A DNA stretch of 64,000 nt. Origin: Clostridia bacterium. GTDB taxonomy: Bacteria > Bacillota > Clostridia > Christensenellales > CAG-138. Made by a program: the position numbers and the translations under genes. Location of the stretch: positions 1,856 through 65,855 of the forward strand of contig JAFXSG010000048.1 in the NCBI GenBank assembly GCA_017525875.1. Reading direction: 5' to 3'. The notes beneath the pieces were generated by a model, which saw only the letters and a program-made list of their open reading frames with translations, had not been told where the DNA came from and ran no database searches. Positions 1-64,000 of this stretch are shown piece after piece. Position 1 is the stretch's first letter, and the number at the start of each line of letters is the position of its first letter.

Positions 1-1067
1 TGTTAGGCAAGAGCAAAAAGGAAGTCACCGAGAAGCTGACGAAGATCAAGTACAGCATGATCACGGGGACCTATGTATCGCAGGAGCAGATCACCCTGCC
101 CGAGCTGGCAAGGCAAATGCTCAAGGACGATCTGAACATGAACTTTATCCGTCTAAGCACCTATTCCCGACATATCGAAACGCTGAAACGTATCGAAGCG
201 AACCCTTATATGAAAACGACGCCGATGCAGCAGCTCAGCTATACCGGCGTCAAGGAATATCTCTTAACCGAAACGAGAGCGGCGCAGAGCGTGATCGATA
301 AGATCTATATGATGATCCAGCGGATCATGCGCGAGGGCGTCAAAAGGACTATCCTCACCAAAAATCAGTTGGAAGGGATCAGAAAGCCGAAGTCGGAAAA
401 GCGTACCGAAAAGGTGCGGGCTCTCACCAAGGAGGAGCAGATAAAGCTCTATGAAGTGCTTACGACGGAGGACGTCAACTATTCCCATCAGATGCTGCTT
501 TCGATGTTTACGGGAATGAGGATGGGTGAGATAAACGCCCTGAAGATCGACGATATCAATCTCAAGATGAAGACGATCAGCATCAGCCGGACGATTTCGA
601 GGGATATCAAAGGCAGAGCTTTTGTGTCTCAAAGCGCAAAGACCGAAAACGGCAACCGAGTGATCGGTATTTCGGATACGGCATTGCCGCTCGTCAAAGA
701 GATCCTTCATTGCGCCGAAGACAGCGAGTACCTGTTTATTTACAGGGGCAAGCATATAACCACCTCACAGGTAAATATGGAGTTCAAACGCACCCTTGAA
801 AGATACGGGATCGTTGACCCGAAGGTCAAGGGCAAGGTTTCGCTCCATTCGCTGCGCCACACCTATGCGACAAGGTGTATCGAGGCGGGTATGCAGGCCA
901 AGGTGCTGCAGCACCTCTTAGGGCATTCGGATATCAGCATCACGCTGAATACCTACTGCGACGCATTCGAGAGCTTTCAGCGTGAGAACATCGCCATGGC
1001 GGACGAATATCTTGCGGGTATGGGTATTGGCTCAGGAAAGCTTCATCTGCTGAAAACAGCCGGATGA
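1..1067 (+). CDS. Tyrosine recombinase / phage-type integrase (5' end outside window)
   Basis: The frame is open from base 3 (LGKSKKEVTEKLTKIKYS precedes the first Met), so the N-terminus is off-window. The C-terminus carries the tyrosine recombinase signature HSLRHTYATRCIEAG ... LLGHSDISITLNTYCD. Confidence 0.9.
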   Translation, partial: LGKSKKEVTEKLTKIKYSMITGTYVSQEQITLPELARQMLKDDLNMNFIRLSTYSRHIETLKRIEANPYMKTTPMQQLSYTGVKEYLLTETRAAQSVIDKIYMMIQRIMREGVKRTILTKNQLEGIRKPKSEKRTEKVRALTKEEQIKLYEVLTTEDVNYSHQMLLSMFTGMRMGEINALKIDDINLKMKTISISRTISRDIKGRAFVSQSAKTENGNRVIGISDTALPLVKEILHCAEDSEYLFIYRGKHITTSQVNMEFKRTLERYGIVDPKVKGKVSLHSLRHTYATRCIEAGMQAKVLQHLLGHSDISITLNTYCDAFESFQRENIAMADEYLAGMGIGSGKLHLLKTAG

Positions 1068-1198
1068 CATTCGCCAGATAAAGACAAAAGCGGGAGATTT
1101 CGCATGTGTAATACGCGAGAATCTCCCGCTGTTTTTTTCATTTTTTCGGGGAAAAACAGGGCCCTCATTGCACAGGATTTTTCGACTTTTTCAATGCA

Positions 1199-1484
1199 GA
1201 AAAACCTAATACTAATAAGGCTTTTTTGAACCTCGAATCTTGACTCGGATACGCTAAAAAATGAGCCGCGTTGCACACGCGTTGCACAGCGGTTGCACAC
1301 GGCATAAGCGAAAAAGTCAATAAAACCAAGGACTTTTTCAAAGCTTGCGTCCGGTCACATGAAAATTCACGAGCCCGAAAAAGCGCTCAGAAAGGGCCCA
1401 AAAGTCGTTTGTGTGCAACCGTTGCACAACGGTTGCACACAAACAGGGCCAAAAAACCTAATAAAACAAAGGATTTTTTGAAGC
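1199..1484. repeat. Iteron-like repeat field downstream of the integrase gene
   Basis: Two arrays of three GTTGCACA 8-mers spaced exactly 11 bp apart: 1270-1277, 1281-1288, 1292-1299, and 1412-1419 (inverted), 1421-1428, 1432-1439. These are interleaved with three copies of an A/T-rich unit, AAAAACCTAATAnTAAnAAGGnTTTTTTGAA, at 1199-1232, 1311-1344 (diverged) and 1451-1484. Confidence 0.7.
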
Positions 1485-1663
1485 GTGTCCCACCACCGGC
1501 ACCACGTCGTCGCGGACTTCGCTTAGTTCGCGACGATTTCTTTATTTCATAAAAAATCGTCGCATCACCTTGCTCCGTCGCTCCTCCTTTCCGCAAAATG
1601 TCCCGCTCGGCCGAATACGCGGGGGCGGATGCGGCCGAAAGCGCTCCCCCGTCCCCTGTTTTC

Positions 1664-1692
1664 TTGTATTCCTTATTAAAATTTGATATAAT
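1664..1692 (+). promoter_or_regulatory. Sigma-A-type promoter upstream of holin gene
   Basis: TTGTAT (1664-1669), 17-nt spacer, TGaTATAAT extended -10 (1687-1692). The -10 and downstream 21 nt are identical to 30196-30216. Confidence 0.5.
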
Positions 1693-1740
1693 AATAGTAG
1701 AGGCAGATCTGTCGCATTCAATGGATTTCAGCAAACGATC

Positions 1741-2280
1741 TTGACAAAACTTATTCTGAATGCCGGAGCGGAGGCTCTTGAATCGAGGGTCTCCTTCGGC
1801 GCTGTAACGAGGATATTCTCCTCTGTGATGAGCTGGTTTTTCTGGCTCATTATACTGTTTTTCGCGGCGATGGTATTCGATTACGTCACCGGGACGCTTG
1901 CCGCGCGTAAATGCGGCGAATGGAGCTCCACTAAAGCGCGCGAGGGGCTGTATCACAAGCTCGGCATCGCAGGCGCGCTGATACTTGCGCTGCTTATAGA
2001 CATCGTGGTCGGGCTCGCGGCGGACACCGTTATCCGCCTGCCGTTCGAGTTCCGCGGGCTGTTCTCCCCGCTCTGCGCGGTATGGTACATCGTTACGGAG
2101 TTCGGCAGCGTTACCGAGAACCTGAACAGACTCGGCGCTAAGCTGCCCGCTTTCCTGACGCGCGGGCTGGCCATCCTCAAGGGCAGCATAGAAGAGCGGG
2201 ATGTTGAAGCTGGCGGACGAGATGAGAGCACGCGGAAGGAAAAAGAGCAAAGTCAGCGGATGGATAAGGATCAACAGTAA
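1741..2280 (+). CDS. Phage holin family protein (phi LC3 / Phage_holin_4_1-like)
   Basis: Membrane protein with MVFDYVTGTLAA, LGIAGALILALLIDIVVG and VWYIVTEFGSVTENL..LPAFL, which matches this holin family from memory. The start is uncertain (TTG at 1741 or ATG at 1828) and no good RBS is visible. Confidence 0.65.
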   Translation: MTKLILNAGAEALESRVSFGAVTRIFSSVMSWFFWLIILFFAAMVFDYVTGTLAARKCGEWSSTKAREGLYHKLGIAGALILALLIDIVVGLAADTVIRLPFEFRGLFSPLCAVWYIVTEFGSVTENLNRLGAKLPAFLTRGLAILKGSIEERDVEAGGRDESTRKEKEQSQRMDKDQQ

Positions 2281-2317
2281 AGAGACAAGATCGATTTTTT
2301 AGGGAAAATCGAACGAT

Positions 2318-2377
2318 AACACCTCATCCGTCATTTCGCCTAAGCAAAACGCCGCCTTCCCCTCCAAGGGGAAGGCC
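2318..2377. repeat. REP-like intergenic repeat, family 1 (ACACCTCATCCG ... CCCCTCnAAGGGGAAGGCC)
   Basis: One of five copies; the others are at 4054-4113, 7507-7598, 7941-8023 and 16820-16870. It contains the small hairpin CCCCT-CAA-AGGGG. Confidence 0.8.
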
Positions 2378-2410
2378 CGGAACCGCAAGCTTTGCTGTGG
2401 GAGCGACGCC

Positions 2411-2443
2411 GAAAAGGGAGCGCACCCCGTTGGGTGCGCTCCC
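2411..2443 (-). terminator. Rho-independent terminator of the Cys/Gly-rich peptide gene
   Basis: Perfect 12-bp stem GGGAGCGCACCC/GGGTGCGCTCCC with a 4-nt loop, followed by a T-run on the minus strand. Confidence 0.75.
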
Positions 2444-2466
2444 CGTCATTTGCGGCGGACGCCGTT

Positions 2467-2709
2467 TCAGTTGCAGCCGCAGCCGCAGCCGTTGTTGTTA
2501 TTGTTGTTGTCGCAGTCATTGCAGCCGCAGCCGAGGGAACCGTTGCCGAAAAGGATGATGAGGATGATGATCCACCACCAGTTGTTCCCGCCGAAACCGC
2601 AGCCGCAGCCGTCGTCGCAACCGCAGCCGAAGCCGCTGCCGCTGCCGTTCGCCGCGATGATGAGCAGGATGATCAACCACCAGTTGTTGTTCATGCAGTT
2701 GTTACACAT
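2467..2709 (-). CDS. Tiny (80 aa) Cys/Gly/Asn-rich tandem-duplicated membrane peptide
   Basis: Strong RBS GAAGGAGG 8 nt before the ATG and its own hairpin terminator. There are two halves, each an N-rich stretch, then a WW(L/I)IILxI hydrophobic helix, then a GCGCxxGCGC tail. Confidence 0.7.
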   Translation of the reverse strand: MCNNCMNNNWWLIILLIIAANGSGSGFGCGCDDGCGCGFGGNNWWWIIILIILFGNGSLGCGCNDCDNNNNNNGCGCGCN

Positions 2710-2821
2710 ATTGCCGTGCCTCCTTCAATTTCGGAGCGGCTTTCCGCCCCGTCTGCTTTATAATACGCGGCAGGGACGAAATGCGTGAAAGCGGTCCTTC
2801 CGAAAAAAGCGCCGCCGGCTA

Positions 2822-2850
2822 TTGCAATACCTGCGGGACGGTGCTATAAT
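2822..2850 (+). promoter_or_regulatory. Sigma-A-type promoter of riboswitch-ribU unit
   Basis: TTGCAA (2822-2827), 17-nt spacer, TGcTATAAT (2845-2850). Confidence 0.6.
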
Positions 2851-2851
2851 G

Positions 2852-2985
2852 GGATTGCTTCGGGGCAGGGTGAAAATCCCTACCGGCAGTTACAGTCTGC
2901 GAGTGCAGGCGGCCGCGCCGCCTGTTGCCGAACCGGTGGAATTCCGGTACCGACGGTCACAGTCCGGATGAGAGAAGCGGAACAA
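2852..2985 (+). ncRNA. FMN riboswitch (RFN element)
   Basis: Shows hallmark RFN strings: CTTCGGGGCAGGGTGAAAATCCCTACCGGCAGT ... CCGAACCGGTGGAATTCCGGTACCGACGGT.ACAGTCCGGATGAGAGAAGCGG. A possible terminator pairs AAGCGGA (2975-2981) with TCCGCTT (3012-3018), followed by TTTT. An anti-SD CCTCC sits at about 2999. Confidence 0.9.
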
Positions 2986-3049
2986 CATCAGGATATCGCC
3001 TCCTTTTGCGCTCCGCTTTTTCGGGGCAGATCAATAGGAGGTTTTTATT

Positions 3050-3799
3050 ATGGAAAAACTGAAAAAAACATTTGAAGCCGCGAAGGGCAACCTGGGTTTC
3101 CTGGGCGTTTGTCTGCTGGTCTTCGCGGGGATCTTCCTTGCTGCGCTCCTTTACGAGCGGCTGTTCATGAAGGACCGGAAGCGCCTGCGGGACACGCATT
3201 ACGTTGCCTACGTCGCGCTGTTCTCGAGCATGGCGGCGGTGCTGATGCTGCTGGAGTTTCCGCTGTTCTTCGCGCCGGGGTTCTATAAGCTGGACCTTTC
3301 GGAGCTGCCGGTCATGATTTGCACGTTCTATCTCGGCCCGGTGGCGGGCGTGGTGACGGAGCTTATCAAGATCGTCCTCAAGCTGCTGCTCAAATCCACC
3401 TCGACCGCGTTCGTGGGCGATTTCGCGAATTTCGTGGTCGGCTGCGCGTTCGTGCTCCCCGCGAGCATGATCTACCACGCAAAGCCCGGCAAGAAGACGG
3501 CCCTCATCGGCCTCGGCGCCGGTACGCTCGTTATGACGATCTTCGGCAGCGCCTTCAACGCGCTGTACCTGATCCCGAAATTCGCGGAGCTGTTCCATAT
3601 GGAGCTCGATGCGATCGTGGGCATGGGTACGGCGGTCAACAGCCGGATCAACAGCGTCTGGTCGCTTGTGCTGTGGGCGGTCGTGCCGTTCAACCTGCTA
3701 AAGGGGCTGATCGTTTCGGTGCTGACGTTCCTGCTTTACAAACGCGTTTCGCCGCTGATGCATTGGGGCGATAATAAGAAAAAGGCAAGGAAAGCCTGA
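3050..3799 (+). CDS. ribU: ECF transporter S component, riboflavin-specific (RibU-like)
   Basis: Multi-TM protein with YKLDLSELPVMICTFYLGPVAGVVTELIKIVLKLL, typical of RibU-type S components. It lies directly downstream of an FMN riboswitch, and an AGGAGG RBS precedes the ATG. Confidence 0.8.
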   Translation: MEKLKKTFEAAKGNLGFLGVCLLVFAGIFLAALLYERLFMKDRKRLRDTHYVAYVALFSSMAAVLMLLEFPLFFAPGFYKLDLSELPVMICTFYLGPVAGVVTELIKIVLKLLLKSTSTAFVGDFANFVVGCAFVLPASMIYHAKPGKKTALIGLGAGTLVMTIFGSAFNALYLIPKFAELFHMELDAIVGMGTAVNSRINSVWSLVLWAVVPFNLLKGLIVSVLTFLLYKRVSPLMHWGDNKKKARKA

Positions 3800-4053
3800 C
3801 GGAGTCAACGGTTTGAAGCCGCCTTCGGCGCATCCGCATAAGGATACGCCGTTCGGGCGGCTTTTTGATTTGCGAGCGAGGCGAGCCGCAGCGGAATGAG
3901 TGAGCTTCCGCGCTTGCGCGAAAACAAATGATATGGAGCTTGCGGTGATGCGGTGCTGCAAACCGATCGCGCTATCGCGAAAAAAGGGAACGGAAAGGGG
4001 CGGGAAAGAATGAATGATCGCGGTGGCTCTTCCTTTGATCAAAACCGGTTTGT

Positions 4054-4113
4054 GACACCTCATCCGTCATCTCTCTCAAGAGAGACGCCGCCGTCCCCTC
4101 AAAGGGGAAGGCC
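4054..4113. repeat. REP-like intergenic repeat, family 1
   Basis: GACACCTCATCCGTCAT ... CCCCTCAAAGGGGAAGGCC. Confidence 0.8.
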
Positions 4114-4156
4114 GCCGACATGTTCGGTTCTCCGCCGCATTCCGTGTCACGAACAA

Positions 4157-4184
4157 AGCGGGCGGCAGGCTGCCGCCCCTACGG
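4157..4184. repeat. REP-like hairpin repeat, family 2 (GCGGGCGGCAGnyTGCCGCCCCTAC)
   Basis: Hairpin GGGCGGCA/TGCCGCCC. Further copies are at 13829-13854 and 20745-20771, each preceded by a related TTCCGTnTCnC stretch. Confidence 0.8.
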
Positions 4185-4189
4185 GTATA

Positions 4190-4218
4190 AGAAAGGAGCG
4201 CACCCGCGGGTGCGCTCC
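4190..4218 (-). terminator. Rho-independent terminator of dockerin gene 4237-7317
   Basis: Stem GGAGCGCACCC/GGGTGCGCTCC followed by a T-run on the minus strand. Confidence 0.7.
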
Positions 4219-4236
4219 TTTCGGTCAAGTGCGGAA

Positions 4237-7200
4237 TTACAGGGTGATGAGGCCCATGGCGACCCTCATGATGATGAGCGCGTCGGAGATGTCCACGCTG
4301 CTGTCGCCGTTGACGTTCGCGCGCTGGAGCTGTGCGGGAGTCAGGGTGATGAGACCCATCGCGTAGCGCATCACGAGCAGCGCGTCGGTGATATCCACGA
4401 AACCGTCGTCGTTGACGTCGCCGAGGAGACCGCCGGGGGTGCCTGCTATATGCTCAACGTAATCGAGCTTGAAGCAGTCCATGCCGCGGTTGACGCTGCC
4501 GTCCTTATGGTAGGTCCACTCGAACTGATAGTTGCCCGCGGAAGGCGCGGTCCACTCGTACCAATCCCAATCGACAAGGCCGGACGCCGTGAAGGCTTCG
4601 CTGCCGTTGACGCGGAACACGAGATAGTCGTAATCCTGCTCGCTGGAAACGAAGTACTGGAAGCGGAGCTTGTCGCCCGCAGCCATCTGGACGGAGGTGG
4701 TGAGGGTGGCGTTGGTATCCGGCTCCGCCCAGGTCGCGGAGGTGGCGATATCGTCGTCATTCCAGAAGTCGGTCCAGACGTTGTCGTAATCGAAGTGGAG
4801 AGTGCCGCCTTCGACGTTCAGCGCCTCGTCGATAGAGTGCCATTCTATGCCGGCGTCGGGGCTGACGCCGCAGTTGCGAACGGCGATAACGTCGAACGGC
4901 TCGAACTCCCAGCCTCTCTCGGGCCTTGAATAGGTCCAGGTGAAGGTATACAGGCCGGAGGTGAACGCTTCGTAGTACTTGGTCGTCCAGCTCGACACGT
5001 TGGCGGACTGGTTGAGATCGAGGATGGTTTCGCCTTCTGTCGTTGTGACGGTGCAGGTGAAGCGCGGCGTCCAGTCGGAATAGCTGATGTTGTTAAGGTC
5101 GGCTTTGTACTGGAAGGAGAAGAGGGAGCCGTAGTCCATGTAGACCGTAGCGGAGACGGTCGCGGTGCAGGCGGAGCCGCTGCCGGTTAGGTTGTTGCGG
5201 TTGGTGGGCATAGCGCAGAGATCGGAGCCGAGGTAGGCGGATTCCCACTTATAGGCGCCGCTGCTGTTGAAGTGCAGGTTGCTGCCCGACGCGTTCATCG
5301 CGTTGTCGAGACCGGGATCGGGCGCAGCAGTGATCGCTAAGTTGCGCAGCATGCAGCAGTCGGGCTCGGTGTTGACGGAGGCGTCCTTCACGAACTCAAA
5401 GTGTATGACTACGTCCTCCGCATAAGCGCAGGTCCACGTGAAAGTGTGCCAGCTGTCGGACGCGTTGCCGGTGATGAACTGGTTGACGTCGTTCGAGGTG
5501 CCGTTAGCGTCGATATTGATGTGCAGCTTGTCGGTACTCTCGGAACGGACGGTATACTCGAAGCGGATCTGATCGCCGGGATGCATGCCGTCGCAGTAGA
5601 CGTCCGCAAAGGCCGTGGTGCTCTCATAGTACTTGTTGCGGGAGATCAGGCAGTTGTTGCTTCCGTCCTTATACGGGAGGAAGTACTCATTGCCGTCGAT
5701 GATATCGGAATAGACGCGGCAATCGCCTGCGTTGTTGTTCGCGTCTACGAACGCGTCCTGAACGGTGAACGTGTTGTGATAGCCCCATCCGTTCAGAGCG
5801 TTGCCGTAGCTGTGGCTGCCGACGTAGCGGATGGTGTCGATCATCGCATAGTCGAAGCCCTTGGAAACGGAGCTGTCCTTGGTGTATTCCCACCTCATCA
5901 CATAGCTGCCGGTGGACGGCGCGGTATAGGTGAAGGATCTCCAGTTCGACTGCTCCCAGCCGGAAGCGAACAGCTCGGTATCGCCGTTGACGCTGAACCT
6001 GAGTCCGTCATAATCCTCTTCGCTGGAGACCTGATACTGGAACGACAGCGTTTCGCCCGCCGCCATGTTTACGATGGTCTCGATGTAGGAGGAGGAAGCA
6101 GAGCCCTCAAGGTAGCGGTTGTTGTTGATCGCGCGGTAATCGTTGCCGCCCGCGTTATTGGTGCCGACGAAGCTCGAGGTGCCCTTCGGGGAGTTGAAGG
6201 TCAGGAACGCGTCGGAATTGGTGGCGTTGAGGTTTGCCTCATCGGACCAGACGTAGTTATAGTCGGCCGCCCTGCCGTAGGCGTCCTGCTGAGCGAAACG
6301 GAGGTTGTCGATGCAGACGACGTCTTCGCCCTGGTTGATGTTTCCGTCCTTTATGTAATCAAAGGTGAAGGTATAGAGGCCCTGGGCCGCGCAGGTGTAG
6401 GTATAGCTTGTCCAGCTGTAGTCGTTGTGGCCGGAGGTCCTGTATGCCTCCGTGCCGTTGACGGAGAACTTGAAATAGTCGTAGGTCGCTTCACAGGATA
6501 TGGCGTACGCGAATATGAAATCCACGGGGGCCTGCTCTACCCAAGCCTTGACGGTGAGGGTCGAGGTCGAGTTGCCCTCGCCCTTGTTGCCGCTGTAGAG
6601 ATAGAGCCCGTGGTCGGCGTTATCGGTCTCCTTGACGTAGAAGGGATAGGTGCCCGTTGTTGCCACGCTGATGATGTTGCCACTCATGCCCTTATTGAGC
6701 GCTGCGCGGGTAAGGTAGAAATCCTTCTGCCTGCTGTAGGTCAGATAGCCGATGCGTACGCAGTCCGCGCCGGTGTTGCCCGAGGGATCCTTGTGATAGA
6801 TGAATTCGAACTCGTGCTGACCGGAGCTCGTGCAGGTGTAGGTGTAGGTCTCCCAGCCGTTGGTCATCGAACCGCTCTTTGCGAAGACCTGATTGCCGTT
6901 GTCCTTGAAGATGAACTTGTCGTAGTTCTGCTCGGTCTCATACCAATACTGGAAGGTGATGGTCTCGCCGGAGTACATGTAGAACGAGTCGATGGAAATG
7001 GTCGCTTCCGTACTTGCCTGACCATAGTTGTTCGACTCGAGCCAGTAATAGGTCGTGCCGTCGGTTGTCGCTTCCTGCTCGCTGAAACCGGGAATGTAGT
7101 TGGTGAGATCAAGTTCCGTGCCGGGGGTGAAAAGATGATCGGCGAGAGACTTAAGCGCAGGATCGACCTTTTCGGCCTTGGGGGCGGCTTCGGCCTTGCC

Positions 7201-7317
7201 CGCCTCTTCCTCGGTATCGCCGGGAGCGGGGTCGGTCACTGCGAACGCGGCCGCGGGGATGACCGTCAGTACCATAAGCACCGCGATCAGAACGGCCATG
7301 ATCCGTTTGAAGTTCAT
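4237..7317 (-). CDS. Secreted multi-module protein with C-terminal type I dockerin
   Basis: N-terminal signal peptide MNFKRIMAVLIAVLMVLTVIPAAAFA. About six repeats of a roughly 130-aa module (e.g. ETLSFQYQVSSEEDYDGLRFSVNGDTELFASG...WRSFTYTAPSTGSYVMRWEYTKDSSVSKG.DYAMID). C-terminal dockerin duplicated EF-hand-like repeats GDVNDDGFVDITDALLVMRYAMG ... NVNGDSSVDISDALIIMRVAMG. Confidence 0.9.
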   Translation of the reverse strand: MNFKRIMAVLIAVLMVLTVIPAAAFAVTDPAPGDTEEEAGKAEAAPKAEKVDPALKSLADHLFTPGTELDLTNYIPGFSEQEATTDGTTYYWLESNNYGQASTEATISIDSFYMYSGETITFQYWYETEQNYDKFIFKDNGNQVFAKSGSMTNGWETYTYTCTSSGQHEFEFIYHKDPSGNTGADCVRIGYLTYSRQKDFYLTRAALNKGMSGNIISVATTGTYPFYVKETDNADHGLYLYSGNKGEGNSTSTLTVKAWVEQAPVDFIFAYAISCEATYDYFKFSVNGTEAYRTSGHNDYSWTSYTYTCAAQGLYTFTFDYIKDGNINQGEDVVCIDNLRFAQQDAYGRAADYNYVWSDEANLNATNSDAFLTFNSPKGTSSFVGTNNAGGNDYRAINNNRYLEGSASSSYIETIVNMAAGETLSFQYQVSSEEDYDGLRFSVNGDTELFASGWEQSNWRSFTYTAPSTGSYVMRWEYTKDSSVSKGFDYAMIDTIRYVGSHSYGNALNGWGYHNTFTVQDAFVDANNNAGDCRVYSDIIDGNEYFLPYKDGSNNCLISRNKYYESTTAFADVYCDGMHPGDQIRFEYTVRSESTDKLHINIDANGTSNDVNQFITGNASDSWHTFTWTCAYAEDVVIHFEFVKDASVNTEPDCCMLRNLAITAAPDPGLDNAMNASGSNLHFNSSGAYKWESAYLGSDLCAMPTNRNNLTGSGSACTATVSATVYMDYGSLFSFQYKADLNNISYSDWTPRFTCTVTTTEGETILDLNQSANVSSWTTKYYEAFTSGLYTFTWTYSRPERGWEFEPFDVIAVRNCGVSPDAGIEWHSIDEALNVEGGTLHFDYDNVWTDFWNDDDIATSATWAEPDTNATLTTSVQMAAGDKLRFQYFVSSEQDYDYLVFRVNGSEAFTASGLVDWDWYEWTAPSAGNYQFEWTYHKDGSVNRGMDCFKLDYVEHIAGTPGGLLGDVNDDGFVDITDALLVMRYAMGLITLTPAQLQRANVNGDSSVDISDALIIMRVAMGLITL

Positions 7318-7506
7318 AGTATTACCTCCATGTATTTATTGCGCAAAAACTGTTTTTCCAGACGTGTAGACTGCGCTTATCTATACTATACCACAATCTT
7401 CCGTTCGTTTCAATATATGATTTACGTTTTTTCGCGGGAGTTTCGGGCGGGAGGGAGGATGATGCGGTGTCCGTTGATTCTGTGAAGTATCGCTCCTCTG
7501 CTGCAA

Positions 7507-7598
7507 AACACCTCATCCGTCATTTTGCCGAAGCAAAATGCCCGCGACCTGCGGATCGCGTTGTGACCAGCGGATCGCATCCCCTCAAAGGGGAAGGC
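7507..7598. repeat. REP-like intergenic repeat, family 1 (long variant)
   Basis: AACACCTCATCCGTCAT ... GTGACCAGCGGATCGCATCCCCTCAAAGGGGAAGGC. Confidence 0.8.
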
Positions 7599-7940
7599 GA
7601 AAACGACACAGACATGAAGGAAATGCACTTTGCGAACGAAGTGAGCCGCAGCGAGTCAAAAGCCAGCAAGCTTACTTGGCCAAATTGCCGAGGCAATTAT
7701 GGCAGGCGCGCATAGTACCCGCAAAAGGTTGGTAGCGCAGCGTGACCTTTTGCGGAAAGGAGGAGCAGCGGAACGAGCGAGCTTTCGCACACCTGCGGAA
7801 GCGAGTGATATGGAGCTTGTGACGACGCGGCGCCGAACCGCGATTGCTCAGCAGCTAGGGAAAGGGGCACCGAAGGTGCTGCAAACCAATCAAGCTTGTG
7901 CGCTCTGACTAAGGAAGCGGAATGCTGCGGAAACCCTTAA

Positions 7941-8023
7941 AACACCTCAACCGTCTGCTTAGGGCTCTGCCCTTCGCATCCACCGTGCGACCAGCGGATC
8001 GCATCCCCTCAAAGGGGAAGGCC
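7941..8023. repeat. REP-like intergenic repeat, family 1 (long variant)
   Basis: AACACCTCAACCGTC ... GCGACCAGCGGATCGCATCCCCTCAAAGGGGAAGGCC. Confidence 0.8.
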
Positions 8024-8035
8024 GCCGGCATAGTA

Positions 8036-8068
8036 TAAAAACGGAGCGCACCCGGGGGGTGCGCTCCG
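8036..8068 (-). terminator. Rho-independent terminator of dockerin gene 8093-10621
   Basis: Stem CGGAGCGCACCC/GGGTGCGCTCCG followed by a T-run on the minus strand. Confidence 0.7.
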
Positions 8069-8092
8069 TTCGGTTGGTTTGGTTTGATGAGA

Positions 8093-10621
8093 TCAGAGTG
8101 TGATGAGGCCCATGGCGACCCTCATGATGATGAGCGCGTCGGAGATGTCCACGCCGCTGTCGCCGTTGACGTTCGCGCGCTGGAGCTGCGCGGGAGTCAG
8201 GGTGATGAGGCCCATCGCGTAGCGCATCACGAGCAGCGCGTCGGTGATATCAACGAAACCGTCGCCGTTGACGTCGCCGAGGAGGCCGCCGGAGCCGCCC
8301 GTGAAGCGGACGTTGTCGATGACTGCGGTGTCGTAGCCGCCGTTGACGCTGCCGTCCTTCTGGTAGGTCCAGGTGAGCTCATGCATGCCGGAGCCGATGC
8401 TGCAGGTGTAGGTCTGCCAGGTCTCGTCGCCCTCCTCGTTTCCGGAGAAGGCAGCCTGCTGAACGCCGTCTACGAAGAAGACCAGCTTATCGTAGTTGGT
8501 TTCGGAAGAGATGACGTAGTCGAAGCTGAGCGTTGCGCCGGATGCGCCGACCATCAGGCTGGTGGAGGTGCTGCAGCTGCTGTTTGAAATGCCCTGGTTG
8601 GTGGACCTTGCAAAGAGCCTGCCGTCGTATTCGCCAATCTGGAAGGGATAATCGCCGTCGTTGGTGAAGGAGAGATAATCGGCGCTCGAGGGATCCATGC
8701 CGTCGGGGTTCAGCGCCTCGTCAAGATCCGGGAAATAGCGGACGATCTCGACGTTGTCGATGTAGACGCGGTCCTCGCCGACGTTGACGCCGGAGTCCTT
8801 CGTGTTGTTCCACATGAAGACGAAGCTGCCCGAATACTCCGCAGTGTACTCGAAGTACTGCCAGCCGTTAGAATTGCCCGAGACGTTCTGAAGCAGATCA
8901 TAGCTGCTCGCTCCCTCGAGCTTGATATAGAAGCGCAGGAAGTCGCTGCCCGTTTCGGTATCGGTGGAATACATGAAGCGGAAAATGTCGCCCTCGTTAA
9001 GGCGGAAGGGATCGGTGTAAACGTACGCCTGGGTGTCCTCGAAGTACTTATTGGCTGCAGTAGCCGCGGAGTGGAAGTATTTATTGCATTCCACGAAGCC
9101 GAGCCCGCCGTTGTTGAAATGGAGGTTTCCGCCGGAGACGTTCAGAACGTCATCGAGATCCTGCTCGTAGTCGCCGTCGTAGGTGACGTTGCTGATCGTC
9201 GCATAGTCCCAGCCCCTCGATATGCTGTTGTCCTTGACGTATTTCCAGGTGAGGACGAAGGTGCCGTTCGAGGGAGCGGTGAAGGTGTAGGACCTCCAGG
9301 ACTCGTTCTGCCAGCCGCTCTGGCGCAGCTGCTCCTCGCCGTCCACGCAGAAGGAGAAATAGTCGTAGTTCTTTTCACAGCTGACGAAGTAGTCGAAGGA
9401 AACGGTCTCGCTCATGTTCATGGTGATGAGCAGCTCGAAGACCGAGGTGGAGTTGCTCAGATAGCGGTTGTTGTTGCGGACGCGCTTGTTGGAATTATCG
9501 CTGTTGGTAACGGGAACGTAGCCCTGCACGTCCTGAGGAGTGTTCAGGGGCTGCTCATACACGTCGAGACCGGGGCTCGCAAAGGTGTTCATGTAGAGGC
9601 GGCGGGTATTGGCGTTCGTCGTGCTCGTATCGAGGGAGATATTGTCGATGCAGGCGACGTCCTGGCCGCTGTCGGTCGAGCCGTCCTTATGGTAGGTGAA
9701 GTACACCGTGTGATAGCCCGTGGAAGTGAAGGTGTAGCCGTAGGTATGCCAGCTGAAATCCTCCAGCTCGGTGAAGGAAGCGACCTCGGTGCCGTCCACC
9801 TTGACGATCAGCTTGTCGTAGAACTGCTCGCCGGAGACCGCGTAGTCGAAGCTGAGGATCCAGTCCTGGTAAGCGTAGAGGTAAAGATAGAAGCTCGAAT
9901 CGCTGTTTGCGACGCCTTGGTTCGTGGAGCGGACGTACAGATCGTTGCTGCCGCCGCTAATGTTATACCTGACCTCGAAGGGATAGTTGCCGGCGGAAGC
10001 ATAGCTGAAGCCGCCTGAATTGCCCTGTGCGGACGCGGCGCGCGCGAAGTACTGCTTCTCATGCCTCATGAATCTCAGATCCATCAGGCGGACACAGTCC
10101 GCGCCGGTATCGGTGCCGCTGTCCTTCTGGTACTTCCAGGCGAAGGTGTGCTCGCCCGCCGTCGAGCAGGTGTAGGTGTATTCGACCCACGAGGGAGTGG
10201 AGCCGCTGCCGCCGCTGCTGCCCGAGTAGGCGAAGACCACCGTGCCGTTGTCGGTGAAGATGAACCTGTCGTAACCGGTCTCGGTATGATACCAGTACCA
10301 GAACGAAAGCGTTTCACCGACCGACATGGTGAACGTTTCGGCGGTGATCGTCGCGGTGGTGTTTGCCTGACCGGCGTTGCTGCTCTCTATGTACTTATAG
10401 GAGCCGTTGTCCTCCCCGGTGAAGCCGGGGTTGCCGTTAGTATAAGTTATATAGGTGCTGGCGTTGTTGAAAGAGCTTTCGAGCTCGGTGACGCTCTCCT
10501 TCTCGGGGAGCTCCTCCGCCGCCTTCCCGGCGGGCTCTGTTTCGGCAAAGACCGCCGCGGGGATGATCGTGGCCGCCATGGCAACGGCGAGAACGATCGC
10601 AAGGATACGTCTGAATTTCAT
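8093..10621 (-). CDS. Secreted multi-module protein with C-terminal type I dockerin (paralog of 4237-7317)
   Basis: Signal peptide MKFRRILAIVLAVAMAATIIPAAVFA. It has the same module family (ETLSFWYWYHTETGYDRFIFTDNG..., ETVSFDYFVSCEKNYDYFSFCVDG...). The dockerin differs from the paralog by 2 aa. Confidence 0.9.
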   Translation of the reverse strand: MKFRRILAIVLAVAMAATIIPAAVFAETEPAGKAAEELPEKESVTELESSFNNASTYITYTNGNPGFTGEDNGSYKYIESSNAGQANTTATITAETFTMSVGETLSFWYWYHTETGYDRFIFTDNGTVVFAYSGSSGGSGSTPSWVEYTYTCSTAGEHTFAWKYQKDSGTDTGADCVRLMDLRFMRHEKQYFARAASAQGNSGGFSYASAGNYPFEVRYNISGGSNDLYVRSTNQGVANSDSSFYLYLYAYQDWILSFDYAVSGEQFYDKLIVKVDGTEVASFTELEDFSWHTYGYTFTSTGYHTVYFTYHKDGSTDSGQDVACIDNISLDTSTTNANTRRLYMNTFASPGLDVYEQPLNTPQDVQGYVPVTNSDNSNKRVRNNNRYLSNSTSVFELLITMNMSETVSFDYFVSCEKNYDYFSFCVDGEEQLRQSGWQNESWRSYTFTAPSNGTFVLTWKYVKDNSISRGWDYATISNVTYDGDYEQDLDDVLNVSGGNLHFNNGGLGFVECNKYFHSAATAANKYFEDTQAYVYTDPFRLNEGDIFRFMYSTDTETGSDFLRFYIKLEGASSYDLLQNVSGNSNGWQYFEYTAEYSGSFVFMWNNTKDSGVNVGEDRVYIDNVEIVRYFPDLDEALNPDGMDPSSADYLSFTNDGDYPFQIGEYDGRLFARSTNQGISNSSCSTSTSLMVGASGATLSFDYVISSETNYDKLVFFVDGVQQAAFSGNEEGDETWQTYTCSIGSGMHELTWTYQKDGSVNGGYDTAVIDNVRFTGGSGGLLGDVNGDGFVDITDALLVMRYAMGLITLTPAQLQRANVNGDSGVDISDALIIMRVAMGLITL

Positions 10622-10886
10622 AATATTCTTCCTCCCAAACTGTTTATTTTCTGTTATTTCTCATAGGAAATATTTAGTCGTATGTTTATATTATCATATC
10701 GCGGCCTTGAATACAAGTGCCCGAGTAAAAAACGGCAAACCATATATTTGACGAGCCGCTGTCTGCGGCATTGAAAACGGCCGCAAAAAGGTGTAAAATC
10801 TATTTGTAAAAATGGCTGTCGGCTCCGGAGCGGATCCGGCTGCCTCCGCGGAGCACGCGGAAAGCAAAAATACGGAGGAAAAATAA

Positions 10887-12221
10887 ATGAACCCGAAGTT
10901 TGAAAACAATATCGGCATCGCAGTGCCCGAGATCATGATGCCCGAAAAGAGCGTCGACCTGACCAAGTGGGCCTGCGTCGCCTGCGATCAGTACACCTCC
11001 CAGCCCGATTACTGGAACAAGTGCGAAGAGATCGTCGGAGACGCTCCCTCCACGCTGCGCCTGATGCTGCCCGAGATCTATCTCGAAAAGCCCGGCGAAG
11101 CGGAGCGCATCGCCGCCATCAACGCCGCGATGAAGGAATACGTTGAGAAGGGCATCCTCGAGAACAAGGGCGAGGGCTTCGTGCTCACCCGCCGCTTCGT
11201 CGACGGCAAGTGGAGGAACGGCCTCGTCGTCTGCCTCGACCTTGAAGCCTACGACTACGCGAAGGGCTCCACCACCCTTATCCGCGCCACCGAGGGCACG
11301 ATCGTCGAGCGCATCCCGCCCCGTCTCCGCATCCGCGAGGGCGCAACGATCGAGCTGCCGCACATCATCGTTCTGATCGACGACGACGGAAAGACCGTTA
11401 TCGAGCCCCTTGTTCAAAAAGTGGCGAACGAAGAAAAGCTCTATGATTTCGAGCTCATGCAGGGCGGCGGCCACGTTGAGGGCTGGCTGATCAAGGACGA
11501 GGGCCTGATCCGCGGCGTTATCGACGCGCTCGCCGGTCTTGTCAACCCCACCAAGTACGGCACCGAGATGCCTCCCCTCCTTTTCGCAATGGGCGACGGC
11601 AACCACAGCTTCGCGACCGCGAAGGCAAACTGGGAGAAGCTCAAGGCGACCCTGCCCGAAGAGGAAAGGGCGAACCACCCCGCGCGCTACGCGCTGGTCG
11701 AGCTTGAGAACGTCCACGACGACGGCATCGTGTTCGAGCCCATCCACCGCGTTATCTTCAACGTGCACACCGGCGCGTTCCTCGAGGCGCTCCGCACGGA
11801 GCTCGAGAAGCAGAACGGCAAGTGCGAAGTTCGCTGGTTCGACTGCCCGCACTGCAGGGCCAGCGCGATGAAGGAGCTGCCCGCAGGCGCGCACGCGATC
11901 CCGTTCGTGATCGATGGCAAGATCGGCCTGATCATCGTTGAAAAGCCCGCCGCACAGCTCGAGGTCGGCACGCTGCAGAACGCGCTCGACGTCGTTCTCA
12001 AGAGGACCGAAGGCGCTGTCATCGACTACATCCACGGCGAGGACGTCGTGAACGAGCTCGGCTCCAAGCCCGGCAACATTGGCTTCCTCCTCCCGCCGAT
12101 GGCGAAGGGCGACCTGTTCAAGACCGTCGTGTTCGACGGCGCGCTGCCGAGAAAGACCTTCTCCATGGGCGAAGCTCACGAGAAGAGATATTACCTCGAG
12201 TGCAGGAAGATCGGGAAATAA
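10887..12221 (+). CDS. DUF1015 family protein
   Basis: GGAGGA RBS. Strings such as LTKWACVACDQYTSQPDYW and MGDGNHSFATAKANWE match the DUF1015 family from memory. Confidence 0.65.
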   Translation: MNPKFENNIGIAVPEIMMPEKSVDLTKWACVACDQYTSQPDYWNKCEEIVGDAPSTLRLMLPEIYLEKPGEAERIAAINAAMKEYVEKGILENKGEGFVLTRRFVDGKWRNGLVVCLDLEAYDYAKGSTTLIRATEGTIVERIPPRLRIREGATIELPHIIVLIDDDGKTVIEPLVQKVANEEKLYDFELMQGGGHVEGWLIKDEGLIRGVIDALAGLVNPTKYGTEMPPLLFAMGDGNHSFATAKANWEKLKATLPEEERANHPARYALVELENVHDDGIVFEPIHRVIFNVHTGAFLEALRTELEKQNGKCEVRWFDCPHCRASAMKELPAGAHAIPFVIDGKIGLIIVEKPAAQLEVGTLQNALDVVLKRTEGAVIDYIHGEDVVNELGSKPGNIGFLLPPMAKGDLFKTVVFDGALPRKTFSMGEAHEKRYYLECRKIGK

Positions 12222-12230
12222 GATTTTTGC

Positions 12231-12257
12231 AAAAGGGAAGCTGCGGCTTCCCTTTTA
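12231..12257 (+). terminator. Rho-independent terminator
   Basis: GGGAAGC-TGC-GGCTTCCC followed by TTTT. Confidence 0.7.
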
Positions 12258-12266
12258 TTGATTTTT

Positions 12267-13226
12267 ATGCTTGAGACCACATTCCATTCCCTGATCGCCG
12301 TGCTGATCGTGATGTTCATGGTCGGCGTCGGCTGGCTTTTCGGGAAGCTCGGCTACATCAAAAAAGAGCACAAAAGCCTGATGATAAAGCTCATCATCTG
12401 CGCCGGTATGCCCGCGCTCGTGGTGAACAACGTGTTCGGCAACCTCGATCTCGGCTCGCTCGACCGCCCGCTGCTGCTGTTCCTGCTGCCGGCGCTTTCG
12501 ATGCTGATCACGCTCGGCCTCGGCATAGTGCTTGCGAAGATACTGAAGCCGGATGCGCGCCGCCGCGGGGGCTTTATCACGATGTGCGCGTTCTCCAACT
12601 CCATCTTCGTCGGCCTTCCGATGAACACGGGGCTTTTCGGGAACGCCGCCGTGCCGTACGTGATGTGCTTTTACATCGTGAACACGACGCTTTTCTGGAC
12701 GATCGGCAACTACCTCATCAGCCGCTCCGGCGAGGGCGAAAGCCACCAGAAGGGCTTTTTCAAAAACCTCAGGAAGCTGGTCTCTCCCCCGCTCGTCGCG
12801 CTCGCGATCTCGCTTCCCCTTCTCGCGCTCGGCGTGAAGATGCCGGAGCCCGTCGTGAGGCTCGCGGGGTACATGGGCAATATCGTTACGCCGATCGCGC
12901 TGTTCTACATCGGCTACGCGCTGCATGAATACGGCCTCAAAAGCATGAAGCCCGACAAGCACATGCTCGGCGTGATGCTCGTCCGCTTCATCTGCGCGCC
13001 GCTCGTGATGGCGGGGCTCTCTTTGGCGTTCGGCTTCGGCGGGATGCCGGCGGGCGTGCTGGTGATCGAAAGCGCGATGCCGGTCATGACTCAGGCGGTC
13101 GTAGTTGCCGCCGCGCACGACGCGGACGAGGGCTTCGTGGCCGGAGGCATGAGCGTTACGACGCTGGGCTGCTTCGTGCTCGTGCCGCTTCTGATGCTGT
13201 TTTTGAAGGCGCTGGGGATAATATGA
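12267..13226 (+). CDS. AEC family (auxin efflux carrier-type) membrane transporter
   Basis: About 10 TM segments. The N-terminus MLETTFHSLIAVLIVMFMVGVGWLFGKLGYI..K.LMIKLIICAGMPALV is typical of the AEC/Mem_trans family. The ATG at 12267 is preferred over the TTG at 12258. Confidence 0.7.
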   Translation: MLETTFHSLIAVLIVMFMVGVGWLFGKLGYIKKEHKSLMIKLIICAGMPALVVNNVFGNLDLGSLDRPLLLFLLPALSMLITLGLGIVLAKILKPDARRRGGFITMCAFSNSIFVGLPMNTGLFGNAAVPYVMCFYIVNTTLFWTIGNYLISRSGEGESHQKGFFKNLRKLVSPPLVALAISLPLLALGVKMPEPVVRLAGYMGNIVTPIALFYIGYALHEYGLKSMKPDKHMLGVMLVRFICAPLVMAGLSLAFGFGGMPAGVLVIESAMPVMTQAVVVAAAHDADEGFVAGGMSVTTLGCFVLVPLLMLFLKALGII

Positions 13227-13744
13227 AGATCGCTATCATCGGTTACAGCGGGTCGGGCAAATCGACCATGGCAAAGCGCATATCGGAAAGGTTCGGCCTG
13301 CCCGTTCTGTATCTCGACACCGTGCACTGGCTGCCCGGCTGGCAGGAGCGCGAGCGGGAGGACAGCCAAAGGATCGTCCGTGAGTTCATGGACGCGCACG
13401 ATGAGTGGGTCATCGACGGGAATTACAGAAAGCTGGAGCACGAGCGGCGCATGAGCGAGGCGGACTGTATCCTCTTTATGGATTTCCCGCGGATCCGCTG
13501 TTTTTTCCGCGCGTGGAAGCGGCAGCGGCGTTTTCAGGGCAAGGCCCGCGAGAGCATAACTGCGGGCTGCGAGGAGAAGTTCGACCGCGAGTTCCGCCTC
13601 TGGATCCTCCGGGACAGCCGCACGAAGGCGGCCGTGACGCGGTACAGGAGCTACCAAGCGCAGTACCCCGAAAAGTTCTTCCGCGCAAGAAACGACCGCG
13701 AAGCGCGGCGGTTCTTTGAGATGCTGGAAAGGGAATTCGGCTGA
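13223..13744 (+). CDS. P-loop kinase-like protein (FlaR / DNA topology modulation, adenylate-kinase-related)
   Basis: The N-terminus MKIAIIGYSGSGKSTMAKRISERFGLPVLYLDTVHW carries a Walker A motif. A 4-nt overlap with the upstream gene suggests translational coupling. Confidence 0.6.
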   Translation: MKIAIIGYSGSGKSTMAKRISERFGLPVLYLDTVHWLPGWQEREREDSQRIVREFMDAHDEWVIDGNYRKLEHERRMSEADCILFMDFPRIRCFFRAWKRQRRFQGKARESITAGCEEKFDREFRLWILRDSRTKAAVTRYRSYQAQYPEKFFRARNDREARRFFEMLEREFG

Positions 13745-13828
13745 GAATAGGAAGGGCAGATCCTCCGCGAGCCGGGTCATGCGATCGCAGGTGCGTTTTT
13801 CTCCCCGCATTCCGTTTCCGTCACTTAG

Positions 13829-13854
13829 GCGGGCGGCAGATTGCCGCCCCTACG
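13829..13854. repeat. REP-like hairpin repeat, family 2
   Basis: GCGGGCGGCAGATTGCCGCCCCTAC. Confidence 0.8.
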
Positions 13855-14017
13855 GCGGCAAGTCCCGCTCGGAGCATCCGACTCATACCGCCGGCAGATT
13901 TATATGTGTCCGGATAATATGAATAGTAAGTTCACTTTTGAGCTTCACTCTGATATAATCAAAAACGATAAAGGCAAGAAAGGAAATCCCTGCAATAAGG
14001 GACAAGGTGTCACGCAA

Positions 14018-15427
14018 ATGTTTGAAAACCTGACAGAGCTTCGCCCGGCGCTGAAAAAACTCGTTGCCGCGCTGGACGAAAAGTTCAAGTTCGCGTCCGT
14101 GCTCGCAGTTTCGGAGCGTTTCCGCAGCTGGCGCGCTTCACGGAGCGGGATCTCGATCGGGAGCGCCGGCGTCCGCGGCTTCGGCTTCGTGATCCGCGTT
14201 TTCGATGAGACCGGCTGCGCGGAGTATTCGATCAACGAGTTCTCCGAGGAGATGATCCCGAAGATCGTGAGCGAGATGGAGACGAGGCTCGCCGAGGAAA
14301 AGGCGGCGCTGCCCGATGGCGTCACCCCGCTCGAGACGAAGATCCCCGAGGACACTCCCGCGGTCATCCGCAAGGAAGCGAGCTACAAGATCGACCCGAT
14401 CGAGATGGGCGACGAGGCGATCCTCGTCCTGCTGAACCGCATCCGCGAAAAGGGCATGGAGACCGAAGGCATACTCGATATGATGGTGAACGTTTCCTGC
14501 TCCGCGGAGCGCAAGATCTTCCTGAGCAGGAACCGCGACCTGGACGAGACCCACATGTGGACGAACGCCGCCATCGTTGCGCTCGCAATGCGCGGCGAGG
14601 AGGTCAAGGATTATTTCCGGCCGTATTCGATCCTCGGCGGCGCGGAGCTGCTTGAGGAGATGGAAAAGGACGTTCCCTCCGTCACCAAGGCGGTGCTTGA
14701 GCTGCTCGACAGCGAGCCAATGATCCCCGGTGAATATGACTGCATCTGCACGCCCGACGTAACCGGCATGATCGTTCACGAAGCGTTCGGCCACGGCGTG
14801 GAGATGGATATGTTCGTGAAGGACCGCGCGCTCGCGAAGCAGTTCATCGGCGAATACGTCGCGAGCCCGCTCGTGACCATGCACGACGGTTCCGCGATGA
14901 ACGAGAGCGCGACCTGGAGTTTTGACGACGAAGGCACGCCGACCGGCGACACGATCATCATCGATCACGGCATCCTGCGCACCGGCATGTGCGACGCGCT
15001 GAGCGGTATGCGCCTCGGCGTCGCCCCGACCGGCAACGGCAGGCGCGAGAGCCCCGAGCGCAAGGCTTACACCCGCATGACGAACACCTATTTCGAAGCC
15101 GGCGAGAGCACCGTTGAAGAGATGATCGCCTCCATCGACTACGGCTTCCTGCTCGACAACCCGTCGAGCGGCATGGAGGACCCGAAGAACTGGGGCATTC
15201 AGTGCATGGTGAACATCGCCAGGGAGATCAAGGACGGCAAGCTGACCGGCAGGATCTTCTCCCCAATCGTTCTGACCGGCTACGTTCCCGATCTGCTGAA
15301 ATCCGTTTCAATGATGAGCGGCAAGATCGAGCTCTCCGGCTGCGGTTTCTGCGGCAAGGGCTATAAGGAGTGGGTCAAGGTCTCCGACGGCGGCCCGTAC
15401 ATGAAGGCAAGGATCAGGCTGGGCTAA
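14018..15427 (+). CDS. tldD: TldD family metalloprotease
   Basis: Contains the HEAFGHGVEMD (HExxxH) motif and a C-terminal region typical of the TldD/PmbA fold. The start is taken at MFENLTELR (14018), because the longer ORF from 13841 runs through a REP element. Confidence 0.8.
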   Translation: MFENLTELRPALKKLVAALDEKFKFASVLAVSERFRSWRASRSGISIGSAGVRGFGFVIRVFDETGCAEYSINEFSEEMIPKIVSEMETRLAEEKAALPDGVTPLETKIPEDTPAVIRKEASYKIDPIEMGDEAILVLLNRIREKGMETEGILDMMVNVSCSAERKIFLSRNRDLDETHMWTNAAIVALAMRGEEVKDYFRPYSILGGAELLEEMEKDVPSVTKAVLELLDSEPMIPGEYDCICTPDVTGMIVHEAFGHGVEMDMFVKDRALAKQFIGEYVASPLVTMHDGSAMNESATWSFDDEGTPTGDTIIIDHGILRTGMCDALSGMRLGVAPTGNGRRESPERKAYTRMTNTYFEAGESTVEEMIASIDYGFLLDNPSSGMEDPKNWGIQCMVNIAREIKDGKLTGRIFSPIVLTGYVPDLLKSVSMMSGKIELSGCGFCGKGYKEWVKVSDGGPYMKARIRLG

Positions 15428-15441
15428 CGGAGGATAAAGCA

Positions 15442-16725
15442 ATGGAAAAAAGAATTTTGGATCTGCTCAATAAGGCAGGCATTGAGGAATACCGCATCAC
15501 CTTCTTCACCGAGCGCACGGCGGAGCTGTTCTTCGTCAAAAAGCAGCTCGACACGAGGCGCATCAAGGACGTCGCCAAATACCTCGTCACGGTCTTCCGC
15601 ATCGAGGAAAAGGGCGGCGAGAAACTGAAAGGCGCGATCGACGTTATGGTGCTCAGCTCCATGAGCGACGACGAGATCGTGAAAGCGTTCAAGGACGCGT
15701 ATTTCGCGGCGCAGTTCGCGCTGAACCCGTATTACGACGCGCCCAAGCCCGTCACCGCCGCGCCTGCCTTCAAGACCGGCAGGCTGGCCGAGCTCGCTCC
15801 CGAAAAGGCGGCGGGCCTCATGGCGGAAGCGCTGTTCGCCGCGGACAACGCGGAAGGTGCGTTCATCAACTCCGCCGAGGTCTTCATCAGCAAAAAGACC
15901 ATGCGCATCGTCACTTCCACCGGCACGGACGTGAGCTGGACGGACGCGAAGGCCAGCGGCGAGTACGTCGTTCAGGCGAAGGAGCCGGAGGACGTTGAGA
16001 TGTACCGTCAGTTCGCGTACACCGAGCTCGAGACCGAGGAGCTGACCCGCCAGGTCAAGGAGCAGCTGACCTTCATCCACGACAGGGCGCGCGCCGAGCG
16101 CATACTGAAGAGCGGCAATTACGACCTGATCCTGACCGGCGAGAACACGGCGGAAGTGCTCAGCTTCTACCTCTCCCGCAGCTCCGCGTACATGATCTAC
16201 CCCGGCTATTCCCGCTGGGCCGTCGGCGACGACGTGCAGGGCGAGGCCGCCGGCGAGAAGATGGAGCTGACGCTCCGCGCGAAAGCGCCGTACAGCGGCG
16301 AGGGCATCCCGATGATCGACCGCAAGCTGCTCGATAAGGGCGAACTGAAGCTGGCCCACGGCGGCGCGCGTTTCTGCGGCTACCTCGGCCTTGAGCCGAC
16401 CGGCGATTACGACAGCTTCAGCTGCGACAACGCTGGCAGCATGAGCTTTGAAGAGATGAAGAAGCGCCCCTGCCTGTGGGCGGTGACGTTCTCCGACTTC
16501 CAGATGGACGCCTTCTCCGGCCATTTCGGCGGCGAGATCCGTCTGGCGTATCTGATCGACGGTGAAAAGGCGATCCCCGTCACGGGCGGCTCGGTCAACG
16601 GCAGCCTCCTCGAGGCGCAGAAGGACATCGTGTTCTCCACCGACCGCTTCAAATCCGAGCATTACAGCGGCCCGTATGCAATGATGCTCCGCGGCGTCGC
16701 CGTCGCGGGAACGGACGCGGAATAA
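15442..16725 (+). CDS. pmbA: TldE/PmbA family protein (partner of TldD, no HExxxH)
   Basis: GGAGGA RBS 7 nt before the ATG at 15442. TldD/PmbA family length and adjacency. Confidence 0.65.
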   Translation: MEKRILDLLNKAGIEEYRITFFTERTAELFFVKKQLDTRRIKDVAKYLVTVFRIEEKGGEKLKGAIDVMVLSSMSDDEIVKAFKDAYFAAQFALNPYYDAPKPVTAAPAFKTGRLAELAPEKAAGLMAEALFAADNAEGAFINSAEVFISKKTMRIVTSTGTDVSWTDAKASGEYVVQAKEPEDVEMYRQFAYTELETEELTRQVKEQLTFIHDRARAERILKSGNYDLILTGENTAEVLSFYLSRSSAYMIYPGYSRWAVGDDVQGEAAGEKMELTLRAKAPYSGEGIPMIDRKLLDKGELKLAHGGARFCGYLGLEPTGDYDSFSCDNAGSMSFEEMKKRPCLWAVTFSDFQMDAFSGHFGGEIRLAYLIDGEKAIPVTGGSVNGSLLEAQKDIVFSTDRFKSEHYSGPYAMMLRGVAVAGTDAE

Positions 16726-16767
16726 GAAACAACCGCCGGCGATCGGCGGGTCGTGAACAGACAGTTG

Positions 16768-16798
16768 AAAACTCCGGAGGGAACACTCCGGAGTTTTT
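16768..16798. terminator. Bidirectional hairpin terminator
   Basis: ACTCCGGAG-GGAACA-CTCCGGAGT flanked by an A-run and a T-run. It sits between convergent genes. Confidence 0.75.
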
Positions 16799-16819
16799 AA
16801 TTGTGGATGAATTATTCAT

Positions 16820-16870
16820 AACACCTCATCCGAGCCCTTCGGGCCCACCTTCCCCTCAAAGGGGAAGGCC
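16820..16870. repeat. REP-like intergenic repeat, family 1 (short variant)
   Basis: AACACCTCATCCGAGCCCTTCGGGCCCACCTTCCCCTCAAAGGGGAAGGCC. Confidence 0.8.
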
Positions 16871-16929
16871 TGAAGCTTGACTCATGGCCATAATTAAGGG
16901 AAGGCCTCTTCTTTCGTTTTGCGTGATGT

Positions 16930-18363
16930 TTACGCTTCCGAAGTGCCGTTTTCGTCCGAAATGATGCGCACGATGCGGACCTCTTCGCCGGTCGTGGCGT
17001 CCATATAGACGAGGTATTCGTTTTCCATAAAGCTGCCGCGGAACTCCCAGCAGAGCTTTTCCGAAAAGTCGTCCATCGGGATCAGCGCGAGTCGTGACGA
17101 GCTCACCGAGAGATACGGCGAAAGGTTCGCCTGCGCCTGTTCGGCCGCCGTGACGTCCGCGAAGCTGCGCTCGGTATGGTTCATGAGGCACTTCGAGGCG
17201 TCCGCGCCGATGATATCGCCCGTCGCCGTGTCGAACCTGAGGCGGACCGCGTCGTTCATCATGATGACGCTCGGCTCCTCCTCCCCGTCCGCGAGCGCAT
17301 GGCCGAGCCCCTGCGTGCAGCAGCAGCTCACGACGACGCTACCGTCATAGGTCGAGTGATAGGTCGGCTCCGCGTGCTCATAGCCGAGAGCGCGGAGGAA
17401 CTCAAGCCCCTTGGTCTTGAGCGTTCCAAGGTCCTGCTCCGCCGGCGCCGTTTCGCGCGCGCCGTACAGCCGGAAATACACGAGCTGCCCGCCCTGCGCG
17501 GCGAGGGCGATATCGGCGGTCCTGCCGTCCGGCAGGACGAGCGCGAGGTCATAGCGCGGGTAACCGGCCTCGACGCGGGCAAGGCTCTGCGCAGTGATTT
17601 GCTCCGCCGCGCCTTCGTCGCCGAGCGCGAGCGCGACGAGCTCCTTTGCCTTCGTTTTCACCTCGTCCTCGCTCAGCTCGTCGCCCGAAACGCCGAGCGC
17701 TTGCCGGTTCTCAGCCGAGTCCGAATACGGGCCGTTGTAGTCGAGCTTCGGATACTCCGCGTTCTCCCCCGCCGGCTCCGCGTAGAACCGCTCCGCGTCG
17801 AGCGCCGTGAGTGGGATATTCCCTCCGGCGAGCCTGTTTTCAAGCTCCGTACAGATCTTTTCGCTCGCGTCGACGAGCGACAGGATCTGTTTGCGGTCGT
17901 TCTCCGTTAGCGGCTTCCCGCCGAGCACGGACGAGGAAAGCGAGCGGCAATAGTCCCCTGTCTGAACGATCAGGCGGTTCAGCGCGGCGTTCTCCGCGTG
18001 CGCCGAGGGGATGCGGCCGAGCAGCGCCGTGATCGCGCCGCTCTCGCGCCAGACGCCGTCCAGCGAAAGGGCGAGCGTCGAAGGCGCCTCGGAGAGCACG
18101 AGCTTTGAAAGCTCCGCGTTGAGTTCGCGCACCGAACCTGCGAGCTCCGTATAGGCCTCGCGGCAGACGTTTTCGTTCACGGCCCGCAGTTCCTCCGCCT
18201 CGCGGTGACGGTCCGCCGCCCAGAAGCCCATCGCGATGAGCCCGGCAAGGAGCACCATGGGCACGGCGAAAAGCGCCAGCGTCACCGGCGCGGCAAAGCC
18301 GCGGAACATGCCCGGAAAATGGCTGTTCCGTTTGGTTTTTTTGTTGTTGTTTTCGTCTTCCAT
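16930..18363 (-). CDS. ypeB: Germination protein YpeB-like
   Basis: N-terminal TM anchor followed by a long extracytoplasmic region. It lies immediately downstream of sleB (11-nt gap), the conserved sleB-ypeB arrangement in spore formers. Confidence 0.6.
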   Translation of the reverse strand: MEDENNNKKTKRNSHFPGMFRGFAAPVTLALFAVPMVLLAGLIAMGFWAADRHREAEELRAVNENVCREAYTELAGSVRELNAELSKLVLSEAPSTLALSLDGVWRESGAITALLGRIPSAHAENAALNRLIVQTGDYCRSLSSSVLGGKPLTENDRKQILSLVDASEKICTELENRLAGGNIPLTALDAERFYAEPAGENAEYPKLDYNGPYSDSAENRQALGVSGDELSEDEVKTKAKELVALALGDEGAAEQITAQSLARVEAGYPRYDLALVLPDGRTADIALAAQGGQLVYFRLYGARETAPAEQDLGTLKTKGLEFLRALGYEHAEPTYHSTYDGSVVVSCCCTQGLGHALADGEEEPSVIMMNDAVRLRFDTATGDIIGADASKCLMNHTERSFADVTAAEQAQANLSPYLSVSSSRLALIPMDDFSEKLCWEFRGSFMENEYLVYMDATTGEEVRIVRIISDENGTSEA

Positions 18364-18374
18364 ATTCGTCTCCG

Positions 18375-19052
18375 TCAGCAGAACGCGTGGTTGCCGATCG
18401 TGAGGATGACGGGCCGCGAGAGCATCCAGCGGCTCGTCGCGGTCCTCGGGTTATAATAATACAGGCAGCCGTAGGTCGGATCCCAGCCGTTCATGGCGTC
18501 GCGCGCGGCGTTGATGCTCTCCTGATCCGGCGAAAGGTTTATCTGCCCGTCGCTGACCGCGTCGAACGCGCCGCTTTGGTAGATCACGCCCGCGACCGTG
18601 TTCGGGAAGGAAGCGCTCTTCACCCTGTTCAGCACGACCGCCGCGACCGCCACCTTGCCCTTATAGGGTTCGCCGCGGGCTTCGCCGTGCACGAGCCTCG
18701 CAAGGAGACTGAGGCTGCCGCTCGACGCGCCTGCGCCGGAGCTTCCCGCCGGGCTGCTTCCGATACTCATGCCGAGCGCGGCTGCGGTCTTTGCGCCGAC
18801 GATGCCGTCCACGGTGAGACCGTTTTTCTTTTGGAACAGGCGCACGGCCTTTTCCGTGCCCGCGCCGAAGACGCCGTCCACCGCGCCTGTGTAGTACCCC
18901 CAGCGTTTGAGCCTTGTCTGCAGCTCGCGCACGAGCTGGCCCGTGCTGCCGCGGCGCAGCGTGTCCGCAAAGGCCGTGCCCGCAAGGAACGCGCACACGG
19001 CGATCGAAGCGGCGATGATGAGCGCAATTACTGTTTTCTTTCGCTTGTTCAT
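18375..19052 (-). CDS. sleB: Spore cortex-lytic enzyme SleB
   Basis: Signal/TM segment, then a peptidoglycan-binding domain (LRRGSTGQLVRELQTRLKRWGYYTGAVDGVFGAGTEKAVRLFQKKNGL). The Hydrolase_2 catalytic region is LLARLVHGEARGEPYKGKVAVAAVVLNRV...FPNTVAGVIYQSGAFDAV. Confidence 0.85.
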   Translation of the reverse strand: MNKRKKTVIALIIAASIAVCAFLAGTAFADTLRRGSTGQLVRELQTRLKRWGYYTGAVDGVFGAGTEKAVRLFQKKNGLTVDGIVGAKTAAALGMSIGSSPAGSSGAGASSGSLSLLARLVHGEARGEPYKGKVAVAAVVLNRVKSASFPNTVAGVIYQSGAFDAVSDGQINLSPDQESINAARDAMNGWDPTYGCLYYYNPRTATSRWMLSRPVILTIGNHAFC

Positions 19053-19058
19053 ATTCTC

Positions 19059-19709
19059 TTATTCTTCCTCGTTTTCTTCGGGGATAAGGCGGCTTTCCCC
19101 GCCGGTGATCAGCCTCCACAGCTTTACGATCAGGCTTTCAAAGCGGACCTTCGTCTCCGGCTCCGTCCGCGCCGCGCCGCTGTCTGTAATGCAGAGCGGC
19201 GGGAACAGTATGCACCACCAGTTCCGGCCTTTGGCTTCCCCCAGCAGGATCCGGAGCGCGCGGTAGCTGCCCGCGGGGTACAGCACGCCGCCGTACTCCC
19301 GGTCCGGGAAATCGAAATCACCGATGAGGAGCTGCGCGCCATAGTCCGCTCCCTGCTCGCCAAGCTCCTTTTCGACCGTTTCGAGCAGGCCGGAGCCGTC
19401 CCTGAGGAGCGCGTTCTCCGCGGCAAACGCGGTCGCCGCCGTGCCCGTGCGCCGCTCATAATCGAGCACCGCGTCCCGCACGGCGAGCTTGACGCGCTGA
19501 TCCTGTTCGGAATCGCTGTTCGCGATCACGTGCAGGCGAAGCACCGATCCGTCCGTGAGCGGGGAATAGACAGCCGTTTGCCGTTCCTTTTTAAACGTGC
19601 CCGCGAGCAGAGCCGCGCACGGCACGGCGCTTGCGGTGATGAAAGCCGCGGTAAGCACGGCCGCGATGATGATGACCGTTTTCTCAAATCTTGATGCGTA
19701 TCTGTGCAT
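19059..19709 (-). CDS. spoIIR: Stage II sporulation protein R
   Basis: Contains LRLHVIANSDSEQDQRVKLAVRDAVL, the characteristic SpoIIR motif. The start is at 19709, preceded by a GGAGGA RBS. Confidence 0.8.
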   Translation of the reverse strand: MHRYASRFEKTVIIIAAVLTAAFITASAVPCAALLAGTFKKERQTAVYSPLTDGSVLRLHVIANSDSEQDQRVKLAVRDAVLDYERRTGTAATAFAAENALLRDGSGLLETVEKELGEQGADYGAQLLIGDFDFPDREYGGVLYPAGSYRALRILLGEAKGRNWWCILFPPLCITDSGAARTEPETKVRFESLIVKLWRLITGGESRLIPEENEEE

Positions 19710-19810
19710 TTGTTCCTCCTTCCGCCGGGCGGCAGGCCGCCTCGTAAGGTTAGTGTTGACAAGCCGGGAAAAATTATGCATACTTATACCATCGTATCTG
19801 CCCGAAAGAG

Positions 19811-20719
19811 GTGTTGAAAACGAACAGGATCAAGCGCATCGCGCTGCGTGCATTCGCTAAAATAAATCTGACGCTCGAGGTGCTCGGCGAGAGGCCGGAC
19901 GGCTATCACGAGCTGCGCACCGTCATGCACAGCATCGGGCTTTTCGACACGGTCACGGTCACGGTCGAGCCGTTTTCGGGCCCGGACCGCTATATCCGCG
20001 TGCGCGCAAACGAGCCCCTCCCCTTCCGCAATACCGCCCGCCGCGCCGCGGAGGCGTACTTTGCGGCGGCGGACAGGCTTTGCCCGGAAAGCGTTTGCGG
20101 CCTTGCCGTTTCGATCGATCTTGAAAAGGGCATACCCTCGGAAGCCGGGCTCGGCGGTGCGAGCGCGGACGGAGCAGCGGTGCTCTTCGCGCTCGAAAAG
20201 CTGATCGGAGCGCTCGGGACCGAGAAACTGTATGAGATTGCCCCGTCCATAGGCGCGGACGTGCCGTTCTGCCTGCACGGCGGCTGCGCGCTCTGCGAGG
20301 GCATCGGCGAAAGGCTGACGGACTGTCCGGCGGCAGAGCTTCCGCTTCTCATAGTGAAGGGCGAGCGCGGGGTCTCGACCGGCGCGCTGTTCCGTGCCCT
20401 TCCCCCCGCCGCCGAAAAAGCAGGCGCGCCGTCTGCCGATATGCTCGAAGCGCTACGCAGCGGTGACGCCGAAGCCGTTTCGGGGCTTTTGATGAACGAC
20501 CTCGGGTCCGCCGCAGAGCAGGTCGCTCCGGAGATCGCCGAGTATCGCACAAGGCTGCTTGAAGCCGGTGCGGTCGGCGCGCTGATGAGCGGGAGCGGGT
20601 CGTCGGTCTACGGCATTTTCAGCAGCCTTGAAGAGGCGGAAGCCGCGCTCCGCGCGTTTCCCGATCTGCCGTTTCGCGCGGTCTGCGAAACGAAGGACAG
20701 GCCGTTTGAGGAAGTGTGA
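19811..20719 (+). CDS. ispE: 4-diphosphocytidyl-2-C-methyl-D-erythritol kinase
   Basis: Shows AFAKINLTLEVLGERPDGYHELRTVM and the GHMP kinase motif GIPSEAGLGGASADGAAVL. The start is non-ATG (GTG/TTG near 19811). Confidence 0.85.
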   Translation: MLKTNRIKRIALRAFAKINLTLEVLGERPDGYHELRTVMHSIGLFDTVTVTVEPFSGPDRYIRVRANEPLPFRNTARRAAEAYFAAADRLCPESVCGLAVSIDLEKGIPSEAGLGGASADGAAVLFALEKLIGALGTEKLYEIAPSIGADVPFCLHGGCALCEGIGERLTDCPAAELPLLIVKGERGVSTGALFRALPPAAEKAGAPSADMLEALRSGDAEAVSGLLMNDLGSAAEQVAPEIAEYRTRLLEAGAVGALMSGSGSSVYGIFSSLEEAEAALRAFPDLPFRAVCETKDRPFEEV

Positions 20720-20744
20720 AACGCGGCTTTCTGTGTCCGCCATA

Positions 20745-20771
20745 AAGCGGGCGGCAGATTGCCGCCCCTAC
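20745..20771. repeat. REP-like hairpin repeat, family 2
   Basis: AAAGCGGGCGGCAGATTGCCGCCCCTAC, downstream of ispE. Confidence 0.8.
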
Positions 20772-20838
20772 TGAAAACTTAATATTTTGCAGCAAAAAGC
20801 GCCTGCCGCGAAGCAGACGCTTTTCGTTTCGATTAGGC

Positions 20839-21504
20839 TTATTTGTTCTTTTTCTTTTTGGCTGCGATGACGATGCCGGCAACGAGCGCGGCTTCGGCAA
20901 GTGCGATCAGGAAATACAGCAGGAGCTTTCCGGCGCTTTTCTTCGGCTCGGGCGCGGGCTCCGGCTCCTGCGTCGCGTTCGGGTCGGCGGTCGGAGCGGG
21001 TTCGATGCCGGTGTTCTCGTTGACGCGGTAGATGCCGGAATACGCGGAGTCGAACTCCTCGATGTATTCATTCGTGTTCGGATCGAACTGCTCCACGCAG
21101 TAGCAGCAGCGCAGCTCCAGCATGGTCGAACGCGGGATTATCTCGCCGTCCTCGGCGATGCTGACGACGTAGGCGCGGACGTCGCCCGCGTGTGCGCCGG
21201 TCTGGCTGGTCCAGAGCACTGCCCATTCCTCCTCGCCCTGGATGCGGGCTTCGGTGCGGACTGTGACGCTGCCGCCGGCAGCCTCGATCGCGGCGATGTC
21301 CTCCTCAAGCTGAGCGGGGATCTTGAGCGAGAACTGCAGTACGGGGTTATCCTCAAACTCCTCCTCGAGCATAACGAGGCTGCCCACCTCCGGCGCGGGC
21401 ATGGTTTCCTGCGTGTACGGCAGGTGAGACCCGCCTGCAAGAGCGGCGCAGCAGGTCAGCGCGGCGATCAAGAAAACCGAGACCAAAAGAGCTGTTTTTT
21501 TCAT
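20839..21504 (-). CDS. Secreted protein with C-terminal TM anchor, unknown function
   Basis: AAGAGGA RBS. Signal peptide MKKTALLVSVFLIAALTCCAALAG. C-terminal LLLYFLIALAEAALVAGIVIAAKKKKNK. Confidence 0.65.
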   Translation of the reverse strand: MKKTALLVSVFLIAALTCCAALAGGSHLPYTQETMPAPEVGSLVMLEEEFEDNPVLQFSLKIPAQLEEDIAAIEAAGGSVTVRTEARIQGEEEWAVLWTSQTGAHAGDVRAYVVSIAEDGEIIPRSTMLELRCCYCVEQFDPNTNEYIEEFDSAYSGIYRVNENTGIEPAPTADPNATQEPEPAPEPKKSAGKLLLYFLIALAEAALVAGIVIAAKKKKNK

Positions 21505-21542
21505 TTTGATGATCCTCTTTCTTTTATTTTGAAGCAGATCCG

Positions 21543-22136
21543 TCACTCTGCCGATACGTTGATCACGAGGCAGCAGGCGATGTTTCCCCTGCAGCTGATG
21601 AGCAGGTCGTAAATGCCCGGCGCGGCTTGGGCGGGAACGGTGACGCCTCCGACAAAGCCCTCTTCACCCGGCGCATCGAGCTTTTCGAGCGCAAGCTTTT
21701 TCAGGAACGCAGGGCCGCCGCCGACGCCGTTGTAGCTTTCCGGCGCGGAATGCGGGACGAGGGTGACGCTGGAATCGGAGAACGCGTCGGCAGAGAACTC
21801 CCCGCTGATGAAGATCGAGATGCGTTCGCCCGTCAGGAAATCGCTGCGGATCCCGCTTGTGGCGAGGGCAAGGCCGTTGCTCTTTTCGACCTTGTCTCCG
21901 TCGAGCCTGGCGCCGGTTATATCAAAGCCCTTGTATTCATGGATGTAGCAAAGCTTGCCCAAAAGCTCGGCAGCTTCTATCTCGGCCTTGTGCGGGTCCT
22001 CAGTCGCAGGCGGAGCGGCGGTCGTGCGGCTGTCGGCCGGGGGGACGTTCTCCCCGTTGTTTTCGATCACCGCGCAGGCGGTGAATACGCTTATCAGCAG
22101 CGCGGCGGTCAGGGCCGCGGCAAGCAGTTTTTTCAT
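21543..22136 (-). CDS. Lipoprotein, unknown function
   Basis: MKKLLAAALTAALLISVFTACAV, a lipobox-like signal. Confidence 0.6.
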   Translation of the reverse strand: MKKLLAAALTAALLISVFTACAVIENNGENVPPADSRTTAAPPATEDPHKAEIEAAELLGKLCYIHEYKGFDITGARLDGDKVEKSNGLALATSGIRSDFLTGERISIFISGEFSADAFSDSSVTLVPHSAPESYNGVGGGPAFLKKLALEKLDAPGEEGFVGGVTVPAQAAPGIYDLLISCRGNIACCLVINVSAE

Positions 22137-22152
22137 AGAATAAGCCCTTTCG

Positions 22153-23121
22153 TCAGTTGATTTGAACGTTCACGGGTTCGAACGGCTCAAAGACGGCGTC
22201 CTCGCCGTAGCCGCTCTGCCTGCAGCCGTAACAGGTCAGCAGCCCGTCAGAGTTCAGGATGAACACGCGGCGCAGCGGAGAACGGTCGGCACACTCCGTC
22301 ACCCACTCCGCGGTAAGGTCCGTCCTGTTCCAAATGGAATCGGCCTCCGCGTCGTGCGTTACGGAAGCGGAAGTGGGCTTGCCGGCGTCCCAGTCGATCT
22401 CGTACACGGTCTCGGAATAGCTGTATTCGCGGATCACGCCGTCTTTCATCGTCACGAGAGCGCGGCAGGTCAGGCTTTGGAGCGCATACACTCCGCCGCC
22501 GAGTGCGACGCATTCGCAGAAATCGATCACGCTGCCGTTCGTTTCGGAGCGGTATCGGATCGAACCCTCGCTGTATTCGCAGCTGTCCTCGTAGCTGAAG
22601 ACGCTGCCGTCCTCCAGCTCGTCCGAATAGCAAACGCGGTAGCTGCCCGGTGCGGCGAGCGTGTATTCGACCCCTTCATAGCCGAAATCGCCGTACGAGT
22701 TCTGAACGAACGCGGCATCCATACCGTCGCAGAAGCCGGCGGTGAGCTCCATGCCCATCGAGATGAAGGGGATCACGGGGTTGAAATAGGCGGCGTCCTC
22801 CTCGGCGAGGCCGGGCTCGCGTTCCTCAATCGCCTGTTTTGCGGCGGCAAGATCCGCCGAAACGCGGGCGGTCAGCGCGGGGACGAGCTTTTCTTTGTAG
22901 AAGGCATAGGTCTCCGCATAGTCGGCCGGCGTTTTTTCCGGCGCTCCAGCAGGCGCGGCGGTCGCGGCGGGTACGGAAGTTGCAGCGGCCGCAGTGGGCT
23001 CCGCCGTGAGCGGAACGGCGGTCGGCGCGGCAGAATTGCCCGTATCCGTCGGCACGGCAGCATTGCACGCGGTCAGCGCGCAGAGAAGCGCGGCGAGAAC
23101 GATTACAGCAAGTCTTTTCAT
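22153..23121 (-). CDS. Lipoprotein, unknown function
   Basis: GGAGG RBS. MKRLAVIVLAALLCALTACNA (lipobox), then an A/T/P-rich linker. Confidence 0.65.
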   Translation of the reverse strand: MKRLAVIVLAALLCALTACNAAVPTDTGNSAAPTAVPLTAEPTAAAATSVPAATAAPAGAPEKTPADYAETYAFYKEKLVPALTARVSADLAAAKQAIEEREPGLAEEDAAYFNPVIPFISMGMELTAGFCDGMDAAFVQNSYGDFGYEGVEYTLAAPGSYRVCYSDELEDGSVFSYEDSCEYSEGSIRYRSETNGSVIDFCECVALGGGVYALQSLTCRALVTMKDGVIREYSYSETVYEIDWDAGKPTSASVTHDAEADSIWNRTDLTAEWVTECADRSPLRRVFILNSDGLLTCYGCRQSGYGEDAVFEPFEPVNVQIN

Positions 23122-23318
23122 GCGTAAGACCTCCGGGTTTATGTGTGGGCGAATGCGGCAGTCCGCATCGCCGGGAGCCATGCCAAAGCATATTCATCCA
23201 ATATTGCATTTTAGCATAACGCATAATAAAATGCAACGGTTTTCGGGACCTCTCGGCAGGATTTTCAGCCCGTCGCCCAACGGCGCTCAAGAAAACAATA
23301 TCCAAATTCCGTTTTATG

Positions 23319-23347
23319 TTGCACGGCGCTGTTTTCTATGCTATAAT
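23319..23347 (+). promoter_or_regulatory. Sigma-A-type promoter of the small-ORF/ncRNA/RT cassette
   Basis: TTGCAC (23319-23324), 17-nt spacer, TATAAT (23342-23347). Confidence 0.6.
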
Positions 23348-23368
23348 GGCCGCAAAGGAGGTGTTTTT

Positions 23369-23875
23369 ATGAGCATTTTTTCCAAGATCATTAAAAACAT
23401 AGTCAATGCAGTGGAGCAGCAGGCAAATGAGCTGAAGCCCGAAAAGCCCGAGAAGCCGTCCAGCGTAACTATCGGAGGCATGACCATCGGCGGCGGGCAC
23501 GTTGACAACGTGGTCTGCGACGCTCCCGAAAGCGGCTTCTCCTGGGGGCCGAATATGCCCGCCGAGGAGAACCAGTTCAACTATAAAGGCACCTATAAGC
23601 AGTATTTTGAGAACGTTTTCAAAGAAGCGTTCCCCGAATACGGGATCGTCCGCACGGATCTTGAAAACCGCGACGCGTCGACCTTCGCCTTCTTCATGGG
23701 CGAAACCAAGGTACTGGTCGTGGAGGTCATGAGCGACCGCAGCAGCGCTCAGAGGATCCGCCGCGAGTGCAGGGCGAACGGTATCCGCTATCTGCGCTAT
23801 TACCACAACCACCACGGCTGGTGGAACACCAAGGCCTACGTTATCGAGCGCACGGGGAATGCGCTGAACGGCTGA
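23369..23875 (+). CDS. Hypothetical 168-aa protein upstream of RT (candidate accessory/effector)
   Basis: AAAGGAGG RBS 8 nt before the ATG at 23369, so the longer 22994 start is rejected. No family recognised. The C-terminal half (TFAFFMGETKVLVVEVMSDRSS..RIRRECRANGIRYLRYY) vaguely resembles small endonuclease-like folds (weak inference). Confidence 0.7.
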   Translation: MSIFSKIIKNIVNAVEQQANELKPEKPEKPSSVTIGGMTIGGGHVDNVVCDAPESGFSWGPNMPAEENQFNYKGTYKQYFENVFKEAFPEYGIVRTDLENRDASTFAFFMGETKVLVVEVMSDRSSAQRIRRECRANGIRYLRYYHNHHGWWNTKAYVIERTGNALNG

Positions 23876-23887
23876 GGTTCAATTCGC

Positions 23888-24030
23888 AAAAACAGAAAGA
23901 GAACGCATTGCGCCTGCGGCGGGTCCGGCACGGGTCGTATGTATATGTGCTTCGCAGGCAGCCTGCCCGTGTACGATCTTGTACGGCCCAATAATTAATT
24001 GGGCCTTTAAGGATTTCTCTTTCTGTTTTT
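23888..24030 (+). ncRNA. Candidate structured RT-associated non-coding RNA (retron msr-msd-like / DRT-type template RNA)
   Basis: A perfect 16-bp inverted repeat, AAAAACAGAAAGAGAA (23888-23903) / TTCTCTTTCTGTTTTT (24015-24030), encloses 111 nt. The enclosed segment has internal hairpins: GCAGGC-A-GCCTGC at 23954-23966, and GGCCCAAT-AATTA-ATTGGGCC at 23985-24005. It lies between a stop codon and the RT start. Confidence 0.45.
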
Positions 24031-24060
24031 CTTATGCAAAAAACACGATCCGAGGCAAGC

Positions 24061-25302
24061 ATGAGCCTTCTTGACAGGCTGAAAGACCCTGCCGAATGGC
24101 AGTCGTTTTATGAATACAGGTGCGCGCGGCATCTCCCGAAGCAAAAGGCGCGGGAGCTTGCTTCGTTTATCGAAAACAAAGAATACCTGCCGGTTTGCGA
24201 GCGGATCCGCTCCGGCGCGCGCTTTCCCCTGCCGAAAAAAACGGTCATAAGCAAATCCGGTTCAAGCAAGAAGCGCGTTGTGTACACCTACCCACGCGCC
24301 GAAAACAACGTGCTGAAGCTTTTAACGCACCTGATCCTGCGCAAGTACAACGGCATATTCGACACGGGGCTTTATTCCTTCCGCCCCGGGCGCAGCGCGA
24401 AGGACGCCGTCGAAAGGCTGATGCGCATCCCGTGCATCGGAGAGATGTATTCCTACAAGGCGGATATCAGCAATTACTTCAATTCGATAGACATTTCGCT
24501 GCTGCTGCCGCTTCTCGGCGGGGAAATGGCGGACGATCCGGAGCTGCTTGCGTTCCTCAGGGCACTGCTTTCGGAGCCGAACGTGCTTTTTCGTGGGGAG
24601 GAGCTTTGTGAGCAGAAGGGCATCATGGCCGGCACTCCGCTCGCGTCGTTCTTTGCGAACCTGTTCCTGAGGGAACTCGACCACCGCTTTTACGAGCACG
24701 GGGCGATCTATTTCCGCTACTCGGACGACATCATCGTTTTCGCGCGGACGCCCGAGCAGCTTGCCGAATACGTTGAAGAGATCAAGGCTTTTCTCTCTAA
24801 AAAGCGCCTCGCGATCAACCCGAGCAAGGAGTTTTACAGCCGCCCCGGGGAAAAATGGACGTTCCTCGGTTTCTCCTACCTGAACGGCAAGGTGGACATC
24901 GCTCCCGTGTCGGTCGATAAGATCAAGGGCAAGATGCGGCGCAAGGCCCGCGCGCTCACCCGCTGGCAGCAGCGCAGGGGGCTCGGCGGAGAGAAGGCGG
25001 CGAAGGCGTTCATCCGCGTTTTCAACCGCAAGCTTTTTGAATACACGGACGAAAACGACATGACGTGGACGCGCTGGTTCTTCCCGGTCATCTCCACCGC
25101 CGAAAGCCTGCGTGAGATCGACCGCTACGCAGAGGACTGCATCCGCTTTATCATCAGTGAAACGCACACGAAAGCCAGATTCAACGTCCGCTATGAGGAT
25201 ATGAAAAGGCTTGGTTTCCGCAGCCTCGTGCACGAATACTACGCCTCGATCGCCAAGCCCGAAGAGGCGAAAACGCCGCCCGAGGGGGAAGATCCGGCGT
25301 AG
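24061..25302 (+). CDS. Stand-alone reverse transcriptase (group II intron-like palm/fingers, no intron ribozyme)
   Basis: RT motifs: KRVVYTYPRAENNVLK (1), YSFRPGRSAKDAV (2), YKADISNYFNSID (3), GIMAGTPLASFFANLFL (4), YFRYSDDIIVFA (5, YxDD box), and LAINPSKE..WTFLGFSY (6/7), followed by a thumb-like C-terminus. The ATG at 24061 is preceded by GAGG; the alternative ATG at 24034 has no RBS. Confidence 0.85.
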   Translation: MSLLDRLKDPAEWQSFYEYRCARHLPKQKARELASFIENKEYLPVCERIRSGARFPLPKKTVISKSGSSKKRVVYTYPRAENNVLKLLTHLILRKYNGIFDTGLYSFRPGRSAKDAVERLMRIPCIGEMYSYKADISNYFNSIDISLLLPLLGGEMADDPELLAFLRALLSEPNVLFRGEELCEQKGIMAGTPLASFFANLFLRELDHRFYEHGAIYFRYSDDIIVFARTPEQLAEYVEEIKAFLSKKRLAINPSKEFYSRPGEKWTFLGFSYLNGKVDIAPVSVDKIKGKMRRKARALTRWQQRRGLGGEKAAKAFIRVFNRKLFEYTDENDMTWTRWFFPVISTAESLREIDRYAEDCIRFIISETHTKARFNVRYEDMKRLGFRSLVHEYYASIAKPEEAKTPPEGEDPA

Positions 25303-25361
25303 GCTGCGGCGCGGAAAAGCGCACTTGCGGAAGAATCTGCAAAATTAACGGATTTTGCATC

Positions 25362-25390
25362 TTGCTTTTTTCGGAGCCGGGTGCTATAAT
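25362..25390 (+). promoter_or_regulatory. Sigma-A-type promoter of tRNA-Val
   Basis: TTGCTT, 17-nt spacer, TGcTATAAT. Confidence 0.55.
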
Positions 25391-25400
25391 ACTCGGGCAC

Positions 25401-25477
25401 GGGGATGTGGCTCAGCTGGTTAGCGCGCTTCGCTCACATCGAAGAGGTCGGGGGTTCGAGTCCCTCCATCCCCACCA
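25401..25477 (+). tRNA. tRNA-Val (anticodon CAC), CCA encoded
   Basis: Folded into a cloverleaf by hand: acceptor GGGGATG/CATCCCC; anticodon stem CTTCG/CGAAG with loop CTCACAT; T arm GGGGG-TTCGAGT-CCCTC; discriminator A plus CCA. There is one D-stem mismatch. Confidence 0.85.
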
Positions 25478-25536
25478 AAAAACAAGAGGTCCATTTGGGC
25501 CTCTTGTTTTTTGCATTATATAAAAGGGACTCGAAG
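25478..25536 (+). repeat. 59-bp direct repeat, copy 1 (includes the tRNA terminator hairpin)
   Basis: AAAAACAAGAGGTCCATTTGGGCCTCTTGTTTTTTGCATTATATAAAAGGGACTCGAAG, identical to 26283-26341. Confidence 0.9.
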
Positions 25537-25641
25537 CCCGTCGCGAAATGATCCGGTGGATCGTTTTGCAGGGCCGATTTTTCGATGCAGGGCGAGAAGG
25601 CGGCGGTGTGAGCCGACTTCGAGACCCGATGCGCGAAAAAT

Positions 25642-25661
25642 GAGTCCCTCCATCCCCACCA
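25642..25661 (+). repeat. Duplicated 3' end of tRNA-Val (att-like scar)
   Basis: GAGTCCCTCCATCCCCACCA, identical to 25458-25477. Confidence 0.85.
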
Positions 25662-25791
25662 TCAAAGAAACCTCTTTTGTCTACTGGGGCAAAAGAGGTT
25701 TCTTGTTGATTCATACACATACTTGCTTGATAACGAGGCAAAAAAACAGTATAATATTTGCAGATCGTTGTGCCGGAAGGAGAAATACGAT

Positions 25792-26226
25792 ATGGGGATT
25801 TTAATGAGGAATACATCGAATTACTCTGCGGGCGAAATCTTTTATTACGTAAGTAAAAAACGGATGTTTGGCTGCGTAATCCTGTTTCAACAGCAGGATT
25901 ATTATTTGATTGCTCTTTCAGAAGAGATTACGAAAACAACGAAGGATATTTGCTGCGATGATGTTCTCCAATCGGCCCTTTATACACTTGCATGGTATTC
26001 TGATGTTGAGATGCTGCTGCCTCACAGACTGCACCGACTCGGAACAATACCCCTTACCGCAGATTATACGAATCGTGCAGGATTGTTGATTGATGATCAA
26101 GGAATAATCCTGAAGAATGTTGGGCAAAGCGGAACGTGGACACATACATACCGTTCCTTCGCTCTCCGTGATGTAAAAGTAAAGAATGTTCTGGACACGA
26201 AATATGTACCGAAAACGATACGGTAA
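25792..26226 (+). CDS. Hypothetical protein in low-GC islet
   Basis: GGAAGGAG RBS. The DNA is visibly AT-rich compared with its surroundings, and the gene is flanked by the 59-bp direct repeats. No family recognised. Confidence 0.6.
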   Translation: MGILMRNTSNYSAGEIFYYVSKKRMFGCVILFQQQDYYLIALSEEITKTTKDICCDDVLQSALYTLAWYSDVEMLLPHRLHRLGTIPLTADYTNRAGLLIDDQGIILKNVGQSGTWTHTYRSFALRDVKVKNVLDTKYVPKTIR

Positions 26227-26282
26227 AAAATGTCTTTTACGCGCTTTTTCTATGGTTTCGTACCTTTTAGGTGCTCTTTCAC

Positions 26283-26341
26283 AAAAACAAGAGGTCCATT
26301 TGGGCCTCTTGTTTTTTGCATTATATAAAAGGGACTCGAAG
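26283..26341 (+). repeat. 59-bp direct repeat, copy 2
   Basis: Identical to 25478-25536. Confidence 0.9.
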
Positions 26342-26362
26342 GGCCGTTAAGCAAAGGCAAGG

Positions 26363-27076
26363 TCAACTTTGATTTTCGTTTTCTCCGGGTTCCCTCCGGG
26401 CCGAATTGCCTTTCCCTCCTTTTGCGGCGCGCGCCATGACGAACGCGGCGCAGGCGCCGGAAAACGCGAACGCAATGAGGATCGCGAGATGCTCCGCAAA
26501 TACGAGGGCGGCGGACCTGCCGTTATCCCGGAGAGCGAAGGGGATGCGGAAAAAGATATAGTCCGGTATCCCGTTCCTCACAAAAAGCCAGAACCCTGCC
26601 GCCGCTGCCGCAGCGAATAAAGCCACGGCGGCGGTTTTGATTCTTCCGTTCAGTTTGAATCTCGCCGTCATCGCGGGGATATGCAGCCCCAGATGGAAGC
26701 CCATGAGTATGAACGACCAGAAGGACAGGGCGAGATGAAAACGCCGCGCGAACGTGGCGGGCAGCATCCCGTACATAAACGGGACCGCGTGCGCGCTCAT
26801 CGCCATGCCGCAAAGCGCCGTCAGCGCGGCGCAGGTGAGCAGAAGCGCGTTGACGGTCAGCGTCACGATCCGGTACGCGCTGTACTTCCCTTTGAAAAGA
26901 GCGGCATACCACTTGCGGTTGAGGATGTGGTGCACGATCAGGAGCGCCGTCATCCCGACGCCGAACCACTCGTGCAGGGCCTCCCCCGTGACCTGATACG
27001 CCATCAGCAGGAGCAGCAGGACGGTCATGCATGCGTCAACGAGCGTCTTTACGGTGTTTTTCCTTCGGGCTTTCAT
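26363..27076 (-). CDS. DUF4405-like polytopic membrane protein
   Basis: GGAGGA RBS. TM helices carry conserved His residues (ALHEWFGVGMTALLIVHHILNRKW; HLALSFWSFILMGFHLGLHIP). It is paired with an upstream flavodoxin gene. Confidence 0.6.
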   Translation of the reverse strand: MKARRKNTVKTLVDACMTVLLLLLMAYQVTGEALHEWFGVGMTALLIVHHILNRKWYAALFKGKYSAYRIVTLTVNALLLTCAALTALCGMAMSAHAVPFMYGMLPATFARRFHLALSFWSFILMGFHLGLHIPAMTARFKLNGRIKTAAVALFAAAAAAGFWLFVRNGIPDYIFFRIPFALRDNGRSAALVFAEHLAILIAFAFSGACAAFVMARAAKGGKGNSARREPGENENQS

Positions 27077-27096
27077 CCGCCGCCATCCTCCGACGA

Positions 27097-27765
27097 TCAT
27101 TTCAGGCTGTCGATCCACGCGCGGAGCTCTGCCTCCGTCACGCCGGCGCCGAAGCGTTTCCCTTCAAGCCAGTTCCCGCTCTTTGCGTTCTCCGCGAGGT
27201 TTCTTCCGCTTCTTCCTATGCCGCTGCTCGATGAGGTGCAGAACGGTATCAGGGTGACGCCGTCAAAATCATAGCTTTCCACAAAGGTGTCCATGATGCG
27301 CGGCTCTTCACCCCACCAGATCGGGAAACCGATATATACCGTGCTGTAACCGGCCGGATCGAGCGCGTCGCTTCCGATTGCCGGCCTCGAGGCTTTGTCG
27401 TTCTGCTCGATCGTGGAACGGCTGTTCCGGTCGTTCCAGTTCAGATTGGCTGCCGAATACGGCTCGGCCGGAACTATCTCGTACAGTTCGCCGCCGGTGA
27501 GCGCGGCGAGCTTTTCCGCAACGCCCTTTGTGGTGCCGGTGGCGGAGAAATACACGACAAGAACCTCGCTGTGCGGCTCCGGCGCGGCTTCCGCGGTGGA
27601 TCCGGCGTCTGGAGAACCGGTCGGCCCGGCCGTCGATGCTTCGATCGGTTCCGCGGTCGGCGCCTCCGTGTCCTTCGGCTGCTCAGCCGCCGGAGGCTGC
27701 GCCGCGCACGCCGCAAAGACGAACAGCAGAGCTGCCGCCAGGAGAATGATAAACGATTTTTTCAT
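27097..27765 (-). CDS. Flavodoxin-like lipoprotein (extracytoplasmic)
   Basis: Signal peptide with Cys (MKKSFIILLAAALLFVFAACAAQ) and a Pro/Thr/Ala linker. The flavodoxin core is VLVVYFSATGTTKGVAEKLA...YIGFPIWWGEEPRIM...LIPFCTSSSSG. Confidence 0.75.
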   Translation of the reverse strand: MKKSFIILLAAALLFVFAACAAQPPAAEQPKDTEAPTAEPIEASTAGPTGSPDAGSTAEAAPEPHSEVLVVYFSATGTTKGVAEKLAALTGGELYEIVPAEPYSAANLNWNDRNSRSTIEQNDKASRPAIGSDALDPAGYSTVYIGFPIWWGEEPRIMDTFVESYDFDGVTLIPFCTSSSSGIGRSGRNLAENAKSGNWLEGKRFGAGVTEAELRAWIDSLK

Positions 27766-27934
27766 TTTGCGCAGATCCCCGAACGGCCGTCAGCAGTGTC
27801 CATGCCGCGCAAAGCCGTCCGCATTCAGAAGGATCGGCGATCTTCTTTCGGGAGCGCCGGAGATACTTGACCTTTTAGCATCGCTGTGCTATCTTATGGT
27901 TTGGAAATAATACATAACGATCCGAGGAGTACGT

Positions 27935-28414
27935 ATGATCCGTCTTGAAAAACTGACCTACGAGAACTTTTACGACGTGTTCGGGCTGAAGGTGAACAAG
28001 GCTCAGAAAGAGTTCGTGGCGAGCAATATGTTCAGCGTTGCGGAAGCCTACGTTACCGCCGTGAACGGCGGGCACGTCTTTCCCTTCGCGATCTACAACG
28101 ACAGGAAGCTCGTCGGCTTCATCCAGCTTGCGTACGGCGAAAACGCCGATCAGGACGGCGTGAGCATGGAGAAGGACAGCTATGAGATCTGGCGCTTCAT
28201 GATCGACAAGAGGTATCAGGGCAGGGGCTACGGCAGGGAAGCCCTCCGGCAGGCGATAGAGTTCATCCGCACATGGCCCTGCGGGAAGGCGGACCTCTGC
28301 TGGATATCCTACGAGCCGGAAAACGAGACCGCGAAAAAGCTCTACGCATCCTTCGGCTTTGAGGAGACCGGCGAAATGTGCGGCGACGAGATCGTTGCCG
28401 TATTGAAGCTGTGA
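27935..28414 (+). CDS. GNAT family N-acetyltransferase
   Basis: WRFMIDKRYQGRGYGREALRQAIEFI matches the acetyl-CoA-binding motif Q/RxxGxG/A. Confidence 0.8.
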   Translation: MIRLEKLTYENFYDVFGLKVNKAQKEFVASNMFSVAEAYVTAVNGGHVFPFAIYNDRKLVGFIQLAYGENADQDGVSMEKDSYEIWRFMIDKRYQGRGYGREALRQAIEFIRTWPCGKADLCWISYEPENETAKKLYASFGFEETGEMCGDEIVAVLKL

Positions 28415-28434
28415 TACGAAAAGGAGTATTGAAA

Positions 28435-29151
28435 ATGTCGGATATCACCGAGGGCAGGAACGACCGCATCAAAGGCTACGGAATAGTTTTGGGCATTGCT
28501 TATCTGATTTTGCAGCACTGTTTTTACCTGGCCGGGCACGGCCTTGCATTGGTCGTCGGGTTCACGCCCTTTTTGCCGAAGCTCGCTCTGGACGACGCGA
28601 TACCGATCGTTTCGGTGTTCATCGTTCCGTACATCTGGTCGTACGCTTTCTGGGCGATGGGACCGATGGTCGTTTCAAAATGCGAAAAGCAGCATTTTGC
28701 GGACTACATGGCGGCAAACCTCATTGCCTGCACGGCCGGGATGCTCGTTCTTGCGTTTTTCCCGACCTATATGGACAGAGTCGCCGAAGGACTTTTCGAC
28801 GTGCCGGAGGACCCGACGGTGTTTGACCGGCTGCGAATGTTCTGGTATTCGCTGGACGGGGCCAAGATCGCGTATAACCTGCTCCCCAGCTTCCACTGCA
28901 TAAACAGCACCCTCTGCTATCTCGGAGTTGCCCGCCGCAAGGAGATCCCCTTGTGGTTCAGGGTCTATTCCCTTATAACGGCTCTGCTGATCTATGCTTC
29001 CACGCTGTACGTCAAGCAGCACTTCATTCTGGACGTGGTTACCGGCATCCCGCTTGCCGCAGCTGCATTTTTCCTGTGCAAAAAGCTGCACTGGGGAAGA
29101 ATGTTCGACCCGATCGTGCGCCTCTTCGCAAAGCGGAAGGAAGCGCACTGA
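28435..29151 (+). CDS. PAP2 superfamily membrane phosphatase-like protein
   Basis: AAGGAG RBS, multiple TM segments, and LPSFHCINS ... YVKQHFILDVVTG (PSxH / HxxxD-type PAP2 motifs). Confidence 0.6.
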   Translation: MSDITEGRNDRIKGYGIVLGIAYLILQHCFYLAGHGLALVVGFTPFLPKLALDDAIPIVSVFIVPYIWSYAFWAMGPMVVSKCEKQHFADYMAANLIACTAGMLVLAFFPTYMDRVAEGLFDVPEDPTVFDRLRMFWYSLDGAKIAYNLLPSFHCINSTLCYLGVARRKEIPLWFRVYSLITALLIYASTLYVKQHFILDVVTGIPLAAAAFFLCKKLHWGRMFDPIVRLFAKRKEAH

Positions 29152-29223
29152 AGGCAGCGCTATGGCAGCACGTCCCGTTTACGCAGTTAAAAGCAGCGCG
29201 CCTCCCCCGCCCCGGCCGTGCCG

Positions 29224-29376
29224 AAAGCCGGCGACAGGATCGTCCACAAGGCGTTCGGCGCGGGCGTCGTGACCGCCGTCACCGCCTCCGGGCTTCGGAT
29301 CGATTTCAAGTCCGTCGGCTAAAAGACGCTGAGCGCGGAATGGGTGATGAAGAACTGCGAGATCGTGAAAGAATAG
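29224..29376 (+). pseudogene. Remnant of a small Tudor/DUF3553-like or helicase C-terminal module, interrupted by an in-frame TAA
   Basis: KAGDRIVHKAFGAGVVTAVTASGLRIDFKSVG*KTLSAEWVMKNCEIVKE, with the stop at 29320-29322. No proper start is visible. Confidence 0.35.
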
Positions 29377-29434
29377 TTTTATCCCATCTATCAAAAACCA
29401 GGAAGGGCGGCCCTTCCCGGTTTTTTCTTGATTT

Positions 29435-30106
29435 TCAGCTCACTCCCCCGCTTTTCCAGGTGAGCTCGTGCGGGCTGAGGGGTTCGGTCCCGTTCAATAT
29501 GCGGCGAAGCGCGTCCTCGCAGACGGGGAGCGCTTTTTTAATGAACTCGTCGATGAGCTCCGCGGAGAGGAAGCGCGTATCGCCCGCCGCTTCGTCGGCA
29601 AAGTCCGCAGCGAGATCGGCGCGCAGCAGGGGCAGATCGAACGGGAAGATCGAGTTTATCGGCTCCGCTTCGATCCCGATATCGGGCGAGAGGCGGTTTT
29701 CAAGACCGTAGGCCGTGACGATATGACGGTTAAGGATATGATAATCCCGGTGCAGGAAGCTGACGTCCTCAAGGGAGCGGATGTTCTCACCGAGCCGGAG
29801 CCCGTGCCAGAACACCCGGAAACACGCGTCCTGTGCAAGATGGAGATAATAGCCGAGATACAGCCCGTCCGACGGGATCTTCTCCGCGAAGTTCAGGCGG
29901 AAGCGCTCGAAATCGGATATGCGGCCCCGCTCCGTTTCGGCGATAAAATGCGTTTTCTTCCTAAGATCGGGCGAGGGCTTGCCCGGGCCGTACGCGTCCG
30001 GCAGAAGATTGCCTGCGCGGAAGCGCGCGGCATTGCAGGCGGAAAGCCGGGGTGCGTTTTTGAGCAGCGCCTCTCCCAAAAGGTAATGCACGAGCCTTTG
30101 CGCCAT
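29435..30106 (-). CDS. Hypothetical protein (possibly zinc-dependent phospholipase C-like fold)
   Basis: Coding-like ORF. The N-terminal HYLLGEALL ... LLPDAY ... THF is reminiscent of that family; the functional call is weak. Confidence 0.5.
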   Translation of the reverse strand: MAQRLVHYLLGEALLKNAPRLSACNAARFRAGNLLPDAYGPGKPSPDLRKKTHFIAETERGRISDFERFRLNFAEKIPSDGLYLGYYLHLAQDACFRVFWHGLRLGENIRSLEDVSFLHRDYHILNRHIVTAYGLENRLSPDIGIEAEPINSIFPFDLPLLRADLAADFADEAAGDTRFLSAELIDEFIKKALPVCEDALRRILNGTEPLSPHELTWKSGGVS

Positions 30107-30174
30107 GAGTTTTCCCCTCCCCTTTTTTCGTTATTTTAACACGCAAACCCGCCGCCCGCAATCCCCCGCTTTGA

Positions 30175-30203
30175 TTGACCGTGAAAGCGTTTTGTGATAT
30201 AAT
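30175..30203 (+). promoter_or_regulatory. Sigma-A-type promoter of tail-fibre remnant cluster
   Basis: TTGACC, 17-nt spacer, TGaTATAAT. The 21 nt at 30196-30216 are identical to 1685-1705. Confidence 0.55.
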
Positions 30204-30255
30204 AATAGTAGAGGCAAGTTTCGATAAATCGCATTCTTTTCTTTCAGATCGATCA

Positions 30256-31341
30256 ATGAGTGAGATCATTAAAGTGATCGTGCAGAACAACACGGTCTAT
30301 GTTCCGTACGGCGCGGAGATCGTTTCCGACAACACGAAATATGCGATCCAATTCCTCTTTGACGACGAATGGAGCTCCTACAAGCACAAGACGGCCCGAT
30401 TCGTGATCGACGGCGAGTACACGGACGTGGATTTTTCCGGCGACCTTGCCGCCGTCCCCTGTCTGAGCCCCGATACGGATCATATCCTCGTGGGCTGTTA
30501 CATCACGCCGAGCGGCGGCGGGTTCATGACGACCACCGCGGGCCGCATCCCGGTGCGCGCTTCGGTGCTGGGCGATTCGCAGACGAACGCCTCGCCCTAC
30601 GAACCCGGGGTGATCGGGCTGGCGTCCGAACTTGATGAGGACGACACGGTGATCGTCTGCAGTACTTCCGGCGGCGTGTACGTCAAGGCGACGCTCGGGC
30701 AGCTGGCTGCGCTGACGGGCGCTGAAAAGGTGAGCGTCGACCAGGGCGCCGCTAACGCCGGCAAGGTGCTTGCCGTCGGCCAGGACGGTGAAGTGACCCT
30801 CGTGAGCGCGGGCGCGAACGGCAAGTCCGCCTATGAGCTGGCCGTTGACAACGGCTTTTCCGGCACGGAGGCCGAATGGCTGACCTCGCTGAAGGGCGCG
30901 GCGGGCAGCACTCCCGTGCGCGGCGTGGACTATATGACGAGCGAGGATATCTCCTCTATCGCAAGCGCCGCCGCTTCAGGCGCGGCTTCGCAGCTGCAGC
31001 CCGGCATCACCTCGCTTTCCTCTGCGGTCGCGGCAAAGGCCGACAAGGCCGCCGAGGTGACCGTCCCGACCGCGGGCGCGGTCACACAGGCGCTCGACGC
31101 GGGCAAGATCTATCATTTCACAGGCAGCCTTACGAGCCTGACGCTGACGCTGAACGCGGCTGCCTCCGGTGAAACCGCGCAGTATCATTTCGACTTCACG
31201 GCGGGCGCTTCCGCGCCGACGCTGACGCTGCCGAACGCCGTATCCATGCCGGACGGCTGGAGCGTTGACGCGAACACGCGATATGAGGTGGATATCCTGA
31301 ACGGCTACGGCGTCGCTGCCGGTTGGGCGGTGAGCGCATGA
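30256..31341 (+). CDS. Phage tail fibre-like protein
   Basis: GKSAYELAVDNGFSGTEAEWLTSLKGAAGSTPVRG is a motif common in phage tail fibre and receptor-binding proteins. The start is at 30256. Confidence 0.65.
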   Translation: MSEIIKVIVQNNTVYVPYGAEIVSDNTKYAIQFLFDDEWSSYKHKTARFVIDGEYTDVDFSGDLAAVPCLSPDTDHILVGCYITPSGGGFMTTTAGRIPVRASVLGDSQTNASPYEPGVIGLASELDEDDTVIVCSTSGGVYVKATLGQLAALTGAEKVSVDQGAANAGKVLAVGQDGEVTLVSAGANGKSAYELAVDNGFSGTEAEWLTSLKGAAGSTPVRGVDYMTSEDISSIASAAASGAASQLQPGITSLSSAVAAKADKAAEVTVPTAGAVTQALDAGKIYHFTGSLTSLTLTLNAAASGETAQYHFDFTAGASAPTLTLPNAVSMPDGWSVDANTRYEVDILNGYGVAAGWAVSA

Positions 31342-31961
31342 GCCTGACGGAAAGACGCAGGATGCTTGCGCAGGCGGGCGCCGCTGAACAGTGGGACTTT
31401 AAGTGGGACTATACGATGGGTAAGCTTGAAGAGCAGACCGGATGGACTGCCAGCGTGAGCGGCAGCGGTTCGACCTCCCTTACGGCGAACGGAGAGGAGT
31501 TCGTCACCGCGACCGGTTCATACCTCCAGGTCGGCCCCGGTTCTAACCACCCGCAGGCAAGCGCGCTTCGCCGTTTCACCGAAAACGGATACGGCGTTGT
31601 CGAAGCCGTAATGTACGGATCCTTTTCCCCAACGGGCGCGAATCTGCGCATCACCGCAGCGGCGTCAAATCAAAAAAGGATCACTCTCTTCCAATACGGC
31701 GGAAAATGGAAGTTGTATGACAACAACTCAATCGTGGCCTGCAGCGTGCTTGCAGACGCGGTCAACAACACCGAATACAAGGTCAGGATCGTTTTCAAGG
31801 ATACCGCCGCCGATATCTATATCAACGGCGAGTTGGCGGCAGCGGATCTTGATACCTCAAAGACCGTGTACGGCTCGACAAACAGCGTTATGCACCAAAA
31901 CGGCGGCAGCGGCTATTACGCCGTGCTGAAATCCCTGAAGATCAAATGCGGGAGGATCTGA
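31338..31961 (+). CDS. Phage-associated hypothetical protein
   Basis: Its start overlaps the upstream stop (ATGA), indicating co-transcription with the tail-fibre gene. Confidence 0.55.
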   Translation: MSLTERRRMLAQAGAAEQWDFKWDYTMGKLEEQTGWTASVSGSGSTSLTANGEEFVTATGSYLQVGPGSNHPQASALRRFTENGYGVVEAVMYGSFSPTGANLRITAAASNQKRITLFQYGGKWKLYDNNSIVACSVLADAVNNTEYKVRIVFKDTAADIYINGELAAADLDTSKTVYGSTNSVMHQNGGSGYYAVLKSLKIKCGRI

Positions 31962-31966
31962 TAAAC

Positions 31967-32215
31967 ATGTATGCAAAAATAATAAGCCACGTATTCACAC
32001 CCGCTCCGCGCCGCGCCGTCATCGGCAGCGAGCAGGTGTTCAACCCGACGGAAGCGCAGCTCGCGGCGCTCGGCTACAAGCCCGTGATCTTCACAGAGCC
32101 GTCCGAAGTGCCGGAGGGCTTTTACGCAGAAATCCGCTGGGAGGAGACCGAAGACTCAATAGTGCAGACCTGGACTCTTGCCGCAGCCTCGGACGGGGCA
32201 AGCGGTGCTGACTGA
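31967..32215 (+). CDS. Small phage-associated hypothetical protein
   Basis: Third gene of the cluster. NPTEAQLAALGYKPV is typical of small ORFs next to tail fibres (from memory). Confidence 0.5.
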   Translation: MYAKIISHVFTPAPRRAVIGSEQVFNPTEAQLAALGYKPVIFTEPSEVPEGFYAEIRWEETEDSIVQTWTLAAASDGASGAD

Positions 32216-32278
32216 CGGCTCTGCAAACCGAACATAAACACATAAACAGAAGAACGGCCCTCAGGGCCGTTCTTTTTA

Positions 32279-32800
32279 TTAAGAGTTTTGCCGTTTTGTT
32301 ATCCTGTAATAACAGCAGGTATGCTCTCTTCCGCGGTAGGTTATCGTTTCGGTCTCGTCCGTGCGGTGCATGCCGCATTTTTCCATCACGCGGATGCTCG
32401 CTTTGTTTTCGATGAACGCGCCGGTCTTTACTGCGGAAAAGCCCAACCGGAAAAGCTCGGCCGTTGCCGCGGCAAGTGCTTCCGAGGCATAACCGCGGCC
32501 TTGGTGCGCCGGAGCGATCGCGCAGCCGAGCTCGATCTCCCGGCCCTGTCGGTCGGTCTCGTTGAGGAGGCCGATCAAGGTATCGCCGAGGAAGACGCCC
32601 CAAACGAAGCGCTCCGGGTCCTCCGACAGCTGCTTCAGCCTTTGAAAGAGCCGCTCCTTTGCCTCCGGGGTCTCAAGAGGCGGTACCATATAGGTCTCCG
32701 TGACGGACGGGTCGGTGAGGAGCGCGATCAGCGCGGGGGCATCCTGCGGACGCAGGGCCGCGAGGCGCAGTCTCTCGGTTTTCAGTTCGCTTTTTTGCAT
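32279..32800 (-). CDS. GNAT family N-acetyltransferase (RimJ/RimL-like)
   Basis: TERLRLAALRPQDAPALIALLTDP ... HQGRGYASEALAAATAELF. Confidence 0.8.
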   Translation of the reverse strand: MQKSELKTERLRLAALRPQDAPALIALLTDPSVTETYMVPPLETPEAKERLFQRLKQLSEDPERFVWGVFLGDTLIGLLNETDRQGREIELGCAIAPAHQGRGYASEALAAATAELFRLGFSAVKTGAFIENKASIRVMEKCGMHRTDETETITYRGREHTCCYYRITKRQNS

Positions 32801-32834
32801 AGGCGGTTTTGGGCCGGAGCCCCTTTGCGGGATG

Positions 32835-33167
32835 TCACGCCCACCACATGTGGGTGATAAAGAGGTATGAAAGGCCGAACGCGCACGCGGCGGCGATCAG
32901 CGGGAAAGCTATGCGCATCCAGCGTTTTTCGCACCTGCGGGCAAGGAGCGCGCTGATGACGACGGCGATGACCGCGACCGACGTCCAGAAGATCGCCGTG
33001 ATTGAATTGGCGTTGAAGCGGCGCACGACCGTATTCCCGGCTTCGTCGATGACCGGACAGCTGCAGCCGAACCGCTCCACAAGCACTTTTTCGTTCAGTA
33101 TTTTGTATGGATACAGCAGGACCGGGTAGAGGAGCAGCGGCAGGAATGTAATGATATTGCGTTTCAT
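32835..33167 (-). CDS. Small membrane protein, unknown function
   Basis: Three hydrophobic helices; coding-like ORF. Confidence 0.5.
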   Translation of the reverse strand: MKRNIITFLPLLLYPVLLYPYKILNEKVLVERFGCSCPVIDEAGNTVVRRFNANSITAIFWTSVAVIAVVISALLARRCEKRWMRIAFPLIAAACAFGLSYLFITHMWWA

Positions 33168-33200
33168 GGTTTCAGACCTCCTGTATTATTCAGCCGCATT

Positions 33201-33785
33201 TCAGGCGGCAAAGGCAGCGTGAGCAAAGAAGACCGCAAAGGCGATCACCGCCGAGGCGATGAACATCAGCGCCATGCTCGCGGCCCATCTGCCGCCCGCA
33301 TTGAAGCCGTAGAAATCATCCCAGCGGCGCTCCTCCGGCGCGAAAACGACCATCCGGCAGTAGACAGCGCCGTACAGCAACACCGGGAGCACGCCGAAAA
33401 CGACTGTCCACAGCGGCAAAGCGGTCCCTTCAAAGAAGATGAACGAGCAGAGCGCGAGAAGCGGGCAGATAAGGTGCAGCATCAGCTGCGCCCCCGTAAG
33501 CAGCAGCTTCCATTCATGAGAGACGGGGCCGAGGAAAAGCAGCACCGTAAGCATCGTGACCGTAACGGCGGCAGTGCCGGAATACTTGAGCATGACCGCC
33601 CAGACCGGCGTCGCGCCATACGGACAGGCGAGCAGCACGGCCGAGGAAACGGCGAGGAGCACGTTTGAAAGCGTTGTGAAAAACATGAAGAACCTGCCCG
33701 CGGGCTTCGTCTGTTTGACGCCGACGATCACGCAACAGGTCACGATCACAACGATCAGCGCATTCAACACAACCGAAACAAGCAT
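33201..33785 (-). CDS. Polytopic membrane protein (Pr6Pr/FAR-17a-like?)
   Basis: Six TM segments, with FFTTLSNVLLAVSS reminiscent of the Pr6Pr family. Confidence 0.5.
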   Translation of the reverse strand: MLVSVVLNALIVVIVTCCVIVGVKQTKPAGRFFMFFTTLSNVLLAVSSAVLLACPYGATPVWAVMLKYSGTAAVTVTMLTVLLFLGPVSHEWKLLLTGAQLMLHLICPLLALCSFIFFEGTALPLWTVVFGVLPVLLYGAVYCRMVVFAPEERRWDDFYGFNAGGRWAASMALMFIASAVIAFAVFFAHAAFAA

Positions 33786-33811
33786 TTTTGCCCTCCTTGG
33801 ACGCGCCGCGC

Positions 33812-34495
33812 TCAGACGCTGCCGTTGACGATCGCCGCGTAGGTCTCCTCCGGGATCATCGGCGAGCAGATCTCCGCAAGCAGAGCTTCGTCGACGCCGC
33901 CCGTTTCCGCGTACTGTTTTCCCGCCTGACGGATCAGCGCGAGCCTCGGCTGCGTGACCGGGGCGGCCTGAGGCACGTTGAACATCGGGCTTTCGGGCAC
34001 GGTGACGATCGTGTGCCCGTCCGGGAAGAGCAGTTTGAACTGCGCGGCGGCAGGCTCGAAATTATGCCTGCTGTTCGGGAAACCGCAGCCGCAGATCATC
34101 AGATAGCGAAGGCGGGAAAAATCCGCCTGACCTACGTGCTCGTAGCGGTCGCCCACCTTCGTCATCGCCATGGACGAAAGCGGCAGAACGCGGTCTATGA
34201 CCGCCTTGAGCGGCGCGGGCATGCCGTAGCAGTACAGCGGGAAGCTCAGGATCAACAGGTCGCTTTCGAGGATCTTTTCGAGTATGGGCCTCATATCATC
34301 ATCGTGGATGCAGGCGCCGCCGTTTCGCATGCAGGCAAAGCAGCCCGTGCAGTACTCGATATGCTTGTCTATGACGTCTATGATCTCCGTCTCCTGCGGC
34401 GCCGCCGCGTTCATGCCGTCGAGAAAAGCGCGGGTGATGTGCATGGTGTCGCTCTTATCGCGCTTCGGGCTTCCGTTCAGAACGAGTATTTTCAT
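33812..34495 (-). CDS. Flavodoxin-fold NAD(P)H-dependent FMN reductase / iron-sulfur flavoprotein-like
   Basis: MKILVLNGSPKRDKSDT ... CTGCFACMRNGGACIHDDDM ... LLILSFPLYCYGMPAPLKAVIDR. Confidence 0.75.
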   Translation of the reverse strand: MKILVLNGSPKRDKSDTMHITRAFLDGMNAAAPQETEIIDVIDKHIEYCTGCFACMRNGGACIHDDDMRPILEKILESDLLILSFPLYCYGMPAPLKAVIDRVLPLSSMAMTKVGDRYEHVGQADFSRLRYLMICGCGFPNSRHNFEPAAAQFKLLFPDGHTIVTVPESPMFNVPQAAPVTQPRLALIRQAGKQYAETGGVDEALLAEICSPMIPEETYAAIVNGSV

Positions 34496-34641
34496 GGTTT
34501 GCGGTCCTTTCCGTTTGCATTTATGACAGGTTTATTATAGCACGCCGGCCCGCAATGCGAAAGGGTTTGTTTGCGCACCGTTCCCTTCCGATGAACGGAG
34601 CGCGGCTTCCCGCAGGATACTCAGGAATCACGCGGTGTGTA

Positions 34642-34670
34642 TTGCATTTGCGCCCCGGATTTGATATAAT
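34642..34670 (+). promoter_or_regulatory. Sigma-A-type promoter
   Basis: TTGCAT, 17-nt spacer, TATAAT. Confidence 0.55.
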
Positions 34671-34721
34671 CTTATCAGATATATTTTATATCTGTATCAT
34701 TTTCAAACGGAGGGAGAACAA

Positions 34722-37289
34722 ATGAAAAGGAAACTGATCGGACTGATTATAGCCGTTCTTCTCGCTGCAGAGCTGATACCCTTTGCGGTGTTCGCCCGCA
34801 CCGATGAAACGGCGGAACAAACAAATCCCGACCCCGCGCCGGCGTCAGCGACGATAGAGCTGCGCGGGGAAGAAGGCGAAGACGTCGTCGACGATCTCAA
34901 GGTCTCGCCCGCGATCAATGAAGCAACCAAGGCAACGGCTTTCCAAACCTATGATTTTGAGTACTCTTCAAACTCCGAGTTCACCAACGAATGGGCGCTG
35001 TACGATGCCGACGGCGACGGTTTTAATTGGGAATGGTTCAGCTCCCCGAGCGCGGCAAGCGGCAGCGGACTCATCATGTCCGCCTCGTTCGACAACGATT
35101 CCTACTCCGCGCTGACGCCCGACAACTGGGCGGTCTCCCCCGGCGTCGCGCTTCCCGCGGCCGCGCTGAGCCCCTACATGACCTTCTATTATGCATCCGC
35201 CGACCCCAGCTATCCTACGGAATACCTTGAGGTGTACGCGGCCACGACCAGAACGATGTCCGGCGCGACGCTCCTCTTCTCCGTTACGTCGACTTCGTCC
35301 AACTGGACCAGCGCCACCTGCGATCTGTCCGCCTTTGCCGGACGGACCGTTTACATCGCCTTCCGCCACTGCAACAGCACCGGTATGTTCATGATCTGTG
35401 TGGACTGCGTCCGGTTCTATCAGACCGACCCCGCGAGCCTCAACGAGGCGGCGAACGGCGCCGGCAACAAGCTGCTCTTCACCTCCGAAGGCGATTATCC
35501 CTGGGCAGTTGCGTACGACGGCGATGAGGCCTACGTAAAGAGCAGCAACGAGAGCGTTACGAACTCCACCTCCGTGCTCAATTCCTCTGTCAACGCGATG
35601 GAGGGCGACACGCTGAAATTTGACTTTATGGCCTGGGGCGAAGGCAGTGCAAAGGCCATTTGGGACAAATGTATCTTCTCCGTCAACGGATCGGACGTGC
35701 AGATATGGGGCGCATATCAAAACAACAGCTGGGAGACCTTCAGCTACGCCATCCCGGCCGACGGCACGTACGACCTTTCCTGGACCTACTCCAAGGACAG
35801 CTCGGTCAATCCCACCGGCGACTATTTCGCGATCGACAACGTGCGGCTTGAAAAGGGCACTCCCGATAACCTTATCGCCGGCTACTACTTTGAGGACGAC
35901 GGCACCGGCAGCCCCTCCTGGATGGGCGACTGGTACACCGCCGACAACGACGGCGACGGGAACAAGTGGGTCTGGGGCTATAACGAGGGCCTTGCTCCGT
36001 ACTGCTACGAGGGCTCCGGCATGTACGCCTCCCTTTCCTCCGTGAACGGCGCCGCGCTGACCCCCGACAACTGGGTGATCGTCGGCCCGATCACGCTCAA
36101 GCCGAGCCAGAACCTGCTCAGGTTCCATGCGGGCGGCATCGGCAGCGACAGCCAGAACCAGGAGCATTTCCGCCTGTATTACAACACGAGTCTCAGCGGG
36201 AGCTGGACCTCGATCACAGGGGAGATCACGACGAACGGCGAATACCGGACCTATGAGGTCAATTTGGACAGCTTCGCCGAGCAGTCGATCTACGTAGCCT
36301 TCCGCCACTTCAACTGCACGAACCAGAATATGCTGCGCCTTGACGCGGTCCAGTTCTTCGGTTCCGACGAGGTCCCTCAGCCGATCGACACGGTCGAGAT
36401 CAACGGTTTCGTGGTCCCCGAATGGGGCGAGACCCCCAACACGAGCCAGACCGTTCCGAGCGGCGTGCATTACACCCTCAACAACACTGCGTGGGCATAT
36501 CGCGACATGACGAACGGCAACCAGGCGCAGCTGCCCGCGGGCGAGATCTTCAACAACCCGAACTATGAGTATTATCAGATATTCCTGATCCTTGCGGACA
36601 CGGGCTATCAGTTCGCGGACAGCGTCACCTTTATGATCAACGGCGACACGAGCCTCGTGCAGCAGACCAGCTATAACTCCGCGAACAACTATTACCTTGT
36701 CTACACGAGAGGCTTCACTGTGGTCGATCCGGCGTCGCTGGTCATCGACACGGTCGAGATACTCGGCTACGTCGAGCCCGAGTGGGGAGCGAGCCCGAAC
36801 TTTGGCGTCACCGTGCCCGCAGGCGCTCATTACACGCTCGACTTCTGCAGCTGGGAATACTGTGCAGACGGCATGTACTACATCCTCACCGAGTCCGATC
36901 ACTTCGACGACCCTAACTGTGAATACTTCCTGTACTGCCGCATCCGTGCCGATGAAGGCTGGTACTTTGCGGACAGCGTGACCGTTATCTACAACGGGAA
37001 CGCGCAGCCGGCCTCGCAGGACAGCATTGACGATTACTTCTGGTTCGAGACGGAGCACGTTACCGTTTCCGCGCCGCCGGCCGGCCTGCTGGGCGACATC
37101 GACGGCAGCGGCTCGGTGACCTCGGTCGACGCAGTCTACGCGCTGCGCTATGCGATGAACATCATCTCGCTGGATGCGGACCAGCTCGCACGCGGCGACG
37201 TTGACGGCAGCGGCGCCGTGAACACGTCCGACGCCGTCTACATCATGCGCTACGCGATGGGTATAATATCCTCCTTCCCCGCCGAATAA
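34722..37289 (+). CDS. Secreted dockerin protein with two cleaved-adhesin/choice-of-anchor-J-like domains
   Basis: Signal peptide. Two copies of the W..YDADGDGFNWEW ... LTPDNWAVSP ... EYLEVY ... VYIAFRH pattern. One module of the FxF..W..F.VNG type, two repeats of about 100 aa (IDTVEI.G.V.PEWG..PN), and a C-terminal dockerin GDIDGSGSVTSVDAVYALRYAMN ... GDVDGSGAVNTSDAVYIMRYAMG. Confidence 0.85.
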   Translation: MKRKLIGLIIAVLLAAELIPFAVFARTDETAEQTNPDPAPASATIELRGEEGEDVVDDLKVSPAINEATKATAFQTYDFEYSSNSEFTNEWALYDADGDGFNWEWFSSPSAASGSGLIMSASFDNDSYSALTPDNWAVSPGVALPAAALSPYMTFYYASADPSYPTEYLEVYAATTRTMSGATLLFSVTSTSSNWTSATCDLSAFAGRTVYIAFRHCNSTGMFMICVDCVRFYQTDPASLNEAANGAGNKLLFTSEGDYPWAVAYDGDEAYVKSSNESVTNSTSVLNSSVNAMEGDTLKFDFMAWGEGSAKAIWDKCIFSVNGSDVQIWGAYQNNSWETFSYAIPADGTYDLSWTYSKDSSVNPTGDYFAIDNVRLEKGTPDNLIAGYYFEDDGTGSPSWMGDWYTADNDGDGNKWVWGYNEGLAPYCYEGSGMYASLSSVNGAALTPDNWVIVGPITLKPSQNLLRFHAGGIGSDSQNQEHFRLYYNTSLSGSWTSITGEITTNGEYRTYEVNLDSFAEQSIYVAFRHFNCTNQNMLRLDAVQFFGSDEVPQPIDTVEINGFVVPEWGETPNTSQTVPSGVHYTLNNTAWAYRDMTNGNQAQLPAGEIFNNPNYEYYQIFLILADTGYQFADSVTFMINGDTSLVQQTSYNSANNYYLVYTRGFTVVDPASLVIDTVEILGYVEPEWGASPNFGVTVPAGAHYTLDFCSWEYCADGMYYILTESDHFDDPNCEYFLYCRIRADEGWYFADSVTVIYNGNAQPASQDSIDDYFWFETEHVTVSAPPAGLLGDIDGSGSVTSVDAVYALRYAMNIISLDADQLARGDVDGSGAVNTSDAVYIMRYAMGIISSFPAE

Positions 37290-37418
37290 AAGTTCACATG
37301 CAACCTGAAAGAGAAGGCTCCGCGGAGCCTTCTTTTTTCGCGCAGCAGCTGCGTCCCGGACCGAAGCTCAGCGGAAGAGCCGCGGGCTGCGCAGGCGCGA
37401 TGCGCCGTGCACTTTTAA

Positions 37419-37447
37419 TTGACATTGGCGGCCGAATATGTTATATT
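37419..37447 (+). promoter_or_regulatory. Sigma-A-type promoter of the pruA operon
   Basis: TTGACA, 17-nt spacer, TATATT. It is followed by a leader of about 95 nt. Confidence 0.6.
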
Positions 37448-37547
37448 GTCTACCAGAAGTTTATATGACTTCCTGTTCGTATATTACAATTTGAAGCGGT
37501 CGCAGCACAGGCCGGACGCTTTTGTGTGCGAGCCGAAAAGGAGGATT

Positions 37548-39176
<1,629 letters not shown>

Positions 39177-39259
39177 TGGCAACGGCCGGCGGCCGCCTTT
39201 CCCGGGCGGCTCCCGGCCGATCTTAAGCTTGCAAAACTTTTTTGAAAGGAAATGCGGAT

Positions 39260-39565
39260 ATGAGGATTATTGAGCACCCGATTCTCAACTTCGACCGCGG
39301 CAAGGAGATCAATTTCACCTTCAACGGTCAGCCCATGAAAGGGTATGAAGGCGAAACGATCGCGGCGGCCCTCCACGCGGCAGGCGTCAAAGTGCTTGCA
39401 AAGAGCCTGGAAAAGCACCGCCCCCGCGGTTTTTACTGCGCAATCGGCAACTGCGCCTCCTGCCAGATGATCGTTGACGGCGAACCGAACGTCAGGACCT
39501 GCATCACGCTCCTTCGTGAAGGCATGACGGTCGAGACGCAGGAAGGCAAGGGGAGGATCGTATGA
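39260..39565 (+). CDS. (2Fe-2S)-binding small subunit (sarcosine oxidase alpha N-terminal-like)
   Basis: FNGQPMKGYEGETIAAALHAAGVKVL ... RPRGFYCAIGNCASCQMIVDGEPNVRTC. Confidence 0.7.
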   Translation: MRIIEHPILNFDRGKEINFTFNGQPMKGYEGETIAAALHAAGVKVLAKSLEKHRPRGFYCAIGNCASCQMIVDGEPNVRTCITLLREGMTVETQEGKGRIV

Positions 39566-40653
39566 AAGAAGTTGAACTGCTGATCATCGGTTCCGGCCCC
39601 GCCGGCCTGTGCGCCGCCATCTCCGCGGCATCGTCCGGAGCGAGCGTGCTCATTCTCGAGCGCAGCTTCCGCCCGGGCGGACAGCTCATCAAGCAGACCC
39701 ACATGTTCTTCGGTTCGGAGAGCCAGTACGCCTCCCACCGCGGCGTGGACATCGCCGGCATCCTGCTCAAAAAGCTTGAGGAGTACGGCGATCGGATCGA
39801 GCTCATGCTGAACTCGACCGCCGTCGGCTTCTACGAGGACAACGTGGTCACCGTTCTGCGCGACGAGAAGGAATACTTCAAAGTCAGGGCCGGATCCGTC
39901 ATCTGCGCCACAGGCGCATTTGAAAAATCCCTGGCGTTCCCGAACAACGACCTGCCCGGCATCTACGGCGCGGGCGCCGTGCAGACCCTGATGAACGTTT
40001 ACGGCATCCAGCCCGGCAACCGCGTTCTGATGGTCGGCGCGGGCAATATCGGCGTTATCGTGAGCTATCAGCTCATGCAGGCCGGCATCGAAGTCGTGGC
40101 CGTGCTCGACGCGGCGCCGCGCATCGGCGCGTACCTCGTCCACGCGTCGAAGCTCGCGCGGATGGGCGTCCCCATCCTCACCTCCCACACGGTCAAAGAG
40201 GCCATCGGCACGGACTGCCTCGAGGCCGCGATCGTATGCGAGGTGGACGACAGGTTCCGCCCCATCCCCGGCACCGAAAAGCGCTATGACGTGGACGTTA
40301 TGTGCATCTCCGTCGGCCTCAGCCCGCTCAACGAGCTGCTCGCGATGCGCGGGGTCGAAATGAAATACGTTCCTCAGCTGAGCGGACAGGTCCCGATGAG
40401 GACCGAAAACTGCGAAACGAGCATCCCCGGCATCTTCGTCGCCGGAGACGCCTCCGGCATCGAGGAAGCCAGCTCCGCCATGGCGGAGGGTTATCTCGCC
40501 GGCCTGTGCGCGGCTGCGAAGCTCGGCCACGTTCCCGGGGATTTCGAACAGCGCAGGAAGGAATACCTCAGCCAGCTTGACGGTCTGAGGTCCGGCCCGG
40601 TCGGCGACCGCATCCGCGCCGGCATGAAGATCACTGAGCTTAAGGAGGAATGA
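39562..40653 (+). CDS. NAD(P)/FAD-dependent oxidoreductase subunit
   Basis: Two Rossmann dinucleotide motifs (LLIIGSGPAGLCAA; VLMVGAGNIGV) and GIFVAGDASG. A 4-nt overlap with the upstream gene. Confidence 0.75.
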   Translation: MKEVELLIIGSGPAGLCAAISAASSGASVLILERSFRPGGQLIKQTHMFFGSESQYASHRGVDIAGILLKKLEEYGDRIELMLNSTAVGFYEDNVVTVLRDEKEYFKVRAGSVICATGAFEKSLAFPNNDLPGIYGAGAVQTLMNVYGIQPGNRVLMVGAGNIGVIVSYQLMQAGIEVVAVLDAAPRIGAYLVHASKLARMGVPILTSHTVKEAIGTDCLEAAIVCEVDDRFRPIPGTEKRYDVDVMCISVGLSPLNELLAMRGVEMKYVPQLSGQVPMRTENCETSIPGIFVAGDASGIEEASSAMAEGYLAGLCAAAKLGHVPGDFEQRRKEYLSQLDGLRSGPVGDRIRAGMKITELKEE

Positions 40654-41144
40654 AGATGTTTGAGAAAACAGGTGTGGCCTCCCGTGAAATGGTCATGACG
40701 AAATTTCCTCCCATTGAGAGGATCAACAAAGGCCCCGTCGCGGTGGTGGAATGCTATCAGAAGATCCCCTGCAATCCCTGCCAGACCGCCTGCCCGTTCG
40801 GCGCGATCCGGATCGGCGAGGATATCAACAACATCCCGGAGAGGGATGAAGCGGTTTGCACCGGCTGCGGCATGTGCGTTGCGAAATGCCCCGGCCTGTC
40901 CATCATGATCGTGGACGGATCGAAATCGGCTGAGACCGTCGAGTTCCGCATCCCCTACGAGTTCCTGCCGCTGCCCGCGGCGGGCGAAAAGGTCGTCGGC
41001 CTCGACCGCGCCGGACAGCCCGTCTGCGAAGCGAAGGTCATAAAGGTGATGAATCCCCCCTCCTTCGACCGCACGCCGGTCATCACGCTCGAGGTCGACC
41101 GCAGATATCTCTATGATTTCCGCAATTTCAGGAGGGAGGCGTAA
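40650..41144 (+). CDS. 4Fe-4S ferredoxin-domain subunit
   Basis: CNPCQTACPFGAI and CTGCGMCVAKCPG cysteine clusters. Confidence 0.7.
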   Translation: MKMFEKTGVASREMVMTKFPPIERINKGPVAVVECYQKIPCNPCQTACPFGAIRIGEDINNIPERDEAVCTGCGMCVAKCPGLSIMIVDGSKSAETVEFRIPYEFLPLPAAGEKVVGLDRAGQPVCEAKVIKVMNPPSFDRTPVITLEVDRRYLYDFRNFRREA

Positions 41145-41147
41145 CAC

Positions 41148-41435
41148 ATGGATATGGATGAAAACACCATCATTTGCCGCTGCAGCGACGTTACGCTGAA
41201 GGACATCCGGGACCTTATCGCCCAGGGCTACGTGACCTACGACGAGATCAAGCGCATCACCCGCATCGGCATGGGCCCCTGCCAGGGCAAGACCTGCGGC
41301 CAGCTCGTGCTCCGCGAGATCGCGAACGCCACCGGGCAGAACATTGCCGATCTCAAGTTCCACAACATTCGTCCCCCCGTGGTCGGTGTGAAGCTGCATC
41401 TTATCGCAGAGGAGGCCGCAAAGCATGAAGACTAA
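41148..41435 (+). CDS. BFD-like (2Fe-2S)-binding small subunit
   Basis: ICRCSDVTLKDIRDLI ... GMGPCQGKTC. Confidence 0.7.
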   Translation: MDMDENTIICRCSDVTLKDIRDLIAQGYVTYDEIKRITRIGMGPCQGKTCGQLVLREIANATGQNIADLKFHNIRPPVVGVKLHLIAEEAAKHED

Positions 41436-42573
41436 AGCTGATATCGTCATCATCGGCGCCGGCATGTCCGGCTGCTCCATCGCCTACAATCTCGCCGTCC
41501 GCGGTGCGAAAAACATCGTGGTGCTGGAAAAGGGCTTCATCTGCTCCGGCTCCACCGGCGCGTGCGGCGCGGGCTTCCGCATGCAGTGGGGCACCGAAAT
41601 GAACTGCCGCATGTCCAAGTTCTCCACGGAGTTCTTTGAGCACGCGAACGAGATCCTCGAATACGACGGGGATATCGAGCTGCGCCAGAGCGGCTATCTG
41701 ATGATCGCCGACACCGAGAAGGAGCTCACCCAGTTCCGCAAGAACATCGAGGTGCAGCACGCCTGCGGCATCCCCTCCCGCATGGTCAGCCTTGAGGAAG
41801 CGAAGGAGATCGTCCCCCACCTCAACACCTCCATCCTTTCCGGCGCCGCCTACTGCCAGAAGGACGGTTTTTTGAACCCGCACAAGACGACGGACGCCTT
41901 CTACAAGGCCGCCAAGCGCCTGGGCGTTGAGTTCAACACCTATACCGAGGTGACCGGCATCAAGGTCGAAAAGGGAAGGATCGTCGGCGTTCAGACCAAT
42001 AAGGGCTATATCGAGACCCCGATCGTCGTCAACGCCGCCAATGCCTGGTCCCAGGGCATCGCGAAGATGGTGGGCGTGGACCTGCCGCTGTATTCCGAGC
42101 GCCACCAGATCCTCGTCACCGAACCCGTCGAGCCCATGCAGGACCCGATGGTCATGGCGTTCAACCTGAACCTCTACGTTCAGCAGACGCCGCACGGCTC
42201 GTTCATCATGGGCCGCAGCGACTCCTCGGAGCCGAGGGACCTTCGCAGGACCTCCTCGTGGCACTTCCTTGAGGAGATGGCAAAGACCATCGACAACGTG
42301 CTGCCCGCCATCGGCAAGCTGCGCGTCATCCGCCAGTGGGCCGGCCTCTACAATATGTCGCCCGACCGCCAGCCCATCTACGACAAGGTGGAGGAGGTCG
42401 AGGGCTTCTACGTTGCCTGCGGCTTCAGCGGCCACGGCTTCATGTTCGGCCCCGTCACCGGCACGGTCATGAGCGAAATGATCCTCGGCCTCGAGCCCAC
42501 GATCGACGCGTCGAGGCTGAAGCTCACCCGCTTTGCCGAGGGCAATCTGTTCACCGAGCCTTCCGTCGTTTGA
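41425..42573 (+). CDS. FAD-dependent oxidoreductase (DAO family; sarcosine oxidase beta / L-proline dehydrogenase beta-like)
   Basis: ADIVIIGAGMSGCSIAYNLA (FAD GxGxxG) and a C-terminal GFSGHGFMFGP motif. Confidence 0.75.
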   Translation: MKTKADIVIIGAGMSGCSIAYNLAVRGAKNIVVLEKGFICSGSTGACGAGFRMQWGTEMNCRMSKFSTEFFEHANEILEYDGDIELRQSGYLMIADTEKELTQFRKNIEVQHACGIPSRMVSLEEAKEIVPHLNTSILSGAAYCQKDGFLNPHKTTDAFYKAAKRLGVEFNTYTEVTGIKVEKGRIVGVQTNKGYIETPIVVNAANAWSQGIAKMVGVDLPLYSERHQILVTEPVEPMQDPMVMAFNLNLYVQQTPHGSFIMGRSDSSEPRDLRRTSSWHFLEEMAKTIDNVLPAIGKLRVIRQWAGLYNMSPDRQPIYDKVEEVEGFYVACGFSGHGFMFGPVTGTVMSEMILGLEPTIDASRLKLTRFAEGNLFTEPSVV

Positions 42574-42613
42574 CGCGGGGTCCGGGCGGACAGATCAAAA
42601 CCGCAAAACAAAA

Positions 42614-42646
42614 GGGATGGGATCCTCTCGGGTCCCATCCCTTTAT
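42614..42646. terminator. Bidirectional hairpin terminator between convergent operons
   Basis: GGGATGGGA...TCCCATCCC flanked by an A-run and a T-run. Confidence 0.7.
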
Positions 42647-42698
42647 CATGCTCCGTCAGTTCGCTTTTCTTCTTTTTGAAATGGTCGTCCTGCGCCCG

Positions 42699-43709
42699 TC
42701 AATTCGGCTCGATCATCAGGATCAGTCCCGATCTTGATACGCTGTATCTCAGAGCGTTCGAACCAAACCCCGGGATCGTGTATGCCTTATGGGAATCGAT
42801 CAGATCCCGCTCGGCCTGTTCCGCAGAAGCTCTTGTCTTAAACTTCAAATAGAACTTTTTTGAATACCGGAGCTGCTGTGCGGCGATCGCGCTCGCCTGC
42901 TGGAACGAGTATCTGTCAAGAAACCACCCGCGGTACTTGAAATAATCGAACCTCTTGCCGAAGTTCTGCGGAATGAACTGCCCTGCGGCAATAACATGGG
43001 TCCGGAGCAGCTCCTGAAGATCCAGGCAGAAGAAATCATGCGACAGGTTGTCGCCGCCCGCGCCGTTCGTTACCCTCGGATCATCCCAGGTGACGTCGAC
43101 GAAGTAGTATCCGTCGCTGAGCTTTATATAGTTCCACTCATGGTCCACCGCACCGGTCCGTGCCGAACTCGACCTGCCCGCTACGCGGCCGCACTCTACC
43201 CCGATCTTCTGCATCAGGACCTGGAAGGCAGCCGCATACCCGGCGCAAACGGCGCGGCGCTGCACAAGGCAGCCGTAAGCATCGTAGCAATGCGGCTCTG
43301 CCTGCACGTAATCGACGTCGTTAACGATGCGGTCATGCAGATAAAGTATCTGCTCATAAAGGTCCGATGAGCTGCGCATTGCGTCTCTGACGTATCCGGC
43401 GGCGACGTTTTCCAGCTGCCGGCGCATTGCCGGGACGGCGGATAATGCGCATGCGAAGTTTGGCCTGAATTCCAGCGTTATACTGCTGCCGCGGGTCGTG
43501 GTGGTGCTGCTGCTTCCGTTTGAAAGCCAGAAGTATTCCGGGTGATCCCGAAGAACGGCCTTATAGACCCGCTTAACAAAATCGTAGTTTTGCTGCTGAA
43601 ATACCCAAACGGGCTTGTATGACTCTATCAGGCCGACGATCTCATTGTAGCACCTCTGCTCCGCAGCGGTCAGCGTCCCGCTGCCGTTTCCCGAGTTGTT
43701 GAAAAACAT
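42699..43709 (-). CDS. Transglutaminase-like cysteine protease-fold protein (no signal peptide)
   Basis: CAGYAAAFQVLMQKIGVECGRVAG ... DHEWNYIKL.DGYYFVDVTWDD (a Cys-His-Asp triad arrangement). It is the last gene of the operon. Confidence 0.75.
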   Translation of the reverse strand: MFFNNSGNGSGTLTAAEQRCYNEIVGLIESYKPVWVFQQQNYDFVKRVYKAVLRDHPEYFWLSNGSSSTTTTRGSSITLEFRPNFACALSAVPAMRRQLENVAAGYVRDAMRSSSDLYEQILYLHDRIVNDVDYVQAEPHCYDAYGCLVQRRAVCAGYAAAFQVLMQKIGVECGRVAGRSSSARTGAVDHEWNYIKLSDGYYFVDVTWDDPRVTNGAGGDNLSHDFFCLDLQELLRTHVIAAGQFIPQNFGKRFDYFKYRGWFLDRYSFQQASAIAAQQLRYSKKFYLKFKTRASAEQAERDLIDSHKAYTIPGFGSNALRYSVSRSGLILMIEPN

Positions 43710-43732
43710 ATTCGTTCCCTCTCTCCGATCGT

Positions 43733-43966
43733 TTACAGCATCAGCTTTATCTTGTGCAGGAAGTATATGCAGGCTTCCTTTTCGGTGCCGAACTCCATAA
43801 GCTCATATCTTCTCCCGCGTTCACCTCTGAACACGATCCACTTGCCGTTCTCCTCCATGATGCAAAGAGCTTCCTCGGCATAGCGGCCTATACCGCAGTG
43901 ACGGGGCGGCGCTCCGATTTTGACCAATGCCTGCTTAAGCAATTCGATATAGTTTACTTCTTCCAT
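43733..43966 (-). CDS. Small (77 aa) putative immunity protein for the TNT toxin
   Basis: AAGGTGA RBS. It starts 7 nt after the toxin stop. The call rests on position only. Confidence 0.5.
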   Translation of the reverse strand: MEEVNYIELLKQALVKIGAPPRHCGIGRYAEEALCIMEENGKWIVFRGERGRRYELMEFGTEKEACIYFLHKIKLML

Positions 43967-43973
43967 TCCGGGA

Positions 43974-44684
43974 TCACCTTATCTTCATCATTGTTCTGTT
44001 CGGGTTGTTCGGGTTGGACATTTCAGCAAAGCTCTGTGAAAAATGGTACTGCTGTCCGCCGCCGACTTCTCCGAAATTCGGGGCTGCCTTGCCGCTGGTG
44101 CAGTTCACCGGCTTTATGATCTGGTATTCGTGATACTCCTGGGAGTTCTCTTCATAAGGCAGCGACAGTTTCGAATGATCCGTCCCCACATCCGTTGCGT
44201 TGGATCCGAAGTCGCTCCCGTATCTGGCAATGACCTTGCCGGGTTCAAGCGTTGTTTCGTCTATCTTCTCGTTCTTGTCAAAGCCTTCCCCGTCGGAGTG
44301 CTTTGCATACGCGTCCCAGTCTATCGACCACTCGCCCGTCTCGTTGTAGTTTTCGCTGTATTTAATGTATTTCTCATCCTTAACGATCGGCACTTCCGGG
44401 ACAAGCTTGCCGTCCTTATTAAGGGCCGGTTCTTCTTTGGACTGTATAACCGTTTCTTCGCCTTTTTCGCTCTTGGTAAAGCTGACATCCGTCAGCAGTT
44501 CTTCTTCGTATTCATGCGGATCGTATCCGGGGTCGTACAAGTCCTTCTCGCTTTCATCCGTAAACAGATCGCTGTTTTCAGTTTCACCGCTCTCGATGCC
44601 GCTCTCAAAAGCTTCGCCCGAAGATTCGCCGCTTCCGCCCTGGCTTCCGTTATTGCCGGAATCTCCGCCTTCTTCGCCTGGCAT
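43974..44684 (-). CDS. TNT-domain (NAD+ glycohydrolase) toxin with an acidic disordered N-terminus
   Basis: GGGAGGAA RBS. The C-terminus IARYGSDFGS...KLSLPYEENSQEYHEYQIIKPV...GKAAPNFGEVGGGQQYHF matches the TNT consensus (RxG ... LP ... YxVxKP ... GxxAPxFGxxGGGxQ). Confidence 0.75.
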   Translation of the reverse strand: MPGEEGGDSGNNGSQGGSGESSGEAFESGIESGETENSDLFTDESEKDLYDPGYDPHEYEEELLTDVSFTKSEKGEETVIQSKEEPALNKDGKLVPEVPIVKDEKYIKYSENYNETGEWSIDWDAYAKHSDGEGFDKNEKIDETTLEPGKVIARYGSDFGSNATDVGTDHSKLSLPYEENSQEYHEYQIIKPVNCTSGKAAPNFGEVGGGQQYHFSQSFAEMSNPNNPNRTMMKIR

Positions 44685-44733
44685 TTACTGTTCCTCCCTT
44701 GGTTTATTCTTCGCCGCATGATCGGCGCCGCGC

Positions 44734-45138
44734 TCAGATACGCGCGAACCTCGCAATGATATAGCCGTTCAGCTTCAGATTGGTCTCCGACAAGGTGTTG
44801 TTTCCGGGAATGAAGCGATAGACCTTGTCGTTGCTGTCAACGAGAATAAAATCCCAGTCTCCCCTGTCTTCAAGCGCGATCATGTCCTTCGTCTGCGGAA
44901 AACGTTTATGAAGGGAAGCCGTCCTCACGATCATGTCGGACTTCTCCATCTGTATGCTGTTGACTCCGTAGAATTCGATGTGACTGCAGCCAAGGTATCC
45001 GTAGTCGGTAATATAAGAAGCGAGCTGTTCTCCGATCCTCACGCCGACGAGTCTCTCCATTTCCGGTATGTACGACGCGTCCACCCTGTTGTAGGTAAAG
45101 TCCACGTCATTCTGATCAACAAACTCACTGAGTTTCAT
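44734..45138 (-). CDS. SMI1/KNR4 (SUKH-1) family immunity protein
   Basis: AAGGAGG RBS. It starts 2 nt after the nuclease toxin stop. YIPEMERLVGVRIGEQLASYITDYGYL is a SUKH-type N-terminal motif. Confidence 0.7.
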   Translation of the reverse strand: MKLSEFVDQNDVDFTYNRVDASYIPEMERLVGVRIGEQLASYITDYGYLGCSHIEFYGVNSIQMEKSDMIVRTASLHKRFPQTKDMIALEDRGDWDFILVDSNDKVYRFIPGNNTLSETNLKLNGYIIARFARI

Positions 45139-45140
45139 CG

Positions 45141-45923
45141 TTAAGCCTCCTTTGCTCTTGCCTTCCAGTGATCCGGGCGGTGATGGTTATTGTAGTAGTT
45201 CTCCTTCGTATTGTCGCTGCGCCAGCTTTCTTCCGCCTTTGTATGAAGCGTTGAATAGTGTTCCCCGTGTTCCGAATCCGCGGTCAGCTCCGCGAGCGGG
45301 GAATCGTATTCCTGCCCGATATGGTGCAGCTCTATTTGTTCCCCTGTTTTTGCATCAAACGGCGGACGGCCCTCTTCCATAAGCTGCCGATTGGTCATGC
45401 CGGTCTTGGGGTCGACGTAATCCATATCTATATCTTCCCTCACAAGGCAGGTACGCCCATCGACTTCGGTCTCCTTCAGGCCGGCGTTCTGATAGACCTC
45501 CAGCTCCTCCACCGAGGAGATATGATCGTTCACCTCGTCGGAATACTCGCTTTTCTCGTATATCTCGGAACGGTCCGCCTCTTCGTCCGTCTCGCCTTCC
45601 TCGGGCTGTTCTTCCTCCGGAGTTTCCTCCTCGGGCTGTTCCTCCTCCGGAGTTTCCTCCTCGGGCTGTTCCTCCTCGGGCTGTTCCTCCTCCGGAGTTT
45701 CCTCCTCGGGCTGTTCTTCCTCCGGAGTTTCCTCCTCGCCGTTCCCGTCGGACTTATCCATCAGGTCATCGTCGGCGCCTTCTTCGCCTTCATCCCCTTC
45801 GGGCTCCTCCGTTTCAACAAGATCGTCTTCCTCGCCGGGTTCTGAGGACTCATCCATTCCCTGTTCGGGATCATCGCTTTCGTTCGTGGAATCATAATCA
45901 TCTTCAGGGCACATTGCGTTCAC
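45141..45923 (-). CDS. HNH/EndoVII-fold nuclease toxin (LHH-type motif) with an acidic repeat N-terminus
   Basis: C-terminus KTGEQIELHHIGQEYDSPLAELTADSEHGEHYSTLH. The GTG start at 45923 overlaps the ATPase stop (GTGA), and an alternative ATG at 45914 has an AGGAAG RBS. About 120 N-terminal residues are D/E/P-rich. Confidence 0.7.
   Translation of the reverse strand: MNAMCPEDDYDSTNESDDPEQGMDESSEPGEEDDLVETEEPEGDEGEEGADDDLMDKSDGNGEEETPEEEQPEEETPEEEQPEEEQPEEETPEEEQPEEETPEEEQPEEGETDEEADRSEIYEKSEYSDEVNDHISSVEELEVYQNAGLKETEVDGRTCLVREDIDMDYVDPKTGMTNRQLMEEGRPPFDAKTGEQIELHHIGQEYDSPLAELTADSEHGEHYSTLHTKAEESWRSDNTKENYYNNHHRPDHWKARAKEA
45597..45737 (-). repeat. Tandem 30-nt coding repeats (EETPEEEQPE units) inside the nuclease toxin gene
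   Basis: Plus-strand unit ctcctcgggctgttc(c/t)tcctccggagtttc, iterated about 4.5 times. Confidence 0.85.
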
Positions 45924-48610
45924 TTCCTTTTGTTTATTCTTTCTTTGATATACACGCGCACCAGCTTTTCGCAGAGCTCGGGATCTGTATTCTTAAGGTC
46001 CCACGTCCGGATCAGGCAGTTCAGCATGCAGTTTTTCGCGTGCTGTCGTTCGACCGGATCCGAAAGGCCCATCTGCGCGTCAACAAAGCGCTCCATGCCG
46101 GTATCGATGGTCTTCACCACGCAGCTTTTGGTTACCGCCGGATCCAGCGACCTTGCAAACCGCCGGAAATCGTCCGCGCCGCCCTTCGTCCACAGTATCT
46201 CCTCCGGATCTTTTCTGCACAGACGGTCACAGGCCATGCAAAGCTTCGAACGCTTGTCCGTGAGCGATTCATAATCCTTGTTTCCTTCGGTGCTTATGCA
46301 GTTTTTCGCGGTTTCAAATAAAACCTGCTCGCGCGTTATTCTGTGTTTTCCGGGTTCTTCATACGAGCCTGCGAATTTGGGTTTTACGAGCTTCGGCCTG
46401 TTATCCCCCTCGGAATATACGGCGGCGACGCCCTGCCGGAGCGACGCAAGGCTGTCTATCTGCTCATCGGTCATGTGCATCGCTCCGCCGATAAGCATGC
46501 GCTCTTCTGCTGCGACCGTTCGGTGAACGATCTTCAGGTTGGTGTTCTTGATAAGGTCCGGAGCCAGTTTTGACGGGATCTGATCCGCAATGATGAAGCC
46601 CTGGCCCTTGCTGCGCAGTTCTGCAAGCAGATTGCAGAAGAATTCGACCGCTGCCCCGCGGGGATCCGCGTTTTCGCCCGAACCGCTCTGAACGTTTTTA
46701 AGCAGCCTGTGCGCTTCCTCGATCAGCATCAGATGCCTGACCTCAAGCTGGCAGTCCTCCTGCTGACGCCTGTACTCCAAAAGATTTACCAGCAGCAGGC
46801 TTATGATGAACGCCTTCACGTCGTCATCGCCGATATCCTCAAGCTCGATCACGACGCTGCCGTTCAGCAGCCGATCCATCGGGAATGAGCGGAGCACGTT
46901 CAGCGTGTCGCCCTTCGTGCCGAGCCGCATGGAGTTCACCCTCGCCTGCAGCGATCCGATCAGGTCGTTGCGCATCCTTGTATCGTAGCCCATCTCGTCC
47001 ACGATCTCCGGGATCGCATAATAGAGGTCTTCGATCGTAGGATAAACGTCCTTCCCGTTGGCGTTTCTGTCGTTATGAATATCCCAGCCATAGTCTTCGT
47101 AGATCTTGTAGATCGCCCTTTCGAGCACGTACGGCATTGGCGTGTACATTATGAAGCTGGCCTTGAACGCCGCGTAAACGAAATCGATATGAGTCTGTAT
47201 CGGTACGGTCCTGACGTTCCCGTTTTCGTCTTTGAAAGCAGCTCGCTCAAACGGATTGATGCAAAATCTGTGGGAATGCGGCCCGACGGAGCCGACGCTG
47301 TAGATCTGCAGGTCGGAATAACCGAGCTTATAGAGTTCCCAGTATTCCTTTTTGGCGGGTTCAATGACCATGAGCGGCCGCGAGGAACCCTTTGTAAGCT
47401 CGCAGATCAGGCTTTTCAAGGTGTTGGTCTTGCCCGAACCCGTAAGGCCGACCACCAGGCAGTGCCTGTTGAATTCATTTGCATCGATGCGATACGTGCT
47501 TTCGGTCTCGACCCCGGAATCGATGATCCTGCCGATGACAAGGTCTCCGCGTTCGCTCCTGTTTACGTCAAACTCCACGTAGTCGATCACCGAAAAACCG
47601 AAAGTATCGATCGTCGGAAGAGCGGCGTAGACTGCAAGCGCCTTACTGCTCAGCATCGTTGAATACCTCGGGTACTGAATGCCGCAATAGTTATCATGCA
47701 AAAACCGAAAACCGTTAACAAGCGGTTCCCTTATCGGGCGCATGCTGTAGATCGCGTGGACCGGTTCCGGCTCAGACTCGTCGCCATAGAACGCGGAAGT
47801 CAAAAGCCCGCCGAGCAAGCATGCGTTTTCTTCGGAATCGGAGCTGAAATTGATCGTTGTGCACCATTCTCCGGAGGCTATGCCCTCCGTCAGCCTTTCG
47901 CAGAAGGCCAATGCCTTTTTGATCAGCATCTCGCTGTGGGGGTATTGCTGCTTGTAGGCGACCGTTTCGAGATTGTTCTCCGACTCCGTGAACGATACTT
48001 CCGTCAGCATACTGTACTGGGATTCAAGGCGCGTCCAATCCTGCTGCTTTGCGAGCATGTCATCATTGTGCACCGGGATGGCAAAAAGCGAGAGTATCCA
48101 TGATCTTTGGCTCATGCCCTTTATCACGGAGTCGATCTGATAAACGTTTTGATAGTTTTTATTGCCGGTAGGATCGCCCTTCAGGAAACCGCCGTACACA
48201 CAGCTGCGGCCGTCGTCGATCTCCCTATATGCAAAGAGCCTGTCGCCGTTTTCTGTTTTTTCAAACCGGAGCTGAGGGAAGACGCCCGCGAGCATTTTTG
48301 AGAGGACCTCGAGCTTTTCAACGACCGTTCCGACGAACAGGGAAATGCGTTTCCCATCGCCCTTCAGGATGAATGAATACGGGATCCCAACGCTGTATAG
48401 GCCGACAAAGAAGCTGGACATAAGGCTCCATATAGGCGTTTCATCCGCGATCCACCGCTTTGAGATCTCGTTCAGCTTGATGTAGTAATATCCCTGCGTA
48501 TCTCCGGTTTCTGTGGTTTCGTCAGTTTGGGACATCGTCATTTCACGATTCATTATCTCGTAAAAAGAACCGATCTCCGCATTGCGTTTATTGATATCGC
48601 TTCTGTTCAT
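45920..48610 (-). CDS. HerA/FtsK-clade P-loop ATPase (DUF87-like) with large N- and C-terminal extensions
   Basis: Walker A HCLVVGLTGSGKTNTLKSL. Walker B RHLMLIEEAHRLL (the hhhhEEAH typical of HerA/DUF87). GFIIADQIPSKL ... NLKIVHRT. A C-terminal Cys cluster LCMACDRLC. Confidence 0.75.
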   Translation of the reverse strand: MNRSDINKRNAEIGSFYEIMNREMTMSQTDETTETGDTQGYYYIKLNEISKRWIADETPIWSLMSSFFVGLYSVGIPYSFILKGDGKRISLFVGTVVEKLEVLSKMLAGVFPQLRFEKTENGDRLFAYREIDDGRSCVYGGFLKGDPTGNKNYQNVYQIDSVIKGMSQRSWILSLFAIPVHNDDMLAKQQDWTRLESQYSMLTEVSFTESENNLETVAYKQQYPHSEMLIKKALAFCERLTEGIASGEWCTTINFSSDSEENACLLGGLLTSAFYGDESEPEPVHAIYSMRPIREPLVNGFRFLHDNYCGIQYPRYSTMLSSKALAVYAALPTIDTFGFSVIDYVEFDVNRSERGDLVIGRIIDSGVETESTYRIDANEFNRHCLVVGLTGSGKTNTLKSLICELTKGSSRPLMVIEPAKKEYWELYKLGYSDLQIYSVGSVGPHSHRFCINPFERAAFKDENGNVRTVPIQTHIDFVYAAFKASFIMYTPMPYVLERAIYKIYEDYGWDIHNDRNANGKDVYPTIEDLYYAIPEIVDEMGYDTRMRNDLIGSLQARVNSMRLGTKGDTLNVLRSFPMDRLLNGSVVIELEDIGDDDVKAFIISLLLVNLLEYRRQQEDCQLEVRHLMLIEEAHRLLKNVQSGSGENADPRGAAVEFFCNLLAELRSKGQGFIIADQIPSKLAPDLIKNTNLKIVHRTVAAEERMLIGGAMHMTDEQIDSLASLRQGVAAVYSEGDNRPKLVKPKFAGSYEEPGKHRITREQVLFETAKNCISTEGNKDYESLTDKRSKLCMACDRLCRKDPEEILWTKGGADDFRRFARSLDPAVTKSCVVKTIDTGMERFVDAQMGLSDPVERQHAKNCMLNCLIRTWDLKNTDPELCEKLVRVYIKERINKRK

Positions 48611-48661
48611 CGCTCTGTCGCCATCCTTCCTCGCCGTTCATCAGCACGTTGCCCGGAGCTG

Positions 48662-50032
48662 TCAAAACAATCCCAGTATCAGTTTCAGTATCACAAATAT
48701 AACGACTATCGTTACGATCGCCGATATCACTTTGGAGAGCACTCCGGAGAGCAGACTGCCTGCATTCGCTCCGAACCCATAAACTATCAGCATCGCGATC
48801 ACCAGTGATACCAGCAAAATGCCGACCAGCGGGAAACTTCGGCGTTTTCCCGAACTCATTCTCGAGAGCATGCCGATCTTCGAAAACGAGAACAGAAAGT
48901 ACAGCACCGTAAGGACCGCCGCAGTGATCAGCCAAGTGGTAAGCAGTTTGCCTAACTTATCGAAAAAATTCCCGCCGGCGCCGGCTGTCAATATGATGAT
49001 GAACGCAAGCACGGCGACGGCGAGTACAGCGTACATCGTGCCGCCGACGGACCGCTGAAAATTGACCGGGCTCCTGTATCCGTTGTTGACGACGTTGATC
49101 CTGCGGGCCATCAGGACGCCGTTTTTGTATTTGCCGCTGACCTCCACCTCGGAATTATCTGCGATCAGCGAGCCGCCCGAGATCGTTCCGTGTACGTTGA
49201 CCTCCACGTCCGTGTACTTCTCATTTCCGAACGTATCGACGCCTTCCGAAACCCGGACCTTAAACCTGTGCAGCAGATCCTCGGTCCTTTGGCCGTACAG
49301 CATTGCGTCAAACAGTTTTTGAGCGAACAGTCTGCGGTATCTTCCGCCTTCAATATCCGAATTGCTGTATTGGGATACCTTGCCCTTGATCTCCGTCGGC
49401 GGGAGCTTTGACTTGCCCATGCTGAACGGCAGCGGTTTTTCCCCGTTTGAGTTTGCCTGATCCGCAAGGCCGGTGTGCTGCGATCCGCTTGGGGTCAGCT
49501 GCCCTTTATCGTCTTTGCCCGTTGGCGTCAGCGGGGGCTGAACAGGCGCAGGCCAGACAGAGCCTCCTGTGTTCCGGCTGCCCCACGTCGGTTTCGCTGC
49601 GCTGCCGGAAGGCGTGCCGCCAAACGCGGAACTCCCGCCCGAAGGAGCGCCGCCGAACGCGGGATTCTTGCCGGAAGGAGCGCCGCCAAACGCGGAACTC
49701 CCGCCGGAAGGAGCGCCGCCGAACGCGGAACTGCCACCCGAAGGAGCGCCGCCAAACGCGGGATTCTTGCCGGAAGAAGCGCCGCTGAACGCGGAACTGC
49801 CGCCGGAAGAAGCGCCGCCGAACGCGGAACTGCCGCCCGAAGGAGCGCCGCCGAACACGGGAGCGCCGCCGGAACGGGTGCTGCCCGAAGGAAGGACCTG
49901 CCTGTTCGCAAGCAAGGCGTCCGGGACCATTTCTGTCTCCAGTTTAGCCGAGCAATAGGGGCAGTTGGTTTGAGTATGGTCCTTGGTATAGGGTCTGCCC
50001 GAACACTTTGGGCAATATTTTACAACGCTCAT
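48662..50032 (-). CDS. Zn-ribbon / xAFGG-repeat / four-TM membrane protein
   Basis: N-terminus YCPKCSGRP...NCPYCSAKL (CxxC..CxxC). Eight (S/P)AFGG-type repeats, a globular domain of about 150 aa, then four C-terminal TM helices. Confidence 0.8.
   Translation of the reverse strand: MSVVKYCPKCSGRPYTKDHTQTNCPYCSAKLETEMVPDALLANRQVLPSGSTRSGGAPVFGGAPSGGSSAFGGASSGGSSAFSGASSGKNPAFGGAPSGGSSAFGGAPSGGSSAFGGAPSGKNPAFGGAPSGGSSAFGGTPSGSAAKPTWGSRNTGGSVWPAPVQPPLTPTGKDDKGQLTPSGSQHTGLADQANSNGEKPLPFSMGKSKLPPTEIKGKVSQYSNSDIEGGRYRRLFAQKLFDAMLYGQRTEDLLHRFKVRVSEGVDTFGNEKYTDVEVNVHGTISGGSLIADNSEVEVSGKYKNGVLMARRINVVNNGYRSPVNFQRSVGGTMYAVLAVAVLAFIIILTAGAGGNFFDKLGKLLTTWLITAAVLTVLYFLFSFSKIGMLSRMSSGKRRSFPLVGILLVSLVIAMLIVYGFGANAGSLLSGVLSKVISAIVTIVVIFVILKLILGLF
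49598..49870 (-). repeat. Coding tandem repeats (GGAPSGGSSAFGG / GKNPAFGG) with core GCGTTCGGCGGC
   Basis: Plus-strand gccgcc(g/a)aacgc recurs about every 45 nt. Confidence 0.9.
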
Positions 50033-50034
50033 TA

Positions 50035-51612
50035 TCAGTTGCTGTCCTTTTTCGAATTATTGCCGCCGAACGCACCGCGGTTGCCGCCGAACGCACCGCG
50101 GTTGCCGCCGAACGCTCCGGGGTTGCCGCCGTTCCCGCCGAACGCTCCGGAGTTGCCGCCGAACGCACCGTGATTGCCGCCGAAAGCGCCGCGGTTGCCG
50201 CCGAACGCTCCGGGGTTGCCGCCGTTCCCGCCGAAAGCGCCGTGATTGCCGCCGTTCCCGCCGAACGCACCGTGATTGCCGCCGAACGCTCCGGGGTTGC
50301 CGCCGTTACCGCCGAATAAGCCCTTGCCGCTGTTCGGTTTTTCATCAGCGGAAGTGCTGAAGCTGATACGCTTGGTATCATTGTTGTTGTTCTTGTCTTC
50401 GGAAAGCTGTTTGAAGCCGCCGGGGCCGCCGTCTCCGCCGCCCGGTCCGCCGCCGACCGTTGTCGGCAGCTGTACGCCGGTCGAGACAGCGTAGCACAGC
50501 GTTCCCAGTACGACCGCCCACGCAAGGCAGAACATCAATCTCACCATCGAAACAGGCAGTATCCTTGACAGGAACTCCATTATCAGCGCGCCGCCGATGC
50601 AGAGCAGGATATACACAAGAACACTGTTATTCATAGTGCTTTTAATGTTCTGTGCTGCAAGTTTTTTCATCAGCGACCAGAAGACGCCGACTATTGAAAG
50701 GAAACCGATCCTCATCGCGCAGTACAGCCCGTCTTTCTCCATCATGAATCTTGCGGAAAGCAGGTTGCGCTCAAGGTTGTTGGACGCCGCCTTTTTCATG
50801 CTTGCCGCAAGGTTTGAGGCATCGTCGCAATAGACGTAGACGCCGCCGGTCAGGTTTGCGATCCTTTTAAGGAAACCTGAGTTGCAGCCTCCGAAGCCCA
50901 CGCTGCAAATCGAAACGCCGTTGGCAACGCAGTCTTTCGCAACGTCGCGCATACCGAAAGCGGAGCTCCCGCCGTCGCTGAAAAGGATTATCCTCGGTTG
51001 ATCGCCTGCGCCGGTGAGCTTACCTGAACGCAGATCATCCAGGACCGTTCTGACCGAACCCAGGATATTCGTTCCGCCGTATGACTGGAAGTTCAGTTGA
51101 GCGGCGTCGCCGGGAGCATATTTCCCCATACCCTTCAGCAGCGTGGCCCCGGACTCGAATTTATAAACGGCATAAGGAAGTTCTGCCGAATCCTTCATTA
51201 TCTCTTCGATGGCAGAGGGCCTTACGTTTGAGCGGTCGTTTCCCGCCATTGAGCCGGAATCATCGATCAGGAAGATGTATGAGGTCGGCCGGATATCGTT
51301 TTTTCCGCCAAGTTCATACAGGAATTCGAACACACCGGCCAGCAGGAACACCAGGATCAGAACAATGGCTAAAAGCCCGATCGATCCCTTGGTGTTGCGG
51401 GCGTTGTTTGTGTTGCTGAGATCGACCTGAAAATAGCCGCAGGCCGTTACGACAATGCAGAGGATGATCCCGAAGATCAGGAAATAAAGGGCGACGCCAA
51501 GCGGAGTGAACATTTTCTGCGTCAAGGTGTTGAACAGCAGCTCGCCCAGCAGCCAGAACACCACTCCCACTATCAATGATATCAGCGGCAGCTTGATTTT
51601 GTTCTCTTTCAC
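50035..51612 (-). CDS. Polytopic membrane protein with a central MIDAS-vWA domain and a C-terminal GAFGGN repeat tail
   Basis: GTG start. Three N-terminal TM helices. vWA domain YIFLIDDSGSMAGNDRS ... GGTNILG ... IILFSDGGSS, then three more TM helices and 11 xFGG repeats. Its stop is 2 nt from the next start. Confidence 0.8.
   Translation of the reverse strand: MKENKIKLPLISLIVGVVFWLLGELLFNTLTQKMFTPLGVALYFLIFGIILCIVVTACGYFQVDLSNTNNARNTKGSIGLLAIVLILVFLLAGVFEFLYELGGKNDIRPTSYIFLIDDSGSMAGNDRSNVRPSAIEEIMKDSAELPYAVYKFESGATLLKGMGKYAPGDAAQLNFQSYGGTNILGSVRTVLDDLRSGKLTGAGDQPRIILFSDGGSSAFGMRDVAKDCVANGVSICSVGFGGCNSGFLKRIANLTGGVYVYCDDASNLAASMKKAASNNLERNLLSARFMMEKDGLYCAMRIGFLSIVGVFWSLMKKLAAQNIKSTMNNSVLVYILLCIGGALIMEFLSRILPVSMVRLMFCLAWAVVLGTLCYAVSTGVQLPTTVGGGPGGGDGGPGGFKQLSEDKNNNNDTKRISFSTSADEKPNSGKGLFGGNGGNPGAFGGNHGAFGGNGGNHGAFGGNGGNPGAFGGNRGAFGGNHGAFGGNSGAFGGNGGNPGAFGGNRGAFGGNRGAFGGNNSKKDSN
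50056..50325 (-). repeat. Coding tandem repeats (GAFGGN[HRS/GGNP]) with core GCGTTCGGCGGC
   Basis: 21-30-nt units; plus strand gccgccgaacgc(a/t)ccg. Confidence 0.9.
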
Positions 51613-51663
51613 CGATCGTTCACCTTCCTATAAGTAATCGACGTTCCGGCAGATCCGCCGGAT

Positions 51664-51768
51664 GAAAAAACGTTTTTTCACAATCTATACCGAAAGCGCC
51701 GGTCAAGCACGGCGCATTCGGTATAGCTGTTTATGCGCGTCCGCGGCAAGCAAATGCCGCGGACGCGC
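51664..51768 (-). other. Three consecutive hairpins in the 169-nt intra-operon spacer
   Basis: A 14-bp perfect stem GCGCGTCCGCGGCA/TGCCGCGGACGCGC (51735-51768). A 10-bp stem CTATACCGAA/TTCGGTATAG enclosing an inner stem (51685-51726). The palindrome GAAAAAACGTTTTTTC (51664-51679). Confidence 0.7.
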
Positions 51769-51781
51769 CCGGTTGATGGTA

Positions 51782-54700
51782 TTATAAGTCTCCGGTCTCC
51801 TTGAGGTCCTCAAGGGCTTTTGCGAAAGCCTTGAAGTTGCCGATAAGCGTTTCTGCGTCGTTCGGCCCTGCGCACTTCTTCGGAATATTGTAATACTCGA
51901 AGTAATTGGAGGATGCAAGCTGCTTTCCGATATCCCTGTTCCTTGCGGCGATATCCCTCATTGTGAACAGAGACGAGTTAAGGGCGGCATTGATGTTGTC
52001 AAGCACGTCCTGGCAAGACGGCAGCTTGGCGCCGCGGTTCTTGCTCTGATAATCATCGCATGCCCTGTCTATCGCGTCGGTCACGACGTCATTCAGCGCT
52101 TCCCTGACGAAAGCGGAGAAGACGATAAAGTCCATAAAGGGAACGTCGATCTTCTCGTTCTTCTTCTTGTAGTCGTCGAGGAAGAGGATCGGCTTGTCGT
52201 GTTCGTTGGCGCTGTACGTGCAGAACCAACCCTTATCGGGATCATTGGAGATCATACCGCACTGCCTTGCCCTGATATAGTAGCTGACGTTCCTGTCGAA
52301 CTTCGAAACGCCGGCAAGGTTTTCGAACAGGTTCATGCTCTTATACTCGTTGTACTTCTCAAGCAGCAGCCTGTGCATGACCATATCGGAACGGACGATG
52401 CGGTAAATGTTCTTGAGGTCGAACCTGTTGCCCGGCATGTTGGTCTGCCTTGACTTAAGGCTGTCGTTATTGATAGCCCTTTCAAGCCGAATCTCCGAAT
52501 AATACTTATGATTGTCCTCAGCGTTGATGCTGTCAAGCGCGTCTTTCCAGGTGTGGTCGCCTCCTCCGCTCCGGAGCTCGACGATCTTCTTTTCGATCCT
52601 GTCGATGAATTCCGGACTGGTGTCCCCAAGGACGCAGACGACGTATTTGTTGGTTGGATCCGTGTAGATATACCCGTTCTCGAGACCGAATTCGACGATC
52701 TTTTTGATCTCGTCATACATCTCTACGTCGTTATTGAACACCTTGCCGTTCTTTATGCAGCGTTTATCGTCCTGGATACGCGCAGAAAACTCGGGCTTAT
52801 TGATCGTTTGAACAAAATAGTCCTCCGTATCCTTGCCGTAGATCTCGGGAAGGTAAGTCTGCCATTTTTCCGAGACCTCGTTCAGATGACGCCCGGCTGA
52901 ATTCGAGACCAGTTTTTCGGCATTGAAATACTCGGACGCATAGTCCTTCATGTTCCTGACCATCTCGGGGGAGAAAGGCCTGATGCATTCGAATTCGGAG
53001 ATCTCGGTAATGAGGCCGTCCGCTACGCTCGTGCTGTATCCGCCGGGATATCTTTGCATCAGCTCCGCTTCGATCTCACGGTTAAGGTTGGGAGTATCGG
53101 CCAGGAGCACGATGTCAATGGTTTTGTCAAACTTGTTGGCAGCGGTGGTCAGTCTTTCATCGAAGGCAATCAGCGCGCTGCCGGAGATGGTATCCACTAT
53201 TCTCACGGCAGCTTCACGCAGCGCGTTGTTCCGGAGAATAACATTATTCCAGATATTGTTCAAAGCCTCGATATCTATGGCCTCGTTATTGCCGTTGCCC
53301 CAGACGATCTGTTCCTTATTGCCGTATACGAGCACGACGAACTTCTCGAGCTTGTCCCCGATGATCGGCTGTATCGCGTCGCTGAACACATTACGGAGTT
53401 TATCACAGAGCAGATCGGGAGAATTGATATACGTCTGCCAGTTCCCGCGCTCGTCGGCGCTGAACAGCAGATCGGTCAGGTTATTCTGGATCAGCTGCAT
53501 AGTCTCGGGATCAGCTACCATGCCTTCGAACATCTTCTCGAACAAGTCGTTCCGTTCCATCGCGCCGTCCAGATTGAACGCGTTGAGTGAGAACACGGTG
53601 CGCCTTTCCTCATGCCTGAGATAGTATTTTGCGAAGATATCCGAATCCTCGTTCAGGATATCGGCAAGGTTCATTATGATCGGAGTGTAGATCTCGAAGG
53701 TCTCGTTGCTGTATGTGCGCAGCTGATTGATCAGCATCCCGATGAACTGCTGCATGTAATTGTTTATAAAGAGGCTGTCGAAATACGCATCCGAATATGC
53801 TGCGCACGCGCCGATAAAGGTTTCGACCTCCTCGTCATGCGGGTTGGAATCCTTCTGCAGAGTTTCTTTTGCGGCCTCAAGATTGTTCTGCTGCTGCGCA
53901 AGCGCTGTATTCGCTTGCGTGAGCGCGTCCGGAAGCGTGTTATAGATATCGGTAAGGATTCCGATAAGTCCCTGGATGTGAACGTTGCCGCCTCCGTCAG
54001 TACCTGCGAGGATGACGTTCGCGCCTACGGGGCCGTACTCCTCCCAAAGATTAGCCGCCCTGCCGTCAGGCATATAGAAAGCGCTCTTGCCCTCAAGGAG
54101 CTGCTGCACGGTATAAACGATGTTGGAAACGCATGTATCAAGGCCGGTCATGGAGTTTATCTTTATCTCCGCCGCTTCTTTCGCCGCCAGGATGGATTCA
54201 TCAAGGCCTTTCATCTTCCCCAGCCACTGTGTGCCGATCCTTTGAGGATACTTATCTTTTCCGATCCTTAAGCTCTGTGAGCTGATGCCCTTTTTGTCTT
54301 TGATCGAACGAAGTATGTCATGGGCCGAGTCGATACCGAGGCCGCCGGCGATATAGTGCGCGTCATCGGTGGTGAATTTGAACGCACGCTTATAGCGCTC
54401 AATGATCTGCGCAAACGCCTTGTTCGCGACGTACGCCGCCATCTCGTTCTTCGGCAGATACACGGAGCGGTAGCCGAACGAGGAGAAGGAGTTGTTCATA
54501 AACGCGGGGAAATAGGTATTCTTTATGCCGCAGGGATCCGGATCGACCCCTGCTTCGGGAATACCCACGACGTCCGTTTCCCAGGTGCCGACGTTTCTTC
54601 CGATATTGCACAGCGTACTGATGATCGACTGGCGCTTTGTTCTGTCAACTGCGTCGATCTGCCCCGGGCGGAACATGTTGAGGATGCTTTCGGCCACGCA

Positions 54701-55615
54701 CTCGATCGTCTCTTCAAACCTGTTGACCTGAGGCGTAGCGGAGACCATGAAAGCATACCCGCGCTTGAAGATCGGCTTGCTGCAGGTCCGTTCTCCGCCC
54801 GCCGGGTCTACAACGTGCAGCGTATATACCGGTTCTATCTCTGCCTCGCTGCCAACGTTCATAAAATAGCTGAGCTCCTTCATTGCCGCATAGCCGTTCT
54901 GCTGGACCGTTTTCCATTTAGCGGCATTCTCGCCGACTTCCGGAATGGATCTCTGAACGTCCGGAGTGTAGAATATGCCGTAAAGATTTGTCGATATGCC
55001 GTCTTCCAGGCCCAATTTCTCGAGGATCATCCTAACCATATAGGAGATATCGATAAAGGTGCCGCTGCCGGTGCCGCCGGAAATACCGGCGCAGATAACC
55101 ACTTCGATAATGCCGTTTGCGGAAAAGCCTTTGATCAGGTTTTTGATCGTTTTCTCAAGCGCGGCATATTTTTGAGTACCGCAGAGCAAAACACGGCCGA
55201 CTACACGCCTGCTCTTGGCGCCGGTCTCATCGATGATCTCCGAGGGCACGTCCGTACTCAGCCAGTCCTTGACGATCTCGGGCCGGTCGATGAGCAGGCG
55301 CTGTGAATCCTTATCATACAGCTCAAAGATCTCATTGACAACAATGTTGCCTCCGTTCTCCCGTTTCAAAGCCTTGACGTCGTTTTCGTCAGTATCTATG
55401 CACATGAACTTTACGTCAGGGTTCTGTTCAAACTTGGCCTCGTAGGCGCCTTTGATCTTGCTGACGGTCTGACAGCCCGCACCGCCGATGCCGATGAACA
55501 GTATCCTGCTGTTGGTGTTCAGCTTATGCCTGTTGACCTTGCCCAGAATGCTGCCGCCTTTTTTTACGGACAGTTCTTTGAGCAGTTCTCTTGCTTCTTC
55601 CTGTGTGATAGGCAT
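51782..55615 (-). CDS. Giant (1277 aa) tubulin/FtsZ-like GTPase-domain protein
   Basis: AAGGAGAAAG RBS. The N-terminal 230 aa or so carry ILFIGIGGAGCQTV (T1-like GxGGxG), CIDTDEND, ETGAKSRRVVGRV (T3-like) and VVICAGISGGTGSGTFIDISY (tubulin signature GGGTGSG). The remaining ~1000 aa are mostly helical-looking and unassigned. Confidence 0.8.
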   Translation of the reverse strand: MPITQEEARELLKELSVKKGGSILGKVNRHKLNTNSRILFIGIGGAGCQTVSKIKGAYEAKFEQNPDVKFMCIDTDENDVKALKRENGGNIVVNEIFELYDKDSQRLLIDRPEIVKDWLSTDVPSEIIDETGAKSRRVVGRVLLCGTQKYAALEKTIKNLIKGFSANGIIEVVICAGISGGTGSGTFIDISYMVRMILEKLGLEDGISTNLYGIFYTPDVQRSIPEVGENAAKWKTVQQNGYAAMKELSYFMNVGSEAEIEPVYTLHVVDPAGGERTCSKPIFKRGYAFMVSATPQVNRFEETIECVAESILNMFRPGQIDAVDRTKRQSIISTLCNIGRNVGTWETDVVGIPEAGVDPDPCGIKNTYFPAFMNNSFSSFGYRSVYLPKNEMAAYVANKAFAQIIERYKRAFKFTTDDAHYIAGGLGIDSAHDILRSIKDKKGISSQSLRIGKDKYPQRIGTQWLGKMKGLDESILAAKEAAEIKINSMTGLDTCVSNIVYTVQQLLEGKSAFYMPDGRAANLWEEYGPVGANVILAGTDGGGNVHIQGLIGILTDIYNTLPDALTQANTALAQQQNNLEAAKETLQKDSNPHDEEVETFIGACAAYSDAYFDSLFINNYMQQFIGMLINQLRTYSNETFEIYTPIIMNLADILNEDSDIFAKYYLRHEERRTVFSLNAFNLDGAMERNDLFEKMFEGMVADPETMQLIQNNLTDLLFSADERGNWQTYINSPDLLCDKLRNVFSDAIQPIIGDKLEKFVVLVYGNKEQIVWGNGNNEAIDIEALNNIWNNVILRNNALREAAVRIVDTISGSALIAFDERLTTAANKFDKTIDIVLLADTPNLNREIEAELMQRYPGGYSTSVADGLITEISEFECIRPFSPEMVRNMKDYASEYFNAEKLVSNSAGRHLNEVSEKWQTYLPEIYGKDTEDYFVQTINKPEFSARIQDDKRCIKNGKVFNNDVEMYDEIKKIVEFGLENGYIYTDPTNKYVVCVLGDTSPEFIDRIEKKIVELRSGGGDHTWKDALDSINAEDNHKYYSEIRLERAINNDSLKSRQTNMPGNRFDLKNIYRIVRSDMVMHRLLLEKYNEYKSMNLFENLAGVSKFDRNVSYYIRARQCGMISNDPDKGWFCTYSANEHDKPILFLDDYKKKNEKIDVPFMDFIVFSAFVREALNDVVTDAIDRACDDYQSKNRGAKLPSCQDVLDNINAALNSSLFTMRDIAARNRDIGKQLASSNYFEYYNIPKKCAGPNDAETLIGNFKAFAKALEDLKETGDL

Positions 55616-55635
55616 GTTTCTTTCTCCTTTGGTGA

Positions 55636-58233
55636 TTATTTGGTATATTGAATCGATACGTGGCTGACAGGCGTGTTGCCGTCGTTGTCCTTATCGCCCG
55701 CCTTTACCGAAATATCGATATTGATCGTCCTTCCATTCGGGTTAACAGTGGTCTTTTTCTTGAACCCGGGCTCATGGAACATCACCGACTTGCCGGAGTT
55801 CTTGATGATCGTTCCTCGCTTACCGAACGGAGCGGTGCCGCAAAGCATGACGCTGCTCAGCGTCGCCTTGAATGAACTTTCGACGAATTCTCTGACTTCG
55901 TCGTAGAGGATGCTGGTTTTGCCGTTTTCATTCATAGCCTGGCCGTACTTGGAGACGAATTCCTCAAGGACCGAATACAGCGATCTTTTCTTAAGCCTGC
56001 CGCTCAGCGAGACCGGCGTGTTGAATTGGTTGCTCTTTTGTTTTTCCTCCTCGCGCACTTTATCCTTAAGGTTATCGGTATTACTGCTGAAGAATCCGCC
56101 GTTCCGATCGGACGGTGTGGCTGCCTGTCCGCCGAACGCCGAGCCGCCGCCGAACGCCGAACCGCCGCCAAACGCAGAACCGCTGCCGAACGCCGAGCCG
56201 CCGCCAAACGCCGAGCCGCCAAACGCAGAACCGCCGAACGCCGAGCCGCTGCCGAATGCCGAGCCGCCTGTTGTGTTTCCTGACGGAGCCGCTGACTTGA
56301 ACGGGTCGTTTACGACGGGCGGTACTCCCTTCCCGGGCGCCGTCCTCGTCCTGTTGACCTGATGCTTACCATCGGGCATGGAATTTGGGTTGCGGTAGAC
56401 GTCTTCTTCGTTATGGAACGTGCCGGAACCGTCCACGCAGCCTTTTGCGAGCAGCAGCACTTTCATTTTGCCGGGAACGCGGATCGTTGCCCTGACGAGT
56501 GCGGAGACTATCGCCAGCGCTATGAGCGCGATGCCGAGGATTATGCCGATTATTATCGCAAGCGCTCCGGGATCGTCCACGCTGACCTTAAACGTTGATT
56601 CAACGGAATTGTTCTGTGCGTCCGTGAATTGCAGAGTGACGAGGGTGCTCGCCCACCAGCCCTTAACGCCGGTTATGTTCACCTTATCCCCGTCAATGGC
56701 AACGTCGGCAACGTCCGCCGGGGAAACGCTCTTTACGGTGACTTCCACAGGGTCGTTTTCCGCATCGTAAACGTACCGGAAGATATCGCTGACGGTAACC
56801 GTTTTGCCCTTTCTGACGCGGGTGTCGGGGATATCCTTAACAAGCTCCACGGGAGTGTTGCTTGACATGACCGTCAGGGTGTCTTCGCGATACAGGGTGT
56901 CCCATTCGAGCCTAATCTTTACGTCGTAAAAACTGTCTTCCGAGACCACAAAGCTCCCGACGAACGATCTGCCGTCGCGCTGCAGGTCGAGCACTCTCGT
57001 ATCGTCAGGGTTCGCTCTTGAAACGATGGTCGCTTTCGCGGAGGTTACGCAGTCGTAGATCTCGTCGTTCTCGAGAGCGGCGTCGTCGTAAGTCAGCCAG
57101 GTCCTGATCCCGACAACGTCGTTCGTATACGCAACGCCTACGGGGTTGCCCTCCGGGAAAACGAGCTGGCTGGTGAGGTTCATTTTATAATGCTCCAGCA
57201 GGCCGATGTGGATATCGTCCCCCTGAATGTTGCTGACGGAAAGCAGCCATGTGCCGGGCTGAGGCATTATGACCTTTATGCTTGCCGCAGTCACGTCCGT
57301 ATCGAAGCGGACGTTGCCGGAGTTGGCCAGCTGGACCTCTCTGCCGCTGGGATCGAACAACCTGATCTTGCCTTCTTTAATGGCGTTCGGGTTGCCGCCG
57401 GAAATGCGGATATTTGCCTCTATAACGCTCGGGTTGATGGGTATCTCGCACTGGTGGGCGCCGCCGTCGCCGGGGATCACGCCTACCGGCAGATAGATAA
57501 GATCACATTCCTCCGCAAGCAGATCGATGAAAAGCTGCTCGATCTCGCCGGTGCTGTGTATCGCGCGGAACGATCCGCCCGTGCTTTCCGCAATATTGCT
57601 GAGCTTTTTCAGGCCTTCTCCGTCCGCGCCCATCGAGCTTTCGCCCGAGGAAGTTATATAGTCGTATCCGACGCAGTAAATATGGCAGTTGTTGCTCTTT
57701 GCCCACTTTATCGCATCGACCTCGTTTTCCTCGCAAGCGGCAAGCGCGAGCAGATTATAGCCAAAGTCGTTCACGCCGTCGGTGAACAGGATGATCGCCC
57801 TTGCATGATCTTCGTCCGAACAGCTGTTGAGCAGATCGGTCGCGGCAAGCACCGCGTTGCCGATGCCCGTATCGCCCTTGTACTTGATCGAATCGACCGC
57901 GCTTCGGACCGTTTCGATCCCGGTAAACTCCTGCAGTGCGATCAGCGCGGGGTTGCCCGCATGGTCCGTCGTCAGGATCGTCGGATCCGTGTTGAAGCTG
58001 ATGATGCCCACACGGCTGTCCTGCGCCGGCATCATATTGACGAGCATCCTGATGGCTGACAGAGCTGTTTTTTCTTTATCGGAATGCAGCATCGATCCGC
58101 TGGAGTCGATGACGACCACCAGATCCAAAGGCTTATACTCTTTTTCGGTCTCCAATTCTTCCGCAAAGCATTCGAATGCTGTGAAAGTCAAAAACAGCAG
58201 GGCTAACAAAAGAGCGGCTATCCTCTTCATCAC
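55636..58233 (-). CDS. Signal-peptide MIDAS-vWA protein with Ig-like region, single TM and a cytoplasmic SAFGG-repeat tail plus C-terminal domain
   Basis: Signal peptide MMKRIAALLLALLFLTFTAFECFA. vWA domain LDLVVVIDSSGSMLHSD ... GDTGIG ... IILFTDGVND. TM helix ALAIIIGIILGIALIALAIVSALV followed by RATIRVPGKMK. Eight SAFG repeats and a 160-aa C-terminal domain. Confidence 0.85.
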   Translation of the reverse strand: MMKRIAALLLALLFLTFTAFECFAEELETEKEYKPLDLVVVIDSSGSMLHSDKEKTALSAIRMLVNMMPAQDSRVGIISFNTDPTILTTDHAGNPALIALQEFTGIETVRSAVDSIKYKGDTGIGNAVLAATDLLNSCSDEDHARAIILFTDGVNDFGYNLLALAACEENEVDAIKWAKSNNCHIYCVGYDYITSSGESSMGADGEGLKKLSNIAESTGGSFRAIHSTGEIEQLFIDLLAEECDLIYLPVGVIPGDGGAHQCEIPINPSVIEANIRISGGNPNAIKEGKIRLFDPSGREVQLANSGNVRFDTDVTAASIKVIMPQPGTWLLSVSNIQGDDIHIGLLEHYKMNLTSQLVFPEGNPVGVAYTNDVVGIRTWLTYDDAALENDEIYDCVTSAKATIVSRANPDDTRVLDLQRDGRSFVGSFVVSEDSFYDVKIRLEWDTLYREDTLTVMSSNTPVELVKDIPDTRVRKGKTVTVSDIFRYVYDAENDPVEVTVKSVSPADVADVAIDGDKVNITGVKGWWASTLVTLQFTDAQNNSVESTFKVSVDDPGALAIIIGIILGIALIALAIVSALVRATIRVPGKMKVLLLAKGCVDGSGTFHNEEDVYRNPNSMPDGKHQVNRTRTAPGKGVPPVVNDPFKSAAPSGNTTGGSAFGSGSAFGGSAFGGSAFGGGSAFGSGSAFGGGSAFGGGSAFGGQAATPSDRNGGFFSSNTDNLKDKVREEEKQKSNQFNTPVSLSGRLKKRSLYSVLEEFVSKYGQAMNENGKTSILYDEVREFVESSFKATLSSVMLCGTAPFGKRGTIIKNSGKSVMFHEPGFKKKTTVNPNGRTINIDISVKAGDKDNDGNTPVSHVSIQYTK
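56128..56268 (-). repeat. Coding tandem repeats (GGSAFGG) with core GCGTTCGGCGGC
   Basis: Plus strand gccgccgaacgccgagcc / gccgccaaacgcagaacc, in 18-24-nt units. Confidence 0.9.
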
Positions 58234-58407
58234 GCAATGTTTCCTCCGTTATGATCTTGATATTGGCTGTACGGGGAGCAAAGTGCGAATATGATCTTTG
58301 CCCAAGGCGGCACTTGCTTCGGCCGTGATAAATAAGAAAAAGGCAGTTTGAATTGGCAAGTCAGTACGGTACACACCCTATATCACCTTTCCTAAACCTA
58401 CTATTTT

Positions 58408-58435
58408 ATTATATCATATCATTAGGCAGAGTCAA
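58408..58435 (-). promoter_or_regulatory. Near-consensus sigma-A promoter of the ten-gene operon
   Basis: On the minus strand: TTGACT (58435-58430), 16-nt spacer, TATAAT (58413-58408). This implies a leader of about 170 nt before the ATG at 58233. Confidence 0.6.
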
Positions 58436-59012
58436 GCCAAATAACCGCAAATGCGTCGATTTTCGACAGCAAACACGCCGGCGGGACAGAGGAAGACCCG
58501 AAGCTCTCCGCGCCTGCGCCGCAGCGAGGGTGCGTGAGGATCATCTCGCTGTTTTATGAAAATTTCGTTGTATTCTAATGATAAAATGACACGCTCTGAC
58601 AGACCGGTCCGGTATGCTTCATGCAGCCAGCCCCGCGACCCCGGGACCGTTTGTGATCCGGATCGCGAGCCGTCCGCTGCAAAAGCACCGTTTCACGCGC
58701 TTGCCATCACAGCTCCCGCTTTCCGCCATGTGCCGCATCCGCCGGTCGGGGCAAGCCCCTATGCATTCCATGGAGGAGGACCGAAAAATCGGCGGAAGAA
58801 AAGGAAAAGCGAGTATCGACTGAGAACCGTTGTCAATACTCGCTGTGTAGATTTCGTCGCGCTCTTGTTTGCCCTTGTATGCCTTATGACGATCCGTTTG
58901 CCTGCTGCGTTCTGCGGCAGAGGGCTGCGGCGCAGAGCAGGCGATGAGCGTCATCGGGTTCGTTCTTTTTGATCGGCAGCGCGAGCTCTTTCCGCACGCC
59001 GGGCCGTCGGGA

Positions 59013-59211
59013 TCAATACCCGGTATAGTCGAACTCGAAAGTTATCCACTCGCCGAAATCGTTTTCATCCAGGCAGGAAACGATATGATCCTCATGGGAA
59101 AAGCTTTCGAACGTGTGATCCCACAGAGGCGCGAACGTATCGTCGTCGGCTGCGTAGTCGGGATGCGGGTGCTCCTGTGAATATATGCAGGTAATGAAGC
59201 AAGCGTTTCAT
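59013..59211 (-). pseudogene. Small ORF apparently split by a frameshift
   Basis: AAAGGAAG RBS, then ATG at 59211 (MKRLLHYLHI...). The protein-like continuation SQEHPHPDYAADDDTFAPLWDHTFESFSHEDHIVSCLDENDFGEWITFEFDYTGY* is in the +1 frame, ending at 59013. Confidence 0.3.
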
Positions 59212-59437
59212 AATTCTTCCTTTCATTTCGTTATTTCGTAATGGAGCATTTGAATGCGAGCGTATTTCCCGGCTGCGGACCCTGCCCGCCTCTATTATCA
59301 GCGGGCAGGGATGCTTCCACAGGCTAATGCCTTTATGGTATTAGGCAGCATCGTTTGTGCCGAAGAACTCATAGTTTGCTTTGACGCATATGAGTTTCCC
59401 TTCGGCATCGAACCGGCCAGCTGAAGGAACATACGGT

Positions 59438-60382
59438 TTATCCGAGCGTGACGAGATTCAGATTGAATATGTATTGGCAAAGCACATCGCCCGCAGTTGT
59501 GCCTTTGGTAATGAAGAGCGGCATATAATTGTCAGCGCTGCCTTCGAATACGGCGACCAGCTTATCGTAGACGGCATTATGCTCCGCATCAGCACGGATG
59601 CCGACGAGAATGATCGCGCTGTAATCGGTGGGAGAATTCGGATCATCGACGGTCATACAAAAATCGTAGAACTCGTCTTTCAAGATCCTCTCGGAGACCT
59701 CCTCATCATAGACGGCGTCGAGCATGGAGAGCGCCTCGGTCAGTTCGTCGATCTCGAAGGCGATTGGGAAGGCCTTGAACACGGCGGTATACTTCGCAAG
59801 CTCCTTTGCCGAGACGATCTCGAAATCGCTGAGGCTGCGTTCCACCTTTGTGGCGGAAACGATATCGGCGCAGAGCTCCTTCGCTTCTTCGTATGGCGTG
59901 CACGCGGAAACGGTCCAGCCGCTGCCCTCTCGGCGGAGGGTGAAGAAGCAGGCCTTTGAAATGTCGGCGGGATCCCTCGAGGTTGAGCCGTAGACGTATG
60001 AAGCTTCATCGGCGGAATAGACGAGCTTCTTGAAGACAGCTGCGTTGACGGTACCGTCAGCTTCGATGCTCGACTTGAGCGCATCCACCTGTTCGTGTGA
60101 GAGCGGGCAGTCCCTGCGGAGCAGGCAGAGCTTTTCGCCATCCCCGGAAACGAGGAAGTAGGCGTCATTGTCAGCATCGATGGTGTATTCGGTGCCATTG
60201 TCCTCCCCGTCGTGCGGAGTCGGCGTGGTGGTGTTCGGCGTCGGCGCCTCGGTCACGGGCGCTTCGGTAACGGGATTTGCGGTCGTTGGGTCTGCGATCG
60301 GCTTGGGTGAAGCGGTGCAGCCGGCAATGGTCGAAAGCAGCATCGTGGCTGCGATTACAAAAGCAATCAGTTTCTTTTTCAT
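59438..60382 (-). CDS. Lipoprotein, unknown function
   Basis: AAGGAG RBS. MKKKLIAFVIAATMLLSTIAGCTAS (lipobox), then a T/P-rich linker. Confidence 0.7.
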   Translation of the reverse strand: MKKKLIAFVIAATMLLSTIAGCTASPKPIADPTTANPVTEAPVTEAPTPNTTTPTPHDGEDNGTEYTIDADNDAYFLVSGDGEKLCLLRRDCPLSHEQVDALKSSIEADGTVNAAVFKKLVYSADEASYVYGSTSRDPADISKACFFTLRREGSGWTVSACTPYEEAKELCADIVSATKVERSLSDFEIVSAKELAKYTAVFKAFPIAFEIDELTEALSMLDAVYDEEVSERILKDEFYDFCMTVDDPNSPTDYSAIILVGIRADAEHNAVYDKLVAVFEGSADNYMPLFITKGTTAGDVLCQYIFNLNLVTLG

Positions 60383-60473
60383 AAGAAAACTCCTTTCTGT
60401 GATATGTGATTTCAGACCGAATCACTTCGGTTTTATCTTAGAAGGGGAGAGAGCGCAGGAGATCGACCGCCGC

Positions 60474-60520
60474 TCTTCCCCCTCTACTACTATAACAAAC
60501 GTTATGCATGCACTGGGACA
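60474..60520 (-). promoter_or_regulatory. Conserved bipartite promoter-like motif, copy A (TGTCCC-N16-TTGTTATAGTAGTAGAGGGGGAA on the minus strand)
   Basis: Lies about 95 nt upstream of the lipoprotein start. It shares both boxes and the exact 16-nt spacing with copies B and C. Confidence 0.55.
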
Positions 60521-60811
60521 TTGAACAAATAATATATTATTGGCCGTTGTCCCAAATGATAATGATCAGTCATTTCCCAGTTCCCCGGTTGCAGCAACTC
60601 GTACAGTATATGAGTAAGAACTTAAGCCGGGGCTGGATACAACGATCGTCCACTCCCCGATCGTATCAAACTCAACTTGCGCACTAATGGAGCGACACTG
60701 TGTTTCTGTACTGCCGGCGCGGCGTCAGCCGATTGTCCCTCCTCCCCCGAGGACGCCTCTGTCCAACTGCAGTCCAAACGCTACTCAAGCATAACGTCAG
60801 AAAAGTTTTTT

Positions 60812-60856
60812 CTCCCCCTCTATTACTATAACAATCCGGGATTGCTGCAGGGGACA
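60812..60856 (-). promoter_or_regulatory. Conserved bipartite promoter-like motif, copy B
   Basis: Minus strand TGTCCC-N16-TTGTTATAGTAATAGAGGGGGAG. Confidence 0.5.
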
Positions 60857-60880
60857 AATCGATACGCACTTTTTTAATCA

Positions 60881-60909
60881 TTGATTTCGGCTTGAAACCA
60901 TGCTAATAT
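60881..60909 (+). promoter_or_regulatory. Sigma-A-type promoter of the sigma/anti-sigma operon
   Basis: TTGATT, 17-nt spacer, TGcTAATAT. Confidence 0.5.
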
Positions 60910-60973
60910 ATTAAGAGAATCATTCAAATTGTGCCTATATATGTCCTCGTTTGCGATAAAGGAGGTTTCATAC

Positions 60974-61534
60974 ATGCTTCTGATGTATCTGTCAATGCTG
61001 CAAACGGATGAGGAACGTGCTTTTTTCACGCAGCTGTATACCAAATACCGCTATCAGATGTTTCGCGTTGCAAAAAAGTACTTGCACAACGAATTCGATG
61101 CAGAGGATATCGTTCATGACATTTTCAAGATCGTTGCAGACGATCATATGCGGGATCTTGAGAATCGAACCGATGCGGATGTGCGCCGTTTTCTCTTATG
61201 CTGTGCAAAAAACAGATCTCTCAACCTGATGAAAAGCCGCTCGAAAATAGTATCTCTGGATTCACTCATGGAGCAGGGCTGGGATGAGATCGACCTCAGT
61301 AAGGATCCGATCGACGAGATAATTGCGGATCGTGCTCTCACAAAGCAGGCTGAGGAAGCTATCGCCGGGCTGGATCCTATGTACGGTGATCCGCTTTGGA
61401 TGCATCTGAAGGGGTACAGCGCGGCAGAGGTCGCAAAGCTGTTCAACGAAAACTACGAAGCGGTCAAGAAACGCACGTACAGGGCAAAGCTCCTGCTCAG
61501 AAAAGCCGTGCTCGGGGAAGGAGGCGAAGCATGA
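60974..61534 (+). CDS. Sigma-70 family (group 4/ECF-like) RNA polymerase sigma factor
   Basis: AAAGGAGG RBS. Region 2 string DAEDIVHDIFKIV and region 4 HTH GYSAAEVAKLFNENYEAVKKRTYRAKLLLRK. Confidence 0.8.
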   Translation: MLLMYLSMLQTDEERAFFTQLYTKYRYQMFRVAKKYLHNEFDAEDIVHDIFKIVADDHMRDLENRTDADVRRFLLCCAKNRSLNLMKSRSKIVSLDSLMEQGWDEIDLSKDPIDEIIADRALTKQAEEAIAGLDPMYGDPLWMHLKGYSAAEVAKLFNENYEAVKKRTYRAKLLLRKAVLGEGGEA

Positions 61535-62199
61535 TGGAAAACAACAAGCAGATCATTGCCGATGCATACGGAAAAGCGATGGACGCCGAATACGACGCGA
61601 TCCTTGCCGAAGACGAAACCGAGCCGCATCAGTTCTCAGAACGGTTCGAGGAGAAAATGAATGACCTGATAAACGGGGATGCCTCCGAAAAGAAAGGCGC
61701 ATCCCGCCGCAGGCTCCGCCCGATATGGCTGATCGCAGCAGCGGTACTCCTGCTCGCGGCGACTGCCTGTGCCGTGCCGAGCATAAGAAAGTCCATCGCC
61801 GGATTCTTCGTTAAGATGTTCGGGGATCATGTGGAATACACCGATCCGGATATCACCAAAGACCGTATCGAAGAGGAGTATGAGCTTGTGCCGATACCTG
61901 AAGGGTTTGAGTTAAATACTGAATCTGGCAGTAAAACCCGAACGCTACGATATGAGGATGACAAGGGCAGGTATATTATCTTAATTCAAACCGTAGATAC
62001 AGAAATACAGCTATCAGTCGATAATGAGGAAGGAGAATTTTCTGAACAAACGATTGCGAACAAGTCGTGTAGAATGTACATATCTGATGATGGCTCCCAA
62101 GCATCATGGATCGAAAATGGTTACTTCTTTTCGATGACATGTTCAGCAGGAGTAGACATAACAAATATGATCGAATGCGTTAGAACAATTGATGAATAG
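61531..62199 (+). CDS. Anti-sigma factor-like membrane protein (DUF4367-type C-terminus)
   Basis: Its start overlaps the sigma gene stop (ATGA). A single TM helix (IWLIAAAVLLLAATACAV) is followed by an extracytoplasmic domain. Confidence 0.6.
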   Translation: MMENNKQIIADAYGKAMDAEYDAILAEDETEPHQFSERFEEKMNDLINGDASEKKGASRRRLRPIWLIAAAVLLLAATACAVPSIRKSIAGFFVKMFGDHVEYTDPDITKDRIEEEYELVPIPEGFELNTESGSKTRTLRYEDDKGRYIILIQTVDTEIQLSVDNEEGEFSEQTIANKSCRMYISDDGSQASWIENGYFFSMTCSAGVDITNMIECVRTIDE

Positions 62200-62314
62200 T
62201 ATTAATGCGTTCCCATCTTTGACTACAGCGACCGGGCATAAGGAAGAATGCCCGGTCGCTGCATTGAATGATTGGCTTCACTGTATCATGACAAGGAGAA
62301 ACGGATATATGCAG

Positions 62315-62749
62315 TTAATACGTTATAGTTTGGGTTTTCGTGATTATGTCATTTGCTCCACCCGAACCAGAAACCGTATAGGTCACGGTGACTCTGAATG
62401 TTCCGTGTGAAGGAAGATAAGTACTGAATGTATTACTGTAACAGCTTTTAGTTGTATAGTCTGTCCAAACGTTGTTCTCGTATCCGATATTGACACGAGA
62501 CCAGAACAAACCAAGGATTTGTTTGTCTACATAAAGTTCGACCGCGATTCGTGTTGTACCGCTTTTCCCTGCTACAGAAAGATAAGAATACAGGCATCCG
62601 GCAGAATCTACATCGCAAGAGAGCGTAGCACTTACTGTGTTGTTATACATCGTTGCCGCCGAAACCTTTGAAGTCGGCACAGCGAAGAAAGCAAACAGTG
62701 TAAGCAGGGACAGTACAAGGGCGATACTTCTTTTGATGGTGTTTTTCAT
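62315..62749 (-). CDS. Small secreted protein, unknown function
   Basis: GGAGGT RBS. Signal peptide MKNTIKRSIALVLSLLTLFAFFAVPTSKVSA. The DNA is AT-rich. Confidence 0.65.
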   Translation of the reverse strand: MKNTIKRSIALVLSLLTLFAFFAVPTSKVSAATMYNNTVSATLSCDVDSAGCLYSYLSVAGKSGTTRIAVELYVDKQILGLFWSRVNIGYENNVWTDYTTKSCYSNTFSTYLPSHGTFRVTVTYTVSGSGGANDIITKTQTITY

Positions 62750-62816
62750 TTTTTACCTCCGTTTTGAGCGGCGTCTGCCGCAGTTTTATATTGCGCCTGT
62801 TTTAGCGGCGCGGTTT

Positions 62817-63317
62817 TCACAATGGCTTTATCTCTCTGCCGTCAATGTACCGTCTGTGAGTGATACACGTCAGAACAACGGCAAATCGGCACTCGGGAAT
62901 GTTTTTGGGATCCCGTATACAGGTTATCTCATCGGCAAGGTGCAGCAACTCCACGAAATCGCTTTTTCTCTCTCCGCTCAGGATATCCGCGCCGAACAGC
63001 AGCCAGCAGGCGACCGACGCCTTCTGCCGATAAATATCCGCTGATATCTCGTACCGTGAAGAGAATCGCTTTGTTTTCCTGATAAGGCTCTCGGCCCTGC
63101 TTTCGCCGTTGCTGTCGGGAATGTACTTTATGCGCTCGAACCGGCTCAGGAGGTGAGAGATGTCATCGTCCCTGCCCGTATCGGAAGACCGATCAGTATG
63201 TTCGCTCGCTCCGTGCCCGGTAGGTCCAGGGTTTCCCTCTTCACAGGCCTCATCAGGATCCGATCCCATCCAATCATCGGGGTCGTCATAGCGTACAGAA
63301 TAAATGAGTTCATCCAT
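62817..63317 (-). CDS. Hypothetical protein with an acidic N-terminus
   Basis: RBS GGAGGAAAGGAGAG immediately downstream of motif copy C. Coding-like ORF. Confidence 0.55.
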   Translation of the reverse strand: MDELIYSVRYDDPDDWMGSDPDEACEEGNPGPTGHGASEHTDRSSDTGRDDDISHLLSRFERIKYIPDSNGESRAESLIRKTKRFSSRYEISADIYRQKASVACWLLFGADILSGERKSDFVELLHLADEITCIRDPKNIPECRFAVVLTCITHRRYIDGREIKPL

Positions 63318-63330
63318 TTTTAGCTCTCCT

Positions 63331-63374
63331 TTCCTCCTCTACATCTATAACAACAGGGACGATTATCAGGGGAC
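63331..63374 (-). promoter_or_regulatory. Conserved bipartite promoter-like motif, copy C
   Basis: Minus strand TGTCCC-N16-TTGTTATAGATGTAGAGGAGGAA, directly upstream of the 63317 start. Confidence 0.55.
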
Positions 63375-63741
63375 ACGAGCAAGCAAATATATTATTTTGA
63401 GATTTATGCATCCTCTGTCATAAAACAATTCTAATGTGCCAAAAGATGCTGTTTAGTTGAGAAACTACAGCACCGTGCTTTTGTGAGACATTCTTTTTGA
63501 GCCTTTCAAGATTATTATTGGATCTATGCGCAGCCCTGTCCCGGCTTAGTTTTACAGACAATGTGATCTATCATAGTGCGCATTTTTCAGCATAGCGCGT
63601 CTCACGCATCCTTATATATTCATTGCTTTGAGGACATAGAAAAACAGCCTCCGTTTCGGATGTGAAGCGGAGGCTCGAAGAAGGCAGTATTGTTATGCTT
63701 GTTCGAATCGTGTGAAGAAAACAGCTTCGGCATTACCTCCC

Positions 63742-64000
63742 TTACATCGTTATCTTCAATACAATGTAAGCATCTGACAGTGAAATGGCTGCATAGACCG
63801 CTCCGTCACTACCTAGCTGATAGCGGATGACCGGGTCCCATTGATCGTCGCTGCCGAATGGGAACTCCAATTCACTTACCGTACTTACATCCGATGAAAT
63901 TTTGATGAGCTTTTCAGTTTCGCCAAGCTTGCTCAGAAACAGATTGCTTTTAGAATCCACCCCGATCAAAGCATAGCCGCTGCCAGGCAATGTGAGTTCT
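63742..64000 (-). CDS. Hypothetical protein, 5' end outside window
   Basis: The minus-strand frame stays open past the listed TTG at 63990 to the window edge. Confidence 0.45.
   Translation of the reverse strand, partial: ELTLPGSGYALIGVDSKSNLFLSKLGETEKLIKISSDVSTVSELEFPFGSDDQWDPVIRYQLGSDGAVYAAISLSDAYIVLKITM

Follow-up and report, generated by a model that had tools for sequence, protein, structure and literature searches.

The reverse transcriptase (RT) locus described here represents, in typical and intact form, a bacterial system that is already catalogued, with an RT of family UG26, a small accessory protein of family RTasCOG2852 and a non-coding RNA (ncRNA) of the Rfam motif RT-5, and we regard the identity of all three parts as almost certain. 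An earlier note made from the letters alone had taken the unit for possibly undescribed, which does not hold, as the RT belongs to UG26, the protein is its known associate (PMC9226505) and the RNA is RT-5 (PMC5737381). On balance we read the locus as an intact UG26-type system in which one operon serves the accessory protein, the ~143-nt ncRNA and the RT. The window, meaning the whole stretch of 64,000 nucleotides analysed (Clostridia bacterium, contig JAFXSG010000048.1), carries the following features.

23319..23347, + strand: putative operon promoter, read directly as TTGCAC (23319-23324), 17 nt and TATAAT (23342-23347)
23369..23875, + strand: accessory ORF, 168 aa
23876-24060: gap between the accessory ORF and the RT gene, 185 nt
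23888..24030, + strand: ncRNA of ~143 nt, made up of the RT-5 core known from Rfam and an outer helix that closes it
23888..23903, + strand: clamp 5' arm, AAAAACAGAAAGAGAA, half of a perfect 16-nt inverted repeat
23912..23918, + strand: pseudoknot 5' strand, GCCUGCG, partner of 23953-23959
23920..23980, + strand: long hairpin P1 of the Rfam consensus structure, with the pseudoknot 3' strand CGCAGGC (23953-23959) in its apical loop
23986..24004, + strand: short hairpin P2 of the Rfam structure, followed by an invariant UUUAA (24006-24010)
24015..24030, + strand: clamp 3' arm, TTCTCTTTCTGTTTTT, the other half of the 16-nt inverted repeat
24061..25302, + strand: UG26 reverse transcriptase, 413 aa, YSDD catalytic box at 24718-24729 (residues 220-223)
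25401-25477: tRNA-Val(CAC), 98 nt past the RT stop

The 168-aa ORF, the 185-nt gap, the 413-aa RT with its YSDD box and the perfect 16-bp repeat around 111 nt all lie where the earlier note had placed them. The TTGCAC-17-TATAAT that it proposed as a promoter reads as described and is a plausible extended -10 promoter, with a TG one base 5' of the -10 at 23342-23347; a consensus scan passed over it, as only 3/6 positions of the -35 match. The 168-aa ORF is preceded on its 5' side by AAGGAGGTG. As for the RT start, no ribosome-binding site precedes the in-frame ATG farther upstream at 24034, and alignments with relatives begin at the first residue of the 413-aa form.

Judged by its sequence, the RT belongs over its full length to UG26, one of the class 2 UG/Abi RT families. 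It matched the PADLOC RT_UG26 profile with an E-value of 7.5e-173 over profile positions 1-395 of 398, while the next-best named PADLOC RT family, UG27, gave 1.2e-28 and the generic RT model 1.7e-31, followed by the weaker UG17 (2.4e-26), Drt9 (1.4e-23) and Drt2 (4.2e-18). The NCBIfam Drt2 model scored 63.5 against a cutoff of 390. RVT_1 was the sole Pfam domain, and the 413-aa AlphaFold2 model (pLDDT 90.4) aligned over its entire length with a free-standing group II RT, leaving no fused extra domain, which is a class 2 trait. The model contains a complete fingers-palm-thumb fold and the catalytic residues are all invariant among relatives, so far as sequence and model can tell the features of an enzyme that looks active. 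Compared as a whole chain with solved folds, it was closest to the GsI-IIC group II intron RT (TM 0.72-0.74), with G2L4 at 0.69 and DRT9 at 0.64-0.66. The strings FRPGRS and FLGF are present, and the earlier reading of a non-retron RT with group II-like features agrees with this closest fold. A group II intron itself, for whose ribozyme the earlier note had seen no room, was considered and rejected: TIGR04416 scored 106.9 bits against a cutoff of 300 and intron ribozyme domains are missing. No intron family reached its gathering score in the window, where the sole intron-like Rfam match (E 0.11) lay on the wrong strand within the ORF.

An Rfam search of the gap, one of the checks proposed in the earlier note, returned RF03026 (RT-5) at 23908-24018 with 77.7 bits, above the gathering score of 45.7 and covering model positions 1-104 of 104; the single-sequence fold had a z-score of -4.4. 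We also built our own model with the clamp included, R1, which scored 135.6 bits at the window and 109-150 bits in loci outside the training set. The arms of the inverted repeat (23888-23903 and 24015-24030) are 16 nt long and 100% complementary with 111 nt between them, and the repeat is not a chance occurrence because it stands at the same position in relatives. Among 31 distinct sequences, 92.9% of the cells of the clamp helix were paired and 12/16 pairs had changed on both sides, with compensatory variants such as GGGAG/CUCCC (loci L002 and L022) and CGGGG/CCCCG (L003 and L009). The two arms thus form a genuine outer helix; RF03026 ends within the 3' arm and does not include this helix.

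This 16-bp outer helix closes a junction of P1, P2 and a 7-bp pseudoknot that connects the 5' single strand with the P1 loop. The pseudoknot was paired in 97.6% of cells, and two of its pairs showed compensatory double changes, from C-G to U-A (L023 and L024) and from U-A to C-G (L015 and L025). Both-side changes were found in 9/13 pairs of P1, whose apical part varies in length across relatives, and in 5/6 pairs of P2 in a model-guided alignment; the UUUAA at 24006-24010 was invariant. Over the whole RNA, 90.8% of cells were paired and 31/46 pairs had changed on both sides, a covariation that 0/500 shuffles reached, while slid controls gave 36-52% pairing. Nearly all unpaired positions are conserved, and the template segment cannot be located from the sequence. 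A search for A-B-A' templates gave three short direct-repeat patterns (GCG-CCU-GCG, GUAC-N6-GUAC and UUU-N6-UU), which prove nothing because all of them sit in conserved sequence.

The accessory ORF matched PADLOC RTasCOG2852 with an E-value of 5e-56, and a COG2852-annotated small protein (cluster 1531) is a known associate of UG26 (PMC9226505). Called an orphan in the earlier note, it proved to belong to a closed family of 229 representatives in a profile search of 1.84 billion representatives, some members having tandem domains or Zn-ribbon fusions. An N-terminal amphipathic motif and a disordered linker precede a conserved C-terminal alpha-beta-beta-beta-alpha-beta domain, with AlphaFold2 pLDDT above 90 for residues 60-168 and with E119 and W151-W152-N153 among the invariant residues. 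Pfam matched none of 49 family members, a PDB sequence search gave no match, and Foldseek against the PDB returned nothing significant (best E-value 0.04), the nucleases EcoT38I and EndoMS appearing solely among its weak matches. The topology is compatible with the Vsr-like or DUF559 PD-(D/E)XK nucleases, from which the COG2852 annotation derives; of such a site, E119 alone is invariant in the expected strand, with no conserved D or K, and Pfam, PDB sequence, Foldseek and profile searches found no link of the family to DUF559 or Vsr.

The three parts move together as a compact cassette that has a different genomic neighbourhood in each host. Among 33 loci with upstream DNA (32 relatives and the window), the RT-5 RNA was present in 32 and the accessory gene in 28 (27/32 relatives and the window). 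The RNA stood directly 5' of the RT in 24/26 genome loci and was also found in four further contigs reached via the protein; in three contigs reached via the RNA pattern alone, the only loci from a metagenome scan with that pattern, the RT follows wherever DNA is available. The structured upstream RNA closed by an inverted-repeat helix, which the earlier note had supposed, is kept in relatives together with a co-inherited small protein, and the orthologous RTs, whose lack of such a structure or repeat the note had named as a refutation, conserve both. At L005 the accessory gene and the RNA are inverted relative to the RT, the RNA lying on the other strand downstream of it; at L034 the RNA is 2.3 kb upstream of the RT with five genes between; and L023 and L024 have no accessory gene and carry TGGTATATAAT just 5' of the clamp 5' arm. 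As these sequence arrangements indicate, the RNA is a partner of the RT and more than an RT leader. One locus, L004, has the RT alone.

Relatives number thousands in sequence databases, mostly from rumen and gut Clostridia, and the cassette is patchy, with one copy per genome and in some genomes only. In the window it is surrounded by sporulation genes, ispE and genes for lipoproteins, flavodoxin, a GNAT and a PAP2 protein, and PADLOC matched 0/8 neighbouring proteins, so the defence-island-like context suggested earlier is not borne out. By Pfam, the nearby genes were housekeeping ones both here and in four further genomes, with one exception, a ZorA-like protein near L036. The tRNA scars and the low-GC islet of the earlier note are real, but they lie downstream of the tRNA, where the scars bracket a separate small insertion and not the RT cassette. 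No flanking direct repeats were found around the cassette itself. Its GC content is lower than that of its flanks in the window, and no synteny of relatives with the window flanks was found; because it is non-syntenic, sits in differing neighbourhoods and is low in GC, it is unlike a core housekeeping gene. No close relative turned up in cultured phages or plasmids (all matches under 31% identity), and the RT-5 pattern was not found in IMG/VR; only a distant UG26 branch, which gave no RT-5 match, occurred on short viral-labelled contigs.

Because the tested class 2 relatives DRT2, DRT9, DRT10 and UG27 bind an RNA as cDNA template, we infer the same for RT-5, and by this analogy RNA-templated cDNA synthesis by the ribonucleoprotein (RNP) is likely. 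The RNA would be freed from the operon transcript or, at loci lacking the accessory gene, be made from a promoter of its own; the RT would bind it and copy an internal segment, with the outer helix and P1/P2 serving to hold the protein and to delimit the template. The accessory protein may, like those of UG27, be required for cDNA synthesis, or it may be an effector under cDNA control. As product we would first expect either a defined cDNA of short length or a short tandem repeat, and not a never-ending gene of the DRT2 kind; this is our leading guess. A frame of that kind was sought in concatenated clamp-enclosed RNA on both strands and rejected, a rejection that holds for those boundaries, as only 12/25 units have lengths that are multiples of three and the others have stops in all frames. 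Rather unlikely is the idea that UG26 with RT-5 makes a kind of cDNA unseen so far among bacterial RTs. Two candidates would suit the sequence, a 10-nt tandem repeat from the invariant GUAC-N6-GUAC, after the stable upper stem of P1, and one short cDNA with the clamp as its limit; priming might start from the conserved C-terminal tyrosine Y394 of the RT, the outer helix, pseudoknot and boundary stem might form a telomerase-RNA-like core, and the alpha-beta-beta-beta-alpha-beta protein might be a new effector or cofactor.

Anti-phage defence would be the most likely role of the RNP, to which we give about an even chance; it is the weakest step of the proposal. UG26 was scored as inconclusive for association with defence by Mestre et al. 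2022 (PMC9226505), and this score, together with housekeeping neighbours in 5/5 inspected genomes, the absence of PADLOC matches nearby and an RT fold near G2L4 (TM 0.69), would suit the same RNP acting in DNA repair as G2L4 does, in another host function or in the service of a mobile element. UG27, the nearest family, is phage-borne without an assigned role (bioRxiv 10.64898/2026.09.22.753630), which would suit this reading too. We nevertheless think such a role unlikely, in view of the patchy, non-syntenic distribution and low GC of the cassette and of the fact that the tested class 2 UG RTs on bacterial chromosomes are all defence systems (PMC12632851).

Two other readings concern the RNA and are less probable still. 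In a retron-like system the clamp would act as a1/a2, a conserved G by the 5' arm would prime via its 2'-OH, and a branched RNA-DNA (msDNA) would control the accessory protein as a toxin. The conserved closing helix joins the RNA ends as in msr-msd, an invariant GC (G22 and C23 in the A3 alignment) lies two bases past the 5' arm, and the layout of RT, RNA and small effector-like protein is that of retrons; the likeness to a1/a2 is one of architecture only. The hairpin beside the 3' arm, however, has just 6 bp, whereas the msd stem of retrons at that position is much longer. The RT falls outside the retron clade (NCBIfam retron_St85_RT 50 bits against a cutoff of 235; best PADLOC retron RT E 1.3e-18 against 7.5e-173 for UG26), the RNA architecture differs, and DRT9 and DRT10 are primed from a protein residue and not from RNA (PMC12632851), which together leave this reading quite improbable. 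The other reading, in which the RNA merely regulates the RT gene in cis as its leader, by attenuation or at translation, and is no template, would fit its place in the RT 5' untranslated region at most loci and its U-rich 3' arm, which ends 30 nt 5' of the RT start codon. The inverted L005 and the distant L034 speak against it, as the RNA stays with the accessory gene and not with the RT when they are separated, and so do the very strong sequence conservation, pseudoknot included, and the template role of the RNA in DRT2, DRT9, DRT10 and UG27; we consider it very improbable.

The preferred reading, a cDNA-making RNP, would place UG26 among systems in which each tested member has its own way of making DNA: a rolling-circle gene in DRT2, poly-dA in DRT9, telomerase-like repeats in DRT10 and short hairpins in UG27. 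No experimental work on UG26 was found in the literature searched. The present analysis ties RT-5, an unexplained Rfam motif, to a named RT family and supplies for experiments the RNA boundaries (23888-24030), a covariation-supported fold with outer helix and pseudoknot, evidence that the RNA is a partner and not a leader, and a near-constant accessory protein. Clostridia of the rumen and gut commonly carry the system, and none of the tested class 2 UG systems in the literature examined derives from this group.

DRT10 (UG17), DRT9 (UG28) and DRT2 (UG2) are likewise class 2 UG RTs, each with an ncRNA dedicated to it as template, but belong to other RT families (PADLOC E 1e-18 to 1e-26, against 1e-173 for UG26). 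DRT10, whose tandem repeats are primed by protein and copied from a template loop that follows a stem-loop in the ncRNA (PMC12632851), shares the three-part layout, whereas its accessory protein is a SLATT and its template loops are variable, unlike the nearly all conserved unpaired positions of RT-5. The loop poly-U tract reported for the DRT9 template (PMC12632851) has no counterpart in RT-5, nor is the never-ending reading frame of DRT2 conserved there. Among solved structures, GsI-IIC and G2L4 gave the best sequence and fold matches and have FRPGRS and FLGF in common with the window RT, but the RNA partner of group II intron RTs is the intron and here it is a 143-nt RNA. In UG27 the RT copies the central hairpin of pseudoknotted ncRNAs ~150 nt long, and the accessory proteins are required (bioRxiv 10.64898/2026.09.22.753630); both families have a YSDD box, RNA units of ~150 nt that contain a pseudoknot and one main hairpin, and small accessory proteins without known domains. 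UG27 is phage-borne, with two accessory proteins and arrays of sequence-diverse RNA units, whereas UG26 is chromosomal, with one accessory protein and a single sequence-conserved RNA. Our RNA model had no match on the probable UG27 loci L042-L048, and the UG27 start and stop motifs (AUCN7UANAG and UUYA) were not recognisable in RT-5 in the expected arrangement.

Within UG26, the window RT matches the family model at full length without a fused domain and has the same cluster 1531 associate (PMC9226505). Of the 35 members in the set of Mestre et al. 2022 (PMC9226505), 9 had the accessory, and an RNA was not described, compared with the accessory in 28/33 and the RT-5 RNA in 32/33 loci here. We found no publication linking RT-5 to UG26 in the literature searched. 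The Rfam family description has RT-5 adjoining an RT gene, as the window RNA does, and Weinberg et al. 2017 (PMC5737381) offered the speculation that their RT motifs are parts of retrons or DGRs; the partner of RT-5 here is, instead, a UG26 RT.

The reverse transcriptase (RT), its small upstream ORF, the inverted repeat between them and the neighboring elements listed by an earlier note on this DNA were each found at their coordinates:

23319-23347, plus strand: putative promoter, read directly as TTGCAC-17 nt-TATAAT with TG before the -10
23369-23875, plus strand: small (accessory) ORF of 168 aa, with a strong AAGGAGGTG site upstream
23876-24060: gap between the small ORF and the RT
23888-23903 / 24015-24030: 16-nt inverted repeat, 100% complementary, enclosing 111 nt
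24061-25302, plus strand: RT of 413 aa, with YSDD at 24718-24729 and the strings FRPGRS and FLGF
25401-25477: tRNA-Val(CAC)

The promoter is absent from the consensus scan list because its -35 element is weak. The note's reading of these elements as a non-retron RT with a clamp RNA, possibly undescribed, was partly right overall. The unit is a typical copy of a system that had already been catalogued. PADLOC assigned the RT to RT_UG26 over its full length (E 7.5e-173) and the 168-aa ORF to RTasCOG2852 (E 5e-56), and Rfam identified 23908-24018 as RT-5 RNA (RF03026), with the whole model spanned at 77.7 bits versus a gathering score of 45.7. RVT_1 was the sole Pfam family seen in the RT, and the small protein had no Pfam match. 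NCBIfam scores of the RT for group II maturase, Drt2, Drt3a and retron St85 were all far under the cutoffs. In the study that defined UG26, a class 2 UG/Abi group, 9 of its 35 members adjoined a COG2852-annotated protein, the association with defence was judged inconclusive and no RNA was reported (Mestre et al. 2022, PMC9226505). RT-1 to RT-19 are motifs adjoining RT genes, guessed to belong to retrons or DGRs (Weinberg et al. 2017, PMC5737381). No paper linking RT-5 to UG26 was found in the literature searched. New here are this link, the outer helix and pseudoknot of the RT-5 RNA, the near-constant layout of RNA, accessory gene and RT, and the evidence that the RNA is a partner rather than a leader.

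Comparison across loci established the fold of the RT-5 RNA. Almost all loci carry the inverted repeat in the corresponding place, mostly as AACAGAAAGAGAA / UUCUCUUUCUGUU, with compensatory versions in seven loci (L002, L022, L003, L009, L012, L007 and L034). The Rfam model lacks this outer helix, whereas the RNA here has it: both sides changed in 11 of 16 pairs in a MAFFT alignment of 25 sequences, and in 12 of 16, with 92.9% of cells paired, in a model-guided alignment of 32 sequences that takes in six loci outside the training set. For the structure as a whole, pairing held in 90.8% of cells versus 36-52% in slid controls, and none of 500 shuffles reached the observed pairing. A 7-bp pseudoknot joins GCCUGCG (23912-23918) to CGCAGGC (23953-23959) in the loop of the long hairpin P1, with 97.6% pairing and two independent double compensations (L015/L025 and L023/L024). 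Invariant unpaired positions include the GC of ACGC just past the 5' arm, GUA (23971-23973), UUUAA (24006-24010) and GU (23981-23982), the last followed by a nearly invariant A (23983). L023 and L024 have no accessory gene and carry an extended -10-like TGGTATATAAT about 15 nt ahead of the 5' arm, and this puts the start of the RNA close to the clamp.

The three parts are linked across relatives. RT relatives numbered 2950 at E <= 1e-20, chiefly from rumen and gut Clostridia metagenome assemblies. Among 30 genome loci fetched, 26 had upstream DNA, and in 24 of these RT-5 immediately preceded the RT. One other locus (L004) held the RT alone. The RNA was also present in four more contigs found via protein, and in three contigs found by the RNA pattern alone an RT or accessory gene was present wherever DNA was available. 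Overall, counting the window, the RNA occurred in 32 and the accessory gene in 28 of 33 loci with upstream DNA. Each genome yielded a single copy, which argues against a proliferating retroelement. A purely cis-regulatory RNA is contradicted by two arrangements: in L005 the accessory gene and RNA (5793-6393) lie together downstream of the RT on the opposite strand, and in L034 (5568-8001) the RNA, although still upstream, is separated from the RT by 2.3 kb and five inserted genes, two GNATs among them. A retron mechanism is unlikely given the RT clade.

Four IMG/VR contigs (L038-L041) represent a branch of UG26 that is distant and AT-rich (32-36% identity, RT_UG26 E 4e-93), with a different upstream ORF of 116 aa and almost no gap. 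Since these contigs gave no RT-5 match, RT-5 may occur in a single sub-branch of UG26 only.

Around the unit, the window carries spoIIR, ispE, three lipoprotein-like genes, a tRNA, a membrane protein, flavodoxin, a GNAT and a PAP2 protein. With such housekeeping genes and no PADLOC match among them, the defence-island-like context proposed earlier was not borne out. An FMN riboswitch (RF00050 in Rfam, 100.1 bits) lies at 2852-2983 on the plus strand. Four other genomes showed four unrelated, mostly housekeeping neighborhoods, none syntenic with the window, and cassette GC was 0.50-0.59 versus 0.60-0.67 in the upstream flank; the cassette thus looks horizontally acquired and portable. A tRNA gene adjoins the unit in 7 of 30 loci (Arg-CCT in three, Val-CAC in two, Leu in two; L001, L003, L009, L015, L025, L006 and L027), and the window is an eighth case, which hints at preferred insertion near tRNA genes. 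The tRNA scars noted earlier are real but flank a separate 805-bp low-GC insertion (GC 0.42-0.44) downstream of the tRNA, bounded by a perfect 59-nt direct repeat (25478-25536 / 26283-26341) of post-tRNA-Val sequence including the terminator hairpin. Within the insertion is an orphan ORF of 167 aa (25723-26226) that neither Pfam nor PADLOC matched. An exact 20-nt copy of the tRNA-Val 3' end (25458-25477) recurs 184 nt downstream at 25642-25661 and resembles an att-type scar left by an integrated element.

The accessory protein opens with a conserved MGLFSKLFG, followed by a disordered linker and a C-terminal domain that was modelled with confidence; the alpha-beta-beta-beta-alpha-beta topology of this domain fits a restriction-endonuclease-like fold. 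Support for this fold came neither from Pfam or PDB sequence matches nor from a significant Foldseek hit, and E119 is the only invariant residue at the expected D...ExK site. The conserved amphipathic motif at the N-terminus (23369-23395) resembles the membrane-binding start of PspA/IM30 proteins, and might target the protein to the membrane. Among 1.84 billion representatives searched, 229 belong to this small, closed family. In some relatives, of 379-433 aa, the conserved domain occurs two or three times in tandem, and others have a fused N-terminal zinc ribbon (P0241-P0245, P0343 and P0358).

The RT structure model was confident (pLDDT 90.4) and superposed over its whole length on the GsI-IIC group II intron RT (TM 0.72-0.74), in agreement with the earlier description of the RT as group II-like and leaving no extra domain; full-length superposition also gave TM 0.69 for G2L4 and 0.64-0.66 for DRT9. 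LVHEYY closes the conserved region ahead of a variable tail, and its Y394 is 95% conserved. Because a conserved Ser or Tyr in the C-terminal part serves as primer in DRT10 (PMC12632851), Y394 is a candidate for this role, as a lead only.

Since a dedicated ncRNA is the template for the tested class 2 UG RTs, and UG27, UG17 and UG28 are the next-best PADLOC families for the RT after UG26, the RT and RT-5 RNA would form a particle in which an internal RNA segment is copied into DNA. The clamp, P1, the short hairpin P2 and the pseudoknot would provide scaffold and boundaries, and the small protein may be a cofactor or effector. RNA binding by the RT, templating, priming and biological role are inferred by analogy. 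RT-5 does not conserve a never-ending reading frame of the DRT2 kind. DRT2 copies by rolling circle and DRT9 makes a homopolymer, according to the summary in PMC12632851, and DRT10 (UG17), primed by protein, produces tandem repeats from an A-B-A' template that lies past a boundary stem-loop (PMC12632851). UG27, which depends on its accessory proteins, produces short cDNAs of the central hairpin in pseudoknotted RNA units of ~150 nt (bioRxiv 10.64898/2026.09.22.753630).

Follow-up and report, generated by a model that had tools for sequence, protein, structure and literature searches.

A Clostridial ten-gene locus joining a tubulin/vWA module to a VirB4/HerA-like ATPase and toxin-immunity pairs: a possible toxin export system

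Gene layout and transcription signals

Ten co-directional genes occupy the minus strand from 58233 to 42699 in a gut Clostridia bacterium, within a 64-kb window that is the whole stretch of DNA analyzed (Table 1). Comparative genomics divides the block in two, vWA-tubulin-vWA followed by a Zn-ribbon/OB/4-TM protein (ZnR), a VirB4/HerA-like ATPase and toxin-immunity pairs. The open reading frames, lengths and gaps given by an earlier sequence-only reading were all reproduced; gaps computed from the coordinates are 20, 169, 2, 51, -4, 2, 49, 7 and 23 nt, and a Shine-Dalgarno-like sequence lies 5′ of all ten starts. One junction was revised. The 4-nt GTGA overlap described between the ATPase and LHH genes is probably a 5-nt gap, since homologous toxins begin with 'MC...' and the independently called gene is 257 aa long, which together point to ATG 45914 as the true LHH start; the remaining gaps stand. 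The identical ten-gene set was found again on independent metagenome contigs.

A promoter before the block and a hairpin after it had also been proposed, and both are present. The putative promoter is an 11/12 match to consensus and has the top sigma-70 score in the region scanned. The terminator stem-loop, GGGATGGGA...TCCCATCCC and then TTTTGTTTT (42646-42614), is legible in the sequence itself; the simple hairpin scan missed it because its loop is above the limit of that scan. The claim of horizontal acquisition, based on about 50% GC in the block and about 62% in the flanks, was overstated. GC content is 54.2% in the block, 58.8-59.6% in the left flank and 49.4% in the right flank; at 54% versus 59% the contrast is modest, so composition supports horizontal transfer only weakly.

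The 169-nt gap 3′ of the tubulin gene folds into a very stable structure (minimum free energy -92.2 kcal/mol, z = -8.4) comprising a 14-bp GC stem (51768-51735), a long stem (~51730-51680), an A6/U6 hairpin (51679-51664) and a 7-bp stem (51662-51645). The gap had no match to an Rfam family and no promoter-like site in the scan. A strong hairpin (z -2.7 to -5.5) directly follows the tubulin stop codon in every homologous locus examined, a comparison of 12 distinct intergenic sequences that are mutually unrelated in sequence. The cluster is a candidate internal attenuator or mRNA-stabilizing element, and the conservation of the hairpin argues for attenuated read-through over a single uniform transcript.

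Table 1 Features of the ten-gene block, in order of transcription
Feature	Coordinates	Strand	Basis or description
Putative sigma-70-type promoter	58408..58435	-	TTGACT-16-TATAAT, extended -10 TG; ~175 nt 5′ of first gene
vWA1, 865 aa (864 if start is ATG 58230)	55636..58233	-	Pfam VWA 7.6e-13, VWA_2 8.3e-13
Repeat array in vWA1	56129-56268		18-nt period (TRF)
Tubulin/FtsZ-superfamily GTPase, FtsZl1 (Tubulin_2) family, 1277 aa	51782..55615	-	Pfam PF13809 7.4e-43
Stem-loop cluster	51645..51768	-	within 169-nt gap 3′ of tubulin gene
vWA2, 525 aa	50035..51612	-	Pfam VWA_2 2.2e-07, VWA 9.9e-05
Repeat array in vWA2	50060-50316		21/30-nt period (TRF)
ZnR, 456 aa	48662..50032	-	CxxC pairs, alignment, AF2 model
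In-frame tandem repeat in ZnR	49604..49874	-	xxSSAFGGAPSGG tract; 33-nt period, 8.2 copies (TRF)
VirB4/HerA-class P-loop ATPase, 896 aa	45920..48610	-	Pfam DUF87 (HerA) 2.9e-13
Toxin 1, LHH HNH/EndoVII nuclease, 260 aa	45141..45923	-	Pfam LHH 5.2e-19
Immunity 1, SUKH_5 (SMI1/KNR4 superfamily), 134 aa	44734..45138	-	Pfam SUKH_5 5.7e-08
Toxin 2, TNT NAD+ glycohydrolase, 236 aa	43974..44684	-	Pfam TNT 4.3e-19
Presumed immunity 2, 77 aa	43733..43966	-	position only
Transglutaminase-core (Cys-His-Asp) protein, 336 aa	42699..43709	-	Pfam Transglut_core 8.9e-09
Hairpin and T-tract terminator	42614..42646	.	between operon and convergent FAD-oxidoreductase gene

Proteins encoded by the block

The domain calls made earlier from the letters (vWA, Tubulin_2, VWA_2, DUF87/HerA, LHH, SUKH_5, TNT and Transglut_core) all pass Pfam. 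The vWA1 protein has a signal peptide, an extracellular MIDAS vWA domain with a beta-rich region, one TM segment (~aa 560-585) and a cytoplasmic tail, basic at pI 9.5, that includes (G)SAFGG repeats as well as a C-terminal domain; orthologs hold the equivalent slot in loci L006-L010, L016, L018, L020 and L062-L071. The polytopic vWA2 has ~3 TM segments on either side of an extracellular MIDAS vWA domain (TM positions taken from orthologs) and ends in a basic cytoplasmic tail (pI 9.9) that contains GAFGGN repeats. In the tubulin-like protein, the GTPase domain (aa 39-405, nt 54401-55501) carries SGGTGSG, legible in the translation as are the DxSxS motifs of the vWA proteins, and the last ~870 aa form a C-terminal extension without annotation. 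This protein also matches PF00091 at 4.3e-07, under the gathering cut-off of that family, and no sequence relative was found in PDB. Full-length homologs (at least 28% identity) lie on contigs that match in length those of ATPase homologs.

ZnR, which has no match in Pfam, NCBIfam or PADLOC, comprises an N-terminal CxxC...CxxC zinc ribbon, an SSAFGG-repeat linker, an OB-fold-like beta-barrel (aa ~215-325) and four TM helices. Its cysteines are invariant and its barrel motifs conserved in the alignment; in Foldseek, the AF2 model (pLDDT 81) weakly matches the OB folds of PriB/SSB (best E 2.9e-3, TMt ~0.55). The repeat arrays of ZnR, vWA1 and vWA2 have a common 12-nt core, GCGTTCGGCGGC (Ala-Phe-Gly-Gly), and ZnR proteins that are nearly identical but 423, 429 or 440 aa long, compared with 456 aa here, indicate repeat copy-number variation.

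The ATPase has a family-specific N-terminal domain (1 to ~350), a core (~350-745) with Walker A GLTGSGKT and Walker B LIEEAH, a Cys-containing helical C-terminal domain and no TM segment. The Walker motifs are invariant in a 23-sequence alignment. The best Foldseek matches of its AF2 model (pLDDT 82.9) are TrwK/VirB4 (8rtd_O, 8.8e-15) and VirB4 4ag6_B (TMt 0.74), followed by HerA of the NurA-HerA and SIR2-HerA complexes; PADLOC also gives HerA matches.

Both toxins carry the catalytic domain at the C-terminus (LHH, aa 177-258; TNT, aa 145-219) behind a polyanionic leader, with 64 D/E and 3 K/R in aa 1-125 of toxin 1, which includes a 15/45-nt tandem repeat (45598-45738), and 27 D/E and 6 K/R in aa 1-95 of toxin 2. 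Such K/R-poor leaders occur in the window in these two proteins only. With a pI of ~4, they are complementary in charge to the cytoplasmic parts of ZnR, vWA1 and vWA2 (pI 9.4-9.9). The earlier remark that neither toxin has a delivery module held in the Pfam search, where no signal, LXG, WXG, Rhs or PAAR domain was detected. The 77-aa protein has no family match in Pfam, NCBIfam or PADLOC; its homologs come after the TNT gene in L013, L018, L068, L069, L071 and L072. The transglutaminase-like protein has a partial match to the NCBIfam MAG6410 family (9.7e-24) and lacks both a signal peptide and an acidic leader.

Conservation and variation across genomes

The ATPase family is large, with 3003 representative clusters at 50% identity (E<=1e-30), and a membrane partner is always beside the ATPase: ZnR in Clostridia, immediately 5′ in 22 of 24 loci (clusters c1 and c12), and single-TM, PASTA or polytopic proteins elsewhere. 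The order vWA-tubulin-vWA-ZnR-ATPase-toxin is conserved, being shared by 10 of the 19 Clostridial genome loci that were informative and by additional loci from metagenomes, spanning 47-100% ATPase identity, and the triad keeps its order and orientation 5′ of ZnR-ATPase while tubulin identity drops to 28-60%; the other nine loci have no triad, making it facultative. In other lineages HSP70-like, dynamin-like or DO-GTPase/GAP1 genes take its place.

Linkage of the ATPase to variable toxin/immunity cassettes, raised as a neighborhood test, was found in Clostridia, Verrucomicrobiota/Lentisphaerota and Bacilli. Across 51 genome loci retrieved via the ATPase alone, the gene at most 35 nt 3′ of it encodes a toxin whose C-terminal domain varies, and a small immunity gene comes next. 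This arrangement is seen in 21 of 23 Clostridial loci, in Verrucomicrobia (L036, L042, L043, L046, L047), Paenibacillus (L053, L055), Jeotgalibacillus (L056) and others, and is as predicted for a toxin-handling, exporting ATPase. The domains (LHH, WHH/Colicin-DNase, GH-E, Endonuclea_NS_2, TNT, ADP-ribosyl-cyclase-like and RelA_SpoT-like) are all classic modules of polymorphic toxins.

An LHH toxin ortholog lies directly 3′ of the ATPase in many loci, including those of Verrucomicrobia and Paenibacillus, with SUKH_5 3′ of it in 13 genome loci and 10 of 14 metagenome loci. TNT toxins fill the equivalent slot in L006, L011, L013, L014, L018, L068 and L069-71. The last gene is recurrent yet replaceable (Transglut_core in L010, L062 and L068; Peptidase_M15 in L069-71). 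Toxin N-termini are constant and C-termini variable, and leader type tracks ATPase subfamily: Clostridial leaders are D/E/S/G-rich (K/R <=6%), often starting 'MC[DSE]' and with ELY motifs, and toxins beside the long-ATPase subfamily have a different, Ala-rich and helical N-terminus.

Toxin export, intracellular defense and known systems

We tentatively read the locus as an ATPase-driven export or delivery system for polymorphic toxins, a possibility we place somewhat short of even, with the tubulin/vWA module as envelope scaffold or sensor. The constant core would be the membrane-docked ATPase. Pumps of the VirB4/HerA class otherwise transport polyanionic DNA or secretion substrates. The LHH nuclease and TNT NADase would be produced alongside their own immunity proteins, and an ATPase hexamer seated on ZnR would recognize the polyanionic leaders; ATP-driven threading would strip off the immunity protein and pass the toxin on to, or across, the membrane component, for possible delivery into other cells. 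The tubulin-like GTPase and the two vWA proteins, the latter having extracellular MIDAS domains and basic FG-repeat cytoplasmic tails, would make up a facultative module of the envelope and may position, gate or trigger the pump; in other lineages HSP70-like, dynamin-like or DO-GTPase/GAP1 modules stand in its place. The terminal transglutaminase-core protein or M15 peptidase may aid wall crossing or remodeling.

Export is favored by the ATPase-toxin linkage, the polymorphic domains behind constant leaders, the VirB4/TrwK structural match with invariant Walker motifs and an ever-adjacent membrane partner, the complementary charges, the lack of a Pfam-detectable delivery domain on the toxins, and the preserved triad despite its divergence. 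It also draws on three SUKH relatives (L077, L080, L081) that lie in unrelated contexts away from any LHH toxin or ATPase gene, a pattern anticipated if toxins come in from other cells. Against this, the identity of these orphans is just 33-40%, and roles beyond immunity are possible for SUKH proteins. Against export, all recognized toxins act in the cytoplasm and have no receptor-binding or translocation domain, and no wall channel is evident, nor, for the Verrucomicrobial and proteobacterial loci, an outer-membrane channel. Also counting against it are the constant toxin set in the nearest clade (68-100% ATPase identity), a Paenibacillus locus that adjoins a McrC-like restriction gene, and accessory modules (tubulin/vWA, HSP70, DO-GTPase/GAP1, WYL regulator) that were defined as intracellular conflict systems (PMC7159879). 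The main rival, which we consider somewhat less likely than export, is a membrane-proximal HerA-effector abortive-infection system.

Compared with known systems, the ATPase ranks VirB4/TrwK of secretion above HerA among structural matches, although its likeness to HerA of the anti-phage SIR2-HerA and DUF4297-HerA complexes is about equal, which weakens the export reading. The proposed ATPase/leader pair would follow the same logic as EssC/LXG of type VIIb secretion. The sequence-only reading recognized no named system, which is partly so. Makarova & Koonin 2010 (PMC2875224) described the module of a tubulin and two vWA proteins, one of the latter polytopic and bearing its vWA domain outside the cell, in silico as FtsZl1/vWA operons, and Kaur et al. 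2020 (PMC7159879) described it as the firmicute "tubulin theme" within GAP1-N2 DO-GTPase conflict systems; more distant homologs of the present tubulin lie inside such DO-GTPase/GAP1 loci. The ZnR, ATPase and toxin-immunity module is undescribed as far as we found in the literature, and the cluster looks like an undescribed mode of bacterial toxin handling, probably export.

Operon layout and conservation across genomes

Re-reading of the window bore out the ten minus-strand ORFs of the operon (58233-42699), their lengths and all nine intergenic distances. They encode, in order, the von Willebrand factor A protein vWA1, a tubulin-like protein, a second vWA protein (vWA2), a 456-aa Zn-ribbon/OB-like/4-TM protein (ZnR), an 896-aa VirB4/HerA-class ATPase, an LHH toxin, a SUKH_5 immunity protein, a TNT toxin, a presumed immunity protein of 77 aa and a transglutaminase-core protein. 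A Shine-Dalgarno-like sequence precedes each of the ten starts, as the sequence-only reading had described for most of them. The promoter it had proposed (TTGACT-16-TATAAT, 58435-58408, with a TG before the -10) was the top sigma-70 match in 17 kb, and the terminal hairpin with its T-tract (42646-42614) can be read directly in the sequence. All of the domain calls hold in Pfam: VWA or VWA_2 in two proteins, Tubulin_2 (PF13809, E 7.4e-43, score 147.6 bits with the cut-off at 27, alignment to positions 1-355 of the 356 in the profile), DUF87/HerA (PF01935, 2.9e-13), LHH (5.2e-19), SUKH_5, TNT (4.3e-19) and Transglut_core. ZnR and the 77-aa protein had no family match in Pfam, PADLOC or NCBIfam, the NCBIfam search of the operon proteins gave sub-threshold matches only, and an Rfam search of the operon returned no match. 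The start of the LHH gene is revised, most likely to the ATG at 45914 ('MCPEDD...'), since homologues begin in this way and an independent gene call gave 257 aa. The GC contrast from which horizontal acquisition had been argued is smaller, at 54.2% for the block, 58.8-59.6% to its left and 49.4% to its right, and horizontal transfer was rejected as a weak case on these values. Upstream of the operon (58234-64000), GC is lower still (49%, down to 44%); encoded there are a lipoprotein-like 314-aa protein (59438-60382, minus strand), an ECF-type sigma factor and DUF4367 anti-sigma-like pair (~60929-62199, plus strand, Pfam labels taken from an identical contig) and small secreted proteins.

A search for ATPase homologues found hundreds of full-length relatives in Clostridia, and scanning genomes with a profile, one genome for each species, gave 51 loci spanning Clostridia, Verrucomicrobiota/Lentisphaerota, Actinomycetota, Chloroflexota, Proteobacteria and Bacilli. 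ORFs were called in all loci, searched with the ten window proteins and then clustered. Loci from other genomes or metagenome contigs are numbered L, and protein clusters c. The order vWA1-tubulin-vWA2-ZnR-ATPase-toxin-immunity is intact in L006-L010, L013, L016, L018, L020 and L027, and the full order is also found in metagenome lineages L062, L063/64, L067/68 and L069-71, with ATPase identity falling to 47% and tubulin identity ranging from 28 to 60%. The same ten-gene set is present on independent metagenome contigs. A toxin-like gene lies directly after the ATPase gene (<=35 nt) in 21 of the 23 Clostridial loci and also in numerous loci of distant lineages, and LHH and SUKH genes follow ATPases of only 29-37% identity in Verrucomicrobia (L036, L043) and Paenibacillus (L053, L055). 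Variable toxin cassettes come after the ATPase gene in Clostridia, Verrucomicrobiota/Lentisphaerota and Bacilli, which upholds the link between apparatus and toxins that had been drawn from the window. The vWA1-tubulin-vWA2 triad is facultative, being absent from 9 of 19 informative Clostridial loci; these nine keep ZnR, ATPase and toxin. Judged by these comparisons, the multi-gene system is genuine and conserved and has a wide distribution.

When 1.84 billion representatives were searched with a profile, 3003 clusters fell into the ATPase family at E<=1e-30, and the best 150 of these mostly cover the family-specific N-terminal domain as well as the ATPase core. Members of the family, which numbers ~3000 clusters at the 50% identity level, occur in Bacillota, Verrucomicrobiota, Actinomycetota, Chloroflexota and Proteobacteria. 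A scan of IMG/VR with the ATPase profile gave two remote matches, both to the ATPase domain only, which argues that the system is not phage-borne.

The slot of ZnR is filled differently in other clades. In Verrucomicrobia it holds HSP70-like proteins and a WYL/WCX regulator (HSP70-like proteins also occur in L023/L026), and dynamin-like GTPases occupy it in Paenibacillus and Jeotgalibacillus (two to four) and in L051 (one). Elsewhere the slot holds a PASTA membrane protein, MotA/ExbB-like proteins or a ClpB-like AAA protein and a Ser/Thr kinase. A small protein downstream of the toxin-immunity pair in Verrucomicrobial loci L042, L043 and L047 (cluster c20, ~167-192 aa) has a signal/TM segment, a coiled coil, a second TM segment and a C-terminal CxxC...CxxC zinc ribbon, and may be the counterpart of the Clostridial ZnR. 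Genes for DO-GTPase2 and GAP1-N2/GAP1-M lie immediately 5' of ZnR-ATPase-toxin in L019/L065 (728-5229, a Eubacterium MAG), and weak DO-GTPase-like and AAA genes are found in two Ruminococcus loci (L024/L040, ~4530-5990); these genes tie the ATPase-toxin module physically to the systems of Kaur et al.

Several further neighbors were seen. The cultured, complete-genome strain Paenibacillus chitinolyticus KFRI-Sea08-06 (L055; NZ_CP173427, 1604770-1626935) carries the distant dynamin variant, with four dynamin-like GTPase genes around those for a single-TM protein, an ATPase of 1046 aa, an LHH toxin and a SUKH protein and, upstream, a McrC-like gene (DUF2357 and PDDEXK_7); this organism is practical for experiments. 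In L010, from a red-deer Eubacterium MAG, two more Tubulin_2-like genes (18737-22011; 478 and 603 aa) lie some 4 kb downstream of the operon and may represent a second tubulin system of the DO-GTPase type. Just 3' of the toxin cassettes, L007 (14259-16226) and L018 (19347-21068) each encode a protein that combines a TIR-like N-terminus with a TM segment and leucine-rich repeats; large polytopic proteins (cluster c18) also recur there. In the divergent loci L022 (5810-6070) and L025 (12517-12804), an acidic helical protein of 86-95 aa (cluster c41) follows the ATPase, with no recognizable toxin. The last gene of the operon encodes a transglutaminase-core protein or an M15 peptidase depending on the locus, and both are plausibly wall-active enzymes.

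Toxin cassettes, ATPase and membrane partner

The toxins carry LHH, WHH/Colicin-DNase, GH-E, Endonuclea_NS_2, TNT and ADP-ribosyl-cyclase-like domains, one weak RelA_SpoT match, and several other HExxH-containing sequences without a known domain; a PDB sequence search with two of the unassigned C-termini gave nothing useful. A predicted cognate immunity gene lies directly 3' of each toxin gene, with SUKH_5 after LHH, SUKH_6 after WHH and a conserved gene of 77-81 aa after TNT. No known trafficking domain was found in the toxins by Pfam, in agreement with the sequence-only reading. All Clostridial toxins begin with a leader rich in D, E, S and G and nearly devoid of K and R, often starting 'MC[DSE]' and containing [ST]ELY-like motifs; the immunity proteins have no such leader. 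The first 125 residues of the LHH toxin include 64 D/E and 3 K/R, and the first 95 of the TNT toxin 27 D/E and 6 K/R; among ORFs of at least 120 aa in the 64-kb window, such an acidic, K/R-poor start is limited to these two. This one leader type is joined to LHH, WHH, GH-E, TNT, ADP-ribosyl-cyclase-like, RelA_SpoT-like and unassigned domains. Toxins adjoining a long-ATPase subfamily (1050-1200 aa) have instead an Ala-rich helical N-terminus ('MAIEAVAAVAAKEVA', 'MAVQALGAAALEGG', 'MPLIESSVMGASALGAAE'). Constant parts of polymorphic toxin systems serve trafficking (PMC3482391; PMC7159879). The toxins described here follow the grammar of polymorphic toxins: the N-terminus is constant and goes with the ATPase subfamily, the toxic C-terminus varies, and a predicted immunity gene lies downstream. 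Leader length differs widely between LHH orthologs (toxins of 191-368 aa), and in the window a 15/45-nt tandem repeat within the LHH leader (45598-45738) encodes an EEQPEEETPEE tract.

A metagenome scan with the single SUKH protein had no match, and one with a SUKH profile recovered 14 loci. SUKH_5-type genes with 33-40% identity to the operon immunity gene stand alone at L080 (1335-1763), L081 (5911-6336) and L077 (816-1283), with no LHH toxin or ATPase nearby and with ComEC-like genes (L080, L081) or metabolic genes (L077) as neighbors, and these are candidate orphan immunity genes. In the remaining informative metagenome loci an LHH gene lies upstream, as does the ATPase gene if the contig is long enough.

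Structure prediction places the ATPase close to VirB4. The AF2 model (pLDDT 82.9) had its best Foldseek match in VirB4/TrwK of the R388 type IV system (8.8e-15) and also matched 4ag6, the C-terminal domain of VirB4 (TMt 0.74); next came HerA from the NurA-HerA complex and from the anti-phage SIR2-HerA and DUF4297-HerA complexes. Sequence searches agree with this placement. The PF01935 match and a Foldseek probability of 1.00 to both VirB4 and HerA assign the protein to the HerA/FtsK/VirB4 superfamily of P-loop pumps, with a predicted hexameric-pump fold. The Walker motifs GLTGSGKT and EEAH are invariant in the alignment, no TM segment was found, and an FtsK_SpoIIIE match spans just 37 residues around Walker A. 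NCBIfam gave partial matches to Ced DNA-translocating ATPases and HerA, and PADLOC gave partial HerA matches (E 1e-11 at best), with mad8 as the top match.

In Clostridia, ZnR starts with a zinc ribbon at its N-terminus, which a variable low-complexity linker joins to a conserved beta-barrel; four TM helices follow. In its model (pLDDT 81) the barrel is OB-like, with weak matches to PriB/SSB (E ~3e-3), and its ligand may be a polyanion such as DNA or the acidic leader of the toxins. ZnR, vWA1 and vWA2 contain in-frame tandem repeats that differ in period and have a common 12-nt core, GCGTTCGGCGGC (Ala-Phe-Gly-Gly). All three tracts are predicted from TM topology to be cytoplasmic and resemble the FG tracts of nucleoporins; the cytoplasmic parts of the three proteins, with pI values of 9.4-9.9, are basic and carry the opposite charge to that of the leaders. 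Near-identical ZnR proteins from other samples have 423, 429 or 440 aa rather than 456, and so repeat copy number varies between strains. FG-type tracts are found in some homologs, not all, and the ZnR repeats were rejected as a marker of tubulin-module loci owing to a poor correlation.

The gap after the tubulin gene has the 169 nt first reported; it is not a neutral spacer and folds strongly. Every homologous locus examined (L006-L010, L013, L016, L018, L020, L062, L063, L067, L069) has a strong hairpin right after the tubulin stop; position and strength are conserved, the sequences are unrelated, and several are followed by U-tracts. A scan of the gap found no promoter-like site. This arrangement suggests attenuated read-through that would set the ratio of tubulin and vWA1 to the downstream products, and the stem-loops are possibly an internal attenuator or a processing or stability element.

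Sequence features within the operon (window coordinates)
Feature	Position	Strand	Remarks
Conserved cytoplasmic OB-like domain of ZnR	48662-49420 (aa 205-456)	-	model
AFGG repeats, ZnR	49604-49874	-	33-nt period
AFGG repeats, vWA2	50060-50316	-	21/30-nt period
AFGG repeats, vWA1	56129-56268	-	18-nt period
Stem-loops directly 3' of the tubulin gene	51645-51768	-	-92 kcal/mol, z = -8.4; no Rfam match

Toxin export, defense and other readings

The sequence comparisons suggest that the operon is a polymorphic toxin system with a new ATPase-centered apparatus, and there is a substantial chance that it represents a new secretion route. That it exports or delivers its toxins we consider only slightly short of an even chance. 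This reading is favored by immunity families typical of delivered toxins, tandem toxin-immunity pairs, a trafficking-type leader on a variable toxin, a secretion ATPase as the top structural match, a membrane partner always adjacent to the ATPase, and relatives of the SUKH immunity gene that stand alone in unrelated contexts. A more specific model, which is tentative and somewhat doubtful as a whole, is that the ATPase family marks an unrecognized pathway of protein export or of delivery from cell to cell. Here the VirB4/HerA-class pump would thread toxins by their leader (polyanionic, or Ala-rich and helical in other clades) through the Zn-ribbon/OB/TM partner, with the tubulin serving as scaffold or trigger and dynamin- or HSP70-like NTPases doing so elsewhere. 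If this model is true, it would describe a new type of secretion system in gut and rumen Clostridia and assign a first function to the FtsZl1 tubulin family.

It is possible, although on balance unlikely, that the operon is instead a membrane-proximal abortive-infection or defense system, which the sequence-only reading had named as the alternative. By analogy with SIR2-HerA and DUF4297-HerA, the HerA-like ATPase and the immunity proteins would restrain nuclease and NADase effectors, the envelope modules (vWA, tubulin, HSP70, dynamin, DO-GTPase) would report phage attack or membrane damage, and the ATPase would then free or activate the effectors inside the producer. Resemblance of the ATPase to anti-phage HerA (Foldseek, PADLOC) is consistent with this, as are effector chemistries that parallel known HerA partners and accessory modules common to GAP1-N2 DO-GTPase conflict systems, including the DO-GTPase2 and GAP1 genes upstream of ZnR-ATPase in L019/L065. 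So are the WYL/WCX regulator of Verrucomicrobial loci, McrC-like and Card1-like neighbors, toxins without entry domains, and diderm versions without an outer-membrane component. However, the immunity genes are dedicated ones of exported-toxin families (SUKH_5, SUKH_6) and several toxin-immunity pairs occur in tandem; to our knowledge, HerA-effector systems have no immunity proteins, which counts against defense. The leaders are disordered polyanionic tracts and not folded adaptor domains, orphan immunity genes occur elsewhere, IMG/VR holds just two remote matches, and no PADLOC system model fits.

The tubulin/vWA membrane-remodeling module and the ATPase-toxin module could also be independent, functionally uncoupled neighbors, which we regard as improbable. 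The loci that dispense with the triad, distant tubulin homologs found with DO-GTPase/GAP1 and without the ATPase, and the conserved hairpin between the tubulin gene and the genes downstream would fit such uncoupling, but 10 genome loci and at least 4 more metagenome lineages agree in gene order, orientation and close spacing despite identities of 28-60% (tubulin) and 47-68% (ATPase). In addition, no promoter-like site lies in the post-tubulin gap, both modules include proteins with AFGG-type repeats, and all full-length close tubulin homologs checked adjoin the ATPase. A DNA-handling machine at the membrane (uptake, export or degradation), in which nucleic acid would be moved by the motor together with the OB-fold protein, the HNH nuclease acting as a working part and not as a toxin, has in its favor the Ced and HerA matches, the PriB/SSB-like fold and first-position effectors that are mostly nucleases, but is very improbable given non-nuclease effectors in the same slots (TNT, ADP-ribosyl-cyclase-like, RelA/SpoT-like and HExxH proteins), a cognate immunity gene for every nuclease, the weakness of the OB match, and no further competence or conjugation genes in the operon by Pfam.

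If the core reading, export or delivery of toxins, is true, it would give a role to a very large uncharacterized ATPase family and show how gut and rumen Clostridia deal with many of their 'leaderless' nuclease and NADase toxins. It would also supply a concrete, testable output, toxin deployment, for the FtsZl1 tubulins and for the tubulin/vWA, HSP70 and DO-GTPase modules, on which there have been in-silico predictions only since 2010 and 2020. Either outcome would be new biology, whether an export route or a HerA-based abortive-infection design that uses immunity proteins.

Relation to known systems

Likeness to type VII secretion (T7SSb/LXG) lies in an FtsK/HerA-superfamily ATPase beside small membrane partners in a Gram-positive host, and in toxins with a constant N-terminal module, variable nuclease or NADase C-termini (TNT and HNH types) and adjacent immunity genes, including SUKH. 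ATPases of the EssC/YukA type have FHA domains, TM segments and three FtsK-like P-loop domains. In contrast, the window ATPase has a single P-loop domain, no FHA and no TM segment, and is nearer to VirB4/HerA than to EssC. As the sequence-only reading had stated, the operon contains no T7SS parts (no WXG100, LXG, EsaA, EssA or EssB domains in Pfam). The window leader is a disordered polyanionic tract whereas the LXG domain is helical, and a tubulin homolog and vWA proteins are attached to the window system. Membership in type VII secretion was rejected on the single P-loop, the lack of a TM segment and the lack of WXG/LXG matches.

VirB4 of type IV secretion, including the toxin-secreting X-T4SS, is the best structural match over both domains of the ATPase (8rtd, 7o42, 4ag6). 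VirB4 relies on VirB3, a small membrane protein whose gene immediately precedes its own, and type IV systems can export antibacterial toxins. The operon differs in having no VirB6, VirB8, VirB10, VirD4, relaxase or pilin homologs and a sequence identity to VirB4 of only 10-17%. Membership was rejected, as the other nine operon proteins match no T4SS family in Pfam or NCBIfam.

HerA-effector anti-phage systems (SIR2-HerA/Nezha, DUF4297-HerA) likewise place a HerA-class ATPase of similar core structure beside an NADase or nuclease effector. The window effectors differ in being polymorphic and leader-bearing with predicted immunity proteins, and the ATPase has another N-terminal domain (~350 aa) as well as its own membrane partner; the matches of PADLOC HerA models are confined to parts of its ATPase domain. 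No PADLOC defense-system model fits the operon, which has no SIR2, DUF4297 or further mad genes, and the two-gene HerA-effector unit was rejected on the absence of SIR2 and DUF4297 and the partial HerA matches.

Further known relatives concern the tubulin half. Makarova and Koonin (2010) defined FtsZl1 and its link to vWA proteins, with FtsZl1 beside at least one vWA gene with an intact MIDAS motif, often membrane-associated, and predicted a role in membrane remodeling (PMC2875224). Kaur et al. (2020) described GAP1-N2 DO-GTPase systems, composed of one or more DO-GTPase genes and a GAP1 (GAP1-N2/GAP1-M) gene, and among them a firmicute theme in which C-terminally extended tubulins go with a pair of vWA proteins, one being polytopic and having its vWA domain outside the cell, besides HSP70 and kinase themes (PMC7159879). 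The window has all parts of the former arrangement: the FtsZl1/Tubulin_2 protein bears the signature [SAG]GGTG[SA]G as SGGTGSG and is flanked on both sides by vWA genes with DxSxS motifs, a signal peptide and TM segments. It also matches the firmicute theme in its PF13809 tubulin with a long C-terminal extension, its pair of vWA proteins, of which the polytopic one has an extracellular vWA domain, and its membrane-proximal setting; the window operon has one tubulin gene and the theme two. PDB sequence searches with the tubulin and vWA1 gave nothing useful, with no solved tubulin relative found by sequence. The claim that the gene combination had no name thus stands in part, since the tubulin/vWA half is a known in-silico module and the ZnR-ATPase-toxin half appears undescribed. 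No description of ZnR, a VirB4/HerA-like ATPase and polymorphic toxins as one module was found in the literature searched, coverage of which was partial. The texts of PMC2875224 and PMC7159879 mention neither ZnR, a VirB4/HerA-like ATPase or toxin cassettes for those systems nor three themes recurring around an ATPase-toxin module. As for the DO-GTPase systems, distant homologs of the window tubulin sit in DO-GTPase2/GAP1-N2 loci (L057-L059), and one ATPase-toxin locus (L019/L065) retains DO-GTPase2 and GAP1. PF19993, PF19975, PF20013 and PF20014 were absent from the ten operon proteins and from the upstream genes of the identical contig; in place of a DO-GTPase and GAP1, the window operon carries the 4-TM ZnR, the VirB4/HerA-like ATPase and toxin-immunity cassettes.

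Follow-up and report, generated by a model that had tools for sequence, protein, structure and literature searches.

Acidic, disordered leaders on two toxin–immunity pairs encoded beside a HerA/FtsK-type ATPase and a giant tubulin-like GTPase: possible cargo of an undescribed machine

Introduction

The type VIIb secretion systems of Bacillota place the gene for an FtsK/HerA-class ATPase (EssC/YueA) beside genes for small toxins of the LXG or EsaD kind. [quoted passage not shown] We describe here a similar layout in a window of 64,000 nucleotides (the whole stretch of DNA analysed) from a Clostridia bacterium. LHH, SUKH and NADase toxins occur in both settings. The type VIIb leader is a helical bundle, whereas the leader here is a disordered polyanion with short motifs. 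The ATPase here contains only one DUF87 domain and resembles HerA/VirB4 more than the FtsK-type ATPase of type VIIb. Instead of the partners EssA/B or EsaA, the co-encoded set comprises a giant tubulin-like GTPase (Tubulin_2), vWA proteins and a Zn-ribbon protein in addition to the HerA/FtsK-type ATPase.

Polymorphic toxin systems with SUKH immunity (PMC3113570, PMC3482391) share with this locus the LHH, WHH and TNT domains, the SUKH immunity proteins and the adjacent gene order. They also swap domains behind a common N-terminus (PMC3482391), as happens here at the second of two toxin positions (slot 2). Unlike in those systems, the first position (slot 1) shows no such polymorphism, and orphan cassettes did not turn up. 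Neither survey (PMC3113570, PMC3482391) lists a tubulin- or dynamin-linked route or an acidic disordered leader. The Sir2-HerA and DUF4297-HerA systems also combine a HerA-family ATPase with a nuclease or NAD-degrading effector, but their effectors belong to other families, and the present locus additionally encodes immunity proteins, leaders, a GTPase and membrane vWA proteins.

A giant Tubulin_2 GTPase together with vWA membrane proteins is encoded both here and in the FtsZl1/Pfam Tubulin_2 operons (Makarova & Koonin 2010, PMC2875224), for which no ATPase–toxin–immunity module was reported. In the literature that we searched, there is no description of an ATPase–LHH–SUKH arrangement of either the tubulin type found here or the dynamin type compared below. 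To our knowledge, FtsZl1/Tubulin_2 proteins have had no known function since 2010, and few interbacterial weapons have been characterised in gut Clostridia (Oscillospiraceae, Acutalibacteraceae, ruminococci). If the reading that we favour is true, these proteins would gain a concrete, testable role. It would also mean that toxins can be addressed by a new sort of tag, in which a disordered acidic leader and its short motifs take the place of a folded domain, and that this tag is tied to an undescribed machine with a giant tubulin-like GTPase and a HerA/FtsK-type ATPase.

Results

The features of the locus are as follows (positions in the window).

45920..48610, minus strand: HerA/FtsK/VirB4-like DUF87 ATPase, presumed motor and receptor (Pfam DUF87 and FtsK; PDB matches to VirB4 and HerA)
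45141..45914, minus strand: toxin 1, 257 aa, acidic disordered leader plus LHH (HNH/EndoVII) nuclease (Pfam LHH, homologue starts, AlphaFold2)
45594..45914, minus strand: toxin 1 leader (aa 1–107), 54% D/E, without predicted structure (composition, AlphaFold2)
45816..45824, minus strand: toxin 1 leader motif 1, D31-L32-V33 (motif enrichment)
45759..45767, minus strand: toxin 1 leader motif 2, D50-L51-M52 (motif enrichment)
45598..45738, minus strand: tandem repeat with a 15-nt unit, EE[T/Q]PE, 9.4 copies, a length-variable spacer within the toxin 1 leader (Tandem Repeats Finder)
45144..45572, minus strand: conserved 143-aa nuclease unit of toxin 1, helical extension plus Pfam LHH core (homologue matches)
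44734..45138, minus strand: SUKH_5 protein, putative immunity to toxin 1 (Pfam SUKH_5; conserved gene order)
43974..44684, minus strand: toxin 2, 236 aa, acidic leader plus TNT-type NAD+ glycohydrolase (Pfam TNT; PDB 8r17)
44475..44684, minus strand: toxin 2 leader (aa 1–70), homologous to the leaders of RelA/SpoT-like and ADP-ribosyl-cyclase-like slot-2 toxins elsewhere
44562–44570, 44535–44543 and 44493–44501, minus strand: toxin 2 leader motifs DLF, DLY and ELL (motif enrichment)
43733..43966, minus strand: 77-aa putative TNT immunity protein, predicted alpha-beta4-alpha fold (gene order, AlphaFold2)
42699..43709, minus strand: transglutaminase-like (papain-fold) protein that closes the operon, a possible accessory part (Pfam Transglut_core)

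The two toxin genes and the two small genes behind them are present on the minus strand where a first-pass annotation had placed them, and its peptide strings and its gaps of 2 and 7 nt within the pairs are correct. The C-terminal nuclease module that it assigned to toxin 1 is an LHH domain (PF14411, E=5e-19, 68.6 bits against a cutoff of 23.3, aa 177–258). We used the LHH definition of PMC3113570, in which the tripeptide supplies an HH dyad and is accompanied by downstream metal-binding histidines. Across 37 sequences, L196 is nearly invariant and the dyad residues H197 and H198 are invariant; downstream, H224 is invariant, and H216 and H249 are nearly so. The AlphaFold2 model built on a 37-sequence alignment is folded over residues 108–257 (pLDDT ~88–96) and shows no secondary structure over residues 1–107 (pLDDT 44–56). 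The 143-aa unit gave 1,058 library matches and is C-terminal in nearly all of the 150 matches listed; a sequence search of the PDB returned no match to it. One 593-aa protein joins the unit to an LXG type VII leader, which makes the unit part of the pool of exported toxins.

Toxin 1 had been thought to begin at GTG 45923, overlapping the stop codon of the ATPase gene. This proved wrong. All close homologues start at the equivalent of ATG 45914 (MCPEDDYDS...), and the ribosome-binding site AAAGGAAG is suitably spaced from this ATG, whereas it abuts the GTG. The start at ATG 45914 leaves a gap of 5 nt after the ATPase stop and no GTGA overlap. The tandem repeat of the leader had been described with a 30-nt unit. 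The repeat is real, but its basic period is 15 nt and 30 nt is a double unit. The number of EE[T/Q]PE copies differs among toxin 1 homologues that are 86–100% identical and 222–282 aa long.

The gene behind toxin 1, previously called SUKH-type, encodes a SUKH_5 protein (PF14567, E=6e-8, 33.1 bits against a cutoff of 27). A SUKH gene lies directly 3' of the LHH gene in all 16 loci examined, here after the 2-nt gap, and an LHH or WHH toxin is always paired with one in the related loci examined.

Toxin 2 carries the TNT-like module that had been suspected (PF14021, E=4e-19, 69.2 bits against a cutoff of 27, aa 145–219). In a phmmer search, the solved fungal TNT-type NADase 8r17 matches aa 113–220 (E=7e-7), and the ARYGS, YHEY and GGxQY/F motifs are conserved among six TNT orthologues. 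The 77-aa protein encoded next has a confident AlphaFold2 model (pLDDT 94), no Pfam family and no fold match to this model in the PDB (best E=0.07). A word-indexed search found only three close homologues. Homologues of 42–47% identity follow TNT in two other loci (L007 and L011), so that the gene stands beside TNT in three of six TNT loci; in three of the five TNT-bearing assemblies checked, the partner was found nowhere in the whole assembly. The rule that a TNT toxin needs a cognate immunity factor, invoked in the first-pass annotation, is therefore not uniformly obeyed: the 77-aa gene provides a candidate in half of these loci and is missing from the other half.

Taken by sequence, both pairs (LHH with SUKH_5, TNT with the 77-aa protein) read as genuine toxin–immunity modules. 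NCBIfam gave no match for the toxins or the immunity proteins. The claim that the toxins lack a known trafficking domain held up, as no other Pfam domain was found in either at E<=0.1 and the leaders read as acidic and non-hydrophobic. Each toxin gene is of full length and has a start and a ribosome-binding site of its own. In 10 of 14 related loci, the ATPase is directly followed by a short LHH gene that likewise brings its own start. Both toxins thus appear to be complete, stand-alone genes, and we rejected the view that they are orphan C-terminal fragments, because the toxins of their relatives are also full length with their own starts. A genome-wide search of the 92%-complete genome found no WXG100 or LXG gene, and the toxins gave no LXG match; no type VII route is therefore evident, and we rejected the idea that they are type VII substrates.

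The small LHH gene has a homologous DUF87 ATPase gene directly before it and a SUKH gene after it in 16 of 16 contexts, with gaps of −4 to ~+20 nt. This order spans two bacterial classes and an E. coli plasmid. We found nothing between the ATPase and toxin genes that would pass as a terminator or promoter; the consensus matches there are weak and close to the chance level. Transglutaminase-like homologues in two other loci (L004 and L031) adjoin the same ATPase and toxin type. The dynamin-type modules (L017–L024 and E. coli plasmid NZ_CP035852.1) consist of a dynamin-type GTPase, a DUF87 ATPase, LHH and SUKH_5. Their ATPase is homologous to that of the tubulin type (~30% core identity), as is the LHH unit (59–70%), and the genes come in the same order, with SUKH_5 after LHH. 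The two types are thus linked by a common core of ATPase, LHH nuclease and SUKH. The dynamin-type modules differ in their dynamin-like GTPase and in having no second toxin slot, vWA protein or FG tail. In all six dynamin-type systems examined, the 143-aa unit lies behind the homologous ATPase with a non-acidic leader, which often starts with MIE or MLE and shows a hydrophobic, helix-like pattern, whereas the tubulin-type leaders are acidic.

The two toxin slots behave differently. Slot 1 holds the same LHH in 10 loci, and the divergence of LHH and SUKH follows that of the ATPase (Mantel r=0.60 and 0.58, p<0.001). On these comparisons, slot 1 (HNH DNase plus SUKH) is a constant element of the core that has diverged in step with the ATPase and is not swappable. 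Slot 2 is empty in some loci and otherwise encodes a TNT, a RelA/SpoT-like or an ADP-ribosyl-cyclase-like domain, the last two scoring below the Pfam cutoff. Toxins with the three different C-terminal domains align over one homologous leader of ~65 aa and then diverge. Slot 2 alone therefore looks polymorphic, with nucleotide-targeting toxins exchanged behind one constant leader. The exchangeable effector bay proposed earlier accordingly shrinks to slot 2. The constant N-terminal region with alternative C-terminal toxin domains that marks polymorphic toxins (Zhang et al. 2012) is seen at slot 2. Strain-level polymorphism and orphan cassettes, also used to recognise such toxins, were not seen: slot 1 is constant, no extra cassettes follow the bay in related loci, and a single-sequence search of limited sensitivity found no orphan SUKH copies in 120 family genomes.

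The acidic, disordered N-termini were confirmed, with the modelled disorder referring to toxin 1. Of the 4,822 ORFs in the genome with 120 aa or more, toxin 1 has the most negative N-terminal 80 residues (40 D/E against 1 K/R), and toxin 2 ranks about fourth (24 D/E against 3 K/R). In all 12 related loci that encode a toxin behind the ATPase, the N-terminus of this toxin is acidic, whichever C-terminal domain it carries. Ten of these (LHH) bear a [DE]-L-hydrophobic motif and two (WHH) have other acid-flanked hydrophobic repeats; more distant loci place a WHH/colicin-DNase domain and SUKH behind a different acidic leader. There are 2–3 motifs per leader. In 21 leaders we counted 45 motifs (4.1±1.9 in shuffles), and in 69 non-redundant acidic LHH leaders 147 (14.0±3.7 expected from shuffles), whereas non-acidic leaders show no enrichment (14 observed, 11.8 expected). 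In the 69 homologues, the median position of the first motif is residue 31. This conserved position and the ten-fold enrichment point to binding of a particular partner more than to bulk charge. Toxins 1 and 2 are the only leader-bearing proteins in the genome. The suggestion that the acidic tails direct the toxins to the apparatus encoded with them thus gains comparative support from the 12 acidic N-termini, the common slot-2 leader and the motif enrichment, and may be correct.

Discussion

The analysis establishes which domains the proteins carry, that the leader is disordered and its motifs enriched, that different toxin domains share a leader, and that the toxins are strictly linked to the ATPase. 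The reading that we favour, although tentatively, is that the co-encoded membrane machine of tubulin-like GTPase, vWA proteins, Zn-ribbon protein and HerA/FtsK-type ATPase exports the toxins as dedicated cargo, addressed by their leaders. The acidic leader probably docks them onto this undescribed machine. Each toxin would be built from a Ser/Asp/Gly-rich start of ~30 aa, a polyanionic disordered leader with two or three short linear motifs ([D/E]-L-[Y/F/M/L/V/C], ~9–30 residues apart), a variable spacer and the toxin domain. The leader would dock the toxin–immunity complex, most likely onto the ATPase through its C-terminal domain (aa ~745–896), which is Cys-rich, mildly basic and specific to this clade. 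The hexameric ATPase would then pull on the disordered polyanion and strip off the immunity protein, and the toxin would leave the cytoplasm and act on neighbouring bacteria. Slot 1 may be an ancient fixed component inherited with the ATPase.

Several results argue for export. LHH, SUKH_5 and TNT all score above their Pfam cutoffs, and TNT matches a solved NADase. All 16 small LHH genes examined in context sit between a homologous ATPase and SUKH, and the motifs are enriched in the acidic leaders and not in the non-acidic ones. The slot-2 toxins share a leader and then diverge, following the logic of polymorphic toxins, and the LHH unit occurs on an LXG leader. No alternative route is apparent (no WXG100/LXG gene, no Pfam domain in the leaders), and no other protein of the genome bears such a leader. 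There is also precedent, since ATPases of the FtsK/HerA/VirB4 class power the export of toxins by type VII and type IV secretion (PMC3113570, PMC3482391).

Other results argue against export. Between tubulin-type and dynamin-type systems LHH is ~61% identical, far above SUKH (38%) or the ATPase (24%), which is not the diversifying pattern that weapons in an arms race should show. The toxin in slot 1 is a DNase throughout, and every effector has nucleic acids or nucleotides of the cytoplasm as its target. We identified no channel protein in the operon, and in the diderm host of the E. coli plasmid a single inner-membrane ATPase could not complete export. The missing orphan SUKH genes, the TNT toxins without a 77-aa partner and the neighbours of the dynamin-type relatives (WYL regulator, Cas, Mrr, AAA_14 and ICE genes) also count against it.

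These last points lend weight to the main rival, an anti-phage or abortive-infection system, which we consider somewhat unlikely. Here the DNase and NADase would be suicide or anti-DNA effectors, tethered by their leaders to the membrane machine and silenced by SUKH and the 77-aa protein, until infection, or incoming DNA that the ATPase senses, releases them inside the producer; nothing would be exported. Known defence systems (Sir2-HerA, DUF4297-HerA) pair HerA-type ATPases with nuclease or NADase effectors. The fixed, highly conserved DNase, the defence-island-like contexts of the dynamin-type relatives, and the lower-GC island and patchy distribution of the operon (6 of 121 family genomes, none of five congeners) fit this view. 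PADLOC speaks for it in that the ATPase matches generic HerA models, but these HerA/mad8 matches are weak (best E=3.5e-17, to mad8). That no PADLOC model matched the toxins, immunity proteins or GTPase counts against it, and we rejected assignment to a known defence system. The swapping of effector–immunity cassettes behind a constant leader, a hallmark of exported polymorphic toxins (PMC3482391), speaks against defence, as do the LHH unit on an LXG secretion leader and the large extracytoplasmic parts of the operon's vWA proteins. The common ATPase–LHH–SUKH core makes secretion and phage defence directly testable against each other with few genes.

It is quite improbable that the acidic N-termini are no address at all but cis inhibitors (DNA or substrate mimics), solubility tags or entropic spacers, with the toxins leaving by GTPase-promoted lysis or vesicle shedding. 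Polyanionic tails can mimic DNA, the length of the EE[T/Q]PE spacer is unconstrained, and dynamin-type LHH toxins work with non-acidic N-termini. Tubulin-like and dynamin-like GTPases have moreover been linked to membrane remodelling (PMC2875224). A DNA mimic, however, leaves unexplained why NADase and RelA/SpoT-like toxins carry the same leader, and the enrichment and conserved position of the motifs count against this reading too. That independent toxin–antitoxin modules or orphan toxin tips simply landed behind the ATPase, with no functional tie, is close to refuted: such cassettes are mobile, and several loci lack slot 2, but the gene order is the same in all 16 contexts across two classes and a plasmid, LHH and SUKH diverge with the ATPase, and both toxins are full length with their own starts and ribosome-binding sites.

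Leader-addressed export could be one case of something wider, although we regard this extension as unlikely. HerA/FtsK/VirB4-like pumps with a cytoskeletal GTPase (tubulin-like here, dynamin-like elsewhere) might form an unrecognised delivery pathway for substrates with disordered leaders. The tubulin-type leader would be a polyanionic, DNA-like thread with [DE]-L-hydrophobic docking motifs, pulled through the pore as relatives of the ATPase pull DNA.

FG-rich tails occur in some tubulin-type loci only and in no dynamin-type locus; given this partial distribution, we draw no firm link between them and the acidic leaders. The charge of the ATPase C-terminal tails comes from a small sample and serves as a lead only: the net charge is +1 to +9 in 10 of the 11 tubulin-type tails measured (−2 in the other) and −3 to −4 in the dynamin type.

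Results

The operon lies on the minus strand of the window and comprises the following genes:

55636–58233, minus: vWA protein 1
51782–55615, minus: Tubulin_2 GTPase, 1,277 aa
50035–51612, minus: vWA protein 2
48662–50032, minus: Zn-ribbon membrane protein
45920–48610, minus: DUF87/HerA-FtsK ATPase
45141–45914, minus: toxin 1, acidic leader and LHH nuclease (Pfam E=5e-19)
44734–45138, minus: SUKH_5 protein (Pfam 33.1 bits, cutoff 27)
43974–44684, minus: toxin 2, acidic leader and TNT-type NADase (Pfam E=4e-19)
43733–43966, minus: 77-aa ORF, no Pfam match
42699–43709, minus: transglutaminase-like (papain-fold) protein, last gene of the operon

The toxin and immunity domains belong to known families, and residues 113–220 of toxin 2 match a solved fungal TNT-type NADase. 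The peptides quoted in the first-pass annotation and its 2-nt and 7-nt gaps were confirmed on the sequence; its overlap of the toxin 1 start with the ATPase stop codon was not borne out. MCPEDDYDS is the N-terminus of every close toxin 1 homologue, and the ribosome-binding site AAAGGAAG is spaced to fit ATG 45914 and abuts GTG 45923. Toxin 1 therefore begins 5 nt after the ATPase stop. The ATPase-to-toxin region showed no convincing promoter or terminator, only weak consensus matches near chance level. The G+C content of the operon (window 42000–58000) is approximately 0.51–0.58. Since this is below the approximately 0.60–0.61 of the adjoining housekeeping genes, the operon looks acquired, consistent with an island gained by horizontal transfer; it was found in 6 of 121 family genomes and in none of five congeners. 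An ECF-like sigma/anti-sigma pair lies upstream (60929–62199). The transglutaminase-like protein has no signal peptide, and its relatives elsewhere adjoin ATPase and toxin genes of the same type, with 37% identity in the related locus L004 (14096–15094) and 26% (E=1e-12) in the distant, tubulin-less L031 (1906–2889). This protein may serve as a peptidase, either processing the leaders or acting as an accessory.

Both toxins had been described as starting with acidic disordered regions (here called leaders), and this held. The 80 N-terminal residues of toxin 1 are the most negative among 4,822 genome ORFs of at least 120 aa, and those of toxin 2 rank about fourth; no comparable leader was found in any other protein of this set. 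AlphaFold2 with a 37-sequence alignment gave no secondary structure for residues 1–107 of toxin 1 (pLDDT 44–56) and a confident fold for residues 108–257. The reported lack of a known trafficking domain was also upheld: neither leader contains a Pfam domain, and the genome (92% complete) has no WXG100 or LXG genes. The tandem repeat noted in toxin 1 is real, with a unit of 15 nt (EE[T/Q]PE, 9.4 copies) instead of 30 nt. Copy number is the sole difference among toxin 1 homologues at 86–100% identity (222–282 aa), and the repeat stretch is a spacer of free length.

Leucine is scarce in the leaders. Of approximately 70 Leu residues, 53 have Glu or Asp before them, and the residue after Leu is in most cases Y, M, V, L, C or F. 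The 21 locus leaders contain 45 such [DE]-L-hydrophobic motifs against 4.1±1.9 (maximum 13) in 2,000 composition-preserving shuffles, a test that overstates independence because the leader sequences are mutual relatives. The pattern was found again on four unrelated toxin domains. Among 69 non-redundant acidic leaders of LHH homologues, 147 motifs were counted (14.0±3.7 expected), mostly two to three per leader, with the first at median residue 31; 29 non-acidic LHH leaders showed no enrichment (14 vs 11.8). Ten of 11 TNT homologues carry the motif, the eleventh being a 129-aa fragment without a leader, and their leaders mostly have a triple ([DE]L-hydrophobic, x6, ELY, x9–10, EL[L/M]). The exact motif is absent from the leaders of L004, L010 and L012, which have other acid-flanked hydrophobic repeats (SMDYAS, D[IM][DE][VI]GD, GFDGGD). 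Acidic LHH leaders (from proteins P0001–P0074) start with Met-Cys in 44/69 and Met-Ser in 19/69 (window codons 45909–45914); Cys at position 2 is conserved although these proteins are cytoplasmic and signal-less.

We compared 14 ATPase-encoding loci, mostly from metagenome-assembled genomes. In ten of them (L001–L009, L011) the ATPase is directly followed by a 215–320-aa LHH gene and then a SUKH gene (slot 1). Only the C-terminal ~140 aa of these LHH proteins align to toxin 1 (64–79% identity); the N-termini are unalignable, yet always acidic and Ser-rich. The more distant tubulin-type loci L010 and L012 have a different acidic leader with a WHH/colicin-DNase, then SUKH-1/6. L031 also has an acidic leader and WHH/colicin-DNase, but the downstream gene is a 127-aa ORF without a Pfam match. 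The second toxin position varies as follows:

Contents of slot 2
TNT: window, L001, L005, L007, L008, L011
ADP-ribosyl-cyclase-like domain (just below Pfam cutoff) and an unrelated 77-aa ORF: L002
RelA/SpoT-like domain (just below Pfam cutoff) and an HD_4-like protein: L009
Empty: L003, L004, L006

Slot-2 toxins have one alignable ~65-aa leader in common and then diverge. Given this variation behind a common leader, the exchangeable effector bay proposed earlier is true for slot 2 only; in slot 1, the LHH/SUKH pair tracks the ATPase.

Homologues of the 77-aa ORF follow TNT in L007 and L011 (42–47% identity). The TNT genes of L001 (13756–14415), L005 (5079–5720) and L008 (14061–14750) have conserved motifs and no 77-aa gene downstream, and no homologue was detected by profile search in any part of these three assemblies. 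The expected pairing of TNT with a cognate immunity gene was thus seen in some loci and not in others. The 77-aa protein is modeled as α-β4-α (pLDDT 94), without a match among PDB folds, and is plausibly the TNT immunity protein.

Past the bay, several loci encode a sigma-70-like protein, a small Zn-finger anti-sigma-like protein and one or two YbjN-family proteins (L005 7101–8705; L006 4261–6318; L003 15183–16058), the latter with a fold resembling type III secretion chaperones. Directly after the bay, L003 (13871–15127) and L005 (5739–6989) encode a 416–418-aa protein in which a Card1-like endonuclease domain is weakly recognisable, possibly a sign of a defence-island neighbourhood.

The 143-aa LHH unit (window 45144–45572) consists of the Pfam core and a helical extension, and 1,058 matches to it were found in the representative library. 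Among the best 150 it is C-terminal in nearly all, and the proteins are mostly 150–400 aa. One match (593 aa) has an LXG leader, so the unit also serves type VII toxins. In all six contexts examined for LHH proteins with non-acidic leaders the gene order is identical: one or more dynamin-like GTPases, then a small membrane protein, a DUF87 ATPase, LHH and finally SUKH_5. These dynamin-type ATPases (1,020–1,190 aa) are homologous to the tubulin-type ones (30–34% identity across the core). Between the types, mean identity falls from 0.61 (LHH) to 0.38 (SUKH) and 0.24 (ATPase), and ATPase distances are tracked by LHH (Mantel r=0.60) and SUKH (r=0.58; p<0.001). The DNase and its SUKH partner were inherited along with the motor and are not recent swap-ins. 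For a toxin supposedly engaged in an arms race, conservation at ~61% LHH identity is unusually strong. Leader class follows system class: tubulin-type leaders are acidic with [DE]L-hydrophobic motifs, and dynamin-type leaders are non-acidic and often begin MIE or MLE, their hydrophobic pattern resembling that of a helix.

The dynamin-type module was also found in E. coli, on a conjugative plasmid of IncI type (NZ_CP035852.1, 41369–59770). There, a pair of dynamin-family proteins and a hypothetical protein are encoded together with an ATP-binding protein of 1,084 aa, an HNH/EndoVII nuclease of 199 aa and an SMI1/KNR4 protein. A culturable diderm thus has the module. On a Ruminococcus albus 7 plasmid (NC_014824.1), a 435-aa HNH/EndoVII protein is followed by SMI1/KNR4 among recombinase genes. 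Strict ATPase linkage may have an exception here, since no ATPase is annotated nearby, although the gene table of the plasmid is incomplete.

Discussion

The strict motor linkage, the system-specific leader common to different toxin domains, the toxin-immunity cassettes and the lack of another export route point one way: the toxins would be clients dedicated to the co-encoded machine and addressed to it by their leaders. We tentatively prefer a reading in which they are exported to antagonise other bacteria. The analogy is with type VII and type IV secretion, which employ ATPases of the FtsK/HerA/VirB4 class (PMC3113570, PMC3482391).

The main rival, an anti-phage abortive system with effectors kept tethered and silenced, seems to us rather unlikely, although several observations speak for it. 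The DNase is fixed and unusually conserved, dynamin-type relatives sit in defence-island and mobile-element neighbourhoods, and the module occurs in a diderm. A single-sequence search of limited sensitivity across 120 family genomes yielded no orphan immunity genes, and some TNT genes have no immunity partner. HerA is paired with nuclease or NADase effectors in known systems. PADLOC returned no system matching this operon.

In the literature searched, we found no description of a disordered acidic leader with the motif, of the fixed-plus-polymorphic two-slot layout, or of toxins linked to a Tubulin_2/vWA/HerA-FtsK machine. The partners reported in the FtsZl1 paper (PMC2875224) are vWA proteins, with no ATPase-toxin module.

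The C-terminal tail of the ATPase is a weak lead as leader receptor and may be the substrate-recognition domain. In tubulin-type systems this tail is ~135 aa long (residues ~755–896, window 45920–46345) with 7–11 Cys, and its net charge is +1 to +9 in 10 of the 11 systems measured and −2 in one. The dynamin-type tail is mildly acidic with few Cys.
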